64,000 nucleotides of DNA, taken from the NCBI GenBank assembly GCA_036381615.1, contig DASVCL010000078.1, positions 5,860 to 69,859 of the forward strand. The letters run 5' to 3'. This document shows, piece by piece, positions 1-64,000 of this stretch (its first letter is position 1; every line of letters starts with the position of its first letter). Both the position numbers and the translations under genes were made by a program. This stretch comes from Alphaproteobacteria bacterium. GTDB lineage: Bacteria; Pseudomonadota; Alphaproteobacteria; CACIAM-22H2. The notes under the pieces were generated by a model. It did not search any database. It was given only the letters and a program-made list of their open reading frames with translations, and was not told where the DNA came from.

Positions 1-962
1 TCGACGCCGAAGCAGCGCTGGTAGTACTCGGCGATGGTCTGGCGCTCGACCTCATCGCACTTGTTGAGGAACGTCACCCGGAACGCGAACGGAATGTCGC
101 CGAAGATGCGGGCGTTGTCGGCCCACGTGATCACGGTTCGCGGCGACATGACCGTGGAGATATCGCCGGCAATGAACCCGGCGCGCGTGAGATCGGCCAG
201 CGCCACCATCGCCGAAACGATCTCGCGCCCCTCCTTGGTGTCGTATTGCGGCACCTTGGCCAGAACGATCTTCACTTCCTCGTCATGCGGCAGATAGTTC
301 AACGTCGCGACGATGTTCCAGCGATCCATCTGCCCCTGGTTGATCTGCTGGGTGCCATGATAGAGGCCGGTCGTGTCGCCAAGGCCGACCGTGTTCGCCG
401 TTGCGAACAGGCGGAATGCCGGGTGCGGCCGGATCACGCGGTTCTGGTCGAGCAGCGTCAGCTTGCCTTCGACCTCGAGCACGCGCTGGATCACGAACAT
501 GACGTCGGCGCGGCCGGCATCGTATTCGTCGAATACCAGTGCACAGGGGTGCTGAAGCGCCCATGGCAGCAGGCCTTCGCGGAATTCGGTCACCTGCACG
601 CCATTCTTCAGGACGATGGCGTCGCGGCCCACCAGGTCGATACGGCTGATGTGGCTGTCCAGGTTGATGCGGATGCACGGCCAGTTCAGCCGCGCCGCGA
701 CCTGCTCGATGTGGGTCGACTTGCCGGTGCCGTGATAGCCCTGGATCAGGACGCGACGGTTGAACGCGAACCCGGCCAGGATCGCGAGCGTCGTGTCGCG
801 GTCGAAGCGGTATGCCTCGTCGATGTCCGGGACGTGCTCGGTCGGCTTGGAGAACGCCGGCACTTCCATGTCGCTGTCGATGCCGAAGGTCTGGCTGACC
901 TTCACCTTGATGTCGGGAACAAGCTTCGCCGTGTCGATTTCTGCAGTGTCGGTAGAGGCCAT
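1..962 (-). CDS. cobS: Aerobic cobaltochelatase subunit CobS (MoxR-type AAA+ ATPase); the last ~10 codons lie beyond the left window edge
   Basis: Absent from the ORF track because it runs off the edge. Own translation from ATG at 960-962: [104 protein letters not shown]... Walker A GTGKS present; typical CobS sequence. Confidence 0.9.
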
Positions 963-1026
963 GAATCTGAATCTTTCGGTATTTCGTCGTCGTTGCGGGT
1001 AAACGGATGCCGGAGCGTCCGGATGA

Positions 1027-1638
1027 TCAATCGCGACCGTTGAACTTTGCGTTCTGCGCCTGCGTCTTCAGATATGTATATGCCTGATTGATCAACTTTA
1101 ATCTCTCCTCGGCGGCCTTGTCGCCGCCATTCGCATCCGGGTGGTTGCGCTTCACCAGTTCCTTGTAACGTGCCTTCACTTCCTCGAGTGTCGCGCCTGC
1201 GGGCAGGTTGAGCACGGCCAGCGCTTCTTCCTCCTGCGTGGTGGCGCGGGGCGGCGGACGATGCGACGGTCCGCTGTCGGCGCCGAACATATCCTCGTCG
1301 AAGAAGCGGCGGAACGCCGCCCGCAGTTCGTCCGGATCGATCCGGTAGCCGTTGGCGCGACCCCGCCTCACTCCCATCGGCCAGGTCGGTCGCCAGCCGA
1401 CCGTATCCATACGCCGCGCCGCCTCGATCTCCTCCGGGCTCATGCCCTTGTAGTAGTCCCATGCCGCATTGTAGGCGCGCACGTGGTCGAGGCAGAACCA
1501 GTAGTACTCGGTCAGCGTCTTGCGCGAGCGCGGCGCCCGGTACTCCCCGGCAGCAGTGCAATCCGGGTGGTCGCAGCGGCGCGGCGCGGCTTCCGCCGCG
1601 GCGGCATCGGGGCGGATCCTGGCACGCGCTCGGGACAT
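1027..1638 (-). CDS. J-domain (DnaJ-like) protein with an N-terminal Cys/His motif, the conserved alphaproteobacterial neighbour of cobS
   Basis: C-terminal J domain with an HPD motif ([16 protein letters not shown]). N-terminal CDHPDC...FCLDH motif. Start moved to the ATG at 1636-1638 (MSRARARI); the track start at 1812 overlaps the next gene. Confidence 0.8.
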
Positions 1639-1751
1639 GGCTCGATAAGTATGGGGAACCGGACGGGAACTCGCAAGGTAGCCTAAACGACGGGCAGAAC
1701 TGCGTTTTCCGACGAGCTCAACGGGCTTGTTCGGGCGCCGGCCCACGCGTC

Positions 1752-2624
1752 TCAGCCGCGCAGGTCCGCCTCGGCCGACATCGCCAGGGCCCCATCGGGC
1801 CCGGCCGCCCATAGCCGCGCGGCCCGGCCGTCCGGTGTCGGCGTTCCGTTGACCGAAAACGGCGCCGTATCGAAAAGCGGGCTCACCGCCCGGAAGGCGA
1901 AGCGGTCGAGCTTGGCGGCGGGTTGTTCGCGTCCGAGCAGGTCGAGGAGCAGCGTCGCGATCAGCGGACCGTGCACCACCAGTCCGGGATAGCCCTCGAC
2001 CCTGGTGACATAGGGATGATCGTAGTGGATGCGGTGGCCGTTGAAGGTGAGCGCCGAATAGCGGAACAGCAGGACCGGGTCTGGACGGATTTCGCGGCGC
2101 CAGACGGGATCGGCAGGTGCACGCGCCGGCTTTGCCGTTTCGGCGCCTGGCACCGGCGGCTCACGATAGACGATGTCGTGCTCCTCTTCGATCGCGAGCC
2201 CGGCCGCGCCGAAAATGCGATGCCGCACCAGGACGAAGACGAGATTGCCGCTGCGGCCGCGCTTCGCTTCGACTTTCGCGACCGTCGACTCGCGCCGCGC
2301 ACTCTCGCCGATCCGCAGACCGGCGCCGAACGTGAGTCGGCCGCCGGCCCACATCCGGCGCGGCAATGGCACCGGCGGCAGGAAGCCGCCGCGCTTCGGA
2401 TGCCCGTCGGGTCCCAGTTCGCTCTGCCGTGCGGCACTGTTGAAGAACATCCAATGCCAACCCGGCGGCAGGGGATCACCGTTGCCCGGTGCGCGTGCCC
2501 AGTCCAGCGTCGCCGCCATCGCGACCGCACGGTCGGGGGCGATGACATCCTCGACGGTCTGCGTCCGTCCTTCCCAGGTCTTCAGATGGGCGATATCGGC
2601 ATCCGTAAGTGCGACGGCGGACAT
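1752..2624 (-). CDS. MaoC-family (hot-dog fold) enoyl-CoA hydratase, mesaconyl-C4-CoA / itaconyl-CoA hydratase-like
   Basis: 291-aa ORF with ...FRYSALTFNGHRIHYDHPYVTRVEGYPGLVVHGPL..., the typical double hot-dog hydratase pattern. The ATG at 2622-2624 lies 4 nt after GAGGG; the track start is a GTG at 2627. Confidence 0.75.
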   Translation of the reverse strand: MSAVALTDADIAHLKTWEGRTQTVEDVIAPDRAVAMAATLDWARAPGNGDPLPPGWHWMFFNSAARQSELGPDGHPKRGGFLPPVPLPRRMWAGGRLTFGAGLRIGESARRESTVAKVEAKRGRSGNLVFVLVRHRIFGAAGLAIEEEHDIVYREPPVPGAETAKPARAPADPVWRREIRPDPVLLFRYSALTFNGHRIHYDHPYVTRVEGYPGLVVHGPLIATLLLDLLGREQPAAKLDRFAFRAVSPLFDTAPFSVNGTPTPDGRAARLWAAGPDGALAMSAEADLRG

Positions 2625-2718
2625 CACGCCCTCGAGCCACGAAACAAGATTCGCCTCTCCCCCGCTTCACCGATGGTGAGGAAGAATAGAGTTGATGTTG
2701 ATGACGTATGCATCCGCA

Positions 2719-3873
2719 TCATGCCGATTTTACGTCGCCGACCTCCGTCGCTGGCGCGAATTCGCGCCGGATCGCGTCCGAATGCTCGCCCAAGGCCGGG
2801 ACGGGACCTAGCCGTGGCGAATCACCGACGATCTGGGCCGGCGGCGCGGGCAGCGATACCCTGCCTTGAGGGGTCTCGATCTCCATGCGGCGAAGCTGCG
2901 GGTGCTGCGAGAACTGCGCGACCGTGTTCACCCGCCCGAAGGCGATCTGTGCGGCCTTGAGCCGTACGGTCAGATCGTCCGCCGACTGCGTGCCGAACAC
3001 GGCGGCGATCCGTGCGTCGAGATCGGGCCGGTTCTTCACCCGCGTGACGTTGTCCTTGAACAGCGGATGGCTCGCAAGCGCCGCGTCGCCGAGCACGTCG
3101 GCGCAAAAGCGCTGCCACTCGCGCTCATTCTGGATCGAGATCAGGATGAGCTGCCCGTCTTTCGCCGCGTAGGCGCCATAAGGAGCGATCGAGGGATGGT
3201 TGAGGCCGACCCGCGCCGGCGCCCCGGAACCGTAGTCGTGATGCAGCAGCGGCACGGTCATCCACTCCGCCATGCCGTCGAAGAGCGAGACCTTGATCGC
3301 GCTCCCCTCGCCCGTCTTGCCGCGGCGGATCAGCGCCTCGAGCACGGCCTGGTACGCATACATGCCGGCGGCGATGTCGCACACCGACACGCCGACGCGC
3401 CCCGGCCCCTCGGGCCGGCCCGTCACCATGCACAACCCGGTCTCGGCCTGTACCAGCAGGTCGTAGGACTTCATGTCTGCGTACGGACCCATCTCGCCAT
3501 AGCCGCTGATGTCGACGGTAATCAGGCGCGGGTGGCGCCGGCGCAGCGCGTCCGACCCGAAGCCGGCGCGCGCCGCCGCCCCGGGCATCAGGTTCTGGAT
3601 GAAGACGTCGGCCTTCGCGACGATTCGCCGGAGCAATGCGTTGTCGTCCGGGTTCTTGATGTCGAGGACCAGCGACTCCTTGCCGCGGTTGAGCCAGACG
3701 AAATAGCTCGATTGCCCCTTCGCCGCCTTGTCGTAGCCGCGCGCGAAGTCGCCTTCGGGTCGCTCGATCTTGATCACGCGCGCGCCCGCATCGGCGAGCC
3801 GCGACGAGCAATAGGGGGCGGCCACCGCCTGCTCCAGCGCGACGACGAGAAGACCGTCAAGAACACCAGCCAT
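2719..3873 (-). CDS. Family III (CaiB/BaiF) acyl-CoA transferase
   Basis: MAGVLDGLLVVALEQAVAAPYCSSRLADAGARVIKIERPEGDFARGYD is a canonical family III N-terminus. The start at 3873 sits 2 nt from the upstream gene's stop at 3875. Confidence 0.88.
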   Translation of the reverse strand: MAGVLDGLLVVALEQAVAAPYCSSRLADAGARVIKIERPEGDFARGYDKAAKGQSSYFVWLNRGKESLVLDIKNPDDNALLRRIVAKADVFIQNLMPGAAARAGFGSDALRRRHPRLITVDISGYGEMGPYADMKSYDLLVQAETGLCMVTGRPEGPGRVGVSVCDIAAGMYAYQAVLEALIRRGKTGEGSAIKVSLFDGMAEWMTVPLLHHDYGSGAPARVGLNHPSIAPYGAYAAKDGQLILISIQNEREWQRFCADVLGDAALASHPLFKDNVTRVKNRPDLDARIAAVFGTQSADDLTVRLKAAQIAFGRVNTVAQFSQHPQLRRMEIETPQGRVSLPAPPAQIVGDSPRLGPVPALGEHSDAIRREFAPATEVGDVKSA

Positions 3874-3874
3874 C

Positions 3875-5032
3875 TCAGTAGGACCGCGGCAGGCCGAGCA
3901 CGTGCTCGGCAAGATAAGAGAGGATCAGATTGGTCGAAATCGGCGCGATCTGATAGAGCCGCGTCTCGCGGAACTTGCGCTCGACATCGTATTCCTCGGC
4001 GAAGCCGAAACCGCCATGCGTCTGCAGGCACATGTCGGCCGCCTGCCATGATGCGTCCGCCGCCAGCATCTTCGCCATGTTCGCCTGCGGCCCGCACGGC
4101 TTGCCGGCGTCGAACAGGGCCGCCGCCTCGCGCACCATCAGGGCGGCGGCCTCGGTCGCCGCGAAGGCGCGTGCGATCGGGAACTGCACGCCCTGGTTCT
4201 GGCCGATCGGCCGGCCGAACACCACGCGGCTCCTGGCATAGTCGCTCGCCTTGGCGATGAACCAGCGCGCATCGCCGATGCACTCGGCGGCGATCAGGAT
4301 GCGTTCCGCGTTCATGCCGTCGAGGATATAGCGGAAGCCTTTGCCCTCTTCGCCGAGCAGATGATCGGCCGGGACCTCGAGGTTGTCGAAGAACACCTCG
4401 GTCGTCGCATGATTGATCATCGTGCGGATCGGCTGGATGGACAGCCCGCGCTTCAGCCCCTCGCGCATGTCGACGACGAAGACCGAGAGGCCGTCGGTAC
4501 GCCGCGCCACCTTGTCGCGCGGGGTCGTCCGCGCGAGCAGCAGCATCAGATCGGAATGCTCGGCGCGGCTCGTCCACACCTTCTGGCCGTTGATGACATA
4601 CGTGTCGCCCCGGCGCACGGCAGTGGTGCGAATCGCCGTGGTGTCCGTACCGGCCGTCGGCTCGGTCACGCCGAACGCCTGGAGCCGCAACTCGCCCGTG
4701 GCGATCTTCGGCAGCCAGCGCGATTTCTGTTCGGCGCTGCCGTGCTTCAGGATCGTGCCCATCGTGTACATCTGGGCATGGCACGCGGCGCCGTTGCCGC
4801 CGCTCTTGTGGATCTCCTCGAGGATCGCGGCTGCGGCGGCGATGCCGAGGCCGCTGCCGCCATACTCCTCGGGGATGAGGACGGCGAGCATGCCCGCCTC
4901 GGTCAGCGCCTTCACGAACTCGGTCGGATACCGCCGCTCGCGATCGAGTTCGCGCCAGTAGCTGCCCGGAAAACGCGCGCACAGTGCGCGCACCGAATTG
5001 CGGATGTCTTCTAAACCGTCGGCCGCAGTCAT
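3875..5032 (-). CDS. Acyl-CoA dehydrogenase (385 aa)
   Basis: ACAD fold: EYGGSGLG, FGVTEPTAGTD, YVINGQKVWTS. ATG verified at 5030-5032 (MTAADGLEDIRNSV). Glu sits at the IVD-type base position (MNAERIL), not at the MCAD position (YQIAPIS). Confidence 0.88.
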   Translation of the reverse strand: MTAADGLEDIRNSVRALCARFPGSYWRELDRERRYPTEFVKALTEAGMLAVLIPEEYGGSGLGIAAAAAILEEIHKSGGNGAACHAQMYTMGTILKHGSAEQKSRWLPKIATGELRLQAFGVTEPTAGTDTTAIRTTAVRRGDTYVINGQKVWTSRAEHSDLMLLLARTTPRDKVARRTDGLSVFVVDMREGLKRGLSIQPIRTMINHATTEVFFDNLEVPADHLLGEEGKGFRYILDGMNAERILIAAECIGDARWFIAKASDYARSRVVFGRPIGQNQGVQFPIARAFAATEAAALMVREAAALFDAGKPCGPQANMAKMLAADASWQAADMCLQTHGGFGFAEEYDVERKFRETRLYQIAPISTNLILSYLAEHVLGLPRSY

Positions 5033-5108
5033 TCCGCCTTCTCTCCCCCGACGCGCAACATATAAAGGATAGCCGATCGCGGCAAATGCGGCGTGTGCGG
5101 CCGGATGG

Positions 5109-6110
5109 TCAGCCGGCCGCGCGTCGCTGGAGATCGGCCAGGAGGTCCGCCGGCACCTCGATTCCGTCGGTCTCCGCCTTTGCCCTGAGCCGCAGGCGGC
5201 GGTCGCCGGGAAGGCGCGTCCCCGGCTGCGCCAGGATGGCGTCCGCCAGCACGCCGACGCGCGCGGCGAAACCGGGGCCGGCGAAGCGCGCCGGGTCGAT
5301 GACAAGGAAGAACTGACCGACGCGCGGCGGCGGCCCCTTCGCGTCGAAAAACGAACTCGCCTCGTAGCCGAACCGGGCGCCGGTCAGCGCGGCCGCCAGG
5401 ATCTCGACCATCAGGACCAGCGCCGCGCCCTTGGCGTCGCCCATCGGCAGCATGGTGCCGCCGAGTGCCGCCTTGGCGTCGCGCGTCGGCCGTCCCTCGG
5501 CATCGAGCGCCCAGCCCTCGGGGATCGGCTCACCCTTCTGCGCCGCAACCATGATCTTGCCGCGCGCAACCTTGCTGAGGCTGAGGTCGATCACGAGCGG
5601 CGGGGCGCCTTCGAGCGGACAGGCGAAAGCGATCGGGTTCGTGCCGAACAGCCCGCGCACGCCGCCCCAGGGCGCGATCGCCGCCGGCGAATTGCCGAAG
5701 GCAAGCGCGACGAGACCACGCGCGGCGAGCGGCTCGACGTGAAAGCCGGCCGCGCCGAAATGATGCGAGTTGGTGATGCCGACCCCGACGACGCCGGCGC
5801 GGCCGACGAGCTTCGCGGCCCGCGCCAGCCCCTGCGCGATCGCCGGATACGCGAACCCGTCGCGCGCATCGACCATCACCGCCCCGGGCGCGGTCTCGGT
5901 AACGAGGGGAACGGCCTTGCCGTCCACCTTTCCCGCCCGCGCCTGATCCGCATAGGCCGGCAGACGCGACAGGCCATGGCTCGCGAGACCGTCGGCCTCG
6001 GCCGCCACCAGCGCCTCCGCGACGGCGTCGGCATTCCGCTGCGAGACTCCGGCTGCGACCAGAACCCGAGCGGCGAGATCGTGCGCGTCGGCGAGCGTGA
6101 GTTTCGTCAT
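5109..6110 (-). CDS. Ldh_2 family malate/L-lactate/(R)-sulfolactate-type NAD(P)H dehydrogenase (ComC family)
   Basis: 333 aa with GLASHGLSRLPAY, ITNSHHFGAAG and GTNPIAFA motifs of the Ldh_2 family. Its ATG overlaps the upstream gene's stop (ATGA at 6107-6110). Confidence 0.85.
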   Translation of the reverse strand: MTKLTLADAHDLAARVLVAAGVSQRNADAVAEALVAAEADGLASHGLSRLPAYADQARAGKVDGKAVPLVTETAPGAVMVDARDGFAYPAIAQGLARAAKLVGRAGVVGVGITNSHHFGAAGFHVEPLAARGLVALAFGNSPAAIAPWGGVRGLFGTNPIAFACPLEGAPPLVIDLSLSKVARGKIMVAAQKGEPIPEGWALDAEGRPTRDAKAALGGTMLPMGDAKGAALVLMVEILAAALTGARFGYEASSFFDAKGPPPRVGQFFLVIDPARFAGPGFAARVGVLADAILAQPGTRLPGDRRLRLRAKAETDGIEVPADLLADLQRRAAG

Positions 6111-7039
6111 GCCAGGGCCTTCAGCGCGCGGCGCACGCTGACGATGGTCGCCGACGAGACGCGGAAATTGGACTCTTGCGTCACGCCGGCGATGTGCGGC
6201 GTCAGCAACAGATTGGGCACGCCCTCGAGGATCGAACCGGCCGGCAGCGGCTCTCTGGCGTACACGTCGAGGGCGGCGCCGCCGATCCTGCCCGCCTTCA
6301 ACGCCGCGACGAGCGCCGCCTCGTCGATGATGCCGCCGCGCGCCGAGTTGATCAGGAACGCATTGGGCCGCATGCGGGCGAGCGCCTTGGCGTCGATCAG
6401 GTTGTGCGTCTCGGGCATGTAGGGCACGTGGATGCTGATGATGTCCGAGCTCGAGAGCAGCGTATCGAGGTCGACGCGCGCGACGCCATACTGCGCCCAG
6501 GCCGGATCGTCCGCCGTGACGAACGGGTCGTAGGCCGCAAGCTCGAGCTCGAGCGCACGGGCGCGCTGCGCCACCGCGCGCGCGATGGCACCGAAACCGA
6601 CGAGGCCCAGCCGCTTGCCGGCAACCTCATGGAACATCAGGTCGTTGCGCGGCCATTTGCCGGCCAGCACGTCGGCATTGGCCTGCCAGACGTTGCGCAA
6701 GCCCACCAGCATCGCCGCGATCACGTATTCGGCGACCGACACCGTGTTCGCGCCGGTTGCCGGGAACACCTGGATGCCGCGCGCGGCGCAGGTGTTCATG
6801 TCGATGTTGTCGAGGCCGACGCCGAGCCGGCCGATGATCTTCAGGCGCCTGCACCCGTCGAGCACGGCGCCGCGTACCTGCGTGCGGTTGCGGACGATGA
6901 GGGCCGGCGCGTCGGCGGCGAGATGGACGATCTCGTCGGGCCGATCAACCAGCGTGGGATCGTAGTGAACCTTGAAGTCGCGCTTCAGGTCATCGACCGC
7001 CCATTGGTCGATGAACTCCGTGATCACGATGTCGTACAT
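6107..7039 (-). CDS. D-isomer-specific 2-hydroxyacid dehydrogenase (PGDH/GyaR-like)
   Basis: 310 aa. NAD-binding motif LGLVGFGAIARAVA and catalytic region NSARGGIIDEAAL...TPHIAG. ATG at 7037-7039. Confidence 0.88.
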   Translation of the reverse strand: MYDIVITEFIDQWAVDDLKRDFKVHYDPTLVDRPDEIVHLAADAPALIVRNRTQVRGAVLDGCRRLKIIGRLGVGLDNIDMNTCAARGIQVFPATGANTVSVAEYVIAAMLVGLRNVWQANADVLAGKWPRNDLMFHEVAGKRLGLVGFGAIARAVAQRARALELELAAYDPFVTADDPAWAQYGVARVDLDTLLSSSDIISIHVPYMPETHNLIDAKALARMRPNAFLINSARGGIIDEAALVAALKAGRIGGAALDVYAREPLPAGSILEGVPNLLLTPHIAGVTQESNFRVSSATIVSVRRALKALA

Positions 7040-7042
7040 GGA

Positions 7043-8764
7043 TTACTCGGCAGCGGTTCGTATGAGTGTTTCGCCGGGCCGGACGCGGGTGAACGCGACC
7101 GGCTCGGTCGTGACGACGATGCGGCCCTGGTCGAGCCGCACGCAAGTATAGCGCGAATTCTCCAGGTTGCTGGTCTCGGGAAAATCGGCCCGGAAATGCG
7201 CGCCGCGCGAGTCCTCGCGGGTAGCCGCCGCGGCGACGATGGCCCGGCTCACCAGCACGAGGTTCTTGAGATTGAGCCAGTCGTGCCAGGTCAGGTTGAA
7301 GGCGCGGTTGCGGCCATCGACACCGATCCGGTCGAGGTCCGCATCGAGGGTTTCGAGGCTCTCGGCGGCGCGCGCCAGGCTTGCCGCGTCGCGGACGATC
7401 CCGGCGTCCTCCCACATCAGCGCGTACAGCCGTTCGCGCACCGCCTCGATGTCGCCGGGCGGCCGCGTCAAGGGCGCGCTTGCCCGCGTTATCGCTGCCG
7501 TGATCGCCGCCTCGTCTGGCGCGCGCCACTCGCCTGCCGACGGCGTCCATGCCGCCATGGCGTCACCGGCGATGCCGCCGAACACGGTCGAATTGGCGAC
7601 GCCGTTGCCGCCCAGCCGGTTCGCGCCGTGCACGCCGCCCGTATCCTCGCCGGCCGCGAACAGCCCGGTGAGTTCGGTCGTGCAGTCGGTCCTGAACTTG
7701 ACGCCGCCCATCATGTAGTGCGCCGTCGGTACGACCTCGACGCGGCCGCCGGCGAGATCGAAGCCGCAATCGGCGCAGCGTTCGACCATGCCCTTGAACT
7801 GCTTGCGAACCTTGTCGGGTCCGAGATGACTCATCTGGAGGTACACGCCGCCCAGCGGCGTGGCGCCGCCCTTGCGGATCACGTCGAAGATGGCGCGGCT
7901 GACGATGTCGCGCGTCGCCCGCTCGCCGCGCGGGTCGTAGCGCTCCATGAAACGCTCGCCGTTCGCATCCAGCAGGTAGCCGCCGGCGCCGCGCAGGCCC
8001 TCCTCCAGCACCGTCCCGGTCATGCGCGTATCCGGCCCCGCCAGCAGGCCGGTCGGGTGGAACTGCACCATCTCCATGTCGCGGAGCGTGAGGCCGGCCC
8101 GCAGCGCCATGGCCATGCCGTCGCACGACTTGTCGCCAGACGGCGTGTGATACCGGTACATGGTCGGCCCGCCGCCGGTCGCGAGCAGCACGGCGCGCGC
8201 TTGGACGAACACGAATTCGCCCAACCGCATGTCGATGAACAGCACGCCGGCGATGGCGTCGCCTTGCGCCGTCTTGATCAGCTCGATCGCCCGATGCTCT
8301 TCCAGCCTGTCGATGCGGCGGGCCCATACCTGTTCGGCCAGCCGGTTGATGATCTCGATGCCGGTCAGGTCGCCCTTGTGGACGGTGCGGTCGAAGGTCT
8401 GGCCGGCGAAGGCCTTCTGGTGGATGGTGCCGTCGGGATTGCGGTCGAAGAAGCAGCCGAGTTCGTTCTCCAGCTCGCGGATGCGTACCGGGGCGACCGT
8501 GACCAGCATCCAGGCGAGGTCCTGGTCGTTGAGCCACTTGCCGCCCTCGATCGTGTCCATGAAATGGCGTTCGACCGAATCCCCCGGCGCCAGTGCAACG
8601 TTGTAGCCGCCCTGGACCATGCGCGTGCAGCCGCATTTGCCCAGGAGCCCCTTGACCGCGACCGTGATCTTGAGCTGCGGCGCGGCCTTGTGCGCATGCA
8701 GCGCCGCGAACAGTCCCGCCCCGCCGGCGCCCAGGATCAGAATGTCGGTCTGCAGTCGCTTCAT
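7043..8764 (-). CDS. Succinate dehydrogenase/fumarate reductase-type FAD flavoprotein (SdhA/FrdA/NadB superfamily), atypical
   Basis: DILILGAGGAGL dinucleotide fold, QFHPTG, ERATRD, PTAHYMMGG, HGANRLGGN. The covalent-FAD His position reads Cys (GKCGCTRMVQGG). Start is ambiguous: ATG at 8764 (MKRLQTD) preferred, ATG at 8779 or GTG at 8806 possible. Confidence 0.85.
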   Translation of the reverse strand: MKRLQTDILILGAGGAGLFAALHAHKAAPQLKITVAVKGLLGKCGCTRMVQGGYNVALAPGDSVERHFMDTIEGGKWLNDQDLAWMLVTVAPVRIRELENELGCFFDRNPDGTIHQKAFAGQTFDRTVHKGDLTGIEIINRLAEQVWARRIDRLEEHRAIELIKTAQGDAIAGVLFIDMRLGEFVFVQARAVLLATGGGPTMYRYHTPSGDKSCDGMAMALRAGLTLRDMEMVQFHPTGLLAGPDTRMTGTVLEEGLRGAGGYLLDANGERFMERYDPRGERATRDIVSRAIFDVIRKGGATPLGGVYLQMSHLGPDKVRKQFKGMVERCADCGFDLAGGRVEVVPTAHYMMGGVKFRTDCTTELTGLFAAGEDTGGVHGANRLGGNGVANSTVFGGIAGDAMAAWTPSAGEWRAPDEAAITAAITRASAPLTRPPGDIEAVRERLYALMWEDAGIVRDAASLARAAESLETLDADLDRIGVDGRNRAFNLTWHDWLNLKNLVLVSRAIVAAAATREDSRGAHFRADFPETSNLENSRYTCVRLDQGRIVVTTEPVAFTRVRPGETLIRTAAE

Positions 8765-8929
8765 CGCGGTTTGAATCATCAGGGGCAGCGAGAATGAACG
8801 GGCCACGGCGTCATGAAGGCACGAAAGAAGGTGAATGCCGCATGACGCGCGCCGGAATTCATCCTCGTGCCTTCGGGTCTTCGTGGGTCAAGACATCTTC
8901 CTTCCTGCCCTGGCGGTTTCCTCATTTCC

Positions 8930-9541
8930 TTAGGTTTTCACGCCCATGGCGGCGAGGGCCCTGGCGCGGCGGGCCTCGGCGGTCGTCCTGACCTGGTCGT
9001 AGAGCGAGCCGCCATGGCTGTCCATCGCGACCAGCAGAGGACCGAAACCCTTCACCCTGAACTTCCACAGGCTCTCGGGATTGAGGTCGTCGAGATCGAC
9101 GTCCTCGATCGCCTCGATCCAGGTCGTCTCGAGCGCGGCGGTGCCGCCGATGATGGCGAGATAGGCGCCGCCCAGTTCGGCGAACGCCCGGGCCGAGTCG
9201 GCGCCGAGTCCGCCCTTGCCGATGATAAGGCGCACGCCGTACTGCGCCATCAGCGGCCGCGAGAAGCGCTCCATGCGCGCCGAGGTCGTCGTGCCGATGC
9301 AGACAGGTGCATAGCCCGCCGGGTGATGCGGCGATCGCTCGACCTTGCGCACGTTGGGCGCCGTGTGGATGACGGCATGACCGTTCAGGTCGAAGCGCGT
9401 CCTCCGCCCGCGGTCGAACATGTGGATCTGCGTCGCATCGCGGATACCGTAGAGCGTACCGTTCAGCGTCACGGTGTCGCCAACACGAAGCTGTCGTGTC
9501 TGCGCCTCCGTGACCGGCATGTTGAGGTCGTAATGTGTCAT
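8930..9541 (-). CDS. Fe-S hydro-lyase beta subunit (class I fumarase C-terminal / TtdB family)
   Basis: 203 aa with IIGKGGLG and LAIIGGTAAL motifs. ATG at 9539-9541, 1 nt after the alpha-subunit stop. Confidence 0.85.
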   Translation of the reverse strand: MTHYDLNMPVTEAQTRQLRVGDTVTLNGTLYGIRDATQIHMFDRGRRTRFDLNGHAVIHTAPNVRKVERSPHHPAGYAPVCIGTTTSARMERFSRPLMAQYGVRLIIGKGGLGADSARAFAELGGAYLAIIGGTAALETTWIEAIEDVDLDDLNPESLWKFRVKGFGPLLVAMDSHGGSLYDQVRTTAEARRARALAAMGVKT

Positions 9542-9542
9542 G

Positions 9543-10445
9543 TCAGAATCCGATCTCGACCCCGTGCGGCGTGAAGGTCGCGGTCGCGCGGCGCGCCGAG
9601 TGGCACTGGATGTTGACCGCGACCGGGTTCATCGTAATGTGGGTCGCGGCCAGCTCGACATGCACGGCGAATGCCGTCGAATCGCCGCCGAGGCCCTGCG
9701 GCCCGATGCCGAGCGCATTGACGGCGTCGGTCAGCATGCGCTCGAGCTTCGCACCCTCTGGGTCGGGGCAGACCGATCCGAGCGGCCGCGTCGCCGCGAT
9801 CTTGGCAAGGTGCATGCAGAGGTCCGACGTGCCGCCCACGCCGACACCGACGATGGTCGGCGGGCACACCTTGCCACCTGCTTCCATGACGCGGTCGATC
9901 ACGAACGTCTTCACCCCTTCGACGCCGTCGGCCGGAATGCACATCTTCAGGAACGAGCCGTTCTCGGATCCGGAGCCCTTCGGGATCATCTCGAGCCTGA
10001 GTTCGCGCGGTGTCTCCATGAAGTCGATGTTGATCACCGGCACGCCCGGGCCGCATGAGGTATGCTCGTTCACGCGCGTGATCGGGTGGACGACCGACGA
10101 GCGCAGCGGATGTTCCCGCGTCGCCCGCTCGACCCCGCGCCGGATCGCCGCCTTGAGCGCGACGCCGTCGATCTCGACGTGGCGGCCGATGACGACGTTG
10201 TAGATCGGGATGCCGGTATCCTGGCACAGCAGGTTCTCGGTGCGCTCGGCGACGGCAATGTTCTCGATCATGGTGGCGAGGATCGTCTTGGCCGTCGCGT
10301 CGCTTTCGGTCGCGTCGAGCCGGCGGAAGCCGGCCTTGATGTCGTCCGGCAGGACCTTGAGCGCGCGGATATAGAGAAGCTTGGCCGCTTCCTCCACCGC
10401 GCCCGGGTCGACGTGAAGCTTTTCGGCTTCGCTGTGATCGTTCAT
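9543..10445 (-). CDS. Fe-S hydro-lyase alpha subunit (class I fumarase N-terminal / L-tartrate dehydratase TtdA family)
   Basis: Three candidate cluster Cys in family context: LCQDTGIP, KVCPPTIVGVGVGGT, NIQCHSARR. True start is MNDHSEAEK at 10443-10445, overlapping the permease stop (ATGA). The track ORF 9543..11156 is over-extended. Confidence 0.85.
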   Translation of the reverse strand: MNDHSEAEKLHVDPGAVEEAAKLLYIRALKVLPDDIKAGFRRLDATESDATAKTILATMIENIAVAERTENLLCQDTGIPIYNVVIGRHVEIDGVALKAAIRRGVERATREHPLRSSVVHPITRVNEHTSCGPGVPVINIDFMETPRELRLEMIPKGSGSENGSFLKMCIPADGVEGVKTFVIDRVMEAGGKVCPPTIVGVGVGGTSDLCMHLAKIAATRPLGSVCPDPEGAKLERMLTDAVNALGIGPQGLGGDSTAFAVHVELAATHITMNPVAVNIQCHSARRATATFTPHGVEIGF

Positions 10446-11326
10446 CGCTGCATGCCCCATTTGCGCACGGTCTTCATCTCGACCGTGCGGAAGATGACGC
10501 TCTCGACCACAAGGCCGATGATGATAACGGCGGTGAGGCCTGCGAACACGTAAGCCGTTTCGAGCTGGTTGCGATTTTCGAAGATGAACCAGCCGAGACC
10601 GCCCGAACCCGACGAAACGCCGAACACGAGCTCGGCCGCGATCAGCGTGCGCCAGGCAAAGGCCCAGCCGATCTTGAGGCCGGCCAGAATCGACGGGAAT
10701 GCGGCCGGGATGAGGATGTGCATGACGTAGCGCAGGCCCCTGAGGCCATAATTCTGTCCCGCCATGCGCTGCGTCTCCGGCACCGACAGAAAGCCGGTAT
10801 GCGTATTGAGCGCCACCGCCCACAGCACTGAATGGATGATGACGAAGACGAGGCTGGGGGTGCCGAGCCCGAACCACAGCAGCGCGAGCGGCAGCAGCGC
10901 AATCGCCGGCAACGGATTGAACATCGACGTCAGGGTCGAGAGCAGGTCGGTACCGATGCGGGTCGAAACGGCGAGCGTCGTGAAAACGGCGGCAAGGAAG
11001 ATGCCGGTCGCATAACCCATCATCAGAACCTTGATCGACGTCCAGATGCGGTCGAGAAGCGGCCCGCGCGCGGTCGCATCGAACAGCGCCGCGACGGTGT
11101 CGCTGAACGCGGGCAGCATCAGCGGGTTGTCCACCCACCGGGCATAGAGCTCCCACGCCGCGGCAAGCACGACCAGAATCACGGCCTTGCGGACGGCGTC
11201 GACGTTGGTGATCCGTTCCCAGGTGGAGAGCGGGCGCGCGACGTCCCCGATCTGGCCTTCCTCGAGCGTCGTGTGCTCGAACTCCGCGCGGATCGGCGGA
11301 GAAACGGTGATGCGTGCGTCAGCCAT
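10442..11326 (-). CDS. ABC transporter permease, NitT/TauT (SsuC/TauC-like) family
   Basis: 294 aa, multi-TM, with the typical family loop (RMAGQNYGLRGLRYVMHILIPAAFPSILAGLKIGWAFAWRTLIAAE). Overlaps the ATPase gene by 8 nt. Confidence 0.85.
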   Translation of the reverse strand: MADARITVSPPIRAEFEHTTLEEGQIGDVARPLSTWERITNVDAVRKAVILVVLAAAWELYARWVDNPLMLPAFSDTVAALFDATARGPLLDRIWTSIKVLMMGYATGIFLAAVFTTLAVSTRIGTDLLSTLTSMFNPLPAIALLPLALLWFGLGTPSLVFVIIHSVLWAVALNTHTGFLSVPETQRMAGQNYGLRGLRYVMHILIPAAFPSILAGLKIGWAFAWRTLIAAELVFGVSSGSGGLGWFIFENRNQLETAYVFAGLTAVIIIGLVVESVIFRTVEMKTVRKWGMQR

Positions 11327-12131
11327 GGCCCGCCGCCCTCTCCTGCTCGATGCGCTCCGCGAACAGCATGTTGTGGATGCGCTGGTTCAGGGCCATGAAC
11401 TCGGGCCCGCCCTGGTGGCCATGGCCGAACTCATGCGCGTTAAGTTCAGCCTTGACGCGGCCGGGATGCGGGCTGAGGACGAGGATGCGCGAGCCGACGA
11501 TGATCGCCTCCTCGATCGAGTGCGTCACGAACAGCACCGTAAACCGCGTTTCCTCCCACAGCTGGATCAGCTCCTCCTGCATCTTGCGGCGGGTCAACGC
11601 GTCGAGGGCCGCGAACGGCTCGTCCATCAGCAGGATGTCCGGCTCCATCGCCATCGCGCGGGCGATCGCCACGCGCTGCTTCATGCCGCCGGACAGCATG
11701 TGCGGATGGACGTCGCGGAACTTGGTCAGGTTGACCTTGTCGATGTATTTGAGCGCGCGATCCTCCGCTTCGCCGCGGCGGTACTTGCCGCTGACCAGCA
11801 TCGGAAACATGACGTTCTGCAGCACGGTCTTCCAGGGCAGAAGCTGGTCGAATTCCTGGAACACCATCATGCGATCCGGCCCGGGGCGGTCGACGGGCCG
11901 CCCCTGCAGCCGGATGCTGCCTTCGACCGGCCGCATGAAGCCGGCCACGCCTTTGAGCAGCGTCGACTTGCCGCAACCGGAAGGTCCAAGCAGTACGAAC
12001 CGGTCGGCCGGGTAGACGCTGAAGCTCACCCGATATGTCGCCGTCACAAGATGGTCGCGCGTCTTGTACTGGAGCGTGACGCCGTCGACCTCGAGCAGCG
12101 GCGCGATGTTCGACAGCGAAGCGCCGGGCAT
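11319..12131 (-). CDS. ABC transporter ATP-binding protein, nitrate/sulfonate/taurine (SsuB/TauB-like) type
   Basis: Walker A GPSGCGKST, signature LSGGMKQRVAIARA, Walker B ILLMDEPF. Confidence 0.9.
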   Translation of the reverse strand: MPGASLSNIAPLLEVDGVTLQYKTRDHLVTATYRVSFSVYPADRFVLLGPSGCGKSTLLKGVAGFMRPVEGSIRLQGRPVDRPGPDRMMVFQEFDQLLPWKTVLQNVMFPMLVSGKYRRGEAEDRALKYIDKVNLTKFRDVHPHMLSGGMKQRVAIARAMAMEPDILLMDEPFAALDALTRRKMQEELIQLWEETRFTVLFVTHSIEEAIIVGSRILVLSPHPGRVKAELNAHEFGHGHQGGPEFMALNQRIHNMLFAERIEQERAAGHG

Positions 12132-12141
12132 GACGTGCGCC

Positions 12142-13158
12142 TCAGCTTCCCTGTTTGTCGTGGATTTCGGGGAAGAACATCTCCTTCCACGACCCGGGCA
12201 TGTTCCGGATCGAGCCGACCTTGTGCATGAACTCGGCGTACTTCATCACGTTCTGCGGGGTCGTGGTGAAGACGTTGTCCGGATCGTTCAGGATCTTCTC
12301 GACGAACTCCTGCGACAGCTTGGAGTTCTCGGCCTTGATCCACAGCGCGGCCGCCTCCTTCTTGTTGGCGTTGATCCACTGGGTCGCCTCCTCGACCGCC
12401 GCCAGGAAGGCCTTGTAGGTCTTCGGGTTCTTCTCGCGGAATGCCGTGGTCGTCCAGATCGTATTGAAGGTGGCCGGCCCGCCGAGCACCTCGAACGAGC
12501 TGAGCACGCGGCGCACGCGCTTGTCCTCCAGCTCCATGTACTGGAACGGCGCCGAGGTGAAGTGGCCGGTGATCTCGCTCTGTCCCGACATCATCGCCGC
12601 CATTCCGTCGGGATGCGACATCGACACCGTCAGCCGGTCGAGCGCGTCATACTTCCCCAAGGCCTTCTCGACCGCCATCTGCAGCGTCACCGCCTGGATC
12701 GACACCTTCACCGCCGGCAGCGCGATCTTGTCCTTGTCCGTGAAGTCCTTCACCGTCTTCACGTTCGGATTGATCGTGTTGAGATACAGTGGCATCGAGT
12801 TGATCGACGACACGCCCTTGACGTCCAGGTTGCCCTTCGTCTTGGCCCAGATCGTGACGAGAGGGCCGACGCCGCCCGAGGGAAAGTCGAGGCTGCCCGA
12901 GATCAGCGCCTCGTTCATGGCGGCGCCGGAGCTGAACTTCGTCCACTCGGTCTTGATGTCGCCGAGGCCGGCGGCCTTGGCATGCTTTTCGACGAGCTTC
13001 TTCTCCTCCATTACCGTGAGCGGCAGGTAGGAGATTCCGAACTGCTTGGCGATACGCACCGTGTCCGTCTCGGCACGCGCGGGCGCACCGAGCAGCACGG
13101 CAATGGCACCTGCAGAAATCGCCAGACATATCGACCGATTGAATTCTCGTATCGTCAT
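12142..13158 (-). CDS. Periplasmic substrate-binding protein, NMT1/SsuA/TauA-like
   Basis: Signal peptide MTIREFNRSICLAISAGAIAVLLGAPARA. Strong SD (GAGGAGGAACACGGAA before the ATG). Paired with NitT/TauT permease and ATPase genes. Confidence 0.8.
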   Translation of the reverse strand: MTIREFNRSICLAISAGAIAVLLGAPARAETDTVRIAKQFGISYLPLTVMEEKKLVEKHAKAAGLGDIKTEWTKFSSGAAMNEALISGSLDFPSGGVGPLVTIWAKTKGNLDVKGVSSINSMPLYLNTINPNVKTVKDFTDKDKIALPAVKVSIQAVTLQMAVEKALGKYDALDRLTVSMSHPDGMAAMMSGQSEITGHFTSAPFQYMELEDKRVRRVLSSFEVLGGPATFNTIWTTTAFREKNPKTYKAFLAAVEEATQWINANKKEAAALWIKAENSKLSQEFVEKILNDPDNVFTTTPQNVMKYAEFMHKVGSIRNMPGSWKEMFFPEIHDKQGS

Positions 13159-13226
13159 TTCCGTGTTCCTCCTCTAGTTCGAATTGCGCCGGTCTTGGCC
13201 GGCTGCTTTTTTTATTTCGCAAAGTA

Positions 13227-13955
13227 TCACACGAGCAGACCGATCCCGGAACCCAGAAGCAGCAGCAGGACGATGCGCCTGAACTGTGCATCATCGACGC
13301 GGGCATAGAGCTTGAGACCGAGCCAGGTGCCGATCACGAGCGCGGGCAGACAGATCAGGAACTGCGCCACCGTCCGCATCCCGATCGTCCCGAACCCGCC
13401 CAGCCAGACCAGGGCCAGGAGCTGCATCACGAAGATATAGGGCTGGTACACGCCGCGCTGGATCTGCTTCGGCCAGCCGCGCAGTCCGCACCAGATCGTG
13501 GGGATCGCACCCGAGAGGCCGGCGAGCCCGCCCATGACGCCGCCGATGAAGCCGATCGCGCCGTCGACGGCGCGCCCGCCGGCGTCGATCGCCGCCGCCA
13601 CGGGGCGCAGGAACATGAAGACGCTGTAGGCGACCAGGAAAGCGCCGACGGCGAGCCGGAACACGGGCACGTCGATGTGCTGCAGCAGAAACGCGCCGAG
13701 CGGGATGCCGACGATTCCGCCGATCAGGAACGGATGCAGTCGCAGCCAGTCGATGCTGCCCTTGAGCGCAAGCAGCGTAATGGTCTGCGCCGTGAGCGAG
13801 CCGGCAAGCACCAGCGGCACTGCTTCGGCAGGAGCCAGCACGTAGAGATAGATTCCGGTCGCGATCAGCGCGAAGGCGAATCCGGCGAGGCCCGAGGCGA
13901 ACGCCGCGACGAACGTCGCGAGCGAGAGCAGCAGATCGCCCGTCACCGTGCTCAT
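13227..13955 (-). CDS. TauE/SafE (DUF81) family anion (sulfite/organosulfonate) exporter
   Basis: 242 aa with about 7-8 TM segments and the typical Gly-rich repeats (GFIGGVMGGLAGLSG). Its ATG overlaps the stop of the upstream membrane-anchor gene (ATGA at 13952-13955). Confidence 0.8.
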   Translation of the reverse strand: MSTVTGDLLLSLATFVAAFASGLAGFAFALIATGIYLYVLAPAEAVPLVLAGSLTAQTITLLALKGSIDWLRLHPFLIGGIVGIPLGAFLLQHIDVPVFRLAVGAFLVAYSVFMFLRPVAAAIDAGGRAVDGAIGFIGGVMGGLAGLSGAIPTIWCGLRGWPKQIQRGVYQPYIFVMQLLALVWLGGFGTIGMRTVAQFLICLPALVIGTWLGLKLYARVDDAQFRRIVLLLLLGSGIGLLV

Positions 13956-14320
13956 GGACCGGTCACGTTCAGCAGGAACAGCAGGCCGACGGCGAGACTG
14001 AACCCGGCCGTGGCCGCCACCGCCGTGCGTTGCCAGTCGCGCCAGCCGGCGAATTCGATCGCGAGCAGCCGCAACCCGCCGGCGAGATGGGCCGTGAGCA
14101 GCATGACGAGGCCGGTCTCGGCGAGCTTCAGGAGCGGATGCTCCGTCCAGCGCAGGAAACCGTCGAGCGCGGCCTCGCCCCGGATCGCCTGGCCGAGGGC
14201 CCAGAAGTGGAACGGCAGGAACAGCGCCAGCAGCAGTCCCGACAGGCGGTGCACGACGAAGGCCGCGTAGTTGGGATGCGCACGGGCCCGCCAGGCGAGA
14301 TGCGCGTGACCCGCGCTCAT
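13952..14320 (-). CDS. Succinate dehydrogenase/fumarate reductase-type membrane anchor (cytochrome b-like) subunit
   Basis: 122 aa, 3 TM, conserved His in TM segments (FVVHRLSGLLLALFLPFHFW, LLTAHLAGG). Start re-picked at the ATG at 14318-14320. Sits in an sdhB-anchor-anchor arrangement. Confidence 0.65.
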   Translation of the reverse strand: MSAGHAHLAWRARAHPNYAAFVVHRLSGLLLALFLPFHFWALGQAIRGEAALDGFLRWTEHPLLKLAETGLVMLLTAHLAGGLRLLAIEFAGWRDWQRTAVAATAGFSLAVGLLFLLNVTGP

Positions 14321-14333
14321 GCCGTGATCCCGC

Positions 14334-14681
14334 TCATGCGAACAGCCCCCCGATCGCGCGCCAACCGAAGGCGACGAGGAATAGCGCGAACGCGGCCGTG
14401 GCCACGTCGAGCGAGCGGTCACGCCACGGCGTCATTTCGCGCAGGATCGTGCGCAGGCCCAGCGGTGCGTGCACCGCGACGGCAAGCACGAACACGCCAT
14501 AGAAGAGCAGCCAGCCGACCGAGCCTCGCGTACGCGCCAGGATCTCCGCGGCCGAAAGCCCACCGTGCACAGCATAGACGATCACTGCCAGATGGATTGC
14601 GACGCAGACGGCGAGCACCGCCGCCGAGGCGCGCTGCGCGGTCCACAGCAGAGCCTCGATGCGCCGCGACACCCTCGACAT
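14334..14681 (-). CDS. Second small membrane anchor subunit of the SDH/FRD-like complex
   Basis: 115 aa, 3 TM, His residues (AIHLAVIVYAVH, AVAVHAPLG). ATG at 14679-14681, 3 nt after the Fe-S subunit stop. Confidence 0.65.
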   Translation of the reverse strand: MSRVSRRIEALLWTAQRASAAVLAVCVAIHLAVIVYAVHGGLSAAEILARTRGSVGWLLFYGVFVLAVAVHAPLGLRTILREMTPWRDRSLDVATAAFALFLVAFGWRAIGGLFA

Positions 14682-14684
14682 CGC

Positions 14685-15404
14685 TCAGATCTTCCCTTTG
14701 AGGGCCGCGAGTGCCGTCGCGCGCTTGAGGCCCGCGATCGAGCCGGTCGGATCGAGATGCTTGGGACAGAACTCGCGGCAGCTCTGCTGCGTGTGACAGG
14801 CATGGCAGCCGGCATCGCCCGCGACCGCCGCCAGGCGTTCGTCGCGCGCGCCGTCGCGCACGTCATTGACGAGCGTCCAGGCCCGGTTGAGCGCGGCGGG
14901 ACCGAGATAATCCGGGTTCCACGACACGACGTCGCAAGCGGCATAACAAACGCCGCAGCCGATGCACTCGATCGCCGCATCGGCGGCCTGGCGCTCGCGG
15001 CTGTCGGGCGGCACCACGGCGAAGTCCGTCGCCGCACCGGGGGCCGACACGAAGCGGCCCTGGGCGCGCGCCCACTTGTCGAAGAAGACGGTCATGTCGA
15101 CCGCGAGATCTTTGATGACCGGCAGGTTGCGGAGCGGGGCGATCGTGACGCCGTCGCCGTCCGCCACCTTCGCCACATGCGTGCGGCATGTCCATCGTGG
15201 TACGCCGTTCACGCTCATCGCGCACGACCCGCACATGCCGACGCGGCAGGCGTAGCGGTACGACAGCGTCGGGTCGATCCGGCGCTGGATCCAGGTGACG
15301 ACGTCCAGGACCGTCTGGCTCTCGCGGCGCGGCACGGTATACGTCTCGAACCGTCCCCTCTCGGTCCCGCGCCAGATCCGTACCGTGAGCGTCGCGTCGC
15401 TCAA
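14685..15404 (-). CDS. Succinate dehydrogenase/fumarate reductase iron-sulfur subunit (SdhB/FrdB-like)
   Basis: 2Fe-2S motif CRVGMCGSCAM...C, 4Fe-4S motif CIGCGVCYAAC, 3Fe-4S motif CHACHTQQSCREFCP. TTG start at 15402-15404, preceded by GGAGGAGG. Confidence 0.88.
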   Translation of the reverse strand: MSDATLTVRIWRGTERGRFETYTVPRRESQTVLDVVTWIQRRIDPTLSYRYACRVGMCGSCAMSVNGVPRWTCRTHVAKVADGDGVTIAPLRNLPVIKDLAVDMTVFFDKWARAQGRFVSAPGAATDFAVVPPDSRERQAADAAIECIGCGVCYAACDVVSWNPDYLGPAALNRAWTLVNDVRDGARDERLAAVAGDAGCHACHTQQSCREFCPKHLDPTGSIAGLKRATALAALKGKI

Positions 15405-15485
15405 TATGCCTCCTCCCGATGGCTGAAGGCCGCTTGCCCGCGGCTCTTGTCGGTCTCCCTCACTCCTGGACAGAGGGTTGCGGTC

Positions 15486-16688
15486 TCACGCGCTTTGATA
15501 GAGCTTGGTCAGCACGAACTCGCGATGCCCCAGTGCTTCGGCCGCGGTGAGACGGCCGTTGCAGGTCCGGATCATGATGTCGATCAGGCGGTCACCTGCC
15601 TCGTCGAGCGTCATCTCGCGCCGCAGAATGCCCGAGACATCGAGGTCGATGTGCTCGCTCATTTCCCGCGCCGTCCGCGGGTTCGCGGTCAGCTTGATGA
15701 CCGGCTCGATTGGGTTGCCGATCACGTTGCCCTGGCCGGTCGGGAACAGATGGACGACGAAGCCGCCCGCCGCCTGGAGCGTCACGCATTCCGCGGCAGC
15801 CGACGACGTGTCCATGAAGTAGAGCCCGGGGCCCTTCGACGGCTCCTCGGCCGGCCTCAGCACGTCGATGAACTTCGTATTGCGGCCGATCTTCTGGAAG
15901 TTGCCGAACGCCTTTTCCTCGATCGTCGTCAGGCCACCGGCGATGTTGCCCTTGGTCGGCTGGGACTCCGACAGGTCGTTCGTCTTGTAGCGGTTGATCA
16001 TGTCGTTGTAGGCGCGCCACGTCGCCAGGAACTTCTCCGCGACTTCCTTGGTCGCCGCGCGCTGCGCGCAGATCACCTCGGCGCCGGTGAGCTCCGACGT
16101 CTCGCCGAAGCACGTCGTCGCACCCAGCGGATCGATCTTGTCGATCAGGTTGCCGACGGTCGGGTTCGAGGCGAGACCGGACGTCGTGTCGGACTCGCCG
16201 CACTTGCACGACACCCACAGCTCGTTGATGTAGCACTCCTCGCGCTGCAGCTCCGAGGCCCAGTGCAGGAATTCCTTCGCCTTGCGCGACGCCTTGGCGA
16301 TCGTGTTGATGTCGCCGTTGCCTTCGATCGAGAAGCCCTCGACCGGCTTGCCGGTCCTGGCGATGCCATCGACCACGCGCTTGGTCCAGCCGGGCTCGAT
16401 GCCGATGACCACGACCGCCGCGACGTTCGGGTTGGCGCCGGTGCCGATCAGGGTGCGGAAATGGAGCTCGAGGTCCTCGCCGAACTGCAGACGCCCATAG
16501 GCGTGCGGCAGCGCCATCGTGCCCTTGATGTTGTTGGCGACCGCCTCGCACGCGGCGTTCGACAGGTCGTCGAGCGGCAGGATGATGACATGGTTGCGGA
16601 TGCCGACGCGCCCGTTCGGGCGCCGGTAGCCCTGGAACCGAAGATCGTGTCCGTTCTTCTTCGCTGGCGTCCTGGCCATGGCTACCAC
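15486..16688 (-). CDS. UxaA-family dehydratase/lyase large subunit, (2R)-sulfolactate sulfo-lyase SuyB-like
   Basis: About 400 aa, UxaA C-terminal-type sequence ([19 protein letters not shown]..., [30 protein letters not shown]). GTG at 16688 or ATG at 16679; overlaps or abuts the small-subunit stop at 16682. Confidence 0.8.
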
Positions 16689-16966
16689 CTCTTGGTCTTC
16701 ACGTTGTGGACGTGCACGTGGCGGCCCTTGCCGATGTCGGCGATGGCGCGCCCGATGTCATTGCCGTACTTGATGATCGTGTCTCCGTTCTTGATGTCCT
16801 GGAGCGCGATCTTGTGGCCGAGCGGCACGGCATCGAGCGCATCGACGTAGATCGTCTTGTCGCCCTCCATCACCCAGCCTTCGAGCCTCTGGCCCGGCTT
16901 CACGTCCTCGACGACCACGACGCCGACCGTGTCCTTCGCATCGTGAACGATGAAATGGGTCGTCAT
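16682..16966 (-). CDS. SAF-domain small subunit of the UxaA-family enzyme, SuyA-like (94 aa)
   Basis: [37 protein letters not shown]...[17 protein letters not shown] at 16964-16966, preceded by GGGGGAGGA. The track ORF 16682..17794 is over-extended. Confidence 0.8.
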
Positions 16967-17047
16967 TCCTCCCCCTTGCCTTTTGCGCGGGATTTTAAAG
17001 GTTGAGGCTAGGCCGCCCGCCGCGGACGAGTCAATGCGGAACTTATG

Positions 17048-17059
17048 TCTTATATAAGA
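17048..17059. promoter_or_regulatory. Perfect 12-bp AT-rich palindrome TCTTATATAAGA, candidate operator of the adjacent HutC-type GntR regulator
   Basis: Read directly in the 123-bp divergent region between the SuyA-like gene and the gntR gene, about 30 bp upstream of the gntR ATG. Context: atGTCTTATATAAGAtag. Confidence 0.45.
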
Positions 17060-17089
17060 TAGTGTTAGCTGTGCTAGGATGCGCGGGCA

Positions 17090-17815
17090 ATGAACGCGAC
17101 GCTCGGCTTCCGCCCGCTCTATGCCCAGGTCAAGGACCTGCTCGTGCAGCGCCTCGTCTCCGGCGTATGGAAGCCGGGCGAGGCGCTGCCGTCGGAGTTC
17201 AGCCTCGCGGCCGAGCTCAAGGTCAGCCAGGGCACGGTCCGCAAGGCACTCGACGATCTGGCCGCGCAGAACCTCGTCGTACGCCAGCAGGGTAAGGGAA
17301 CCTTCGTCGCCCGGCACACGCCCCAGCGCGCCCTCTTCCACTTCTTTCATCTCGTGGGCGACGACGGCGAGCGGGCGCTCCCGTCGCATCGCGTCCTTGC
17401 GTTGCGCAACGCGCGGGCGACGAAGGCGCAGGCCGAACGCCTGAAGCTTGCCGCGGGTGCCCCCGTGATCGCGCTCAAGCGCATCCGTCTGCTCGGCGGC
17501 CGTCCGGCGATCTTCGAGCGCATCGTCCTGCCGGGCGCCCTCTTCCCCGGTCTCGTCGAACGCCTGGCCGACCGGCTGCCGAACGAGGTGTACCGTTTCT
17601 ATGAAGAGAAATACGGCGTCACCGTCGCCCGCGCGGTCGAGCGCCTCAAGGCCGTCGCGGCCACGCCCGAGGAGGCGAAGGCGCTCGGCCTTGAAGCCGG
17701 CGCGCCGCTGCTCGAGATCGACCGTACCGCCTACGGCCTCGACGGACGTCCGGTCGAGCTGCGCCTGAGCCGCTGCGACACGGCGCGGCATCATTACCTG
17801 AGCGAGATTACGTAG
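17090..17815 (+). CDS. GntR-family transcriptional regulator, HutC subfamily (UTRA effector domain)
   Basis: wHTH sequence LPSEFSLAAELKVSQGTVRKALDDLAAQNLVVRQQGKGTFV plus a UTRA-like C-terminal half. Divergent from the large catabolic cluster. Confidence 0.88.
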   Translation: MNATLGFRPLYAQVKDLLVQRLVSGVWKPGEALPSEFSLAAELKVSQGTVRKALDDLAAQNLVVRQQGKGTFVARHTPQRALFHFFHLVGDDGERALPSHRVLALRNARATKAQAERLKLAAGAPVIALKRIRLLGGRPAIFERIVLPGALFPGLVERLADRLPNEVYRFYEEKYGVTVARAVERLKAVAATPEEAKALGLEAGAPLLEIDRTAYGLDGRPVELRLSRCDTARHHYLSEIT

Positions 17816-17868
17816 TCGCCGCTTCAGTCCGGGCGATCAGTCTGCCGATCCGCCCGTCGGGGCGGCAT

Positions 17869-18732
17869 TCATCCGTCCTTCCGGGGCGGTGAGGGGCTGG
17901 TCGCCGTCGGCCCTTCATCCGCAGCGGACGCGGAGAGGCGCGTGCTCGCGAAATCGGTGCCGTGGGCGCGCGTGAGGAAGCCCGCCGTAAGCCCGCCATC
18001 GACCGGCAGCACGGCGCCATTGACATACCGCGCCGCATCAGACAGCAGAAACAGGATCGCGTCCGCCACCTCGTCCGGCTGCGCGATACGGCCCAGCGGC
18101 GTACGATCTTCGATGACGCCTGCGACGAAGCTCTCCGGCACGCCGCGGCGGATCATCTCCGTATCGACCGCGTTCGGCGCGACGGCGTTCACGCGCACGC
18201 CGCGGTGCCCCCATTCGATCGCCAGCGTCTTCGTCAGGCTGATGACGCCCCATTTGGATGCCGCATAGTTGGCGCGGCCGGCCTGTCCCCCAAATCCCGT
18301 GATCGACGCGATCATGACGATGACGCCGTTCCGGCGCCGAAGCATGGGCGCCGCCGCCGCCTGCGCGGTGAGGAATGTCCCCTTGAGATTGACGTCGAGG
18401 ACGAGATTCCAGGTCTCCTCGTCCATCGTGTCGGCCGGCGCCGCACGGGCGACGCCGGCGGCAGCCACGACCCCGTGGATGGGCCCGAGCTCCTGCTCGA
18501 TCGTCTCGATCACCCGCCGGGTTGCCGCAGCGTCGCGAACGTCGAGCATATAAGCCCGTGCCGCCACATCGCCGGCACTGAGCATCCGGGCGACGGCATT
18601 TGCACCGTCCCGGTTCACATCGACGACGGCAATTCGCGCCCGTTCGCGCGCAAGCGCCGTCGCAACCGCCAATCCGATCCCTTGCGCGCCACCGGTAACG
18701 AGAATGACTTTACCGGCAAGGCCAAAATCCAT
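17869..18732 (-). CDS. SDR-family oxidoreductase (FabG-like) with a ~37-aa C-terminal tail
   Basis: VTGGAQGIGLA, NYAASKWG (YxxxK). Tail after VDGG: LTAGFLTRAHGTDFASTRLSASAADEGPTATSPSPPRKDG. Confidence 0.85.
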   Translation of the reverse strand: MDFGLAGKVILVTGGAQGIGLAVATALARERARIAVVDVNRDGANAVARMLSAGDVAARAYMLDVRDAAATRRVIETIEQELGPIHGVVAAAGVARAAPADTMDEETWNLVLDVNLKGTFLTAQAAAAPMLRRRNGVIVMIASITGFGGQAGRANYAASKWGVISLTKTLAIEWGHRGVRVNAVAPNAVDTEMIRRGVPESFVAGVIEDRTPLGRIAQPDEVADAILFLLSDAARYVNGAVLPVDGGLTAGFLTRAHGTDFASTRLSASAADEGPTATSPSPPRKDG

Positions 18733-18735
18733 GTT

Positions 18736-19467
18736 CTATATCCCCAAGCCGCCGCCGAGCGATTTTCCGCCGTCGACGAGAAGGACCTGCCCCGTGATGA
18801 AACCGGTCCGGGGAGAGGCGAAGAACGCGACGGCATTCGCCACGTCATCCGGCGTGCCGGCCTTTCTCGTCGGCTGCAGGGCAAGCTGTTGGCGCAACCG
18901 GTCCGGGCTCAACGCCTGAAGCATGGGTGTGTCGATCAAGCCGGGCGCAATCGCGTTGACGAAGATCTCCCGCCCGGCGAGCTCCATGGCCATGGCGCGC
19001 GTCAGACCGACGACGGCGGCCTTGGAGGCGACATAATGGGCATGTCCGCGCGCACCCAGGAAGGCACGCGAGGCGATATTGATGATGCGTCCGCCGGGCT
19101 GCATCCGCCGTGCCGCCTCCTGGGCGACGACGAACAGACCGACGACGTTGACCTTGTGCGCGGCCTCGAAATCGGCCTCCGTCAAATCGAAGAACGGCCG
19201 GTCCGTGAAGACTCCCGCGTTGTTCACCACGACCTCGAGCGACGGCAGACGCTCAAACAGCGCCGAGACGCTGCCGCGATCGCATATGTCGATTGCGGCG
19301 CCTTCGGCCTCGCCGCCGACATGGCGTATCGCGGCGACGGCATCGTCCGCTGCCGCCGCATTGCGGTCGATCACGATCACGCGGAATCCGTCCTCAGCAA
19401 GGCGTTCTGCGATTGCCCGCCCGATACCTTGACCGGCTCCGGTCACCGCGGCGATGCGCCGTTCCAT
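18736..19467 (-). CDS. SDR-family oxidoreductase
   Basis: VTGAGQGIGRA, HYVASKAA, VNAIAPG. Confidence 0.88.
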   Translation of the reverse strand: MERRIAAVTGAGQGIGRAIAERLAEDGFRVIVIDRNAAAADDAVAAIRHVGGEAEGAAIDICDRGSVSALFERLPSLEVVVNNAGVFTDRPFFDLTEADFEAAHKVNVVGLFVVAQEAARRMQPGGRIINIASRAFLGARGHAHYVASKAAVVGLTRAMAMELAGREIFVNAIAPGLIDTPMLQALSPDRLRQQLALQPTRKAGTPDDVANAVAFFASPRTGFITGQVLLVDGGKSLGGGLGI

Positions 19468-19473
19468 GGGGTA

Positions 19474-20178
19474 CTATCCTCCAAGATACGCTTGCCGCAC
19501 GCGGTCATTCTGCGCGAGTTCGGCGGACGGTCCTTCGAAAGCGATCTCTCCGTTCTCGAGGATGTACGCATAGGACGAGACCGCGAGCGCCAGGCGCGCA
19601 TTCTGCTCGACGACGAGTATCGTCAGCCCCTCCTGATTGAGCTGACGAATGATCCTGAAGATCTGCTCGACCAGCAGAGGCGAAAGACCAAGCGATGGCT
19701 CGTCGAGCAGGAGAAGCTTCGGTCGCGCCATGAGCGCGCGCGCGATCAGCAGCATCTGCTGCTCGCCGCCGGACAGGGTCCCCGCATCCTGGGCAAATCG
19801 CTGCCGCAGGACCGGAAAGTAGCCGCAAACGCGGTCGAGATCGGCGGCAATGCCGCGTCGATCCCGGCGTACATGCGCGCCGATCTCGAGATTCTCGCGA
19901 ACGGACATGCGCGCGAAGATTTCCCGGCCCTCCGGCACCTGCGCAATGCCGAGTCGGACGACTTCGTCCGACGAAAGACGGTCGATGCGACGCCCTTCGA
20001 AGAGAATCTCGCCTTCGGTGATATTGACGAGCCGGCTCACGCAGTTGAGCGTGGTCGTCTTTCCGGCGCCGTTGGCGCCGAGCAGCGCGATGATCGCACC
20101 GGCCGGCGCATTGAGGCTGACGTGCGACAGCGCCGCGACGCGGCCATAGGCTGCGGAGATACTGCGGACTTTCAGCAT
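19474..20178 (-). CDS. Branched-chain-amino-acid-type (HAAT) ABC transporter ATP-binding protein, LivF-like
   Basis: GANGAGKTT, LSGGEQQML, LLLDEPSLGLSP. Overlaps the LivG-like stop. Confidence 0.9.
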   Translation of the reverse strand: MLKVRSISAAYGRVAALSHVSLNAPAGAIIALLGANGAGKTTTLNCVSRLVNITEGEILFEGRRIDRLSSDEVVRLGIAQVPEGREIFARMSVRENLEIGAHVRRDRRGIAADLDRVCGYFPVLRQRFAQDAGTLSGGEQQMLLIARALMARPKLLLLDEPSLGLSPLLVEQIFRIIRQLNQEGLTILVVEQNARLALAVSSYAYILENGEIAFEGPSAELAQNDRVRQAYLGG

Positions 20179-20915
20179 GCGGCCTCGCGCCCCAGATAGG
20201 CCTCAATCACGGCGGGGTTGGTGCGGATGTCGGCGGGAAGCCCTTCCGCGATCTTCTGTCCGAAGCTCAGCACGGTTATGCGATCCGAGATCGACATGAC
20301 GAGTTGCATGACGTGCTCGACCAGAAGGATCGTGATCCCTTCCCGTTTCGTCAGATCGACAAGCAATCTGTCGAGCGCCGCGATCTCCCGGTTGCGAAGC
20401 CCCGCCGCAGGTTCATCGAGGAGAAGGAGCTTGGGCCGCAACGCCAGTGCGCGCGCTACTTCGAGCTGCTTCTGGCGGCCGAAGTCGAGGGAGCTGGCCG
20501 GTTCGTCCTTGAACTCGATAAGGCCCGTTTGCTCGAGAATGGCTTCGGCCTCTTCGCGAGCCTCTTTCGTGCGACGCGCCCGATGGCCGCGGCCACGGAC
20601 GTCGAGGCCGACGAGCACGTTCTCCAGAACGCTGATCCCGCCGAACAGCTCGAGGTTCTGGAAGGTTCGTGCGATGCCGAGTTCTGCGATCCGATGAGGC
20701 GGCAGGCTGAGAAGATCGGTGCCGTCAAACCGGCACGTCCCCGCGACGGGGGAATAGAAACGGGAAATGCAGTTGAAGACGGTCGACTTGCCGGCACCGT
20801 TGGGTCCGATCAGCGCATGAATGCTGCCGCGCGCCACCGTCATGGAGAAGTTTGACACGGCCGTCAGTCCGCCGAAGCGGACCGTAAGACCGTCGATGGT
20901 CAGGATCGGGTCCAT
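20172..20915 (-). CDS. HAAT ABC transporter ATP-binding protein, LivG-like
   Basis: GPNGAGKST, Walker B LLLLDEPAAGL, C-terminal IEAYLG. Confidence 0.9.
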   Translation of the reverse strand: MDPILTIDGLTVRFGGLTAVSNFSMTVARGSIHALIGPNGAGKSTVFNCISRFYSPVAGTCRFDGTDLLSLPPHRIAELGIARTFQNLELFGGISVLENVLVGLDVRGRGHRARRTKEAREEAEAILEQTGLIEFKDEPASSLDFGRQKQLEVARALALRPKLLLLDEPAAGLRNREIAALDRLLVDLTKREGITILLVEHVMQLVMSISDRITVLSFGQKIAEGLPADIRTNPAVIEAYLGREAAC

Positions 20916-20918
20916 GGA

Positions 20919-21851
20919 TCAGCCTGCACGTCGTGCGAGGTTGCCTACGGCGCCGGCAAGCCCCTTGGGGAGATACATCATGAAAAGAATCAGAATCACG
21001 CCGTAGATGATCTCCTGGTACGACGGCGCCTGACGCAGGAGTTCCTGCACCGCGCCGAGAACGAGCGCGCCGACGATGGCGCCCGAAATCGATCCCAGCC
21101 CGCCGACGACGATCATGGTCACGACCAGGATGGTCTCCGTGAAACCGAGGCTGTCGGGATGGATGAACGACGAGAATGTCGCGAACATTCCCCCTGCCGC
21201 GCCGGCATAGGCGGCGGACAGCGCAAAAGCGATCACCTTGGCCCGTCGTACGTCGACCCCCATCGCGAGCGCCGCCGGCTCCGACTCCCGGACGGCGCGG
21301 AAGGCACGGCCGAGCCGCGACCCCCGTAGCCAGACGGTCGCCGCGATGATGATGATCGTCGCCGTCAGGATGAAGGGATAGGCGTCGTGGTCCGTGGCGA
21401 TCCGGGCGCCGAAGAGTTCCGCGGGCTTGATGCGCATGCCGTTCGGGCCGTTCGTTACCGCGTCCCAGCTACGGTAAACCCACTGCATGGCCTCGCCGAA
21501 CGCGAACGTCGAAAGCGCCAGATAAATGTCGCGCATGCGGAACGACACGTAGCCGAGCAGCAGGCCGATGCTGCCCGCCAGCAGCACGCCGGCTGCCGCC
21601 GCGACGAGGAACGGTACGTCGAAGCGACCCGTGAGGATCGCGGTCGTATAGATGCCGATGCCGTAGAAGGCGACATGTGCCAGCCCGAACTGCCCGGTCT
21701 CGCCGATCAGGATGTTCAGCCCGAGCGCGAGCACGATGTAGACGAGCATGAGATTGGCCAGGTAGACGATGTACCCGGACCCGAGGAGCGGCAGGAGCAC
21801 GAGCAGCCCGCCCGCAAGCACCGCCACGACTATATAAGAAGCGCGGGTCAT
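20919..21851 (-). CDS. HAAT ABC transporter permease, LivM-like
   Basis: The true start MTRASYIVVAVLAGG at 21849-21851 overlaps the LivH-like stop. The track ORF 20919..22748 is an over-extension through the upstream gene. Confidence 0.88.
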   Translation of the reverse strand: MTRASYIVVAVLAGGLLVLLPLLGSGYIVYLANLMLVYIVLALGLNILIGETGQFGLAHVAFYGIGIYTTAILTGRFDVPFLVAAAAGVLLAGSIGLLLGYVSFRMRDIYLALSTFAFGEAMQWVYRSWDAVTNGPNGMRIKPAELFGARIATDHDAYPFILTATIIIIAATVWLRGSRLGRAFRAVRESEPAALAMGVDVRRAKVIAFALSAAYAGAAGGMFATFSSFIHPDSLGFTETILVVTMIVVGGLGSISGAIVGALVLGAVQELLRQAPSYQEIIYGVILILFMMYLPKGLAGAVGNLARRAG

Positions 21852-22759
21852 CACACTTTCTTGATGACGGTCGGGCCGCCGAACAGCCCCTGCGGACGAA
21901 CGGCAAGCACCAGCATGATCACGATGAACGGAGCCACCACGATGGCCCGCGTCGACACGAACAGGCCCACGAGATTTTCGACGATGCCGATGATGAGGCC
22001 GCCGACCACGGCACCCGGCAGGCTGGTAAAGCCCCCCACGATCGCCGCGGCGAACCCGAGGATCACCACGATTCCCATGTCGGCCGTCATCAGGATCTTC
22101 GGCGCGATAAGGATGGCTGCGAGGGCCGAGAGCAGCCCCGAAAGCCCCCAGATCAGCATGCGGGTCCTGTGCAGGTCGATGCCGACGAGGGCCGCCGCAC
22201 GCGGATTCATGCCGACGGCGCGCATCGCGCGGCCGGTTCGGGTGTAATTGAAGAACACGAAGAAGATCACCATCGCCAGCAGGGCAAGCGCGAAGACGGC
22301 CACGTCCTGCATAGTCAGGACCGCATCGCCGATCTGGATCGTGTCGGCGCCGAACACCGCGGGAAACGAGCGGGGGACGTCGCCGAACCCGGTGTTGCGG
22401 ACGATGCCCTTGAGCACGAATGAAAGCCCAAGTGTCGCGATGACGACGTTCACGGCCACGGCGGGAGAGACCCCGATGCGGCGCAGCACGACCCGGTAGA
22501 ACAAGGCCGACAGGATGAACGTGACCCCCAGTGTCACAGGGACGGCGATGACGTAGGCAATCTGCGAAAAGATCACGAGGTAGAGCGCGATGTAGGCGCC
22601 GGCCATGAAGATCTCGCCTGCGGCGAAGTTCGGCGCGTCCGTCGTCTTGAAGATGATGACGATCGCGATCGCGAGCAGGGCGTAGATGCTGCCGGTGACA
22701 AGGCCCGAGGCGATTCCCTGCTGAAGGAACAGCCAGTAGACCTGCCAATCGCCCATCAT
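21851..22759 (-). CDS. HAAT ABC transporter permease, LivH-like
   Basis: 302 aa, multi-TM, N-terminus MMGDWQVYWLFLQQGIASGLVTGSIYALLAIA is typical of LivH. SD GAGGGGAG. Confidence 0.9.
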   Translation of the reverse strand: MMGDWQVYWLFLQQGIASGLVTGSIYALLAIAIVIIFKTTDAPNFAAGEIFMAGAYIALYLVIFSQIAYVIAVPVTLGVTFILSALFYRVVLRRIGVSPAVAVNVVIATLGLSFVLKGIVRNTGFGDVPRSFPAVFGADTIQIGDAVLTMQDVAVFALALLAMVIFFVFFNYTRTGRAMRAVGMNPRAAALVGIDLHRTRMLIWGLSGLLSALAAILIAPKILMTADMGIVVILGFAAAIVGGFTSLPGAVVGGLIIGIVENLVGLFVSTRAIVVAPFIVIMLVLAVRPQGLFGGPTVIKKV

Positions 22760-22784
22760 CGCGCTCCCCTCACACGCCCGAGGA

Positions 22785-24023
22785 TTACGGCTTATAGGTC
22801 CAGCGGCTGGTATAGACGCCGGGCTGCAGGACCTGTTTTTCGCCGTCGAACTTGAGGAAGATCGACGACTCCTGCCCCGCCCGATCGTTCTCGCCGAACG
22901 AGATCAACCCCGCCATCACGCCCGACTCGAAGGTCAGGGTGCGAAGAATGCGCGCCACGGACTCGCGGGTCGGATTGGGGCCGGCCAGCATGAGCGCATG
23001 CGTCACCGTCTGCGCAGCCGCGACGCCATAGGGCATGTAAGGCGTCGGATGGTCCGGCTTCGCCGCAAGATCCGGGTACCGCTTCTTGTACATGTCGATG
23101 ATCCACCGCTGCTTCGGCCCGTCCGGCGAGTCGTTGATCACGTCTTGGACGTAGAAGTTCGCGAACGCGTCTTTCGTGCCGACGTTCTCCACGAGCTGTT
23201 TCAGGTTCGCCGTTCCGGTGACCGTCAGCACGATTGGCCCCTTGAAGCCGAGCTCATGCGCCCGCTTGAGAATGAGGGCTGCCGGACGCGCATAGGTGGT
23301 CAGGACCAGGACGTCGGGGTTGGCCGCGCGAATCTTGAGCATCGGCGCCGTCACGTCGGTGATGTTCGGGTTTATCGACTCGACGCTGAGGGAAACGCCG
23401 TGCTCCTTGGCCATGTACTGCGCGGTCTCGAGATTCCACGCGCCGTAGGCATCGTCGTGATTGATGTAGCCGATCTTCTTGGCCTTGAAGTGCTTCACGA
23501 CGAAATCGACGGCGATGCCGCCGACGGCACGCTGCGAAATGGAGATCCCGCCGAAGATGTAATCCGTCGGCGGATAGAGTGCGCCGTCGCCCGAGGCGTT
23601 CAGCATCACGTACGGAATCTTGCTACGGAGCACGTATTCCTGTGCGGCGACGGCGGCTGCCGAGCACGAACCGCCGTTGAGCATGAACACCTGATCCTGC
23701 TCGACGAGCTTCTTCACGGCCGCGACCAGGTCGTTTGCGGCGCACCGGTCGTCCTCGATGACGAGCTCGATCTTCCGCCCCCAGATTCCGCCCATCTCGT
23801 TGATCATCTCGTACCACATCCGGGCGGCATTCAGCGGATCTTCGCCGTACGCGCGCGCCGGCCCCGAAAGCGGCGCGAAGAGACCGATCTTGATCTTGTC
23901 GTCGGTAATGCCGGGATCCTGGTAGGTCCCCTGCCCGGCCTTGATGGGAAAGGCCGCCGCTGCGGTGGACAGTGCGAGTCCGGCGATCAATCCCGGCAGC
24001 CCGAAAGCTTTCATGCGTAGCAT
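22785..24023 (-). CDS. Periplasmic substrate-binding protein, Leu/Ile/Val-binding (type I PBP) family
   Basis: Signal peptide MLRMKAFGLPGLIAGLALSTAAAA. Start at the ATG at 24021-24023 after GAGGAGGAATTGT. Confidence 0.88.
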   Translation of the reverse strand: MLRMKAFGLPGLIAGLALSTAAAAFPIKAGQGTYQDPGITDDKIKIGLFAPLSGPARAYGEDPLNAARMWYEMINEMGGIWGRKIELVIEDDRCAANDLVAAVKKLVEQDQVFMLNGGSCSAAAVAAQEYVLRSKIPYVMLNASGDGALYPPTDYIFGGISISQRAVGGIAVDFVVKHFKAKKIGYINHDDAYGAWNLETAQYMAKEHGVSLSVESINPNITDVTAPMLKIRAANPDVLVLTTYARPAALILKRAHELGFKGPIVLTVTGTANLKQLVENVGTKDAFANFYVQDVINDSPDGPKQRWIIDMYKKRYPDLAAKPDHPTPYMPYGVAAAQTVTHALMLAGPNPTRESVARILRTLTFESGVMAGLISFGENDRAGQESSIFLKFDGEKQVLQPGVYTSRWTYKP

Positions 24024-24082
24024 ACAATTCCTCCTCTGGTCGTCCGGTGTGTTGCCCCTCGGTCGTAGTTGCGGCGCCCTTC

Positions 24083-24835
24083 TCATTGCATGCGGTAGCC
24101 GCCATTCACGTCGATCGTGGCGCCCGTCACGTAGCTGGCATCGCGGCTGACGAGGTAGGAGACGGCGGCCGCGACATCCTCGGGTTTACCGATCCGCCCC
24201 AACGGAATCGCAGCGGCTGCCGTCTCGTCGTCGCTCGGATCCAGGGACTGGCGCAGCATCGGCGCGTCGATCAGTCCCGGCGCGACTGCATTCACGGTGA
24301 TGCCGAGCGGCGCCGCCTCGCGCGCAACCGCCTTGGTCAGTCCGAGGACCCCCGCCTTGGTCGCGATATACGCGCTGCTCGAGCGATAGCCGCCGAGCTG
24401 CGCCGCGACGGACCCGAACGTGACGATGCGGCCATCGCGCACCGGTGCGGCAATCCGCCGACGGAGATACTCGCGTATGGTCAGAAACGTCCCGCGGAGA
24501 TTCACGGCCTGCGTTCGATCCCAGTCCGCAAGCGTGGTCTCCCAGATCTTGGGGCGCGTACCGTCCGGCAGGATGAGAACACCCGCACAGCAAACGAGCA
24601 CGGCGATCAGGTCACCGTCGCGCTCGATGTTCTCGAAGAGCTGTGCGACCGACTGCTCGTCGCTGACGTCGACCGCGTACCCGGCATGCCCCGCGCCAGG
24701 AAGCCTCGCGGCAATCTCGCTTGCAGCGCTCGCATCGATGTCGGCCACCGCCACCGAGAAGCCATCCCGCGCCAGCCGGTCGCAGACCGCGGCGCCGATG
24801 CCACGCCCCCCTCCGGTCACGAGTGCCCGTGTCAT
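24083..24835 (-). CDS. SDR-family oxidoreductase
   Basis: MTRALVTGGGRGIGAAV, YIATKAG, VNAVAPG. Start re-picked at the ATG at 24833-24835. Confidence 0.88.
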   Translation of the reverse strand: MTRALVTGGGRGIGAAVCDRLARDGFSVAVADIDASAASEIAARLPGAGHAGYAVDVSDEQSVAQLFENIERDGDLIAVLVCCAGVLILPDGTRPKIWETTLADWDRTQAVNLRGTFLTIREYLRRRIAAPVRDGRIVTFGSVAAQLGGYRSSSAYIATKAGVLGLTKAVAREAAPLGITVNAVAPGLIDAPMLRQSLDPSDDETAAAAIPLGRIGKPEDVAAAVSYLVSRDASYVTGATIDVNGGYRMQ

Positions 24836-24933
24836 CGCGACCTGCCGTCCGAACGGCACCGCGCCAGAGAGTTGGGCCGACACGTCATGGCGTTCCGCTC
24901 CAAGGCTCGCGCTTACATTTCGTTGTCACAGTT

Positions 24934-24941
24934 TGTATACA
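24934..24941. promoter_or_regulatory. TGTATACA palindrome (copy 1; context CACAGTTTGTATACACTGTG), candidate FadR-type GntR operator
   Basis: Read directly in the AT-rich divergent region between the SDR/ABC operon and gntR. Fits the GT-N-AC type core common to GntR-family operators. Confidence 0.45.
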
Positions 24942-25069
24942 CTGTGTCTATGTCGGTCAAGCATGATAGCCAAAATCGAACTTTTCCTTGTTATCCTACC
25001 TGTCGTTGAGTAATTAAATTACAACTTTGGCGTGGACGGTTGGAATCGTGGATGGGCACCTGCTATCCT

Positions 25070-25077
25070 TGTATACA
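25070..25077. promoter_or_regulatory. TGTATACA palindrome (copy 2; context CCTTGTATACATTC)
   Basis: Second identical TTGTATACA 136 bp from copy 1, about 90 bp upstream of the gntR ATG. Confidence 0.45.
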
Positions 25078-25167
25078 TTCTGCTTGTCCACCAGCGCCGT
25101 CAGCCGGATTGCGCCCGGCGCGGGGCGGCAACCGACTGCGTCCCGCCGGTAAACCGACGTTGAGAAC

Positions 25168-25887
25168 ATGACAGCAAAGACGCGCTCCCAATCCGTGACG
25201 GACCGCTTGCGCGAGCTCGTGCTGGAAGGTGCGTTCGGGCCGGGCGAGCACCTGCTCGAGATCCCTCTTGCCGAGCGAATGGGCGTCTCGCGGACGCCGA
25301 TCCGCTCGGCGCTGGCCGCGCTCGCGCAGGAAGGCCTGCTCGTCTACGAAGCCAAGCGCGGTTATGGCGTGAGGACGTTCGGCATCGCCGACATCCTGGC
25401 CGCCTACGAGGCCCGCGCCGTTCTCGAAGGACTCGGATGCCGGCTCGCGGCGGAACGCGGGCTCGACACCGCCGGCCGCGTTCGACTCGAACAATGCCTG
25501 GCGACGGGCGATCGCCTGCTCAAGTGCGGCGAACTCACGCCCGAGAACCTCGCGCCTTATCGGCAGATGAACATAACGTTTCACGAGACGATCCTCGCCG
25601 CGTCGGGGAACACGCTGCTGCCCGATCTGGTCCGGCAGACCCACAACATCCCGCTTGCGTCGAACCGGATCATGGTCTGGGAAGACTACCGGATCATCTT
25701 TCGCTCGCACGACGACCACCACCGGATCTTCGACGCCATCATCAATCGGCAGCCGCAGCGTGCCGATGCGCTGATGCAGGAACACGTGTACTACGCGGGC
25801 CAGGTTCTGAAGGCCCACCTGGAAAAGAAAGAACACGCACAGCCGAAGAAGGAGCCCGAACGTGCAGGCGACACCGCAGTGGGATGA
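25168..25887 (+). CDS. GntR-family transcriptional regulator, FadR subfamily (FCD domain)
   Basis: LAERMGVSRTPIRSALAALAQEGLLVYEAKRGYGV wHTH plus an all-helical FCD-like C-terminus with His residues (FHETI..., SHDDHHRIFDAI). Confidence 0.88.
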   Translation: MTAKTRSQSVTDRLRELVLEGAFGPGEHLLEIPLAERMGVSRTPIRSALAALAQEGLLVYEAKRGYGVRTFGIADILAAYEARAVLEGLGCRLAAERGLDTAGRVRLEQCLATGDRLLKCGELTPENLAPYRQMNITFHETILAASGNTLLPDLVRQTHNIPLASNRIMVWEDYRIIFRSHDDHHRIFDAIINRQPQRADALMQEHVYYAGQVLKAHLEKKEHAQPKKEPERAGDTAVG

Positions 25888-27577
25888 AGAGCGAGACGTC
25901 ATCGTCATCGGGTCGGGCGCGGGCGGGATGGCGGCCGCCTTCGTCGCGGCAAACGAAGGCCTCGATGCGCTCGTCATAGAAAAGGAGCCGGTTTACGGCG
26001 GCTCGACTGCCGTTTCGGGCGGGGCGATCTGGATCCCCAACAATTCACAGATGGCGGCGCTCGGCATTGCCGACAGCACCGAAGCCGCACTCGAGTATCT
26101 GGAGCACACCGCCGGCAACCGAACCAGCCGCGAAATGAAGCTCACCTACCTCGACAATGCTCCCCGCATGGCGGAGTATTTCGAGCGGCACTCCGACCTC
26201 AAGTTGGTCGCCCGCGAGCATTCGCCGGACTATCACCCCGACCTGCCCGGCGCGCGGCTCGGCGGCCGAACGATGGACCCCGCCGATTTCGACGGTCGCC
26301 TTCTCGGCGCGGAGTTCGAACGGCTTCGCCCGCCGCTTCCGCAGTTCACGATCCTCGGCGGCATGATGGTCGGGCGCACCGACATCCCGCATCTGATGCG
26401 GTTCACGAAGTCGTTGACCTCGTTCGGCTACGTGCTGCGCCTCGTGCTTCGATATGCTGCCGATCGGCTGCGATACTCGCGCGGCACGCGGCTGGTTCTA
26501 GGCAATGCGCTGGCCGCTCGCCTGCGCTTGAGCCTCATGCGCAAGAACGTCCCCGTCTGGCTGTCCACGCCGGCGGAAGATCTGGTTACCGAGAACGGTC
26601 GCGTCGTTGGCGTCCACGTTCGAAGGAACGGGCGTCGGTTGGCGCTGAAGGCAAGGCGCGGCGTTGTGCTCGCGTCCGGCGGCTTTCCGGCCAATGCCGA
26701 CATGCGTCGGAACCTTCTGCCCCCGGAAAGCGAGGCGGTCTACTCCATGCCGCCGTCCGGTAATGTCGGCGACGGCATCCGCCTCGGCGAAGCGGTCGGC
26801 GGGTCCCTGGGCGCGCAGAATGCCCACAACGCGTTCTGGACGCCGGTGTCGATCATGCGTCTGCCGGATGGCAACGTGCGACGCTTTCCCCACCTTATCA
26901 CCGACCGGGCCAAGCCCGGCCTCATCGCGGTGAACGGCGCCGCGCGGCGTTTCGTCAACGAAGCCTGCTCGTATCACGATTTCGTCGTCGCGATGCTCGA
27001 GTCGCACAAGACTGTGCCCTCGATCCCCGCCTACCTGATCTGCGATGCGGAATTCCTGCGGCGCTACGGCTTCGGCATGATCCGGCCGACGCGGCGGCCT
27101 GCCAGAATCTATTTCGAAACCGGCTATCTGGTTTCAGGTCCCGACATCGCCACACTCGGCCGGCAGCTCGGCCTCGATCCCAATGCGCTTGCCGAAACCG
27201 TGGAACGCTACAACGCGCTGGCGCGGTCCGGCAGCGACACGGACTTCGGGAAAGGGAGCACTGCCTACAACCGCTATCTCGGCGATCCCGAAAACAAGCC
27301 CAATCCTTGCCTTCGCCCGCTCGAGGCACCACCGTTTTATGCCGTCAAGGTCTACCCCGGCGACATCGGAACGAGTTGCGGCCTTCTCACCGACACCTGG
27401 GCTCGAGTCCTGGGGAAGGATGGTGCGCCGGTTCCGGGCCTCTACGCCGTCGGCAACGACATGAACTCGGTCATGGGCGGAAACTATCCGGGAGCCGGCA
27501 TCACACTGGGCCCCGCCCTTACGTTTGGCTATCTCGCCGGATTGCACCTTGCCGGAAAGGCCGGCGCCGCCGCGTAG
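25862..27577 (+). CDS. FAD-dependent oxidoreductase, 3-ketosteroid-delta1-dehydrogenase / flavocytochrome fumarate-reductase-like (FAD_binding_2)
   Basis: DVIVIGSGAGGMAAAFVAA...GGSTAVSGGAIW N-terminus; C-terminal GLYAVGNDMNSVMGGNYPGAGITLGPALTFG. GTG start at 25862 overlaps the gntR 3' end by 26 nt. Confidence 0.85.
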   Translation: MQATPQWDEERDVIVIGSGAGGMAAAFVAANEGLDALVIEKEPVYGGSTAVSGGAIWIPNNSQMAALGIADSTEAALEYLEHTAGNRTSREMKLTYLDNAPRMAEYFERHSDLKLVAREHSPDYHPDLPGARLGGRTMDPADFDGRLLGAEFERLRPPLPQFTILGGMMVGRTDIPHLMRFTKSLTSFGYVLRLVLRYAADRLRYSRGTRLVLGNALAARLRLSLMRKNVPVWLSTPAEDLVTENGRVVGVHVRRNGRRLALKARRGVVLASGGFPANADMRRNLLPPESEAVYSMPPSGNVGDGIRLGEAVGGSLGAQNAHNAFWTPVSIMRLPDGNVRRFPHLITDRAKPGLIAVNGAARRFVNEACSYHDFVVAMLESHKTVPSIPAYLICDAEFLRRYGFGMIRPTRRPARIYFETGYLVSGPDIATLGRQLGLDPNALAETVERYNALARSGSDTDFGKGSTAYNRYLGDPENKPNPCLRPLEAPPFYAVKVYPGDIGTSCGLLTDTWARVLGKDGAPVPGLYAVGNDMNSVMGGNYPGAGITLGPALTFGYLAGLHLAGKAGAAA

Positions 27578-27601
27578 CCGCGCGGCGGCGCGATCCACAA
27601 A

Positions 27602-28219
27602 TCACTTCGTGTCGGCTGGCATGCTCGCCTGCATGGACGGCCGCTTGACGAAGCTTGCGTACCATTCGGCTGCCTTCGGGCGGCCCGCCCGCCAATCCTT
27701 GCTGCCAAACCGGAAATCGAGATAGCCGAGCGCGCAGCCGATCGTAATCGTCCCAATGTCGACGCGCGTACCGAATCCGGCCGCTTCCGCTTCGATCGCA
27801 TCGAGGCTGGAGTCGATCTTTGCCATCTGGCCATCGGCCCAAGGTTGCCAGAAGCGGTCCGACGGGCGCACGACGCTCTCGTAGCGGGCGAGCAAGGCTG
27901 CATCCAGCAGACCATCACCGAGTGCCTGGAGCTGAAGCGCCTTCCAGCGGGCGGCGCCGCTTGCCGGAAAAATCCGCGGGCCGCTGTGAAGAGAATCAAG
28001 GTACTCGCAGATGACCCGGCTGTCGTACAGGACCATTCCATCGTCCAGGATGAACGTCGGCACCTTGCCGAGCGGATTCTTCGCAACGATGGACATGTCG
28101 CGATTGACGGGATGGGCTGCACTCGGCAACCGCTCGATGCGGGCGTCGAGACCCGTCTCGATTGCCGTGACGATAACCTTCCGGACATAAGGAGAAGCCG
28201 GCGAGAAAAAGAGCTTCAT
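27602..28219 (-). CDS. Glutathione S-transferase
   Basis: MKLFFSPASPYVRKV...NPLGKVPTFILDDGMVLYDSRVICEYL. Start re-picked (track start 28348 is over-extended). Confidence 0.88.
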   Translation of the reverse strand: MKLFFSPASPYVRKVIVTAIETGLDARIERLPSAAHPVNRDMSIVAKNPLGKVPTFILDDGMVLYDSRVICEYLDSLHSGPRIFPASGAARWKALQLQALGDGLLDAALLARYESVVRPSDRFWQPWADGQMAKIDSSLDAIEAEAAGFGTRVDIGTITIGCALGYLDFRFGSKDWRAGRPKAAEWYASFVKRPSMQASMPADTK

Positions 28220-28529
28220 GCTGTTTCTGACCTCCGAACAGAGGAAGGCGATGCGCTCGCACCGGACATATCCCAGCGAAGTTGGAGCCGCAAGCGCCGA
28301 TCGCGCGAACCGGCGGCGACGAGACCGCCGACGACCATTCGTGCGCATGTAATGGCTGCGACTGCCGCGTCGGACGCGGCAGATGATGCGTCGAAGGCCG
28401 ATCCGCCGGTGTGCGTGGATTCGACGATCACATCTCCGCCGGCTCGACGTCTGGACGGAAAGCTGACACGCGCATGGAACGATCGTTGCCGGATACTATT
28501 GAACATGCGGAATCCCAGCGAGATGTCGC

Positions 28530-28742
28530 ATGCCGACGCAACGCACACGCAAGACCGGCCCGCGCAACCGATCGGTCGAAACGCCGCCCCGGCGTAGCGG
28601 CCGCGAGCACACGTCGGGAATCGACACGGTCGAGGACCGACAGGGGCCACGCAATTCCAACATCGACACGCCGCAGCAGAAATACGACGACCGCCGTGAG
28701 CCGGACCCGCGCGTCAACGACCCGACGGTCGAGCGGCATTAG
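28530..28742 (+). CDS. Hypothetical small, highly hydrophilic, probably disordered protein (70 aa); uncertain
   Basis: Only frame in the 634-bp GST/GGT gap with a coding-like GC pattern by hand count (GC3 > GC1 > GC2). No recognisable family and a weak SD. Confidence 0.25.
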   Translation: MPTQRTRKTGPRNRSVETPPRRSGREHTSGIDTVEDRQGPRNSNIDTPQQKYDDRREPDPRVNDPTVERH

Positions 28743-28853
28743 AACCGCGATATCGCCGCGCGCCATGCCGTCCCGACCGCCGGTTGCGGGACCCGCACGC
28801 GCGGACCTATAGTCACGGGTCTGCAATTCCGCGAAATCCCGCGAGGCTCCGCA

Positions 28854-30704
28854 ATGGCCGTTCCTCCGCCCGCTCCGTTCACGACCCGCCCCGAAATCGC
28901 CGGCACCTTCGGCGTCGTCACTTCCACCCACTGGCTCGCCTCTCAGGTCGGCATGATGGTGCTCGAGAAGGGCGGCAACGCGTTCGATGCCGCGGTCGCG
29001 GCCGGGTTCATGCTGCAGGTCGTGGAGCCGCACATGAACGGCATCGGCGGCGACGCGGTGATACTGATCCGGCCGAAGGGCGCGGACCTCCCCATCGTCG
29101 TCTGCGGCCAAGGGGTGGCGCCGGCCGGCGCCACCATCGCGCATTACCGGCGCGAGGGGCTCGAACTCGTGCCCGGCACCGGGCTGCTCGCCGCCGTCGT
29201 CCCCGGCGCGTTCGATGCATGGATGCACATCCTGCGCGACTACGGCACGATGACGCTGGCCGAGGTGATGATGCCGGCGATCAGCTACGCGCGGAACGGC
29301 TATCCGCTGATCGCCGGCGTCACCAACGCGATCGCCGGCGTGGCCGAGCTGTTCCTGAAGGAATGGCCGACCTCGGCCGCCGTCTACATGCCGGACGGCA
29401 AGGTGCCCGCGCCCGGCACATTGTTCACGAACCGCGCCCTCGCCGACACCTACGCGCGGATCCTCAAGGAGGCGAGCGCCGCCGGCGCCGACCGCGAACG
29501 CCAGATCGAGGCGGCGCGCGCCGCCTTCTACAAGGGCTTCGTCGCCGAGGAGATCGAGAAATTCGTCACCCGGACGGAAGTGATGGACGCCTCCGGCCAG
29601 CGCCACCGGGGCGTGCTCACCGCCGCCGACCTCGCCGCGTGGCAGGCAAGCTACGAGGCGCCCGTGACCTACGACTATCGCGGCTACACCGTGTGCAAGG
29701 CGGGTCCGTGGAGCCAGGGTCCGGTGCTCCTGCAGCTGCTTGCGCTCCTCAAGGGCTTCGATCTTGCCGCGCTCGACACGGTCGGCCCCGACTTCATCCA
29801 TCTGCTGGTCGAGGCGAAGAAGCTCGCCTACGCCGATCGCGATGCGTGGTACGGCGACCCGAACGCCGTCGACGTGCCGCTCGCGACGTTGCTGTCCGAC
29901 GCCTACAACGACGCGCGCCGCAAGTTGATCGGCGACACCGCCTCGCGCGAGCTGCGCCCCGGCAGCCCGGACGGTCGCACGCCGAAGATGCCGGCGTTCA
30001 AGGTCGGCGCGGCCGCTGTCGCCGCCGGCGTCGGCGAGCCCGCGCGCGTCGAGCAGGAATCCTACGACCGCAGCGGCGGTGCCGCCGCGCTTGCCGGCAG
30101 CCGTGCCGCCCGCGGACCGGCCGAGGGCGACACCTGCCACCTCGACGTCATCGACAGCGAAGGAAACATGGTCGCGGCGACGCCGTCGGGCGGCTGGCTG
30201 CAGAGCTCGCCGGTCATTCCCGCGCTCGGCTTCTGCCTCGGCACGCGCGCGCAGATGTTCTGGCTGCAGGAAGGTCTCCCCACGAGCCTCGCGCCGGGCC
30301 GCCGCCCGCGCACGACGTTGACGCCCGCGATGGCGCTGAAGGACGGCAAGCCCTATCTCGCCTTCGGCTCGCCCGGCGGCGACAACCAGGATCAGTGGAT
30401 CGCGCAGTTCTTCCTACGCCACGTCGAGCATCGGCTGAATCTTCAGGCGGCCATCGATGCCCCGATGCTGCAGAGCGAGCACTGGCCGAATTCGTTCTAT
30501 CCGCGCCAGGCCTTCCCCGCGAAGGTCGTCCTGGAGGGCCGCTTCCCCAAGGCGACGATCGACGAGCTCAGGCGCCGCGATCACACGGTCGAGGTGACCG
30601 GCGACTGGCAGCTCGGGCGCAACTGCGCCGCATCGACTGACGGCAAACTGCTCAAGGCGGCCGCCACCCCGCGCCTGCAGCAGGCCTACGCCGTCGGGCG
30701 GTGA
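28854..30704 (+). CDS. Gamma-glutamyltransferase family protein (Ntn hydrolase), no obvious signal peptide
   Basis: 616 aa with GGNAFDAAVAAGF, MNGIGGD and a candidate nucleophile region GDTCHLDVIDSEGNMVAATPSGG. Confidence 0.88.
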   Translation: MAVPPPAPFTTRPEIAGTFGVVTSTHWLASQVGMMVLEKGGNAFDAAVAAGFMLQVVEPHMNGIGGDAVILIRPKGADLPIVVCGQGVAPAGATIAHYRREGLELVPGTGLLAAVVPGAFDAWMHILRDYGTMTLAEVMMPAISYARNGYPLIAGVTNAIAGVAELFLKEWPTSAAVYMPDGKVPAPGTLFTNRALADTYARILKEASAAGADRERQIEAARAAFYKGFVAEEIEKFVTRTEVMDASGQRHRGVLTAADLAAWQASYEAPVTYDYRGYTVCKAGPWSQGPVLLQLLALLKGFDLAALDTVGPDFIHLLVEAKKLAYADRDAWYGDPNAVDVPLATLLSDAYNDARRKLIGDTASRELRPGSPDGRTPKMPAFKVGAAAVAAGVGEPARVEQESYDRSGGAAALAGSRAARGPAEGDTCHLDVIDSEGNMVAATPSGGWLQSSPVIPALGFCLGTRAQMFWLQEGLPTSLAPGRRPRTTLTPAMALKDGKPYLAFGSPGGDNQDQWIAQFFLRHVEHRLNLQAAIDAPMLQSEHWPNSFYPRQAFPAKVVLEGRFPKATIDELRRRDHTVEVTGDWQLGRNCAASTDGKLLKAAATPRLQQAYAVGR

Positions 30705-30751
30705 CGTCGGTCATACCGCTTCGAATTTGCCGGATCGCGACTCGTCGTTCC

Positions 30752-30802
30752 CCCTCCCCCCTGAGGTCACTTGACGTCAGCCTCTTCCCGCCGGGGAGAG
30801 GG
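30752..30802. repeat. REP-like GC-rich inverted repeat (CCCTCCCCCC ... GGGGAGAGGG) enclosing a TGACGTCA palindrome
   Basis: Read directly in the convergent GGT/VOC intergenic region. The arm motif is the same as in the hairpins at 55036-55109. Confidence 0.5.
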
Positions 30803-30858
30803 CGGCGTCGATTGACATCGCTGCCCTGTCCCGCCGATGCGGCCGATGTGGCGGCCTT

Positions 30859-31236
30859 CTATTCCGACCGGCCGCAATAGGCCTCGAGCCGATAGCCGTC
30901 GGGATCGACGACAAAGGCTGCGTAGTAGTTCGCGCCGTAATCCGTCCGCAGTCCCGGCTTGCCGTTGTCGCGGCCGCCGGCGCGGAGTGCGGCGGCATGA
31001 AACGCATCCACCGCGGCACGGCTCGGCGCGGCGAAGCAGATGTGCAGGCCGGACCGGTCGTCCGGCGGGACCGGGTGCTGGGTCGCGCCGATCCACAGGG
31101 CCGCGCTGTCGCGACCATACCCGAGTGAATCCGGACTTGCGCTGAGGCAGCGGTAGCCGAGCGGGGCGAGCGCCGCGTCATAGAACCGTTGTGCCGCGGC
31201 AATGTCGCGGACGCCGATGGAAACGTGGTCGATCAT
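30859..31236 (-). CDS. VOC (glyoxalase/bleomycin-resistance/dioxygenase) family protein
   Basis: MIDHVSIGVRDIAAAQRFYDAAL...YAAFVVDPDGYRLEAY. Start re-picked at 31236. Confidence 0.85.
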   Translation of the reverse strand: MIDHVSIGVRDIAAAQRFYDAALAPLGYRCLSASPDSLGYGRDSAALWIGATQHPVPPDDRSGLHICFAAPSRAAVDAFHAAALRAGGRDNGKPGLRTDYGANYYAAFVVDPDGYRLEAYCGRSE

Positions 31237-31287
31237 CCCTGCCCTCCTCTCCGTTCGGCGGCACGGCCGATCGATGCCACTCCGCTT

Positions 31288-31309
31288 TATAACCATCATG
31301 ATGGTTATA
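31288..31309. promoter_or_regulatory. Perfect 22-bp palindrome TATAACCATCATGATGGTTATA
   Basis: Read directly and verified base by base. Lies in the 124-bp divergent region between the VOC and CGNR zinc-finger genes. Confidence 0.5.
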
Positions 31310-31360
31310 TCGGTATTTGGTGGGCGTTCCCTTGTCAACCCCCATCCAGGTTAGTATCTG

Positions 31361-31993
31361 ATGACTATGGTGACTTCCGCGCCTACCGGGCCGGTGGCCT
31401 TTCCGGCCGCGCGCACCGATCTGTGCCTCGCCTATGCCAACACGCTGTATTGGCGCGGGCGCGAACCGCAGACCGAAACCCTTCACACGCTGGACGACAT
31501 CGCGAACTGGTCCGTGGCCGAGGCGGGCCTCGATGCGGATCTCGTCGAAGCGTTTCGCGCCGGGTGGGCCGCGCGGCCGGGCAAGACCAAGGCCGCGTTC
31601 GACGAGGCCATCGCGCTGCGCGAGACCATCTATCGGATCTTCAGCGCCATGGCCTCGGGCGCGACGCCGGCACCCGCGGACCTTGCCCGGCTCAACCGCG
31701 AACTGGCGCAAGCGCCGGCCCGAACCCAATTGCGACGGACCGGCGACGGCTATGCGTGGGAAGTCGGCAAGCTCAGGCCGACGGTTCCGACGTTACTGGC
31801 GCCGGTGCTGTGGTCGGCGGGCGACCTTCTCGTCCGGCCGGAGCGCCGCAAAGTGCGCCTGTGCGCCAACGAGAAATGCCTGTGGCTGTTCCTCGACGAC
31901 AGCAAGAGCGGGACGCGCCGCTGGTGCGCGATGAGCGACTGCGGCAACCGCGCCAAGGCGCATCGCCACTACATCCGCCAGAAACAGGGATGA
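31361..31993 (+). CDS. CGNR zinc-finger (ABATE-domain) protein, putative nucleic-acid-binding regulator
   Basis: C-terminal RLCANEKCLWLFLDDSKSGTRRWCAMSDCGNRAKAHRHY is the CGNR zinc-finger signature. Confidence 0.85.
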   Translation: MTMVTSAPTGPVAFPAARTDLCLAYANTLYWRGREPQTETLHTLDDIANWSVAEAGLDADLVEAFRAGWAARPGKTKAAFDEAIALRETIYRIFSAMASGATPAPADLARLNRELAQAPARTQLRRTGDGYAWEVGKLRPTVPTLLAPVLWSAGDLLVRPERRKVRLCANEKCLWLFLDDSKSGTRRWCAMSDCGNRAKAHRHYIRQKQG

Positions 31994-32095
31994 CGTGCGC
32001 GCGCAGAACCCGTTCGGGTGCCTGGGGCCGCCGGATGGCCGTTCTTGGCCGGCCCACGTACAATTGCTTGGATGTCGCTGATCACGGAGGAAAGA

Positions 32096-32638
32096 ATGCG
32101 CGTCAAGAGATGGCGTTTTGCCACGCTCATGCTGTCGGCCCTGACCACGGCGATGGGGTTCTGCCACCTGATGGAGCTGCCGGCCCGCATGAGCTGGGAT
32201 CAATCGCTCTGGGTCAGCAGCACCGTGATCGGCGGGCTCTACCGGATGTTCGGCACGCTCGGAGCCGTGATCGTCGTCGCCAACATCATCGCCGCGATCG
32301 TTCTCGCGGTCCTGGTCCGTCGGCGCGGCCCGGAGGTGTTCTGGCTGACGGCGGTCGGCGCGGCGCTCTTCGTCCTTGCGCTCGCCTCGTGGTGGATCTT
32401 CGTGTTCCCGGTGAATCTCGAACTCGCCACGTGGCTGTCGGGCGACGTTCCGGCCGACTGGGCCGCATGGCGCGCGCAATGGGAGTACGCGCACGCCATA
32501 AACGCCGTGCTCCAGATCGTCGGCCTCGCTGCGCTGGTGCTCTCGGTGCTTGCCGAGACTCCGGCCGATCGCGTGCCTCGGGCCGAACCTCAGGCCGCCA
32601 CGCGGGACGAACCGTCCCTCTCCCGTTCGCCGCGTTAG
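32096..32638 (+). CDS. DUF1772 (anthrone-oxygenase-like) membrane protein
   Basis: 4 TM segments; motifs FCHLMELPARM and VFPVNLEL. ATG at 32096 follows GGAGGAAAGA. Confidence 0.65.
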   Translation: MRVKRWRFATLMLSALTTAMGFCHLMELPARMSWDQSLWVSSTVIGGLYRMFGTLGAVIVVANIIAAIVLAVLVRRRGPEVFWLTAVGAALFVLALASWWIFVFPVNLELATWLSGDVPADWAAWRAQWEYAHAINAVLQIVGLAALVLSVLAETPADRVPRAEPQAATRDEPSLSRSPR

Positions 32639-32824
32639 GGCTGTGCAGCGGCGCCCTTTTCGCCCTGCGCGCGTTGAATGGGCATCGACCCGCAAGATCG
32701 GAGGGCCCCATGGTCAAATCGATGAGCTGGAAGGAGCTCGAGGAGACGGCCGGCACCCGGCGCAAGCACCTGCTCCGCCGCGCCACGAAACGGCGCGGTG
32801 GCTCCGGTCGTCGTCGCGCCTGAG

Positions 32825-33457
32825 ATGGATCCCCTCGCGACCGGCGCGCTCGGGCTCGGTGCGGCGTGGGCGAGCGGCATCAACGTCTATGCCGTCGTGC
32901 TGACGCTCGGCCTGCTCGACATGGCCGGTTGGATCGACCTGCCGCCGCAGCTTGCGCCGCTCGCCTCGCCGTTCGTCCTGTCGGTTGCCGGCTTCATGTA
33001 TCTGGCGGAGTTCGTCGCCGACAAGATCCCCGGCGTCGATCACCTGTGGGATGCCGTTCACACCTTCATCCGCATCCCGGCAGGCGCGATCCTGGCGGCG
33101 GCCTCGATTGGCGCCGTCGATCCGGAGCTCGCGATCGCCGCCGCCATCGCCGGCGGCACGCTCGCCGCGGGAACGCATTTCACGAAAGCCAGCACGCGCG
33201 CGGCGGTCAATCTGTCGCCGGAGCCCTTCTCGACCTGGGTGGCCTCGCTGTTCGAGGATGCGGCGGCGGTGGGCGGCACCGTACTGGCGATCGTCTACCC
33301 GATCGCGTTCCTGGTCGCGCTTGCGGTCTTCGTCGCGCTGGCGATCTGGCTACTGCCGAAGCTGATCCGCTTCGCCGCCCGCGTGCTGATCCGCATCGTC
33401 CGCTGGTTCCGCGGCGAGCTGCATCCCTCGCCGCCGGACCCGGCCAGCCCGCCTTAG
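32825..33457 (+). CDS. DUF4126 family membrane protein
   Basis: MDPLATGALGLGAAWASG...AEFVADKIPGVDHLWDAVHTFIRIPAGAILAA, as I recall the DUF4126 pattern. Confidence 0.65.
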   Translation: MDPLATGALGLGAAWASGINVYAVVLTLGLLDMAGWIDLPPQLAPLASPFVLSVAGFMYLAEFVADKIPGVDHLWDAVHTFIRIPAGAILAAASIGAVDPELAIAAAIAGGTLAAGTHFTKASTRAAVNLSPEPFSTWVASLFEDAAAVGGTVLAIVYPIAFLVALAVFVALAIWLLPKLIRFAARVLIRIVRWFRGELHPSPPDPASPP

Positions 33458-33479
33458 GCGGCGCCGGGCGCGGGCGCGA

Positions 33480-34082
33480 TCACCCGCCCTTCGCCTTGTG
33501 GAGCGGCGGCACCACCGACACGCTGATCCGCTTGCGGTCCGCCTCCGGCGCGGTCAGCGGCACGCATTCGCGCAAGGTTCCGAGACAGCGTCGCGTCAGT
33601 TCCTGGTACTCGCGCGTCGCCTGGCTTTTCCATGCGATCTCCTGCGGCGTCAGCTCGCGCATGATCTTGCCGGGGATACCCGCGATCAGCGTACGCGGCG
33701 GCACCTGGAACGCCGCCTTGACGAAGCACATGGAGGCGACGAACGCCTCCTCGCCCACGACCGCGTTCTCCATCAGCACGGCGTGCATGCCGACGAGCGC
33801 GTTGCGCTTGACGGTGCAGCCGTGAAGGATTGCGCCGTGGCCGATATGCGCGTCTTCCTCGATGACCGTGTCGGTATCGGGAAAGCCGTGGACGATGCAG
33901 TTGTCCTGCAGGTTGCCGCCCGCCTTCATGATCAGGCGTCCGAAATCCCCGCGCATCGACGCCCCCGGCCCGATATAGCAGCCGGGGCCGATGATCACGT
34001 CACCGATGATGGAGGCCGTCGGATGAACGAAGCTCGTCGGATCGACGACGGGCCTGATCCCGTCGATTTCATAGAACGGCAT
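33480..34082 (-). CDS. paaY: Phenylacetic acid degradation protein PaaY (gamma-carbonic-anhydrase-like hexapeptide-repeat thioesterase)
   Basis: MPFYEIDGIRPVVDPTSFVHPTASIIGDVIIGPGCYIGPGASMRGDFGRL... Left-handed beta-helix repeats, with a PaaY-type C-terminal extension. Confidence 0.8.
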   Translation of the reverse strand: MPFYEIDGIRPVVDPTSFVHPTASIIGDVIIGPGCYIGPGASMRGDFGRLIMKAGGNLQDNCIVHGFPDTDTVIEEDAHIGHGAILHGCTVKRNALVGMHAVLMENAVVGEEAFVASMCFVKAAFQVPPRTLIAGIPGKIMRELTPQEIAWKSQATREYQELTRRCLGTLRECVPLTAPEADRKRISVSVVPPLHKAKGG

Positions 34083-34179
34083 TGCTGGTTTCCCTTGCGT
34101 ATCGCGTCCCGGACGCAAGCGTACACTCGCTTATACGCAAGGCAGATGGCAAGCGGCCGCAGCGAAGGCGGAAGCATAT

Positions 34180-34779
34180 TCATCCCGTCATCGTCGGCCA
34201 CAACGTCGCGGCCAGCAGGACGCCCATCGCGATGTTGAACCATTTCAGCCGAACGGGGTTGGACAGGAATTCCCGGAGGACCACGCCGAAACCGGCCCAG
34301 ACCAGCACGCTCGGCAGGTTGACCAGCGCAAAGGCAACGGAGATCAGGACCGCTGACAGGAACGGCGCGTCGGGGCTGGCGTAAACCGCCATCGCCGTCA
34401 CCGCCACCGCCCAGGCCTTCGGATTGATCCACTGGAACGCGGCCGACTCGAGGAACGTCAACGGCCGCCCTTCGATCTCGCCCTTCTTGCTCAGCGAGCG
34501 CGACATGGTGATGCGCCAGGCGAGATAGAGGAGATAAGCGCCACCGGCAATCTTGAGGACGGTGTGCAGCGCCGGATAGGCCGCCAGCGTGGCGCCGAGA
34601 CCGAGGCCGACGGCAAGCAGCAGCGCTTTGAAGCCCATCGTGATGCCGAGCACCTGCGGGATCGTGCGCACGAGGCCGAAATTCGCACCGGAGGCGAGCA
34701 GCATGAAATTGCTCGGCCCCGGCGTGATCGAGGTCACGAAGGCATACACGCACAGCGCAAGGACTGTTTCGTAAGGCAT
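34180..34779 (-). CDS. LysE/RhtB family amino-acid exporter
   Basis: 199 aa, N-terminal ITPGPSNFMLLASGANFG motif, 5-6 TM segments. Confidence 0.85.
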   Translation of the reverse strand: MPYETVLALCVYAFVTSITPGPSNFMLLASGANFGLVRTIPQVLGITMGFKALLLAVGLGLGATLAAYPALHTVLKIAGGAYLLYLAWRITMSRSLSKKGEIEGRPLTFLESAAFQWINPKAWAVAVTAMAVYASPDAPFLSAVLISVAFALVNLPSVLVWAGFGVVLREFLSNPVRLKWFNIAMGVLLAATLWPTMTG

Positions 34780-34968
34780 GGTGGTGCTGCTCTCGCCGCA
34801 GATCGTTCCTCATGAAGCGACGAGAGGTCTTGTACGCTCGGGCACGGGCGCGCTTGGGGTACGGAATCCGGACCGCTGCAGGGCCGGTGCGCCGGCCCGG
34901 TTCCGGGACGACTGAAGCGAAATGGCTTATCCCGCTACGCCGGCATCCGGGCGACGCCGGTCTGGCGC

Positions 34969-35298
34969 TCACTGGCCGCCGCGCGGCCCGAAGACGATGA
35001 TCATGGCACCGACGACACAGATCACCGCGCCGATGGCGTCCCAGCGGTCAGGACGGGAGCCTTCGACCGCCCACATCCAGATCAGCGACGCCAGGATATA
35101 GATGCCGCCGTAGGCCGCGTAGGCGCGCCCGGCGAAGCCGGCGTCGATGCAGGTCAGCGCCCAGGCGAACAGGGCGAGGCTGGCCATGCCCGGCACCAGC
35201 CAAAGTGGAGACTTGTCCAGGCGCTGCCACGCCCAGAAGGCAAAGCAACCGCCGATCTCGGCGAACGCGGCAAGGATATAGGTCGGGATGGTCCACAT
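34969..35298 (-). CDS. YnfA (UPF0060) family small membrane protein
   Basis: [27 protein letters not shown]...[17 protein letters not shown]. Confidence 0.8.
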
Positions 35299-35390
35299 GA
35301 AGGCTCCCCCATCGTCACCCTGATCCAAGGTGATGCTGAACCTCATCAACCCAGGATATGCTGGCTACCGGAAGGAAAGGGATAAGCCGT

Positions 35391-35777
35391 TCAAGCGATC
35401 ACCGCACCGCGCTCGGCCAGAAGTGCGCGAAGCACCGAACGGTGGCATCGCGATTCGTCTTCGCAGTAGCAGCCGATCGAGAAATGCGCATCGCGCGAGA
35501 GGGCCGCGAGAAGGTCGAGGGTTCGGCACGGTGTCGGCTGACTCATCTCGGCGCGGAACGCGCGCACGAACGCGATCCATTCTTTCTCGGTCGACGCCGC
35601 CTTGCCTCGCGCCATCAGTTCGGGACTGGGCGCCAGATCCGGATACCATACGTCGAACCAGTCATCGGCCGCATAGCGTTCCTTGCGAACGCCACGCGGT
35701 GGGCGCCGCACCGCGCCGATCCGGATTCCCTCTTGCGGGAGTCGGCGCGTGCCGAGGCGAACGATCCGCAGTGTCAT
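35391..35777 (-). CDS. DUF488 domain protein
   Basis: MTLRIVRLGTRR...WYPDLAPSPEL...CYCEDESRCHRSVL is typical of DUF488. Confidence 0.8.
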   Translation of the reverse strand: MTLRIVRLGTRRLPQEGIRIGAVRRPPRGVRKERYAADDWFDVWYPDLAPSPELMARGKAASTEKEWIAFVRAFRAEMSQPTPCRTLDLLAALSRDAHFSIGCYCEDESRCHRSVLRALLAERGAVIA

Positions 35778-35841
35778 GATTCAAGCTCCGCGCGAGTCAC
35801 GATGCCGCGTGATTGAACGACCGCCGGTCCGCGCCCCCCTT

Positions 35842-36504
35842 TCAGGCCGCGGGGGCGACCTGGGCGAATTGGTATCGCAGAAACCATCCCGGAAATGCGC
35901 GCGCGAGCGGCATTGGAGCCTTGATCACCAGGCCCATCCGCTGCGCCTGCGCGAAATTGACGTCGCCCCGCCACCACGCGACCACGGCGGACAGCGGGCC
36001 GCGAACGCATAGGGGTTCGGGAAAGCCTGGATTGTGCGTGCACAGCGAGGCCTCCGCCCTCTTGAGCAGCATGAAGCGCGTCCGGCTTCCCCGGATCTCG
36101 AACCGCACGACGATCGGGTCCTTGGGCAGCGCGTCGAAGTGAACCCGCCTTTGCATGTCGACGAGCAGGGCGTCCAGGTCGAGATCCTCGTCCTCGGCCC
36201 GTCTCGGCAACCAGCGCTGTCCCCAGGTGCCGAGCGCGCCGACCAGGGTGGCCAGCTCCCTACCCGCTTCGGTGAGAACGTATTCGGGGCCATGCTCCCC
36301 ATCGATGCGCTCGATGGCGCCGAAAACGGCCAACGCTTGCAATCGCTCCGAAAGCATCGTGCGGGATATGCGCGGTATGCCGCGGCGGATATCGTTGAAG
36401 CGTCGGCTCCCGCACAGGAGCTCGCGCACGACAAGAAGGGTCCATCGGCCGCCCAGCACCTCGAGGGCCCGCGCGACGGAACAGAACTGACCATAACCTG
36501 CCAT
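35842..36504 (-). CDS. HxlR-family winged-helix transcriptional regulator with a C-terminal extension
   Basis: CSVARALEVLGGRWTLLVVRELLCGSRRFNDIRRGIPRISRTMLSERL. Confidence 0.88.
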   Translation of the reverse strand: MAGYGQFCSVARALEVLGGRWTLLVVRELLCGSRRFNDIRRGIPRISRTMLSERLQALAVFGAIERIDGEHGPEYVLTEAGRELATLVGALGTWGQRWLPRRAEDEDLDLDALLVDMQRRVHFDALPKDPIVVRFEIRGSRTRFMLLKRAEASLCTHNPGFPEPLCVRGPLSAVVAWWRGDVNFAQAQRMGLVIKAPMPLARAFPGWFLRYQFAQVAPAA

Positions 36505-36538
36505 TGCGATACCCTAGCACGGCCCGATCGGTTCACGC

Positions 36539-36555
36539 GGTCCGGATTCCGGACC
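36539..36555. promoter_or_regulatory. 17-bp palindrome GGTCCGGA-T-TCCGGACC, candidate HxlR operator
   Basis: Read directly, 35 bp upstream of the hxlR ATG (minus strand). A one-base centre argues for a protein site rather than an RNA hairpin. Contains a GANTC. Confidence 0.4.
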
Positions 36556-36764
36556 TGATTCCTCTCACTGATGCCGCGTGGACCGCGACGGGCTTCTCGT
36601 TCTCGTCCCCCGGCTCGACCCGTTCGAGGTTGCCGTTGCCGCGCGCGTGGGCAAGCTCATGACGCATGACGGCGATCCGACCGGGCCGGTCGCCAGACCG
36701 ATCCCCGGCCGGAGTCAGCCTCGCCGTGGCCTCATAAAACGGTCCGAATATCCGGTCCCGCCCC

Positions 36765-38432
36765 TCACGCCGCGACCGGCACGCGCGCCTGGACCACGTG
36801 GAAGCGCGGCGTCACGAACGCCGCGTCGGTCAGCGATGCGTTCGCGGCCGGATTGCAGCCGCTCGCATGGAAGTCGCTGAACGCCGCCGACTGGTTGACG
36901 AACACGCCGCCGGTCAGGTTGAACGAGACCGACACGCCGGCCTCGATCGCGGCCTCCAGGGCCTTCTCGGTGACCCGCGGATCGGTCGTGTAGACCGATG
37001 CGGTGATCGCGCCCTTGCGTTTCGCCGTGCCCATGGCGCGCGCGATCGCGTCGTCCGTATCGGCGGCCGGGATGATGTAGGCGATCGGGCCGAACATCTC
37101 CTGCGTATAGACGTCCTCGCGCGCGGCCTCGACCCGGACCAGGATCGGCGTCTGCACCGTGGCGCCGGCGAACTGCGGATGATCGATCGCCCGCGACGGC
37201 AGCACGACCATGCCCTGCCGCGCGGCCCGGTCGATGCGTTCCAGCGTCGCCTTGTTCTGGATGGCACCGAGCAGTTCGACCGCACGCGCCGGGTCGGAGA
37301 GCAGTTTTTCGATGGCCCCGGCCAGCCCGCGCGCCACCTCGTCGAACGACACGTGGCCGGACTCGGTCTGGATCCCGTCCTTCGGCACGAAGATGTTCTG
37401 CGGCGTCGTGCACATCTGCCCCGAATAGAGCGACAGCGAAAATGCCAGGTTCTGCAGCATGCCCTTGGCGTTCGCCGTCGAATCGATCACCACCGCGTTC
37501 ACGCCCGCCTTCTCGGCGAAGAGCGTCGCCTGCCGCGCGTTCTTCTCGAGCCAGTCGGCGAAGGCCGGTCCGCCGGTATAATCGATCAGCGTGATCTCGG
37601 GCCGCGTCGCCAGCGTCTGCGTGATCGGCGCAGACGCATCGTCGGCCGCGAGCTGAATCACGTTCGGGTCGAAGCCCGCTTCCTTCAGCACCTGGCGCGC
37701 GATCCTGACCGAGAGCGCGAGCGGCAGGATCGCCATCGGATGCGGCTTCACGATGACCGGGTTGCCGGTCGCGAGATCGGCGAAAATGGCCGGATAGCCG
37801 TTCCAGGTCGGGAACGTCGACACGCCGATGACGAGACCGATGCCGCGCGGGATGACCGTATAAGTCTTGTCGAGGCGCAGCGGCTCGCCCTTGCCCTGCG
37901 GCTTCTCCCACCGTGCCCGCGCCGGCGTGCGCGTCATCTCCTGATAGGCCCACGCCACCGCCTCGAGCCCGCGATCCTGCGCGTGCGGCCCGGCGGCCTG
38001 GAACGCCATGACGAACCCTTGGCCCGTCGTGTGCATCACCGCATAGGCGATGTCGAACGAGCGCTTGTTGATGCGGTCGAGGATCTCGAGGCACACGCCC
38101 ACGCGCGCCTCGATGCCGGCCTTGCGCCACGACGGCATGCTCGCCTGGGCGGCTTCGATCAGCTTGTCGATGTTCGGTTTCGGATAGGTGATGCCGAGAT
38201 CGAAGCCATAGGGTGAACGCTCGGCGCCGACCCTCCCCTCGCCCGGCTGGTCGATCTCGAACGGCTTGTTCAGCATCGCCTCGAACGCCGCCTTCGCCTC
38301 GGCGCTTGCGGTCTCGCCATAGATCTTGCCGCTCGGCGATTCGGGATAGCAGGTCCAGTATCCGCGCGTGGCGATCGCCTCGAGCGCGCCGTCCAGGGTC
38401 TTCCGGTGCTTGTCGAAGAGAGGATGGGCCAT
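36765..38432 (-). CDS. paaN: Phenylacetic acid degradation aldehyde dehydrogenase PaaN (stand-alone ALDH type, no fused hydratase domain)
   Basis: 555 aa starting MAHPLFDKHRKTLDGALEAIATRGYWTCYPESPSGKIYGE, with an ALDH catalytic Cys region (YSGQMCTTPQNIFV). ATG verified at 38430-38432. The track ORF 36765..40844 continues as antisense of paaG/paaH. Confidence 0.85.
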   Translation of the reverse strand: MAHPLFDKHRKTLDGALEAIATRGYWTCYPESPSGKIYGETASAEAKAAFEAMLNKPFEIDQPGEGRVGAERSPYGFDLGITYPKPNIDKLIEAAQASMPSWRKAGIEARVGVCLEILDRINKRSFDIAYAVMHTTGQGFVMAFQAAGPHAQDRGLEAVAWAYQEMTRTPARARWEKPQGKGEPLRLDKTYTVIPRGIGLVIGVSTFPTWNGYPAIFADLATGNPVIVKPHPMAILPLALSVRIARQVLKEAGFDPNVIQLAADDASAPITQTLATRPEITLIDYTGGPAFADWLEKNARQATLFAEKAGVNAVVIDSTANAKGMLQNLAFSLSLYSGQMCTTPQNIFVPKDGIQTESGHVSFDEVARGLAGAIEKLLSDPARAVELLGAIQNKATLERIDRAARQGMVVLPSRAIDHPQFAGATVQTPILVRVEAAREDVYTQEMFGPIAYIIPAADTDDAIARAMGTAKRKGAITASVYTTDPRVTEKALEAAIEAGVSVSFNLTGGVFVNQSAAFSDFHASGCNPAANASLTDAAFVTPRFHVVQARVPVAA

Positions 38433-38465
38433 GTTTCGCTCCGCTGACGTGGTATTCCGGCGCTC

Positions 38466-38494
38466 TTGGTAACCCCGGACACAAGCATTATAGT
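38466..38494 (+). promoter_or_regulatory. Candidate sigma70-type promoter for paaG: TTGGTA-N17-TATAGT
   Basis: Hexamers and the 17-nt spacer read directly; the -10 lies about 40 nt upstream of the paaG ATG. Confidence 0.3.
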
Positions 38495-38538
38495 GCCGGC
38501 GCCATGATGCACCAGACCATATAATGCCGGCGCCATGA
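38489..38538 (+). repeat. Direct repeat of the paaG translation-initiation region (19 bp, 1 mismatch, 31-bp offset), creating a 6-codon upstream mini-ORF MMHQTI
   Basis: TATAGTGCCGGCGCCATGA (38489-38507) versus TATAATGCCGGCGCCATGA (38520-38538). The mini-ORF runs 38504-38524, with its stop 10 nt before the paaG ATG. Confidence 0.7.
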
Positions 38539-39311
38539 CCAGCCAAACCATCCTGTTCGAGATCGACAACGGCGTTGCGCGGATCACGCTCAACCGCCCC
38601 GACAAGCTCAACGCCTTCACGGCGGAGATGCACGCCGAGCTCGCCGACGCGCTGGCCAAAACGGAGTCGGGCGCACGCGCGGTGCTGATCACCGGTGCCG
38701 GGCGCGGCTTCTGTGCCGGCCAGGACCTGAGTCAGCGCAGGGGCGACGACATCCCCGATCTCGGCGACACGATCGAGCGGATGTACAACCCGCTCATCCG
38801 CCGGCTGCGCGGTATGGAAATACCTGTGATATGCGCCGTCAACGGCGTCGCCGCCGGCGCCGGCGCAAATCTTGCGCTCGCATGCGACATCGTGCTGGCG
38901 GCGCGTTCGGCAAGCTTCCTCCAGGCCTTCGTGAAGATCGGCCTCGTGCCGGACTCGGGCGGCACATGGTTCCTGCCGCGGCTCGTCGGCGACGCGCGCG
39001 CCCGCGCGCTCGCCATGCTGGGCGAGAAGATCACGGCCGAACAGGCCGAATCCTGGGGCCTGATCTGGCGCGTCGTCGATGACGAGAGGCTGATGGAGGA
39101 GGCGGGTGCGCTCGCGCGACATCTCGCACAGCAGCCGACCAAGGCGCTCGGCTTCATCAAGCGCGCGCTCAACGCGGCGGCAACGAACAGTCTCGACGCA
39201 CAACTCGACCTCGAGCGCGACCTGCAGCGCGCCGCCGGGCGCACGGCCGACTACCGCGAGGGCGTCGCCGCGTTCCTTGAAAAACGCGCCCCGAAGTTCA
39301 CCGGACGGTAA
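38535..39311 (+). CDS. paaG: 2-(1,2-epoxy-1,2-dihydrophenyl)acetyl-CoA isomerase PaaG (crotonase family)
   Basis: ILFEIDNGVARITLNRPDKLNAF...ITGAGRGFCAGQDL; paa gene context. Confidence 0.88.
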   Translation: MTSQTILFEIDNGVARITLNRPDKLNAFTAEMHAELADALAKTESGARAVLITGAGRGFCAGQDLSQRRGDDIPDLGDTIERMYNPLIRRLRGMEIPVICAVNGVAAGAGANLALACDIVLAARSASFLQAFVKIGLVPDSGGTWFLPRLVGDARARALAMLGEKITAEQAESWGLIWRVVDDERLMEEAGALARHLAQQPTKALGFIKRALNAAATNSLDAQLDLERDLQRAAGRTADYREGVAAFLEKRAPKFTGR

Positions 39312-39314
39312 GCG

Positions 39315-40832
39315 ATGCCTGCCCTCTCGACGGACAAGACGATCGCCGTCGTCGGCGCCGGCGCAATGGGCGGCGGCATCGCCCAGGTTGCCGCGACCGC
39401 CGGCCACCCCGTCCTGCTTTACGACGCCAAGCCCGGCGCCGCGGACAAGGCGATCGCCACCATCGCGAAGTTTCTCGAGGGCAGCGTCGCCAAGGGAAGA
39501 ATCACGCCGGACCGGCGTGACGCTATCCTCGGGCGCCTCAAGTCCTGCACGGACATGAAGGATCTCGCGCCCGCCGCGCTCGTCGTCGAGGCGGTGGTCG
39601 AGGACATCGAGGTCAAGCGCAAGGTTTTCGCCGATCTCGCCGCGGTCGTGTCGGCCGACGCCATTCTCGCGACCAACACGTCGGCGTTGTCGATTGCCGC
39701 GATCGCCCGCGGGCTCGATCATCCGGCACGCGTCGTCGGCATGCACTTCTTCAACCCGGCGCCGCTCATGCCGCTGGTCGAAGTGGTGAGCGCGATCACG
39801 ACCTCGCCGGAGGTCGCGGCGACCGTGTTCGACACCGCGGCGTCGTGGGGCAAGACGCCAGTCCATGCGAAATCGACGCCGGGTTTCATCGTCAACCGTT
39901 GCGCGCGGCCGTTCTACGCCGAAGCCTGGCGCCTTCTGGGCGAGCAGGCGACCGACCCCGCGACGCTCGACGCGCTGATGCGCGAGTGCGGCGGCTTCCG
40001 CATGGGGCCGTGCGAGCTCATGGACCTGATCGGGCACGACGTGAACTTCGCCGTGACCAAGGCCGTCTTCGACGCCTATTTCGGCGATCCGCGCTATCGC
40101 CCCTCGATCCTGCAGCAGGAGATGGTCGAGGCCGGCCGCCTCGGCCGCAAGACCGGCCGCGGCTTCTTCGATTATGCCCCGGGTGCCGACGCGCCGGCGG
40201 CGCGCACGGCGGCACAGGCCCCCCACCCGCCGCGCGTGGTGATCGAGGGCGACCTCGGTATCGCGGCACCCCTCGTCGAGCGCCTTGCCACGACCCGGAT
40301 CCCGTTCACGCGCGCCGATGCCGGTCCTGAGGGTCCGGCCATCGTGCTCGATGCGGCGGTCCTGCGGCTGACCGACGGGCGGCCGGCGACGCTGCGTGCG
40401 CGCGATACCGAGCGCAACCTCGTCCTGTTCGATCTTGCCCTCGACTACGCCAAGGCGACGCGGATCGCCCTCGCCGCCGCCGCGCAGGCGGATCCCACCG
40501 CGCCACCTGCGGCGGCCGGCTTCTTCCAGGCCCTCGGCATCCAGGTCTCGCCGGTCGAGGATACGCCGGGCCTCGTCGTCATGCGCACTGTCGCCATGCT
40601 GGTAAACGAGGCGATGGACGCGGTTCAGTCCGGCGTCGCAGCGCCGCATGCGGTCGATCTCGCCATGATGCGCGGCGTCAACTACCCGCGCGGACCGATC
40701 GGCTGGGCAGAGGATATCGGCCTCGGCTATATATGCCGGGTGATCGAGAACCTGCAGCGCGCCTACGGCGAGGATCGCTACCGCGTTTCGCCCCGGCTGC
40801 GGCTCGAAGCCGTGAAGGAGGACACGCGTTGA
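39315..40832 (+). CDS. paaH: 3-hydroxyadipyl-CoA dehydrogenase PaaH
   Basis: 505 aa with [32 protein letters not shown] and a duplicated C-terminal 3HCDH domain. Confidence 0.88.
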
Positions 40833-41274
40833 GTGATACCGCACAGCGCATCGCCGCGGCCGTCGGCGAAAATATGTATCCGCGCGACCATGCGGCGCGC
40901 GCGCTCGGCATCAAACTGCTCGAGATCCGCCCCGGCTTCGCGCGGATGAGCATGGAGGTACGGCCCGACATGCTCAACGGCCACGATATCTGCCACGGCG
41001 GCTTGATTTTCACGCTCGCCGACACGGCGTTTGCGTATGCCTGCAATTCCGGCAATCGCGTCACGGTCGCGCAGCACTGCGCCGTGACGTTTCTGGCGCC
41101 GGCGCGGCGCGGCGACGTCTTGACCGCGACGGCCAAGGAACGCCATCGCGCCGGGCGAACCGGCTTCACCGATATCGACGTCACGGACCAGACCGGGAGA
41201 TTGATCGCCGTCTTCCGCGGCCACTCCTATCAGCTCAACGGCGAAGTTGTGCCTAACATCGGGACTATCGAGTC

Positions 41275-41278
<4 letters not shown>
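40829..41278 (+). CDS. paaI: Hydroxyphenylacetyl-CoA thioesterase PaaI (hot-dog fold)
   Basis: [24 protein letters not shown] motif. Start uncertain: a TTG at 40829 overlaps the paaH stop; the alternative ATG is at 40874. The track start 40733 would overlap paaH by 100 nt. Confidence 0.8.
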
Positions 41279-42477
<1,199 letters not shown>

Positions 42478-42841
42478 CCGAGTCGATCGACCACGAAGAC
42501 ACGAAGAGGCAGGCAACCGAATGCCGCTCTCCTTGCCGAAGAAGATGGAGGACGTCGCCTCGTCCATTGTCGAGGCGCGCGAACTGACGCAGGTCGGAGG
42601 CTCGATGTCTTTGTAAACAATTCTGTTCTCCGGAGTTCGAGGCTGTTGAGTCGATGAATCCGGTCTTTACGGCCCAAGTGCCGGCCTGTTTGGAGTGGGC
42701 CGGTTTCAGTCCCGGGCTTCTTAATCAACTTCAATGTACCGCATATAAGGGTGGCATACGGCGCGTCGAACCGTGATCGGCTGGATCGGTCTTCGCGTCT
42801 GGGTGGTTGATTGGCATGAACGGTCAGGGAGGGATGGAACG

Positions 42842-44281
42842 ATGGCGGCAAAGAAGAAGGCCAAGGGAAGAAAGCCCGCATCGAGGGCGCTGCGCGCGGG
42901 CAGCCCGACGGCGCGGCGTGCGGCCTTCAAGCTGATCGCGCGGGAGCCGAAGACGGCTGCCGGCAAGGTGCTGCGCGTCGGGTGCGAGCGCCGGCTCCTC
43001 GACCCGATCGAGATCGCGAGCCGCGACGAAATCGCCGCGCTGCAGACGAAGCGCCTCAAATGGACGCTGCAGCACGTCTACCGGAACGTGCCGTACTATC
43101 GGAAGAAGTTCGACGAAGCCGGCGTCCACCCCGACGACTTCCGGCGGCTCGAGGATCTCGCCAAGTTTCCGTTCACGTCCAAGGACGACCTGCGCGCCAC
43201 ATATCCCTTCGGCATGTTCGCCGTGCCGCGCGAGAAGATCGTGCGCATCCACGCCTCGTCCGGCACGACCGGCAAGCCCACCGTCGTCGGCTACACGGCG
43301 AAGGACATCGAGACCTGGGCCGAGGTCGTGGCGCGCTCGATCCGCGCGGCGGGCGGACGGCCGGGCGACATCGTCCACGTCGCCTACGGCTACGGCCTGT
43401 TTACCGGCGGTCTCGGCGCGCATTACGGGGCGGAGCGGCTGGGCTGCACGGTCATCCCCATGTCCGGTGGTCAGACCGAAAAGCAGGTGCAGCTCATCCA
43501 GGACTTCAAGCCGCAGATCATCATGGTGACGCCCAGCTACATGCTGGCGATCGCCGACGAGTTCGAGCGCCAGGGCTACGACCCGCGCAAATCGTCCCTT
43601 CTCATCGGCATCCATGGCGCCGAGCCATGGACGGACTCGATGCGCAAGGAGATCGAGGAACGCTTCGCCATCGACGCCGTCGACATCTACGGCCTGTCCG
43701 AGGTGATTGGCCCCGGCGTCGCCAACGAGTGCATCGAGAGCAAGGACGGCCCGACGATCTGGGAGGATCACTTCTATCCCGAGATCGTCGATCCCGTGAC
43801 CGGAAAACCGGTTCCCGACGGACAGGTCGGCGAGCTCGTCTTCACGTCGCTAACCAAGGAGGCGCTGCCGATCATCCGTTATCGCACGCGCGATCTGACC
43901 GCGCTCCTGCCCGGCACGGCACGCTCGATGCGGCGCATGGCGCGGATCACCGGCCGCACCGATGACATGCTGATCATCCGCGGCGTCAACGTCTTCCCGA
44001 CGCAGATCGAGGAGCTGATCCTCAAGGATGCCCGCCTGTCGCCGCATTACGTCGTCGAGGTCAAGCGCGAGAACCGGCTCGACGAGATCGAGGTCGTCGT
44101 CGAATGCAAGCCGGAGTATGCGGGCAACGCCGAGATCGAGGCCGACTGCACCGGCCGGCTCGCCCAGCTCATCAAGTCGTATATCGGCATCACGGCGCGC
44201 GTGCGCGCGGTGCCGGTCGGCGGCATCACCCGCTCGATGGGCAAGGCGAAGCGCGTCATCGACCTGCGCCCGAAGGATTGA
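42842..44281 (+). CDS. paaK: Phenylacetate-CoA ligase PaaK with a ~50-aa Lys/Arg-rich N-terminal extension
   Basis: The core begins at LLDPIEIASRDEIAALQTKRLKWTLQHVYRNVPYYRKKFDEAGVHPDD, and SSGTTGKPTVV is present. The ATG at 42842 follows GGGAGGGATGGAACG. The extension has coding-like GC3. An alternative internal GTG at 42968 lacks an SD. Confidence 0.85.
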   Translation: MAAKKKAKGRKPASRALRAGSPTARRAAFKLIAREPKTAAGKVLRVGCERRLLDPIEIASRDEIAALQTKRLKWTLQHVYRNVPYYRKKFDEAGVHPDDFRRLEDLAKFPFTSKDDLRATYPFGMFAVPREKIVRIHASSGTTGKPTVVGYTAKDIETWAEVVARSIRAAGGRPGDIVHVAYGYGLFTGGLGAHYGAERLGCTVIPMSGGQTEKQVQLIQDFKPQIIMVTPSYMLAIADEFERQGYDPRKSSLLIGIHGAEPWTDSMRKEIEERFAIDAVDIYGLSEVIGPGVANECIESKDGPTIWEDHFYPEIVDPVTGKPVPDGQVGELVFTSLTKEALPIIRYRTRDLTALLPGTARSMRRMARITGRTDDMLIIRGVNVFPTQIEELILKDARLSPHYVVEVKRENRLDEIEVVVECKPEYAGNAEIEADCTGRLAQLIKSYIGITARVRAVPVGGITRSMGKAKRVIDLRPKD

Positions 44282-44351
44282 GGCCGGCCGGGCGCGGCCT
44301 GGGGGTCGGCTGCCCGGCCGCGCCGACTGCCCGCTTGCCTGCGGCGGCCAA

Positions 44352-44373
44352 ATTGGTTTCAATTGAAACCAAT
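44352..44373. promoter_or_regulatory. Perfect 22-bp AT-rich palindrome ATTGGTTTCAATTGAAACCAAT
   Basis: Verified base by base. Lies in the 133-bp paaK/monooxygenase spacer, about 40 bp upstream of the monooxygenase start. Confidence 0.5.
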
Positions 44374-44414
44374 AGGCCCTTGGGGCCAGGAGTGACGCGA
44401 ACGGGAGGCCGCTG

Positions 44415-46079
44415 TTGGGCTACGTCTATCCGACCTATGAGTATCGCCCCTGCGCCGATCAGCGGGCAGCGAAGCCCGCGCGGCACAAGGTCGTCGTCAT
44501 CGGCGCCGGGCCGGTGGGACTCACGGCGGCCATCGACCTCGCCCGCAAGGGCATCCCGGTCGTCCTGCTGGACGAAGACAACACCGTCAGCATCGGCAGC
44601 CGCGCCATCTGCCACGCCAAGCGCACGCTCGAGATCTGGGACCGCCTGGGTTGCGTCGCGCCGATGATGGAGAAGGGCATCACCTGGCAGACCGGGAAGG
44701 TTTTCTTCCGCGATCGTCAGGTCTATGCCTTCGACCTCCTGCCCGAAGGCGGCCATCGTTTTCCGGCCTTCATCAACCTGCAGCAGTACTATGTCGAGCA
44801 GTACCTGGTCGAAACCGCCCAGGCGCTGCCGCAGATCGATCTGCGCTGGAAGAACCGGGTCGTCGGCGTCGTCCCCGGACCGGATGGCGTGCGCCTCGAC
44901 GTCGAGACGCCCGACGGGCGCTACGCGATCGAGGCGGACTGGGTGATCGCTGCGGACGGCGCGCGCAGCCCGACACGCAAGATGCTCGGGCTCGATTTCA
45001 AGGGCAAGGTGTTCGAGGACCGCTTCCTCATCGCCGACGTCAAGATGAAGGCGGATTTTCCGACGGAGCGCTGGTTCTGGTTCGATCCGCCCTTCCATCC
45101 CGGTCAGTCGGCCCTGCTTCACCGCCAGGCCGACGATGTCTGGCGCATCGACCTGCAGCTCGGATGGACCGCCGACCCGGAGGAAGAGAAAAAGCCCGAG
45201 CGCGTCGTGCCGCGCCTCAAGGCGATGCTCGGAGACAATGCAAAGTTCGAGCTTGAATGGGTCAGCGTCTACACGTTCCAGTGTCGCCGTCTCGAGCGGT
45301 TCCGGCACGGCCGCGTCATCTTCGCGGGCGATGCCGCCCATCAGGTCTCGCCCTTCGGCGCGCGCGGCGGCAATTCCGGCGTGCAGGACGTCGACAATCT
45401 GTGCTGGAAGCTCGCGCTCGTCATCCGCGGTCTCGCGCCCGAATCGCTCCTCGACACCTATGACGTCGAACGGCAGCAGGCCGCCGACGAGAACATCCTG
45501 CATTCGACGCGCAGCACGGACTTCATCACGCCGAAGGGTGCCGCGAGTCGCCTGTTTCGCGACGCGGTCCTGAGCCTCGCCGCCGATCATCCCTTCGCCC
45601 GACGCCTCGTCAACAGCGGGCGTCTGTCGGTCGCGACGGTCCACGCCGATTCGCCGCTCAACACGCCGGATCGGGACTCCTTCGCCTGCGCGATCGTGCC
45701 GGGGGCGGTCGCGAGCGATGCACCGGTGCGGCGCGACGGTAAGGACGGATGGCTGCTCGGGTCGCTCGACAATGGCTTTGCCGGCCTTTATTTCGCCAAC
45801 GACCGGATTGCGCCGGCAACCGCAGCCGCGCTCGCGGCCCTCGATCAGACGCCGGTGCCGATACGGACCACGATCGTCGCCCCCGCGCCGATCGCAGCAC
45901 CCGCCGGCCTCAACGTCATCGTCGATACCGAACGGCTCGTGGCGCGCCGCTATGATGCAACCGACGGCACCTTCTATCTGATGCGGCCGGACCAGCACGT
46001 CTGCGCGCGTTGGCGTCAATTCGATCCGGCCGCGGTCGAAGCTGCGTTGGCCCGTGCGATCGGCCGGCCGGTGCAATGA
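44415..46079 (+). CDS. FAD-dependent aromatic-ring monooxygenase (PheA/TfdB/MhpA class A family)
   Basis: VVVIGAGPVGLTAAIDLARKGIPVVLLDE, DWVIAADGARSPTR, GRVIFAGDAAHQVSPFGARGGNSGVQD. TTG start 8 nt after GGAGG. Confidence 0.88.
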   Translation: MGYVYPTYEYRPCADQRAAKPARHKVVVIGAGPVGLTAAIDLARKGIPVVLLDEDNTVSIGSRAICHAKRTLEIWDRLGCVAPMMEKGITWQTGKVFFRDRQVYAFDLLPEGGHRFPAFINLQQYYVEQYLVETAQALPQIDLRWKNRVVGVVPGPDGVRLDVETPDGRYAIEADWVIAADGARSPTRKMLGLDFKGKVFEDRFLIADVKMKADFPTERWFWFDPPFHPGQSALLHRQADDVWRIDLQLGWTADPEEEKKPERVVPRLKAMLGDNAKFELEWVSVYTFQCRRLERFRHGRVIFAGDAAHQVSPFGARGGNSGVQDVDNLCWKLALVIRGLAPESLLDTYDVERQQAADENILHSTRSTDFITPKGAASRLFRDAVLSLAADHPFARRLVNSGRLSVATVHADSPLNTPDRDSFACAIVPGAVASDAPVRRDGKDGWLLGSLDNGFAGLYFANDRIAPATAAALAALDQTPVPIRTTIVAPAPIAAPAGLNVIVDTERLVARRYDATDGTFYLMRPDQHVCARWRQFDPAAVEAALARAIGRPVQ

Positions 46080-46297
46080 ACGCGGCAAGGGAACGCACAC
46101 GAATGGCGACACTTCGAACCGAGTCCGGCTTTGAGCGGCCGGACGACGTCTACGAGCTTCTGATCCAGGCGCATCAAGGACTGACGGAGGCGCAGAGCGC
46201 CGCTCTCAATGCCCGCCTGGTGCTGCTCCTCGCCAACCATATCGGCGACCTCGGCGTCGTCCGCGAGGCACTCGACCGGGCGCGCGAAGGCCTGTAG
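46076..46297 (+). CDS. DUF2783 small protein (73 aa), translationally coupled to the monooxygenase
   Basis: ATGA overlap at 46076-46079. NARLVLLLANHIGD matches my recollection of DUF2783. Confidence 0.65.
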   Translation: MNAARERTRMATLRTESGFERPDDVYELLIQAHQGLTEAQSAALNARLVLLLANHIGDLGVVREALDRAREGL

Positions 46298-46345
46298 GAC
46301 GGCACTCGCCTTCTCACCCGTCCTCGCCGATCCCGGAGGTGTCCG

Positions 46346-46831
46346 ATGCCCAGTTTCGATATCGTCTCGAAGACCGATCTGGCCGAGGTCGACAACGCCG
46401 TCCAGGGTGTCGCGCGGGAGATCGCGACGCGGTTCGACTTCAAGGGATCCAAATCGAGCATCGCCCGCGACGGTGCCGAGATCACCGTGCTCGCCGATGA
46501 CGCCCTCAAGCTCAAGCAGATGCAGGAGCTGATCAAGGGTTACTTCGCGCGCCGCAAACTCGACCCTGCCTGCCTCGACTGGCAGACGGAGGAGCGCGCG
46601 GCCGGCGACATGGTCCGCCAGAAGATCGTGGTCAAGCAGGGGATCGACCGCGACACGGCCAAGGCCATCGTCAAGGCGATCAAGGACACGAAGCTGAAGG
46701 TGCAGACGGCGATCCAGGGCGACGAGCTTCGCGTCACCGGTAAGAAAAGGGACGACCTCCAGGCCGCGATCGCGACGGTAAGGGCGCTCAAGCTCGACCG
46801 CCCGGTGCAGTTCGTGAACTTCCGCGACTGA
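46346..46831 (+). CDS. yajQ: YajQ family (UPF0234) nucleotide / cyclic-di-GMP-binding protein
   Basis: MPSFDIVSKTDLAEVDNAV...RFDFKGS...VQFVNFRD, 161 aa. Confidence 0.9.
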   Translation: MPSFDIVSKTDLAEVDNAVQGVAREIATRFDFKGSKSSIARDGAEITVLADDALKLKQMQELIKGYFARRKLDPACLDWQTEERAAGDMVRQKIVVKQGIDRDTAKAIVKAIKDTKLKVQTAIQGDELRVTGKKRDDLQAAIATVRALKLDRPVQFVNFRD

Positions 46832-46883
46832 GAGACCCTCCCTGAGAGGCAGCCCTGCTGTGGCATCCGTGCCACGGTCAGCG

Positions 46884-46909
46884 GGAACAATTGCGGCCCC
46901 GGCCCGGTT
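46884..46909 (+). promoter_or_regulatory. Candidate EcfG/RpoE2-type general-stress promoter GGAAC-N17-GGTT
   Basis: GGAAC at 46884-46888 and GGTT at 46906-46909, read directly, about 50 nt upstream of the ATG at 46960. One mismatch to GGAAC-N16/17-CGTT. Confidence 0.35.
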
Positions 46910-46959
46910 TGCAAACAGAACGGTTTCCCCGTCAGCAAAACCGCGATCGAGAGGTCCGC

Positions 46960-47652
46960 ATGGCCGATTCCAACCCCAAGCAGGACGATCCTGCGTCCCG
47001 GGCGAGCTCGGCGTTGGGCGACGCCACGCAGCAGGCGGGCGAACGCCTGCGCGACGAGGCGTCACGCGCCGCCGGTGAAGCGACACAGCAGGCAAAGACG
47101 CTGCTCCGCCGTCAAAAGGATCTTGCCGCCGAACAGGTCGAGGGCATGGCCCAGATCCTGCGTCGGACGTCCGACGAGCTGCAGGCGCAGCATCCCGGCA
47201 TGGTGGCGGATTATACGCGACAGATCGTTCGCACCGTCGACGGCCTTGCCACCGCGCTGCGCGACCGCGACATCGACACGCTGATTTCCGACGTCGAGGA
47301 TTATGGGCGGCGTCAGCCTGCGCTGTTTATGGCCGGGACGGTCGCAGCCGGGTTCATGCTCGCGCGCTTCCTCAAGAGTTCGGCGCGCCGCCGCGACGCC
47401 GAGCCGGCGCAGGGTCACGGCCCAAGCCATGCTTCCGGCCATCAAGGCGCATCGGGTTACCGGGGCGCCGGCGCCCCCGGTCCCGCCGCTACCGGCTCGT
47501 CCGGCTACGCCGCCGGTCCGGGCGCGTCACCGGGCGCCATCCCGGTGACATCCCCCATTCAACCCGACTCGCCCCCGTCCCTCCAGGGCAGCCCGAACAA
47601 GGCGGCCTCCGCCGACGAGGTGAACCGTGCGATGAAGAAGGAGTCCCGGTAA
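46960..47652 (+). CDS. Hypothetical single-TM protein with an N-terminal coiled region and a Gly/Ala/Pro/Ser-rich tail
   Basis: MADSNPKQDD...; TM segment PALFMAGTVAAGFMLARFL; low-complexity tail GHGPSHASGHQGASGYRGAGAPGPAATGSSGYAAGPGASPG. SD GAGAGG. Confidence 0.6.
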   Translation: MADSNPKQDDPASRASSALGDATQQAGERLRDEASRAAGEATQQAKTLLRRQKDLAAEQVEGMAQILRRTSDELQAQHPGMVADYTRQIVRTVDGLATALRDRDIDTLISDVEDYGRRQPALFMAGTVAAGFMLARFLKSSARRRDAEPAQGHGPSHASGHQGASGYRGAGAPGPAATGSSGYAAGPGASPGAIPVTSPIQPDSPPSLQGSPNKAASADEVNRAMKKESR

Positions 47653-48062
47653 TGGCCACCGACATCCGCGAAAATCGTTCGCTCGGCACGCTGTTTGCCG
47701 AGCTCACGCACGAAACCAGCACGCTTGTCCGCAACGAGGTCGAGCTGGCCAAGGCCGAGATGTCCCAGAAGATCGACCAGGTCCAGAACGGGGCGGTGTC
47801 GATGCTGGCCGGCGGCGCGGTTCTCTACGCCGGCTTCCTCGTCCTCCTGTTCGCGATCGCCGCGTTGCTCGACGAGTTGCTCGACAACTGGTGGCCGTCG
47901 AGCTGGCTGGCGCCACTGATTGTCGCCGTCGTCGTGCTCATCATCGGCTTCGTCCTCCTCCGGACGGGTCGAAGCAGCATGAGCTTCGGCAACCTCATGC
48001 CGCGCCGGACATTCCAATCGATCCGCCGCGACGCGACCCTTGCCCGGACACAGGTGCGCTGA
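47652..48062 (+). CDS. Holin-X / phage-holin-3_6-family small membrane protein (non-phage context)
   Basis: 136 aa with an amphipathic N-terminus (LVRNEVELAKAEMSQK) and 2 TM segments. Its ATG overlaps the upstream TAA (TAATG). Confidence 0.7.
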   Translation: MATDIRENRSLGTLFAELTHETSTLVRNEVELAKAEMSQKIDQVQNGAVSMLAGGAVLYAGFLVLLFAIAALLDELLDNWWPSSWLAPLIVAVVVLIIGFVLLRTGRSSMSFGNLMPRRTFQSIRRDATLARTQVR

Positions 48063-49024
48063 TGGCTGACAAATCGACATCCACCGACCATTCCCGCTCG
48101 CCCGAAGAAATCCAGTCCGAGATCGAGCGCACCCGCGCCGACATGAGCCGGACGATCGACGCGATCCAGCGCCGCCTGTCGCCGGGCGAACTGATGGATC
48201 AGGCGCTCGATTATTTCCGGTCGGGACCCGGCGAGTTCGCGAGCAATCTCGGCGACGCGATCCGCAACAACCCCGTCCCGGTCGCGCTCGTCGGCGTCGG
48301 GCTCGCATGGCTCGCCTTCGGCGGTCCGGGTCGGCCGGCCTATCTGCACCGCGCCGACACTGAAGGCGGATCGGATATGGGCTATGCCGGCGAGACAGCG
48401 CGACACGGCATGGAACAGGCCGGCGACATGGCCGCACGGACGGGTCAGCGCCTCGGCGGTATGGCGAGCGCGGCAGGCGCACGCATGGGCGACGCCTACG
48501 CCGGTGCGCGCGACACCGCCGATGCCGCCAGCGAGCGAGTCAGGGCGATGGCCGATGACGTCCGGAACCTTGCGGCGGAATGGCGCGAGGACACGGTCGA
48601 CATGGCGACGCGGGCGCAGGATCGCATGCAACAGCTCGGCGGCAGCGTCCAGGCGCAGACCGCGCAGATGCGCGACGCTGCGAATGATCTGCTGCATCAG
48701 CAGCCGCTGATCGTCGGCGCGCTCGGGCTTGCGATCGGCGCGATGCTCGGCGCCATGCTTCCGTCGACCCGGCAGGAAGATACGCTCATGGGCGAGGCGC
48801 GCGACCGGGTGGTGGATCAGGCATCCGGGACCGGCGAGCAGGTCATGCGCGAAGCCGCGCACGTGACCCAGGCCGCCGCCGACGCCGCGACCGATGCCGC
48901 CCGGGAAGAGACGGAGCGGCGCGGCCTCGGGGCCGGAAGAACCGACATGTCGCAGTCGACCGCGAAGCCGGAGAACGAAGGGAAGCCGACCGATCCGCCC
49001 GGGTTCGCGACTAAGGGTATCTGA
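48062..49024 (+). CDS. DUF3618 domain protein
   Basis: RSPEEIQSEIERTRADMSRTIDAIQRRLSPGELMDQA is the DUF3618 signature. Two hydrophobic segments. Its ATG overlaps the upstream TGA (TGATG). Confidence 0.75.
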   Translation: MADKSTSTDHSRSPEEIQSEIERTRADMSRTIDAIQRRLSPGELMDQALDYFRSGPGEFASNLGDAIRNNPVPVALVGVGLAWLAFGGPGRPAYLHRADTEGGSDMGYAGETARHGMEQAGDMAARTGQRLGGMASAAGARMGDAYAGARDTADAASERVRAMADDVRNLAAEWREDTVDMATRAQDRMQQLGGSVQAQTAQMRDAANDLLHQQPLIVGALGLAIGAMLGAMLPSTRQEDTLMGEARDRVVDQASGTGEQVMREAAHVTQAAADAATDAAREETERRGLGAGRTDMSQSTAKPENEGKPTDPPGFATKGI

Positions 49025-49269
49025 GTTCACGCCGCAGGCCCGGGGCGACACCGCTCTTCACCCGCCGCAGGGGCGATGACCGGATGCGGTCGCCTGTCGC
49101 CGCGAAGATCGCATTGGCGATGGCGGCGACATACTACTCGCCAATCGTTCTACTCGCGTGCTACTCGCGGATCGTGCCGGTGGTGGCCTTCGCGTCACGG
49201 TCCGACTGCCCACTGTCGGGCGCCTGTGAATCTCGATCTCGATGGAGGACCGGTTGGCCTGCCGGCACC

Positions 49270-50265
49270 TTACGGCACCGCGCCGACCGTGTCGGCGACG
49301 TAGGCACCCCGCTCGCCCAGCCGCTGCCCGCCGCGTTCGGTCGTGTCCTCGGCCGTCTGATGCTCCATTTCGGCGTTCAGCTCCGCACCCAGCAGCACGA
49401 CATAGGCGCTGATGTAGAACCACATCAGCAGGACGATGACCGCACCGAGCGCGCCATACGTCTTGTTATAGTCGGCAAAGTTGCTGACATAGAGCGAGAA
49501 CAGCACCGAGCCGAGCAGCCACAGGATGGTCGCGGTGACGGCCCCCCAGCTCACCCAGTTCCAGCGCGGCGTCTCACGACTGGGCCCGTATCGATAGACC
49601 ACCGCAATCGCGACGATGACCGCAATGCCGAGAAGTGGCCAGCGCATCAGCAGGATTGCCGTCCTGAGTCCGCCCGACAGGCCGATCCAGGCAATCGCCG
49701 CCGGCAGCGCCGCGACCAGCGACAGCGCCAGGATGCTGAACAGGATACCGCCCAGCGTCATCAGCAGCGCGGTTCCATAGAAACGGATGAAGCTGCGCTT
49801 CTCCACCTCGTCATAGACGACGTTGAGGGCCGTCATCATCGTCTGCATGCCGGCCGAAGCGCTCCACAGGCTGAAGAGCAGGCCCACGATCACGCCAATG
49901 CCCAAGCTGGCGCGCGGCTGTTGCGCGATGGCGGCAAGCTGGTCGGTGATGAGGGCGCGCGCGGCCTCGGGCAGGATCTCGGCGGCGCCGGCAATGTGCC
50001 GTTCGACGGTCGTCGGATCGGCGACGATGCCATAGAGGGATAGCGCCGCGCCGAGCGCCGGGAAGATCGACAGCATCGCATAGAAGGCAATGCCGGCGGC
50101 AATCACCGACAGATGGTCCTGCGCGATCTCGTCCTTGACCCGCCACAGGATGTCGCGCCAGCCGCGCGCCGGAAGCTGGCCCGGACTGCGGGCGTGACGA
50201 CCACGCCGGGCATCGTGCGGCGAGCCGCCGGAATTCTCCTCCGCGCGACGCAGGCGCGGATTCAT
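49270..50265 (-). CDS. YihY/BrkB (ribonuclease BN-like) family membrane protein
   Basis: GWRDILWRVKDEIAQDHLSVIAAGIAFYAMLSIFPAL plus 6 TM segments. Start uncertain: ATG at 50265 preferred; 50301 or 50418 possible. Confidence 0.8.
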   Translation of the reverse strand: MNPRLRRAEENSGGSPHDARRGRHARSPGQLPARGWRDILWRVKDEIAQDHLSVIAAGIAFYAMLSIFPALGAALSLYGIVADPTTVERHIAGAAEILPEAARALITDQLAAIAQQPRASLGIGVIVGLLFSLWSASAGMQTMMTALNVVYDEVEKRSFIRFYGTALLMTLGGILFSILALSLVAALPAAIAWIGLSGGLRTAILLMRWPLLGIAVIVAIAVVYRYGPSRETPRWNWVSWGAVTATILWLLGSVLFSLYVSNFADYNKTYGALGAVIVLLMWFYISAYVVLLGAELNAEMEHQTAEDTTERGGQRLGERGAYVADTVGAVP

Positions 50266-50501
50266 CGGCTCCCTGCCGACGCCCCGACGCGGCCCGGTCA
50301 TTATGCCGACCGCGACTGCCGCCGTTACCGGCAGCAGAAACCCCGTTAAAAAGCCACGCTCACGCATTCCGGCCTCCGCCCGAAACAGCGGCAGCGCCGG
50401 ATAAACGTCAGCCTCCAAGACTTCGTTTCACGTCGCCGTAGCCGGTCCAAGGATTGTGACCTTGCCAGCCGGCGGCGCCCACGGACGTCCGCGGTTCCTG
50501 C

Positions 50502-51452
50502 CTACCCTTGGAGGGCTTTCCACATCTCAAGGTCGCGCTTCGCGGTCCAGATCCGCGGGTGATCGATGCCCTTGGCCTCGTCGTACGCGCGGCTCACACA
50601 GAACGGCATGCAATGCTCGAAGATGACCCAGCGCCCGTACTTCTTCTGCATCGCCGCATAGGTCTGGTCGAAGACCTGCTTCAGGCTCTTGCGCGCCTTG
50701 ACGCCCTTGCGCGCGTGGGCGAACAGCTCCTTCACGAACGCCTGCGTGCCGCGGATGGCCCGCTCGCACGCGGCCGGCGTCATCAGGGCGTCGCCGCGTC
50801 CCGGCACCAGCCGCTTGGGCTTGAGCGCCAGCAGCCGGTCGAGCGTCTGCGGCCACTCGGCAAGGTGAGCGTCGCCGCAATAAGGCGTCGCCCCTTCCTC
50901 CACCAGGTCGCCCGAGAACAGAACACGCTCCTTCGGCAGCCACGCGATGGTGTCGCCCTTCGTGTGCCCGGCGCCGAGATGCATGATCCGCACTTCACGC
51001 TTGCCCATCCAGATCGTCATCTCGCGGTCGAACACGATGTTGGGCCAGGTGAGGCCGGGCACTGACTCGACGTTCTTGAACAGACGCGGAAAGCGCTGCA
51101 CCTCGGACTTGAAGTCCTGCGCGCCGCGCTCTTTGATCAGGTCGTATGTGCCCTTGCTGGCGATGATGTAGTCGGCGCCGTAGCCCGACGCGCCCATCAC
51201 GCGCACGGCGTGATAATGGGTCAGCAGCACGTACTTGATCGGCTTGTCGGTCACGGTGCGGACGTAGCGCACCAGTTCCTCCGCCATGACCGGCGTGGCG
51301 CGCGCGTCGATGATCATCACGCCGTCATCGCCGACGATGACGCCGGAATTCGGGTCACCCTCGGCCGTCAGGCAATAGGCGCCTTCGGCCAACTTGGTGA
51401 AGGTAACCTTCTTCTCGGCAAGATCACCCTGGCTCGCGAACTGCTTCTTCAT
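50502..51452 (-). CDS. MBL-fold protein with a degenerate metal motif
   Basis: 316 aa. The HxHxDH position reads THYHAVR (Asp-His lost); later HLGAGHTKGD and FSGDLV are present. ATG at 51450-51452. The track ORF 50502..51734 is over-extended. Confidence 0.8.
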   Translation of the reverse strand: MKKQFASQGDLAEKKVTFTKLAEGAYCLTAEGDPNSGVIVGDDGVMIIDARATPVMAEELVRYVRTVTDKPIKYVLLTHYHAVRVMGASGYGADYIIASKGTYDLIKERGAQDFKSEVQRFPRLFKNVESVPGLTWPNIVFDREMTIWMGKREVRIMHLGAGHTKGDTIAWLPKERVLFSGDLVEEGATPYCGDAHLAEWPQTLDRLLALKPKRLVPGRGDALMTPAACERAIRGTQAFVKELFAHARKGVKARKSLKQVFDQTYAAMQKKYGRWVIFEHCMPFCVSRAYDEAKGIDHPRIWTAKRDLEMWKALQG

Positions 51453-51509
51453 CTCGTTCCTCGACGTTACAACCAACCCCACCTTCGGCGCATCCGGAAG
51501 ACGGGGCAC

Positions 51510-51545
51510 GATCTTAGATTCGATCTTAGATTCGATCCTAGATTC
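51510..51545. repeat. Three tandem 12-bp units GATCTTAGATTC / GATCTTAGATTC / GATCCTAGATTC, each carrying one GANTC and one GATC
   Basis: Read directly. Unit 3 spans the LivF-like stop codon (51538-51540). The array lies 58-93 bp upstream of the MBL-fold gene's ATG. Confidence 0.9.
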
Positions 51546-52263
51546 CCAGATAGGCTTCCTTGACGCGCTCATTGGCAAGCAGCGCGGGGCCCGAATCCTG
51601 AAGCACGATGCGGCCGGTCTCGAGCACGTAGCCGCGGTCGGCGATCGAGAGCGCGGCCTGCGCGTTCTGCTCGACCAGGAAGATCGTCGTGCCGGCGGCC
51701 TTGAGCTGGCGGATCGTCGCGAAGATTTCGGCAACCAGCAGCGGCGCCAGCCCCATACTCGGCTCGTCGAGCAGCAACAGCTTCGGGCGCGCCATCAGCG
51801 CGCGGCCCATCGCCAGCATCTGCTGCTGGCCGCCGGAGAGCGTTCCCGCCGGCTCGCGCCGCTTCTGCTTCAGGATCGGGAACGTCGCGTAGATCCGCTC
51901 GATGTCGTCCGCGACGTCGTTCCGCGGCCGGGTATAGGCACCGAGCATGAGGTTGTCCTCGACCGAGAGCGGCCCGAACACCTGGCGGCCCTCCGGCACC
52001 TGGGCGATGCCGAGCCGGACGCGTTCCGCGGCCCGGATCCGGGTAATGTCGCGGCCGGCGAAGCGGATCGTTCCGCCCGAGGCCGGCTGCACGCCGGAGA
52101 TCGTCCGCAGCAGCGTCGTCTTCCCCGCGCCGTTCGCACCGACCAGCGCAAGCAGCTCGCCCTCGGCGACGGCGAGGTCGAGACCCTTGAGGGCCTGGAT
52201 GCGGCCGTAATGACTGGTCAGGCCGGTGACCTCGAGCAGCGTGCCGGGCCGGGTTGTCGTCAT
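51538..52263 (-). CDS. HAAT ABC transporter ATP-binding protein, LivF-like
   Basis: GANGAGKTT, LSGGQQQML, LLLDEPSMGLAP, C-terminal KEAYLGI. Confidence 0.9.
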   Translation of the reverse strand: MTTTRPGTLLEVTGLTSHYGRIQALKGLDLAVAEGELLALVGANGAGKTTLLRTISGVQPASGGTIRFAGRDITRIRAAERVRLGIAQVPEGRQVFGPLSVEDNLMLGAYTRPRNDVADDIERIYATFPILKQKRREPAGTLSGGQQQMLAMGRALMARPKLLLLDEPSMGLAPLLVAEIFATIRQLKAAGTTIFLVEQNAQAALSIADRGYVLETGRIVLQDSGPALLANERVKEAYLGI

Positions 52264-53033
52264 GCCGCCCCCGCGACAGCACCTACGCCGAGATAGGCGC
52301 GGATCACGTCGGGATTGTTGCGCACCTCGGCCGCCGTGCCTTCGGCCAGCCGGCGTCCGTAGTCGAGCACCAGGATATGATCCGACACGCCCATGACCAG
52401 CTTCATGTTGTGTTCGACCAGAACTACGGTAATGCCGGAGCGCGCGATCTTTTGGATCAGCTCGTCGATCTCCAGCGTCTCCTTGGGATTGAGACCGGCG
52501 GCCGGCTCGTCGAGCAACAGGATCTTCGGTTCGGTCGCGAGCGCGCGGGCGATCTCGAGCCGCTTCAGCGCGCCGTAGGGCATCGTGTCCGAGTCGGCGC
52601 CGATGAAGCGGGCGAGCCCGACCTCGCGCATCAGCTCGGCCGCGCGCTCGCGCGCCTCGCGATTGGCGCGCGTGATGCCCGGCGTGTGGAACATCGACGG
52701 CACGATGCGGCGTGGCGCGTGCAGATGGCGCCCTACCATCACGTTCTCCAGCGCCGTCATGTTGAAGAAGATCTGCAGGTTCTGAAACGTGCGGGCGATG
52801 CCGCGGGCCGCTCGGGCGGCCGGCGGCAGGGCCGTAATGTCGTCGTCGCCAAGCCAGATGCGGCCCCGCGTCGGCGTATAGACCCCGGTGATGATGTTGA
52901 ACAGCGTCGTCTTGCCGGCGCCGTTCGGGCCAATGATCGAGTGGACGCGCCCCGGTTCGATGGTGAAGCTCAATTCGGACACGGCGCGCACGCCGCCGAA
53001 TTCCTTGGTTACGTTATCGACGCGGAGCCGCAT
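52260..53033 (-). CDS. HAAT ABC transporter ATP-binding protein, LivG-like
   Basis: True start MRLRVDNVTKEFGG at 53031-53033 (ATGA overlap with the permease stop). GPNGAGKTT. The track ORF 52260..53972 is over-extended. Confidence 0.9.
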   Translation of the reverse strand: MRLRVDNVTKEFGGVRAVSELSFTIEPGRVHSIIGPNGAGKTTLFNIITGVYTPTRGRIWLGDDDITALPPAARAARGIARTFQNLQIFFNMTALENVMVGRHLHAPRRIVPSMFHTPGITRANREARERAAELMREVGLARFIGADSDTMPYGALKRLEIARALATEPKILLLDEPAAGLNPKETLEIDELIQKIARSGITVVLVEHNMKLVMGVSDHILVLDYGRRLAEGTAAEVRNNPDVIRAYLGVGAVAGAA

Positions 53034-54121
53034 CAGCCGACCCTCCGGCGCCAGAGCGCGGCAAGCGTCGGCACCAGGCCCTTGGGCATAAAGATCATGA
53101 CGGCGATCAGGATCGCGCCGAGGGCAAGATGCTTGAAATCGTGGACTGCGGCGAGGACCTGCGGCAGTGCCGTCAGGATCGCGGCACCGACGACCGAGCC
53201 GAAGATGGAAGCCATGCCGCCCAGCACCACCATGGTCACGAACTCGATCGAACGCAGGAACCCGGCCTCGACTGGCGTCACGAACCGCTCCGCATGGGCG
53301 AACAGCGAACCGGCGATGCTCGCGAACACCGCCGAGACGACGAAGACCAGGACCTTGTACCGCGTGACGTCGATCCCGGTCGTCTCGGCGGCGACCTCGG
53401 AGCCGTGGAGCGCCCGCAGCGCCCGACCCATCGGCGATTCGACGAGGTTGAGCGCGAGCCACACCGCGAGCACCAGGACGATGCCCGAAATCCAGTACCA
53501 GGTGACCGCGCCGGTGAGGCGCCAGGGGCCGACCCAAAGGGCGGGCACGCTCATGCCGTCGGGACCGCCGGTCAGCGGAATCTCGCGGTTGATGATGATG
53601 GAGATGATGATGCCGAGCCCGAGCGTCGCCATCGCCAGATAGTGCCCCTTGAGGCGCAGGATCGGCCGCGCCACGAGGAAGGCGAGCACGCCCACCCCGA
53701 CGGCGCCGGCGAGCATGGCGACGAGCCCGGGCCAGCCGAACCGCGCCGTCAGGATCGCGGAGGCATAGCCGCCGAGCGCGAAGAATCCGGCGTGCCCGAG
53801 GCTGATCTGGCCGGCATAACCGATCAGCAGGTTCAACCCGACGCAGACGATGGCATGCAGCGCCGTCTTGATCGCGACATCGAAATAGAAGTTGTTCGGC
53901 AGGAACAGGGGCAGGATCGCCACGATAGCGGCGAGCAGCAGGACCCCGCCGGTTCGCGCGGAAAAGAGCCATGCGCCGACCGTTCGGACGGGGCGGATGT
54001 CGTCCTGACCCGGCCCTTCCCCCGTCGAGGCAAAGGAGGCGAGAGGTGCATCCTTCGAACCCCCGTGCCCCTTGCCGGCGACGGACAGGTTGAAGGGTGA
54101 TTTCTGCGCGCGATCGCCCAT
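53033..54121 (-). CDS. HAAT ABC transporter permease, LivM-like, with a hydrophilic N-terminal region
   Basis: Multi-TM with NLLIGYAGQISLGHAGFFALGGY. Start at the ATG at 54119-54121, just downstream of the LivH-like stop at 54126. Confidence 0.85.
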   Translation of the reverse strand: MGDRAQKSPFNLSVAGKGHGGSKDAPLASFASTGEGPGQDDIRPVRTVGAWLFSARTGGVLLLAAIVAILPLFLPNNFYFDVAIKTALHAIVCVGLNLLIGYAGQISLGHAGFFALGGYASAILTARFGWPGLVAMLAGAVGVGVLAFLVARPILRLKGHYLAMATLGLGIIISIIINREIPLTGGPDGMSVPALWVGPWRLTGAVTWYWISGIVLVLAVWLALNLVESPMGRALRALHGSEVAAETTGIDVTRYKVLVFVVSAVFASIAGSLFAHAERFVTPVEAGFLRSIEFVTMVVLGGMASIFGSVVGAAILTALPQVLAAVHDFKHLALGAILIAVMIFMPKGLVPTLAALWRRRVG

Positions 54122-54125
54122 CGTG

Positions 54126-54998
54126 TCACACCCGCTCCGCACCCTTCGCGCCGAACAGGCCGCTCGGCATGAAGAACAGCACGCCCAGAATGATCACGAA
54201 GGCGACGGCGTCCTTGTAGGCGGAACTGACATAACCGGCCGCCATCGCCTCGATGACGCCGAGTACGATTCCGCCCGCCACGGCGCCGAAACTGCTTCCC
54301 AGACCGCCGAGGATGGCAGCGGCGAATCCCTTGAGCCCCAGCATGATGCCGATGTCGTACTTGGTAAGCGTGATCGGTGCCGTCAGAATACCCGCAAGCG
54401 CGCCGAGACCCGCAGCCAGGCCGAAGCTGACCAGCAGGATGGTCCGGACCTCGATCCCGACGAGCTGAGCCGCGATCCGGTTGTGCGAGGTCGCGAGCAC
54501 CGCCTTGCCGAGGCGCGTGTGCTCGAAGAACCATTTGAGCCCGGCGACGACGACGACGAGCGCGCCGATGATCCACAGGCTCTGCTGCTGCAGCGCGGCA
54601 CCTCCGATCATGATCGGCGCGTCGCCCGAAAATCCAGGCAGGCGATGGAAGTCCTTGCCGAGCGTCACCTCGACGGCGCCGCGGATGAAGATCGACGCGC
54701 CGATGGTGATGATGATCAGCGTCACGACGGTGGCATCGCGCGCCGGCTCCACCGCGAACTTCTCGAGGATCAGGCCCACCGCAACGACGATGCAGACCGC
54801 GAGCGGCACGGCGACGAACAGCGGCAGGCCGGCCGCCATCAGGAACACCGTGCCCATCCCGCCCAGCATGACGAACTCGCCCTGGGCGAAGTTGATGACG
54901 TGACTTGCGTTATAGATGATCGAGAACCCGAGCCCGACCAGCGCGTAAATCGCGCCGACGGTGATGCCGGACAACAGGAACTGCAGGAATTCGGCCAC
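54126..54998 (-). CDS. HAAT ABC transporter permease, LivH-like
   Basis: (M)AEFLQFLLSGITVGAIYALVGLGFSIIYNAS. GTG start after GGGAG. Confidence 0.9.
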   Translation of the reverse strand: MAEFLQFLLSGITVGAIYALVGLGFSIIYNASHVINFAQGEFVMLGGMGTVFLMAAGLPLFVAVPLAVCIVVAVGLILEKFAVEPARDATVVTLIIITIGASIFIRGAVEVTLGKDFHRLPGFSGDAPIMIGGAALQQQSLWIIGALVVVVAGLKWFFEHTRLGKAVLATSHNRIAAQLVGIEVRTILLVSFGLAAGLGALAGILTAPITLTKYDIGIMLGLKGFAAAILGGLGSSFGAVAGGIVLGVIEAMAAGYVSSAYKDAVAFVIILGVLFFMPSGLFGAKGAERV

Positions 54999-55035
54999 TC
55001 GACGGCTCCCGCTTTTCGCCCTACCCCCACCCCAG

Positions 55036-55134
55036 CCCCTCCCCCGCGAGCGGGAGAGGGGTGTTTGGAGCGCGGCTTGAAGTCCCTCTCCCGCCTAAGC
55101 GGGAGAGGAAGGTGCCCGCGGCGACGCCGCGGGC
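55036..55134. repeat. Three consecutive GC-rich stem-loops (REP-like) in the binding-protein/permease intercistronic spacer
   Basis: 55036-55061: CCCCTCCCCCGC-GA-GCGGGAGAGGGG (1 mismatch). 55086-55109: CCTCTCCCGC-CTAA-GCGGGAGAGG (perfect 10-bp stem). 55114-55134: GCCCGCGGC-GAC-GCCGCGGGC (9-bp stem). Confidence 0.75.
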
Positions 55135-55151
55135 GGGTGAGGGTGATCGAT

Positions 55152-56312
55152 CTACTCGATCAGCTTCCAGGTGTTGTTGCGCACTTCGACCATTTTGAAC
55201 GAGTCGAGCGACAGGCCCATGTGGTCGTTGGGCGACATGTTGTAGATGCCGTCCGCGCCGATGAAGCGCTTCGTCTTCTCGATCTCGTCGCGGACCTTCG
55301 CCTTGTCGGTGCCGCCGGCGCGCTTGATCGCCTCAAGCGCGATATGCAGCCCGTCAAAGGCGTGACCGCCGAAGCCGGAGACCGGCTGGTTGTAGGCCGC
55401 GCGATACGCCTTGACGTAACCGAGCGAAACCTCGCGCTGCGGGTCGCCGGCCGGCAGCTGCTCGGCGACCAGAAGCGCGGGCACCGGCAGGCGGATGCCC
55501 TCGGCCCCACCGCCGGCACCGTCGATGAACTGCTGCGAGGCGACGCCGTGGTTGAAGTAGAACGGAATGTTGGTCATCCCGAGCTGCTTCCAGTTGCGCG
55601 CCGTGATCGAGGTCGGCGCGCCGAAGCCGCAGCCGAAGATCGCCTGCACGCCCGGCGTGTTCTTGATCTTGGTGAGCTGCGGCGACATGTCGGTGTCGGT
55701 CGGCGCGTAGGTCTCGTCGGCGACGATCTTCATGCCCCACTTCGGCGCCATCGCGTGGGCCTCCTTGCGGCAGGACTGATCGAAGCCGCCGGAGCCGCCG
55801 ATGACGGCGACGTTGGTCAAGTTCCGCTTCTTCATGTCCTCGTACGCCTTCTCGACCGCCATGCGGTCGGAGTGCGGCATCTTGAAGACCCATTTCTTCA
55901 CGGGTTCGACGATGACGTTGGCGCCGGCAAGCGAGATGAACGGGATCTCCTCTTCCGTGGCGATCGGCACCACCGCCATGGTCTCGCCGGTCGTGCTGCC
56001 GCCGATGAGGATGTCGACCTGGTCCTCCTCGATCAGGCGGCGCGCGAAGGTCGTCGCCTGCTTGGCGTCGCCGGCGCTGTCATAGATCACCAGCTCGAGC
56101 TTGCGGCCGAGGATCCCCCCCTCCTTGTTGATCTTGTCGACGTAGAGGCGAAGCGTCTTGGCCTCGGGGTCACCCAGGAACGAGGCAGGCCCGGTGACTG
56201 CCAGGAACGAGCCGATCTTGATCGGCTTCTGCGCCTGCGCGTCGGGTGCGAAGGTGAATGCCGCCCCCGCAGCGAGGATCGCCAGCACATGGCGACGGGA
56301 CAATCTCATCAT
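55152..56312 (-). CDS. Periplasmic substrate-binding protein, Leu/Ile/Val-binding family
   Basis: Signal peptide MMRLSRRHVLAILAAGAAFTFAPDAQA. SD GAGGGAGG. Confidence 0.88.
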   Translation of the reverse strand: MMRLSRRHVLAILAAGAAFTFAPDAQAQKPIKIGSFLAVTGPASFLGDPEAKTLRLYVDKINKEGGILGRKLELVIYDSAGDAKQATTFARRLIEEDQVDILIGGSTTGETMAVVPIATEEEIPFISLAGANVIVEPVKKWVFKMPHSDRMAVEKAYEDMKKRNLTNVAVIGGSGGFDQSCRKEAHAMAPKWGMKIVADETYAPTDTDMSPQLTKIKNTPGVQAIFGCGFGAPTSITARNWKQLGMTNIPFYFNHGVASQQFIDGAGGGAEGIRLPVPALLVAEQLPAGDPQREVSLGYVKAYRAAYNQPVSGFGGHAFDGLHIALEAIKRAGGTDKAKVRDEIEKTKRFIGADGIYNMSPNDHMGLSLDSFKMVEVRNNTWKLIE

Positions 56313-56505
56313 AGTCGTCAGCCTCCCTCGAATTCTGAGCTATATAGTTGCACTTGTAACTAACTCGCGCGCCCCCTGTCCAGCGGGCTCGATCCGCGAT
56401 CATAGGAAGTGCCCCCGCACGATGTCCATGAACGGCCGCCGCCTGTTCCATGACACGACCGTAGCGTTAAGATTTCGTGGGCGATGCCCCTCAATGGAGT
56501 GATAC

Positions 56506-57174
56506 GTGTCCCGCATCACGGCCGAAACCTGGCGGCTTCCCGACGACCTCGCCGGCCCCTGGCTGCGCGCGACGCATCTCGGCCGGCGCATCCACCGCGC
56601 CAAGGGGACGGTCCTTTACGAGCAGGGCGAGGTCTCGTCGCGCTTCTGGTTCGTTCTGGCCGGCCAGGTCAAAGTCTCGATGCTCCGCGCCAGCGGCGAG
56701 GAAGTCATCCTCGAGATCATGGGCCGCGGCGCACTCTGCGGCGAGGGGGCGGCCTTCGACGGCATCCCCCGATTCTCCACCGGCACCGTCTGGCGCGATG
56801 CAGAGCTGATCGAGTTCGACGCGACCAGGCTGCGCGACGCCTTCCGCGACGACCCTGATCTCGCGTTGTCGCTGCTCCGCATTACCGGCCTGAAGCAGCG
56901 CGTGCTCGCGGTGCGGCTGGAGCGCGCCTACGCCCCATCGCCCGAGGGCCGAATCGGCGAGTTCCTGCTTCGACTCGGCGAGCTCTACGCCAAGCCGACA
57001 CGCGAGGGGAAGCTGATCCAGGTCTACCTCACGCACGAGCAGATCGCCGCGATCACCGGCACCTCGCGCGTGACGGTGACGCGCGCGCTCAGCCGCTTGA
57101 AGAAGTCCGGCGCGATCGGCGTGCGCGACGGCCTGATCCACGTCCTCGATGCCGACGCCCTCCGGCGCACCTGA
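56506..57174 (+). CDS. Crp/Fnr-family transcriptional regulator
   Basis: cNMP-binding-like beta-roll plus the C-terminal HTH THEQIAAITGTSRVTVTRALSRLKKSG. No N-terminal Cys cluster, so not FNR proper. GTG start after GGAG. Confidence 0.85.
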   Translation: MSRITAETWRLPDDLAGPWLRATHLGRRIHRAKGTVLYEQGEVSSRFWFVLAGQVKVSMLRASGEEVILEIMGRGALCGEGAAFDGIPRFSTGTVWRDAELIEFDATRLRDAFRDDPDLALSLLRITGLKQRVLAVRLERAYAPSPEGRIGEFLLRLGELYAKPTREGKLIQVYLTHEQIAAITGTSRVTVTRALSRLKKSGAIGVRDGLIHVLDADALRRT

Positions 57175-57208
57175 CCACCGGCCGCCGCGCCGGCCCTCCT
57201 AACCGGCA

Positions 57209-57224
57209 TGTATCCCGCGATACA
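57209..57224. promoter_or_regulatory. TGTAT-N6-ATACA inverted repeat with CRP-site geometry, candidate site for the adjacent Crp-family regulator
   Basis: TGTATCCCGCGATACA read directly, about 50 bp upstream of the ridA ATG. Confidence 0.4.
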
Positions 57225-57274
57225 GACCGCCGGCCGGATTCCCGTTATCTGTCACCGACCGAAGGAGATGAGGA

Positions 57275-57667
57275 ATGAACAAGTCCCATAATCCAGGCAC
57301 CATCGCGCCGCCTTTCCGCAACATCTATTCCCACGGCATCGAAGTGCCGGCGGGCGCCCGCACGCTATGGATCTCGGGCCAGGTCGGCACGAAGCCGGAC
57401 GGATCGATCGCACCGGACTGCGCCGGGCAGGCCGAGCAGATCATGCAGAACATCGGCGCGATCCTCGCCGAGGCCGGCATGAGCTTTGCCGACCTCGTCA
57501 AGATCAACGCCTATCTCGTGCGTGCGGAAGACATCGCGACCTTCGCCCCCATTCGCGCCAAGTATCTCGCCGGCGCCAAGCCGGCGATGACGACGGTGGT
57601 GGTGACCGCCCTCGCCCAGCCGTCGTGGCTGATCGAGGTCGAGGCCGTCGCCGCGAAGTCCGGCTAG
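57275..57667 (+). CDS. RidA/YjgF/TdcF family (reactive-intermediate deaminase-like) protein
   Basis: 130 aa; ...LWISGQVG...VKINAYL...PAMTTVVV...IEVEAVA. SD AAGGAGATGAGGA. Confidence 0.85.
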   Translation: MNKSHNPGTIAPPFRNIYSHGIEVPAGARTLWISGQVGTKPDGSIAPDCAGQAEQIMQNIGAILAEAGMSFADLVKINAYLVRAEDIATFAPIRAKYLAGAKPAMTTVVVTALAQPSWLIEVEAVAAKSG

Positions 57668-57691
57668 GCGGTATCGAGGTAGGAGCGGGCG

Positions 57692-58924
57692 ATGACCGGC
57701 GCCAGACCTCTCGTCGGAGACTCACCTCTCCCGCCGCCGGCTGCGCCCGTGCCCGATGAACTCATCGCGCGCGCCCGCGCGCTGGTCCCCGTCCTGCGGC
57801 AGCGTGCGGCCGCGTGCGAGGCGGAAAAGCGCATCCCCGATGACACGGTGCGCGACCTCGTCGAGGCAGGCTTCTTCCGCATCACCATGCCGAGAAGCGC
57901 CGGCGGCTATGCGATGCGCCCCTCCGTGCTGTGGGCCGTAGCGCGCGAGATCGGCCGCGGCTGCGGCTCGACCGCATGGATCATGAGTCTCCTGGGCCTT
58001 CACCCGTGGCTCGTCGGCATGTTCGCACCCGAGGCGCAGCGCGACGTGTTCGCCGACGGCGACGCCATCGTGCCGGTGCTGACGGGCGGCGTCGGCCGCG
58101 ACATCACGGTCACGCCCGTCCCCGGCGGCTATGAGGTCAGCGGCCTGTGGCGCTACGCATCGGGCATCGACATCGCGACCTGGGTGATCGCGATGGTGCC
58201 GGTGCCCGTACCGGGCGCCGACGCCCCGGTACCGCACCTGATCCTCGTGCCGCAGCGCGAATTCGCCATCGACCATACGAGCTGGAACGTGCTGGGCATG
58301 CGCGGCACGGGCAGCAAGGACGTGCGGCTGACGCGCGCCTTCGTACCGGCGCACCGCACAATCTCGTGGGTGGACGCGCAGCGCGGCATCTATCCCGGCG
58401 CCCCGCTCAACCGGGAACCCACCTATCGCGCGCCGCTCAACGGCCTGTTCGCGATGTCGACGGCGGCCGCCGTCGTCGGCGTCGCAAGCGGCGCCGTCGA
58501 TCACTTCCTCGACGCCGTCAAGAGCCGCGTCATCGTCGGCACGGGCCGGCGCCAGATCGAGGACACGCCGACCCATATCCTGACGGGCGAGTGCGCAGCG
58601 CAAGTGCACATGGCGTTCGCGCTGCTGATGCACGACGTCGACGAGATGTACGACACCGCGGCGGCCGGTGCCACGTTCGCACTGGAGACGCGGGCGCGCT
58701 ATCGCATGGACGCCGCGCTCATCTCGCGCACCGCGCTTGCCGCCGCCGACCGCCTGTTCAACGCCATCGGCGGCAGCCTGCTGCCGACGGGCACGCCGCT
58801 CGAGCGCTGCTTCCGCGACATCCACGCGATGGCATCGCATTTTCTGCTGCAGCCGGAGCCGGCCGGCGAACTCTACGGTCGCACCCTGCTCGGCCTCGAC
58901 CTGCCCCCAGGCGCCCGGATATAG
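57692..58924 (+). CDS. Acyl-CoA-dehydrogenase-fold flavin-dependent monooxygenase (group D, HsaA/HpaB-C2/DszC-like)
   Basis: 410 aa. N-terminus LVPVLRQRAAACEAEKRIPDDTVRDLVEAGFFRITMPRSAGGY is typical of the oxygenase components. No ACAD catalytic-base motif recognised. Confidence 0.7.
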   Translation: MTGARPLVGDSPLPPPAAPVPDELIARARALVPVLRQRAAACEAEKRIPDDTVRDLVEAGFFRITMPRSAGGYAMRPSVLWAVAREIGRGCGSTAWIMSLLGLHPWLVGMFAPEAQRDVFADGDAIVPVLTGGVGRDITVTPVPGGYEVSGLWRYASGIDIATWVIAMVPVPVPGADAPVPHLILVPQREFAIDHTSWNVLGMRGTGSKDVRLTRAFVPAHRTISWVDAQRGIYPGAPLNREPTYRAPLNGLFAMSTAAAVVGVASGAVDHFLDAVKSRVIVGTGRRQIEDTPTHILTGECAAQVHMAFALLMHDVDEMYDTAAAGATFALETRARYRMDAALISRTALAAADRLFNAIGGSLLPTGTPLERCFRDIHAMASHFLLQPEPAGELYGRTLLGLDLPPGARI

Positions 58925-58951
58925 GCGCGCCCGGGTGTAGGCGGACGGCGG

Positions 58952-59428
58952 TCAGCCGCGCCCGCGATAGGGCGCAACGCCCTGGTCCGGCAGCCACAGG
59001 CCCTTGGGCGGCGCGCCGGTCTGCCAGAAGACGTCGATCGGCATGCCGCCGCGCGGATACCAGTAGCCGCCGATACGCAGCCATTTCGGCTTGAGAAGAT
59101 CGACCAGTCGTCGCCCGATCGTGAGCGTGCAGTCCTCGTGAAAGGCGCCGTGATTGCGGAACGCACCGAGGTAGAGCTTGAGCGACTTGCTCTCGACCAG
59201 CCACTTGCCCGGCGCATAGTCGATCACGAGATGCGCGAAGTCGGGCTGCGACGTGATCGGGCACATCGACGTGAACTCCGGCGCGGTGAAGCGCACGAGA
59301 TAGAGCGCATCGGGATGCGGGTTCGGCACCCGCTCCAGCACCGCGTCCTCGGGCCGCGCGGGCGGCGCGATCTTGCGTCCGAGCTGTGTCAGTCCGGCAT
59401 AGATGTCGTTTCGGCGCCGCGGCGGCAT
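58952..59428 (-). CDS. queF: NADPH-dependent 7-cyano-7-deazaguanine (preQ0) reductase QueF, unimodular type
   Basis: [14 protein letters not shown] (catalytic Cys) and the QueF motif [10 protein letters not shown]. Start re-picked at 59428 (MPPRRRND). Confidence 0.88.
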
Positions 59429-59588
59429 CGATTGTTCCTTACAAGAATCGGGCGCCGAAAATACGCCGGCTTGGCGCCGCGTGGAAGCGGACACCGGGCC
59501 GGTCGAGCGTGAAGGCGCTGGCGGCGCCAACCGCGACCCCGATCGGGAGGCAGCGCGGGCCGGCGTCCCGACTCCCGAACGCGCCGGA

Positions 59589-60725
59589 CTATTTACCTTC
59601 GGCCGTGTCGGTGCCGTTGCCGGTACCCTGCCGGCGTTCGAACTCGGCGATGAACTGGCCGAGGCAGCCGGCCGCGATCGCGTCGCGCAGGTCCGCCATC
59701 AGATCCTGATAGTAGGTCAGGTTGTGGCGCGTGAGCAGCATGAGGCCGAGGATCTCGTCGGCCTTGAACAGGTGATGCAGGTAGGCGCGCGAGAACCGCG
59801 TGCAGGCGGGACAGCGGCATTCGGGATCGAGCGGACCCTTGTCCTCCGCATGGCGCGCGTTGCGCAGGTTGAGCGTGCCGGTGCGCGTGAAGGCTTGCGC
59901 CGTGCGCCCGGAGCGGGTCGGCAGCACGCAATCGAACATATCAATACCGCGCGCCACCGCGGCGACGATGTCGTGCGGCTTGCCGACGCCCATAAGATAG
60001 CGTGGCCGGTCCTGGGGCAGGAACGGTTCGGTCGCCTCGAGCGTGCGGCACATGAGCTCGAACCCCTCGCCCACCGCGAGCCCGCCGACCGCGTAGCCGT
60101 CGAAGCCGATGGCCGTCAACGTCTTTGCCGACTCCTCGCGCAGGTCCGGATAGACGCTACCCTGCACGATGCCGAAGATGCCGTAGCCGGGCCGCTCCAC
60201 GAAGGCGGCGCGCGAGCGCTCGGCCCAGCGCATCGACAGGCGCATCGACTGCGCCGCCTCGGCTTCGGTCGCTGGATAGGGCGTGCACTCGTCGAAGGCC
60301 ATGGTGATGTCGGCGTCGAGCAGGCGTTGGATCTCGATCGAGCGCTCGGGCGACAGCACGTGGCGCGAGCCGTCGAGATGCGATTGGAAGGTGACGCCAT
60401 GCTCGTCGATCTTGCGCAGCGCCGACAACGACATGACCTGATAGCCACCGGAGTCGGTCAGGATCGGCAACGGCCAGTTCATGAACTCGTGCAGGCCGCC
60501 CAGCCGCGCCACGCGTTCCGCGCCGGGCCGCAGCATCAGGTGATAGGTATTGCACAGCAGGATCTGCGCGCCGGTCGCGCGCACGTCCTCGGGCATCACG
60601 GCCTTCACCGTCGCGGCCGTGCCGACCGGCATGAAGGCCGGCGTGTCGATCACGCCGCGACCGGTGATGACCCGGCCCCGGCGAGCCTTGCCGTCGCGCG
60701 CCAGGAGTTCGAACCCGAGCGACAT
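59589..60725 (-). CDS. tgt: tRNA-guanine transglycosylase (queuine tRNA-ribosyltransferase)
   Basis: [47 protein letters not shown], zinc site CxCxxC...H ([16 protein letters not shown]). ATG at 60725 after AAGGA. Confidence 0.92.
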
Positions 60726-60937
60726 CCGCACGTCCTTTCGTCGTGTGACCGGTTACCGGTGCGCCAAGCCGGGCGCCGCACGAAGGCCGGAGAAACGCCG
60801 GGTCCGTACGCTGGGACGCGAAAGATGCCCGGGCGCGGCGGATTGGCGATCACGGCAGCGCCCCTCAAGGAACAGCACGAACGTCACGGGATCGAACATC
60901 GGCACCTCGCGATTGGAAAGGCGGCCCGGCCGGCGCC

Positions 60938-61105
60938 CTAGCGGCGAATGATGTGAACGAGAATGCCGCCGAGCGCGCCGATGATTCCGGCGAACAGCAG
61001 GCGGACGACCATGGCGAACTCCCCGCCGCCGATGCGCGGCGCGAAGTCCTGAAGCAGAAGAACGAGAATTCCGGCAACAGCCCCGGTGATGATGGCTTCC
61101 TTCAT
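60938..61105 (-). CDS. Hypothetical 55-aa two-TM membrane protein between queA and tgt; uncertain
   Basis: MKEAIITGAVAGILVLLLQDFAPRIGGGEFAMVVRLLFAGIIGALGGILVHIIRR. Coding-like GC3 by hand count, with a G-rich SD-like stretch upstream. Confidence 0.4.
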   Translation of the reverse strand: MKEAIITGAVAGILVLLLQDFAPRIGGGEFAMVVRLLFAGIIGALGGILVHIIRR

Positions 61106-61238
61106 GAACCCCCCAGGCAAAAAGGCCAACGATCTAGCATCGATGCCGCATGCCGCGAAACCCCAACGGCGCGGCATTCGAACCACGAAGAACGCGAAGA
61201 ACACAAAGACGAAGTCCGGCCGCCCTGCGCGTATCCGA

Positions 61239-62291
61239 TCATGATTCCCCGTCGTGGCCGCGCAATGCATCCGCGCGGTGAAGGAGGCAGGCATCGCCGT
61301 AGGAGAAGAAGCGGTAGCCCTGCGCCACGGCATGCGCGTAAGCGGCCTTCATCCGCTCCAGCCCCGAGAATGCCGCGACCAGCATGAACAGCGTCGACTT
61401 CGGCAGGTGGAAATTGGTCAGCAGCAGGTCCACGGCACGGAAACGGAAGCCGGGCAGGATGTAAAGCCGCGTCTCGCCCTGCCACGGCACCAGCCGGCCG
61501 GTGTCGCGCGCCACGGTCTCGAGCACGCGCAGCGCGGTGGTTCCGACCGCCACGACCCGCCCGCCGCGTTCCCGCGCGGCGTCGATCGCCGCGACGGTCG
61601 CGGGCGGCAGCTCGCCCCACTCCGCGTGCATCTCGTGCTTCTCCACGTCCTCGGTCTTTACCGGCAGGAACGTGCCGGCGCCGACATGGAGCGTCACCGG
61701 CGCGCGCACGATGCCGGCCGCATCCAGCGCCTCGATCAGGGTCGGCGTGAAATGGAGCCCCGCCGTCGAGGCGGCGACGGCACCTTCGCGCACGCCCCAG
61801 ACGGTCTGGTAGCTCTGCTCGTCCGCGACATCGGCGCGGCCGCCCCGGATGTAGGGCGGCAACGGCATGCGGCCGTAGCGCGTGAGTGCCGGCATGATGC
61901 CGTCCGGCGCCGACAGGGCGAGGGTGATCTCGCCGCCCTCGCCCTTTGCCGCGACGGTTGCAGTGAAATCCGGCGCGAACACGATGAGATCGCCGACCCG
62001 AAGCTTCTTCGCCGGCCGCGCGAAGGCGCGCCACGTCGCCTCGTCGACACGCTGGTGCAGCGTGACCTCGACACGCGCGTCGCCACGCCTGCCGTCGAGC
62101 CGCGCCTTGATGACGCGGGTGTCGTTGTAGACGAGCACGTCGCCCGCGCGGAGCAGGCGCGGCAGATCGCGCATCGTGTGATCGGCGAGCGTCTCGCCGA
62201 CCTCCAACAGGCGGGCCTGATCGCGCGGCTCGACCGGCCGCTGCGCGATCAGCGCCGCCGGCAGTTCGAAATCGAAGTCGGACAGCTTCAC
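61239..62291 (-). CDS. queA: S-adenosylmethionine:tRNA ribosyltransferase-isomerase
   Basis: (M)[28 protein letters not shown]...[20 protein letters not shown] start. Confidence 0.92.
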
Positions 62292-62472
62292 GGGACGTCG
62301 GGACAGCTACGGACACAAATGACAGGTGAACCGGCGGCGTAACAGGGGGCGGGCCACCGCGCCCGTTCTAGCCGGCCGGGAGCGCGCGGTCATCTGCGCA
62401 GCGTACGGCCAAGCCGCATCTTCAGTACAGGCATGCATTCGCCGCGGGTTGCCCTGTGGCCAGGCGGGGTAT

Positions 62473-62490
62473 ATATGTGTGTATCCATAT
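62473..62490. promoter_or_regulatory. ATATG-N8-CATAT inverted repeat in an AT-rich island, candidate MarR operator/promoter
   Basis: Read directly in gtATATATGTGTGTATCCATATCATAAGCAAGCATATTATTcc, immediately upstream of the marR ATG at 62512. Confidence 0.35.
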
Positions 62491-62511
62491 CATAAGCAAG
62501 CATATTATTCC

Positions 62512-62979
62512 ATGCGACAACCCAATTCCGAGATCAGCCTCGGCATGCTCCTGCACGACGTCGCGCGGCTTACGCGCAAGCGGTTCGAGCAGCGGGCGCG
62601 CACCGAGGCGCTCGGCCTGACGCGGTCCCAGGCCGCCGTGCTCGCGCAGCTTTCGCGCAACGAGGGCATCAACCAGGCCGCGCTGGCGCAGATCCTGGAA
62701 ATCGAACCGATCACGCTCGTGCGCCTGCTCGACAAGCTCGAGTCGCTCGGCATGGTCGAGCGACGCCCCGATCCGCGCGACCGCCGCGCGCATACCCTTC
62801 ACCTGACCGCCGCCGCCCGGCCGATGCTCTCGCGCATCCGCGCGGTGGGCGCCAAGGTGGTGGACGAGGCGCTCGCCGGCGTGCCGCAGGACCGGCGCGA
62901 CGCGTTCCGCGAGACCCTGCTGGCGATGAAGGCCAACCTTACCGAGGACATCGAGACGCGGAGCACGGCCAATGGCTGA
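62512..62979 (+). CDS. MarR-family transcriptional regulator
   Basis: LGLTRSQAAVLAQLSRNEGINQAALAQILEIEPITLVRLLDKLESLGMVERRPDPRDRRA. Start re-picked at the ATG at 62512. Confidence 0.88.
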   Translation: MRQPNSEISLGMLLHDVARLTRKRFEQRARTEALGLTRSQAAVLAQLSRNEGINQAALAQILEIEPITLVRLLDKLESLGMVERRPDPRDRRAHTLHLTAAARPMLSRIRAVGAKVVDEALAGVPQDRRDAFRETLLAMKANLTEDIETRSTANG

Positions 62980-64000
62980 CGGCAACATCGTATCCAGCAC
63001 CGACGCCACGGCGACGCGCAGCGAGGTGCCAAGGCGGCGCCTGAGCCTGAAGCGGCTGCGCTGGGCGCTGCTGCTGCTGGGGCCGCTGCTGGTCGTGCTG
63101 ATCGGCGGCTATCTTTACCTCACCGGCGGGCGCTACGTGTCGACCGACAACGCCTACGTCAAGGCCGACAAGCTGACGCTGACCACCGACGTCGCCGGCA
63201 TCGTCGCCGAAGTCGCGGTGCGGGAGAACCAGCAGGTCGCACCGGGCCAGATCCTGTTCCGTCTCGATGACGAGCCGTTCTGGCTCGCGCTCGTCCAGGC
63301 CGAGGCCGAGCTCGCCGCCGTGCGCAACGACATCGAGGCGCAGAAGGCGAACTACCGCGAGAAGCAGGCGCAACTGCAGCTCGCCGAGGCCGACGTGGCG
63401 TTCTTCGAGCGCGAGCACCGGCGGCAGGCCGAGCTCGCCGCCCGCCGCGTCACCGCCGAGGCGCAGCTCGATCAGGCCCGTCACAATCTGGATGCCGCGC
63501 GGCTGCGCGCCGCTTCGACGCGGCAGGAGCTGAACGCGATCGCCGCCAGTCTGGGCGGTGACCCGGACATTCCGGTGGAGGCGCACCCGCGCTATCGCGC
63601 AGCGCTTGCCGCGCGCGACAAGGCGGCGCGGGACCTGAGGCACACGGTGGTCAAGGCCCCGTTCGCCGGGATCGTCACCAACGTGCCGAGCGTGCAGCCC
63701 GGCATGTATCTGGAGGCGTCGGCGCCGGCGTTCAGCCTGGTCGCGACCGACCACGTCTGGATCGAGGCCAACCCGAAGGAGACCGACCTGACCAACGTCC
63801 GTCCCGGGCAGGCGGCGACGGTCACCGTCGATGCCTATCCCGGCACGACATGGCACGGCACCGTCGAAAGCCTGAGCCCGGCGAGCGGCGCGGAGTTCGC
63901 GCTGCTGCCGGCGCAGAACACGACCGGCAACTGGGTCAAGGTCGTGCAGCGCATTCCGGTGCGCATCCGCCTCGACCCCGGCCCCGACATGCCGCCGCTG
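62972..64000 (+). CDS. HlyD/EmrA-family membrane-fusion (efflux adaptor) protein; C-terminus beyond the window edge
   Basis: Absent from the track (runs off the edge). Own translation: MADGNIVSSTDATATRSEVPRRRLSLKRLRWALLLLGPLLVVLIGGYLYLTGGRYVSTDNAYVKADKLTLTTDVAGIVAEVAVRENQQVAPGQILFRLDD... The ATG overlaps the marR 3' end by 8 nt. Confidence 0.85.
   Translation, partial: MADGNIVSSTDATATRSEVPRRRLSLKRLRWALLLLGPLLVVLIGGYLYLTGGRYVSTDNAYVKADKLTLTTDVAGIVAEVAVRENQQVAPGQILFRLDDEPFWLALVQAEAELAAVRNDIEAQKANYREKQAQLQLAEADVAFFEREHRRQAELAARRVTAEAQLDQARHNLDAARLRAASTRQELNAIAASLGGDPDIPVEAHPRYRAALAARDKAARDLRHTVVKAPFAGIVTNVPSVQPGMYLEASAPAFSLVATDHVWIEANPKETDLTNVRPGQAATVTVDAYPGTTWHGTVESLSPASGAEFALLPAQNTTGNWVKVVQRIPVRIRLDPGPDMPPL

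Follow-up and report, generated by a model that had tools for sequence, protein, structure and literature searches.

The closest described systems are clusters built around suyAB, the genes for (R)-sulfolactate sulfo-lyase, such as hpsN-hpsO-hpsP-suyAB of Cupriavidus pinatubonensis, suyR-suyAB-suyZ of Paracoccus versutus and cluster 2 of P. wurundjeri. C. salexigens has a validated racemase pair of two dehydrogenases, SlcC and ComC. Further upstream, a thesis, and no other source, reports that Roseovarius nubinhibens breaks down 3-sulfopropanoate by way of sulfoacrylate and sulfolactate. Sulfoacrylate is an established metabolite, and is handled by enzymes of the fumarase superfamily. No published gene assignment for the conversion of 3-sulfopropanoate to sulfolactate was found in the searched literature, in which it also holds, as a sequence-only reading of this DNA had supposed, that no described sulfonate route uses enzymes resembling succinate dehydrogenase (SDH) or fumarase. 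A 2025 proteomics paper described a TauE-containing cluster, annotated as fumarate/tartrate metabolism, that Paracoccus induces when it grows by way of sulfolactate. It was left unassigned there, and apparently matches what is here called module A.

Organisation of the gene cluster

The window (the whole stretch of DNA analysed, 64,000 nucleotides) contains 17 intact co-directional genes on the minus strand, running from 16966 down to 1752 according to the ORF listing and start-codon analysis, and flanked by a divergent plus-strand gene. The predicted features are as follows.

17090–17815, plus strand: HutC-type GntR regulator, SuyR-like, divergent from the operon (Pfam GntR + UTRA)
17048–17059, unstranded: perfect 12-bp palindrome TCTTATATAAGA, candidate GntR operator, read directly
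16682–16966, minus strand: SuyA, small SAF-domain subunit of (R)-sulfolactate sulfo-lyase (Pfam SAF)
15486–16679, minus strand: SuyB, large subunit of the same enzyme (Pfam GD_AH_second + GD_AH_C)
14685–15404, minus strand: SdhB-like iron-sulfur subunit (Pfam Fer2_3 + Fer4), with a TTG start and a GGAGG ribosome-binding site
14334–14681, minus strand: SdhD-like membrane anchor (Pfam Sdh_cyt)
13952–14320, minus strand: SdhC-like cytochrome b subunit (Pfam Sdh_cyt)
13227–13955, minus strand: TauE/SafE-family anion exporter, for sulfite or a sulfonate (Pfam TauE, 102.7 bits)
12142–13158, minus strand: periplasmic binding protein of a NitT/TauT-type ABC importer (Pfam NMT1_2/NMT1)
11319–12131, minus strand: ABC importer ATPase (Pfam ABC_tran)
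10442–11326, minus strand: ABC importer permease (Pfam BPD_transp_1)
9543–10445, minus strand: class-I (Fe-S) fumarase-like hydro-lyase, alpha subunit (Pfam Fumerase, 297.6 bits)
8930–9541, minus strand: class-I fumarase-like hydro-lyase, beta subunit (Pfam Fumerase_C)
7043–8764, minus strand: SdhA/FrdA-like flavoprotein (Pfam FAD_binding_2 + Succ_DH_flav_C); the start may alternatively be at 8779 or 8806
6107–7039, minus strand: D-2-hydroxyacid dehydrogenase, SlcC-like, (S)-sulfolactate dehydrogenase (Pfam 2-Hacid_dh + 2-Hacid_dh_C)
5109–6110, minus strand: Ldh_2 dehydrogenase, ComC-like, (R)-sulfolactate dehydrogenase (Pfam Ldh_2, 348.6 bits)
3875–5032, minus strand: acyl-CoA dehydrogenase, adjoining and co-directional (Pfam Acyl-CoA_dh_N/M/1)
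2719–3873, minus strand: family III CoA-transferase, adjoining (Pfam CoA_transf_3, 358.6 bits)
1752–2624, minus strand: MaoC-N/FAS1_DH_region hydratase-like protein, adjoining (PF13452, 24 bits)

The genes are tightly packed, with 4-nt overlaps at 6107–6110, 10442–10445 and 13952–13955, an 8-nt overlap at 11319–11326, a 1-nt gap at 9541/9543, and 1–165 nt in the remaining intergenic gaps. This layout, together with the divergent regulator and the palindrome, is as the sequence-only reading gave it, and Pfam confirmed every protein family that it named. Its order of the two anchor genes is corrected here: the SdhD-like gene comes before the SdhC-like gene. It had also treated the genes as a unit of 18; all are present and the 17 are co-directional, but the last three, which it counted and did not discuss, are not conserved with the cluster, and comparison of loci shows that the conserved unit stops at the Ldh_2 gene (5109) and not at 1752.

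The conserved part divides into two modules. Module B consists of the genes for GntR, SuyA, SuyB, the 2-Hacid_dh protein and the Ldh_2 protein. Module A (SdhB-SdhD-SdhC-TauE-ABC importer-FumA-FumB-SdhA) sits between suyB and slcC, and is thus inserted within module B. Many genomes carry this same set of genes, so the arrangement is not due to chance.

The sulfolactate module

SuyB shares 71.5% identity with its counterpart in the C. pinatubonensis cluster and 72.3% with that in the P. versutus cluster, while all other UxaA/GarD relatives are at most 41% identical, and the gap between is empty. By this comparison the large subunit is a genuine SuyB, placed in the SuyB clade rather than within the altronate or galactarate dehydratases, and the suspected resemblance to SuyAB is borne out. 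Because the large subunit belongs to this clade, the cluster is assigned to organosulfonates, as originally claimed, and not to sulfur-free sugar acids or dicarboxylates. The SuyA gene, 2 nt upstream, encodes a protein 48–54% identical to the small subunit of the same two suy clusters.

The 2-Hacid_dh and Ldh_2 proteins belong to the same Pfam families as the C. salexigens SlcC/ComC pair, and the order GntR/UTRA-SuyA-SuyB-SlcC (PF00389 + PF02826)-ComC (PF02615) equals that of P. wurundjeri cluster 2. Both likenesses support the earlier suggestion that the two dehydrogenases adjust stereochemistry. The best NCBIfam match of the Ldh_2 protein is L-sulfolactate dehydrogenase (203.5 bits, under the cutoff of 500). 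The regulator shares 41–48% identity with the products of the GntR genes next to suyAB in P. versutus and 47% with its counterpart in S. mexicanum, where module B occurs alone (L007), and has the same PF00392 + PF07702 architecture as the regulator of P. wurundjeri cluster 2. Judged by these matches, module B is the known sulfolactate module.

The palindrome TCTTATATAAGA lies in the 123-nt spacer between the GntR gene and suyA. Related loci totalling 1.6 Mb contain nine exact copies where 0.1 would be expected, and eight of these are in spacers upstream of suyA. Copies with one mismatch are found in the suyR-suyA spacer of P. versutus and upstream of SdhB in Chelatococcus, where the SDH-like genes form an operon of their own; the separate SDH-like operon of M. 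radiotolerans is likewise preceded by a near-exact copy. The palindrome picked out earlier is therefore conserved beyond this locus, and is likely to be the operator of the GntR regulator.

The enzymes and transporters of module A

The SdhB-like protein, encoded by the first gene of the module, scores 193 bits with TIGR00384 (cutoff 88). The anchors are like those of succinate:quinone reductases and retain the haem His residues. The SdhC-like subunit (TIGR02970, 51.7 bits against a cutoff of 52.3) keeps the HRLSG motif and a His aligned with His84 of E. coli SdhC, and the SdhD-like anchor (best match TIGR02968, under cutoff) has a candidate haem-ligand His within VAVHAPLG, read from the translation.

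The flavoprotein falls under every NCBIfam cutoff, and NadB models score it nearly as high as SdhA models. It retains H236, R285, H349 and R383, and has Cys46 in place of the FAD-linking His44 of FrdA and Glu254 in place of Thr244 in the FrdA catalytic loop. All of these features are found in 83 of 83 homologues, and also in those of Rhodococcus and haloarchaea. Because the FAD-linking His is replaced by an invariant Cys and the Thr by an invariant Glu, the flavoprotein is predicted not to be a succinate dehydrogenase. The carboxylate half-site (R285, H349, R383) and H236 are kept while the distal half-site is remodelled by Glu254, which fits a succinate analogue altered at one end, and we propose that the enzyme is a 3-sulfopropanoate dehydrogenase. 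Urocanate reductase provides a precedent for retuning the substrate site of this kind of flavoprotein. Two features sit less well with this proposal. Glu254 puts an acidic side chain at the expected distal anion site, which is unexpected for a sulfonate and argues against 3-sulfopropanoate. Secondly, non-covalent FAD in His44 variants of FrdA supports fumarate reduction but not succinate oxidation, and oxidation may thus be disfavoured unless Cys46, at the exact position of the His, itself links FAD covalently, which it may. With the FAD-linking His lost, the reaction could run in either direction.

The alpha subunit of the hydro-lyase passes the NCBIfam 'fumarate hydratase' model (NF004885, 307 bits against a cutoff of 276) and has three Cys motifs, LLCQD, VCPP and IQCHS, read from the translation. 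The beta subunit misses every equivalog cutoff and carries a six-residue insertion, PHHPAG. Alignments with the M. jannaschii and Leishmania-type (6MSO) fumarate hydratases show conservation of its RD, GTTTSARM and GKGG motifs, and it retains every distal-carboxylate-binding residue of true fumarases, so that a dicarboxylate substrate is compatible with the sequence. We propose that the enzyme is a sulfoacrylate hydratase. The same slot is filled by a class-I fumarase in most loci, by aconitase X in one (L046), by both in another (L001), and by an argininosuccinate-lyase-family protein in a haloarchaeon. That lyases of three unrelated families occupy this position suggests an enoate intermediate resembling fumarate.

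The importer resembles those for sulfonates at scores below family cutoffs. The binding protein reaches 91 bits with SsuA_fam (cutoff 163.5), and its closest solved relatives, both weak matches, are SsuA and TauA; the ATPase best matches the taurine ABC ATPase (215.6 bits, cutoff 357), and the permease SaoP, TauC and SsuC.

Distribution of module A

Module A has at least 598 relatives among genome representatives, with its own gene order fixed. Of the 43 fully flanked loci, 39 have at least one of SuyB, a ComC-like gene and TauE no more than 10 kb away. Individually, the Ldh_2 gene is the most conserved partner (34/43), SuyB is present in 29 and absent within 10 kb in 14, TauE of either type occurs in 21, and the hydratase is embedded in 41–42. 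The partners show many different relative orders and orientations around module A, yet in Proteobacteria, Rhodococcus and haloarchaea alike they stay linked to it. Module A is thus evidently conserved and physically coupled to module B, and the linkage of SDH-like and fumarase-like genes to suyAB, comC-like and sulfite-exporter genes extends across hundreds of genomes. Exporter genes of two families, TauE, the commoner, and YeiH (SuyZ-like), occur inside or directly beside module A; in P. versutus a YeiH gene follows FumB in the same operon. Sulfite-oxidase-like genes are present in four loci, and a marine locus lacking suyAB has a pta gene and a TPP enzyme of Xsc length beside module A. No recurrent neighbour that would produce 3-sulfopropanoate (a conserved aminotransferase or aldehyde dehydrogenase) was found in the related loci.

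The three downstream genes behave differently. A homologue of the acyl-CoA dehydrogenase, whose best NCBIfam matches (acryloyl-CoA reductase, glutaryl-CoA dehydrogenase and 3-sulfinopropanoyl-CoA desulfinase) are all under cutoff, is present in one of the 43 loci, and the CoA-transferase has just sporadic matches of 31–34% in related loci. The MaoC-N protein has no match in an NCBIfam search, and its homologues (about 60% identity) occur by themselves in unrelated surroundings. The three are lineage-specific neighbours, outside the conserved set.

Proposed pathway and alternatives

On the basis of these observations, we hypothesise that the two modules together form a composite operon for the catabolism of C3 organosulfonates, which probably, though by no means surely, converts 3-sulfopropanoate via sulfoacrylate and (R)-sulfolactate to pyruvate and sulfite. 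The ABC importer would bring in 3-sulfopropanoate, the sulfonate isostere of succinate; the membrane-bound paralogue of complex II would desaturate it to 3-sulfoacrylate, passing the electrons to quinone; and the fumarase paralogue would hydrate this to sulfolactate. If the stereochemistry is as in fumarase, the product would be the L form, (2R)-3-sulfolactate. SuyAB would then split it to pyruvate and sulfite, which TauE would send out of the cell, while the SlcC-like and ComC-like dehydrogenases would interconvert (S)- and (R)-sulfolactate via sulfopyruvate, and the SuyR-type repressor would act through the TCTTATATAAGA operator. A TCA-mimicking desulfonation route of this kind had been suggested as possibly undescribed. 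Its organosulfonate context stands, but the sulfoacrylate and sulfolactate intermediates already appear in the R. nubinhibens thesis, and the substrate, direction and stereochemistry of module A are those that we infer. The 14 loci with no SuyB within 10 kb, and the lack in the related loci of a recurrent neighbour that makes 3-sulfopropanoate, weigh against this route.

The reaction could run in reverse, with sulfolactate dehydrated to sulfoacrylate, reduced with quinol to 3-sulfopropanoate and exported by TauE, which would dispose of electrons much as fumarate respiration does. The absence of the FAD-linking His, as in unidirectional soluble fumarate reductases, would suit this, as would the proposal of a TauE homologue as 3-sulfopropanoate exporter in E. 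gilvus. The Paracoccus cluster, moreover, was induced on sulfofucose, with sulfolactate made internally and no 3-sulfopropanoate supplied, which counts against 3-sulfopropanoate as the substrate. We nevertheless regard reversal as unlikely, given the importer within module A, the SdhC/SdhD-type anchors with haem His, the flavoprotein Gln51 (as in SdhA, where FrdA has Glu), the mostly aerobic hosts (Burkholderiales, Methylobacterium, Paracoccus), and the possibility that the invariant Cys46 links FAD. There is a similarly small chance that another sulfonated succinate or aspartate analogue feeds the sulfolactate/sulfopyruvate pool, either sulfosuccinate, via sulfofumarate and sulfomalate to sulfopyruvate, or L-cysteate, by an oxidation like that of L-aspartate oxidase. 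The full set of dicarboxylate-binding residues in the hydratase, the prominence of Ldh_2 (the malate/sulfolactate dehydrogenase family), the NadB scores and a possible binding of an amino group by Glu254 could all be read this way. A third anionic group is, however, a poor fit with the Thr-to-Glu change; sulfosuccinate is known mainly as a man-made surfactant fragment, whereas module A is found in at least 598 genomes; and a cysteate oxidase would need no hydratase, yet one is almost always embedded.

It is improbable that module A desulfonates alone, by addition of water at C3 of sulfoacrylate to give 3-hydroxy-3-sulfopropanoate, which would break down spontaneously to malonate semialdehyde and sulfite, leaving SuyAB and the dehydrogenases to deal only with sulfolactate from outside. 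Hydration should be chemically easier as a Michael addition at the carbon bearing the sulfonate, through a carboxylate-stabilised carbanion, and both the adjacent exporter genes and the loci lacking SuyB within 10 kb would be explained. Yet module A is strongly linked to suyAB and comC-like genes, the related loci examined show no recurrent malonate-semialdehyde dehydrogenase or decarboxylase near it, and the report in the R. nubinhibens thesis names sulfolactate as the intermediate. Least probable of all is the alternative originally offered, in which a dicarboxylate pathway without sulfur (methylsuccinate, mesaconate, citramalate or tartrate) just happens to adjoin sulfolactate genes. The fumarate hydratase score of the alpha subunit, the fumarate-binding residues of the beta subunit, the database names 'fumarate reductase' and 'tartrate dehydratase' and the downstream trio in the window would agree with it. 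Against this, module A here interrupts the sulfolactate module, in several lineages it has sulfite-exporter genes embedded in it, the sulfonate linkage outlasts rearrangement, the candidate operator is common to suy and SDH-like operons, the trio is not conserved with module A, and the flavoprotein lacks two residues typical of true succinate and fumarate enzymes.

If the 3-sulfopropanoate route is correct, module A would probably supply the genes for the conversion of 3-sulfopropanoate to sulfolactate, a step of the sulfur cycle without published genes, in hundreds of bacterial species.

Gene content of the cluster

The window has a G+C content of about 66%. Open reading frame listing and inspection of start codons gave 17 intact genes on the minus strand, running from 16966 down to 1752, and a divergent gene at 17090-17815. 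The genes are closely packed, with overlaps of 4 nt at 6107-6110 (between the SlcC-like and ComC-like genes), 10442-10445 and 13952-13955, an overlap of 8 nt at 11319-11326, and a gap of 1 nt at 9541/9543. The cluster, coordinates and junctions described in the sequence-only reading were all borne out by this inspection, and Pfam recovered every protein family named there.

The genes are here treated as two modules. Module B comprises the divergent GntR regulator (SuyR-like), SuyA, SuyB, a 2-Hacid_dh protein (SlcC-like) and an Ldh_2 protein (ComC-like). Module A is the set of ten genes that lies between suyB and slcC in the window, and encodes SdhB-, SdhD- and SdhC-like proteins, TauE, the binding protein, ATPase and permease of an ABC importer, and FumA-, FumB- and SdhA-like proteins. 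Downstream are three further genes, identified by Pfam and left undiscussed in the earlier reading:

3875-5032, minus strand, acyl-CoA dehydrogenase
2719-3873, minus strand, family III CoA-transferase
1752-2624, minus strand, MaoC-N/FAS1_DH_region protein

In 43 related loci with full flanks, the acyl-CoA dehydrogenase was found once (1/43) and the CoA-transferase and the MaoC-N protein not at all (0/43 each). Because they are absent from nearly all related loci, these three genes are regarded as lineage-specific neighbours. The unit of 18 genes originally proposed thus shrinks to 15 conserved genes, including the regulator. A CoA-dependent branch of the pathway was considered and is not supported, since the three genes are missing from related loci and the MaoC-N homologues are solitary elsewhere; they may yet serve a CoA-dependent side route. 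The acyl-CoA dehydrogenase gene is separated from the Ldh_2 gene by a 76-nt gap with no recognisable terminator. Among the best NCBIfam matches of its product are acryloyl-CoA reductase and 3-sulfinopropanoyl-CoA desulfinase, neither of which reaches its cutoff. The 3' end of the MaoC-N gene is overlapped for about 60 nt by a listed open reading frame (1027-1812, minus strand) with a C-terminal DnaJ domain, whose true start is probably further downstream.

Almost no protein of the cluster is matched by NCBIfam at equivalog level. The only curated cutoffs passed are those of TIGR00384, which covers the broad SdhB/FrdB iron-sulfur subfamily, and of a family matching the FumA-like alpha subunit. 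By the annotation rules now in use, the cluster thus has no assigned function. The flanks are unrelated, with short-chain dehydrogenases and a branched-chain-amino-acid-type ABC system upstream of the GntR gene. Near short-chain dehydrogenases and a Liv-type ABC system, at 25168-27577, are a GntR-FCD regulator and a soluble FAD_binding_2 protein of 571 residues, which is a second, unrelated flavoprotein of the fumarate reductase family. Scans for promoters and terminators performed at best as well as on shuffled controls.

The sulfolactate module

The SuyA-like protein is a SAF protein of 94 residues and the SuyB-like protein has 397 residues, with GD_AH_second and GD_AH_C domains; the two genes are 2 nt apart. 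A tblastn search of 72,556 plasmids with the large subunit gave two classes of match and nothing in between: 13 records at 64-74% identity, in suy contexts, and the rest at 41% identity or less, found elsewhere. This split rules out an altronate or galactarate dehydratase. With the proteins of Cupriavidus pinatubonensis and Paracoccus versutus as references, the large subunit is 71.5% identical to the former and 72.3% to the latter. The C. pinatubonensis protein is encoded in hpsN-hpsO-hpsP-suyAB, which we take to be the dihydroxypropanesulfonate cluster in which SuyAB acts; its gene is directly 3' of hpsN, hpsO, an MFS transporter gene and, at the hpsP position, an alcohol dehydrogenase gene annotated as galactitol-1-phosphate 5-dehydrogenase. 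The P. versutus protein is encoded on plasmid pTAV3 in a GntR-suyA-suyB-'sulfate exporter' unit (suyR-suyAB-suyZ), which adjoins hpsNOP-like genes and a sulfite oxidase.

The sole relative with a solved structure is GarD (6U7L, 135 bits). Four cysteines are conserved in UxaA/GarD and not in SuyB (PMC6336799); in the alignment of the SuyB-like protein with GarD, some cysteines are common and some are not. Homologues in public databases at 83-91% identity carry the JGI name '(2R)-sulfolactate sulfo-lyase subunit beta'. Matches named altronate dehydratase in Sulfitobacter were rejected as authentic SuyB, being single-chain proteins of about 30% identity in pentonate-type contexts. As the sequence-only reading proposed, the window pair is, by homology and gene context, (2R)-sulfolactate sulfo-lyase SuyAB, predicted to convert sulfolactate into pyruvate and sulfite.

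The genes for the GntR/UTRA protein, the SlcC-like and ComC-like dehydrogenases and TauE are all in the same operon as suyAB. The 2-Hacid_dh (PF00389 and PF02826) and Ldh_2 (PF02615) proteins fall into the same Pfam families as SlcC and ComC of Chromohalobacter salexigens, which have been validated biochemically. Cluster 2 of Paracoccus wurundjeri, which is induced by sulfofucose, has the same gene order, regulator-SuyA-SuyB-SlcC-ComC. The best-scoring family for the Ldh_2 protein is NF040650 (L-sulfolactate dehydrogenase), at 203.5 bits against an equivalog cutoff of 500, which is missed. A Sinorhizobium mexicanum plasmid carries the five genes of module B with the same type of ABC importer and no module A. 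Module B is an already known sulfolactate system. With the SuyR-SuyAB-SlcC-ComC systems of P. pantotrophus, C. salexigens and P. wurundjeri (cluster 2) it shares a GntR/UTRA regulator, a split SAF and GD_AH sulfo-lyase, an SlcC/ComC pair arranged in the same order and a linked sulfite exporter. It differs in being split by ten inserted genes, in having a NitT/TauT-type ABC system as importer where those systems have the tripartite tricarboxylate transporter SlcHFG, and in having TauE as exporter where they have SuyZ.

SuyAB is also found in other settings. The window proteins are 84-85% identical to those of Acidobacteriota (related loci L003-L005, genes 9714-11167), and similarly close homologues occur in MAGs of Rokubacteria, NC10 and Chloroflexota. 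The neighbours in the Acidobacteriota loci are GntR-FCD, Gfo/Idh/MocA, creatininase-family, cupin, 2-Hacid_dh, SDF symporter and FAA-hydrolase genes; SDH-like and fumarase-like genes are absent there.

Distribution and neighbours of module A

The flavoprotein (SdhA-like; 7043-8764, minus strand) was scanned against 185,579 species-representative genomes. At least 598 of these contain a relative, and the module extends over Proteobacteria, Actinobacteria and haloarchaea. The best 80 of the at least 598 relatives are 70-78% identical to the window protein and come mainly from Burkholderiales, with some from Alphaproteobacteria. The family is discrete: identity to the window protein is 50-78% within it and no more than 38% for canonical SdhA, FrdA and NadB.

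The window proteins were then mapped onto the related loci. The internal order of module A is essentially fixed, as SdhB-SdhD-SdhC-[transport]-FumA-FumB-SdhA, and two alphaproteobacterial MAGs preserve almost the whole arrangement of the window.

Table. Genes found within 10 kb of module A in the 43 related loci with full flanks.
FumA-like: 42/43
FumB-like: 41/43
Ldh_2: 34/43
SuyB: 29/43
TauE (either type): 21/43
At least one of SuyB, Ldh_2 and TauE: 39/43

The combination of SDH-like, fumarase-like and SuyAB-like genes first noticed in the window thus recurs in other genomes, as the counts for SuyB and the FumA-like subunit show. The mutual position and orientation of modules A and B are very variable among genomes; such a pattern would be expected from functional coupling rather than from shared descent of one layout.

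Several other genes recur beside module A. A tripartite-tricarboxylate-transporter binding protein replaces the ABC system in 31 loci, and a second type of TauE is a neighbour in 17. TauD-family dioxygenases are found in 7 loci, sulfatases in at least 8 and sulfite-oxidase-like molybdoenzymes in 4. These recurrent neighbours point to organosulfur metabolism. In several Burkholderiales loci the sulfatase (PF00884) genes lie inside module A, and in L014 and L024 they are between the SdhC-like and FumA-like genes. Recurrent genes for making 3-sulfopropanoate (aminotransferase, aldehyde dehydrogenase) were looked for near the module loci and none were found; candidate open reading frames of about 490 residues proved to be sulfatase, amidase, RecQ and similar proteins.

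A marine Magnetovibrio locus has no suyAB, and carries a pta gene and a TPP enzyme of Xsc length 8 kb away. A TPP enzyme of about 550 residues is present in 23 of 80 module loci (for example L014, L016, L024, L031, L048, L077, L082 and, at 11357-12982, L090), often directly 3' of the SdhA-like gene or between suyB and sdhB; the window has none. It resembles acetolactate synthase, oxalyl-CoA decarboxylase and 2-hydroxyacyl-CoA lyase, misses all NCBIfam cutoffs, and might act on sulfopyruvate.

Module A is plasmid-borne and accessory in several strains, which sets it apart from the TCA enzymes and argues that it is not a housekeeping succinate dehydrogenase. In Methylobacterium radiotolerans JCM 2831 the whole set is on plasmid pMRAD01. 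On P. versutus pTAV3, a YeiH (SuyZ-like) exporter gene follows module A in the same operon, and TauE, comC, slcC, a tripartite tricarboxylate transporter and suyR-suyAB-suyZ are all within about 20 kb. About 9 kb from the module on this plasmid are genes annotated sdhD and sdhC (L093 2217-2974; pTAV3 646216-646973), with no adjoining sdhA or sdhB, which may be the remnant of a canonical sdh operon. P. pantotrophus has a protein 99% identical to the Paracoccus homologue of the flavoprotein. Rhodococcus jostii RHA1 carries SdhB-SdhA-FumA-FumB on pRHL1, with suyAB, slcC and comC about 20 kb distant, and a haloarchaeal plasmid carries SdhB, an SdhA-like protein (50% identity), TauE and a split UxaA pair. 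A protein search with the Paracoccus homologue gave no Roseovarius nubinhibens protein among the 120 matches listed (83% identity or more). The known sulfolactate degradation of R. nubinhibens uses SlcD, Xsc and CuyA, and this species is not known to use SuyAB.

The flavoprotein and its membrane anchors

Module A encodes a complete complex-II-like set of four subunits: a flavoprotein, an iron-sulfur protein and two membrane anchors. The anchors have the SdhC HRxSG motif, and the haem histidine that aligns with E. coli His84 is conserved. The set thus has in common with the TCA complex II (type C) its four subunits, iron-sulfur motifs, haem histidines and the Arg/His residues of the carboxylate half-site. 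The window also shares with the TCA class-I fumarase and malate dehydrogenase a two-subunit Fe-S hydro-lyase followed, as a third enzyme, by an Ldh_2 'malate/sulfolactate' dehydrogenase. Unlike the TCA enzymes, module A is tied to sulfonate genes, and never to sucABCD or other TCA genes.

The flavoprotein was aligned with E. coli FrdA and Mycobacterium smegmatis SdhA. It retains the carboxylate half-site and proton shuttle (R285, H349, R383), the distal histidine (H236) and the SdhA-type Gln51; H236, R285, H349 and R383, equivalent to FrdA His232, Arg287, His355 and Arg390, are invariant. Elsewhere the active site departs from that of SdhA and FrdA. Cys46, in the motif GK[CS]GCTRMVQGG, replaces the histidine that links FAD (E. 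coli FrdA His44, SdhA His45), and Glu254, in the motif [LI]EEG[LI]RGAG, replaces the loop threonine that binds the distal carboxylate (FrdA Thr244, SdhA Thr254). Both are invariant in 83/83 proteobacterial sequences and are also found in the Rhodococcus and haloarchaeal homologues. Before the D-x-T-G motif there is an invariant His129-Lys130 in place of the canonical Ala-Ala. The cutoffs of the SdhA, FrdA and NadB families of NCBIfam are missed (TfrA, 518.8 against 718; TIGR01812, 441.8 against 567.3; nadB, 360.8 against 452.75).

Since the FAD-linking histidine and the catalytic-loop threonine are both replaced, the flavoprotein falls outside the succinate and fumarate enzymes. From its conserved residues it appears to keep succinate/fumarate-type chemistry on the carboxylate side, which is what would be required for an analogue of succinate that differs at one end. 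Its FAD may be 8-alpha-S-cysteinylated or non-covalent; to our knowledge, 8-alpha-S-cysteinyl FAD has no precedent in the complex II flavoprotein family. By analogy, the urocanate reductase UrdA shows the same kind of retuning of the fumarate reductase family to a non-dicarboxylate substrate: the carboxylate-binding Arg/His/Arg are kept, and the distal residues of the clamp helix are replaced, one of them by an acidic residue. UrdA differs in being soluble, in having an FMN domain, in acting only as a reductase, and in having Tyr in place of the distal histidine that the window flavoprotein keeps as H236.

Hydratase, exporter and importer

The FumA- and FumB-like genes (8930-10445, minus strand) encode the two subunits of the hydratase. 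The alpha subunit scores 307 bits with NF004885 (cutoff 276), and its translation has the cysteine motifs LLCQD, VCPP and IQCHS. The beta subunit is below the curated cutoffs (TtdB NF006082, 146.9 against 264; TIGR00723, 143.6 against 145.15). Its alignments with 7XKY_B and 6MSO show that the RD, GTTTSARM and GKGG motifs are conserved, with a 6-residue insertion. The residues in contact with the distal carboxylate of class-I fumarase substrates, which we take to be Arg421, Thr467, Thr468, Arg471 and Lys491 of L. major FH, are all conserved, and the sequence is therefore neutral between a carboxylate and a sulfonate ligand. Genomic context argues against a housekeeping role: the hydratase is always found with SDH-like genes and usually with suyAB, comC-like or TauE genes.

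The hydratase slot is not always filled by the same protein. In a Magnetovibrio MAG (L046 6091-7769) FumAB is absent and the large and small subunits of aconitase X take its place, in Phreatobacter (L001 12645-14317) there are both aconitase X and fumarase-type hydratase genes, and in the haloarchaeal plasmid (L094 11902-13404) the slot holds a gene of the argininosuccinate lyase family. Because three unrelated lyase families share one slot, the compound passed from the flavoprotein to the next step would be a fumarate-like enoate.

TauE (PF01925, 102.7 bits against a cutoff of 32.6, residues 12-239) is a candidate exporter of sulfite or sulfonate. For the ABC importer, taurine and sulfonate models score best and are below cutoff (SsuA_fam, 91 against 163.5; TauB, 215.6 against 357; TauC, 81.6 against 342); at family level only, it is predicted to be of the NitT/TauT type.

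A probable shared operator

The spacer between the GntR gene and suyA was inspected directly, and contains a palindrome:

17048-17059, perfect 12-bp palindrome TCTTATATAAGA, zero spacer

There are 9 exact copies in 1.6 Mb of related loci, where 0.1 would be expected. Of the nine, eight occupy the spacer that precedes suyA and come from the window, S. mexicanum, a Stellaceae MAG, Methylobacterium Leaf104, Chelatococcus and M. radiotolerans; the ninth is a second site in S. mexicanum, 2.7 kb upstream of suyA. Copies with one mismatch are found between suyR and suyA in P. versutus and, in Chelatococcus, 359 nt upstream of the SdhB-like gene, which is transcribed separately. In M. radiotolerans a palindromic variant with two mismatches precedes the SDH-like operon by 113 nt, and there are more variants in the slcC/comC promoter region of P. 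versutus. Because copies recur upstream of suyA, including in the P. versutus suyR-suyA spacer, the GntR protein is assigned as a SuyR-type regulator. The distribution of the palindrome suggests that modules A and B would form a single regulon, also in genomes that transcribe them separately.

Proposed pathway and alternatives

On the basis of these observations, we propose 3-sulfopropanoate as the substrate, because it is the simplest compound that module A could turn into the substrate of module B. The flavoprotein would oxidise 3-sulfopropanoate to 3-sulfoacrylate and pass the electrons to quinone, the hydratase would convert 3-sulfoacrylate into sulfolactate, SuyAB would cleave this to pyruvate and sulfite, and TauE would export the sulfite. 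Under the CIP rules (2R)-sulfolactate and (S)-malate are both of the L configuration, which agrees with the naming of ComC as both L-sulfolactate and R-sulfolactate dehydrogenase. A hydratase with the stereochemistry of fumarase would thus supply the SuyAB substrate directly, and SlcC and ComC would serve imported (S)-sulfolactate or sulfopyruvate. These steps, including the stereochemistry, are inferred. The complex II paralogue may well be a 3-sulfopropanoate:quinone oxidoreductase, with Cys-linked or non-covalent FAD and a remodelled distal site, which together with an Fe-S sulfoacrylate hydratase would form a shunt into SuyAB that mimics the conversion of succinate to malate through fumarate; our belief in this assignment is evenly balanced. 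The sequence-only reading had put forward such a TCA-mimicking organosulfonate route, and its core stands, namely that TCA-like enzymes and SuyAB are coupled in one cluster for organosulfonates, with fewer genes than it had counted.

The compounds concerned have precedents. 3-Sulfopropanoate is made by fermenting bacteria from dihydroxypropanesulfonate and sulfoquinovose, and also from homotaurine. Its degradation by bacteria has been stated as not reported (Chen et al. 2024, PMC11489063), and a 2026 review still calls the mechanism unclear. According to the Konstanz thesis of J. Mayer, as cited in PMC11489063, R. nubinhibens ISM converts homotaurine through 3-sulfopropanoate and sulfoacrylate to sulfolactate. 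The intermediates given in that citation are those proposed here; enzymes or genes for the route were not found published in the literature searched. For sulfoacrylate the precedent is bacterial coenzyme M synthesis, of which it is an established metabolite; there, enzymes of the fumarase/aspartase superfamily (XcbC and XcbD of Xanthobacter autotrophicus) form it and then add a nucleophile to its double bond, and the argininosuccinate-lyase-family gene at the haloarchaeal hydratase slot is a further likeness. The coenzyme M pathway differs in being biosynthetic, in starting from phosphosulfolactate, and in having no flavoprotein or Fe-S hydratase. Full-text literature searches found no paper that assigns SDH-like or fumarase-like enzymes to sulfonate metabolism.

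Published proteomics of P. wurundjeri may bear on the same module. In cells grown on sulfofucose, which is degraded through sulfolactate, 9 proteins of an 11-gene 'cluster 3' were induced, according to the account of this cluster in PMC12421959. There it comprises MDP0926751-MDP0926761, is annotated as fumarate and tartrate metabolism, contains TauE, and is tentatively tied to the Krebs cycle by the authors. As far as it is described in that account, the size of the cluster and the position of TauE fit module A.

Three observations count against the 3-sulfopropanoate pathway: the distal site has an acidic residue, which one would not expect for a sulfonate, the flavin-linking histidine is lost (unless Cys46 forms a thioether link), and the Paracoccus cluster was induced without added 3-sulfopropanoate. 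One alternative is that module A acts on another sulfonated analogue, such as sulfosuccinate or cysteate. We consider this unlikely, if the least so of the alternatives; it would leave the coupling to module B in place. In canonical enzymes the loss of the flavin-linking histidine favours reduction over oxidation, and the module may run in reverse, with sulfoacrylate as electron sink. This too is judged improbable; it shares with our proposal the enoate intermediate.

Direct desulfonation through hydration at C3 would assign the removal of sulfite to the hydratase, in a cluster that also encodes SuyAB, and has only a slender chance of being correct. A sulfur-free dicarboxylate route, which the sequence-only reading gave as its own alternative and to which the hydratase contacts are neutral, fits least well with the insertion of module A within module B, the exporter genes embedded in the cluster, the operator common to both modules and the linkage across phyla, and is very unlikely. 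We retain oxidation of 3-sulfopropanoate to sulfolactate as the preferred reading and keep these four alternatives in view.

Significance

The sulfolactate half of the cluster is known; the novel half is a putative feeder module into the sulfolactate pathway, made from paralogues of complex II and class-I fumarase. The replacement of His by Cys at the flavin-attachment site would be of interest for complex II enzymology, and since cultured, sequenced strains carry the cluster, the proposed pathway is directly testable. If it is correct, module A would be the gene set so far lacking for the aerobic breakdown of 3-sulfopropanoate and homotaurine, would account for the unassigned induced cluster in the Paracoccus proteomics, as far as that cluster is described, and would offer an extra marker of sulfonate mineralisation for surveys of the sulfur cycle. 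A large protein family, whose members at present carry the names 'fumarate reductase', 'L-aspartate oxidase' or 'tartrate dehydratase', would also gain a function, and two textbook enzyme families a new class of substrate.
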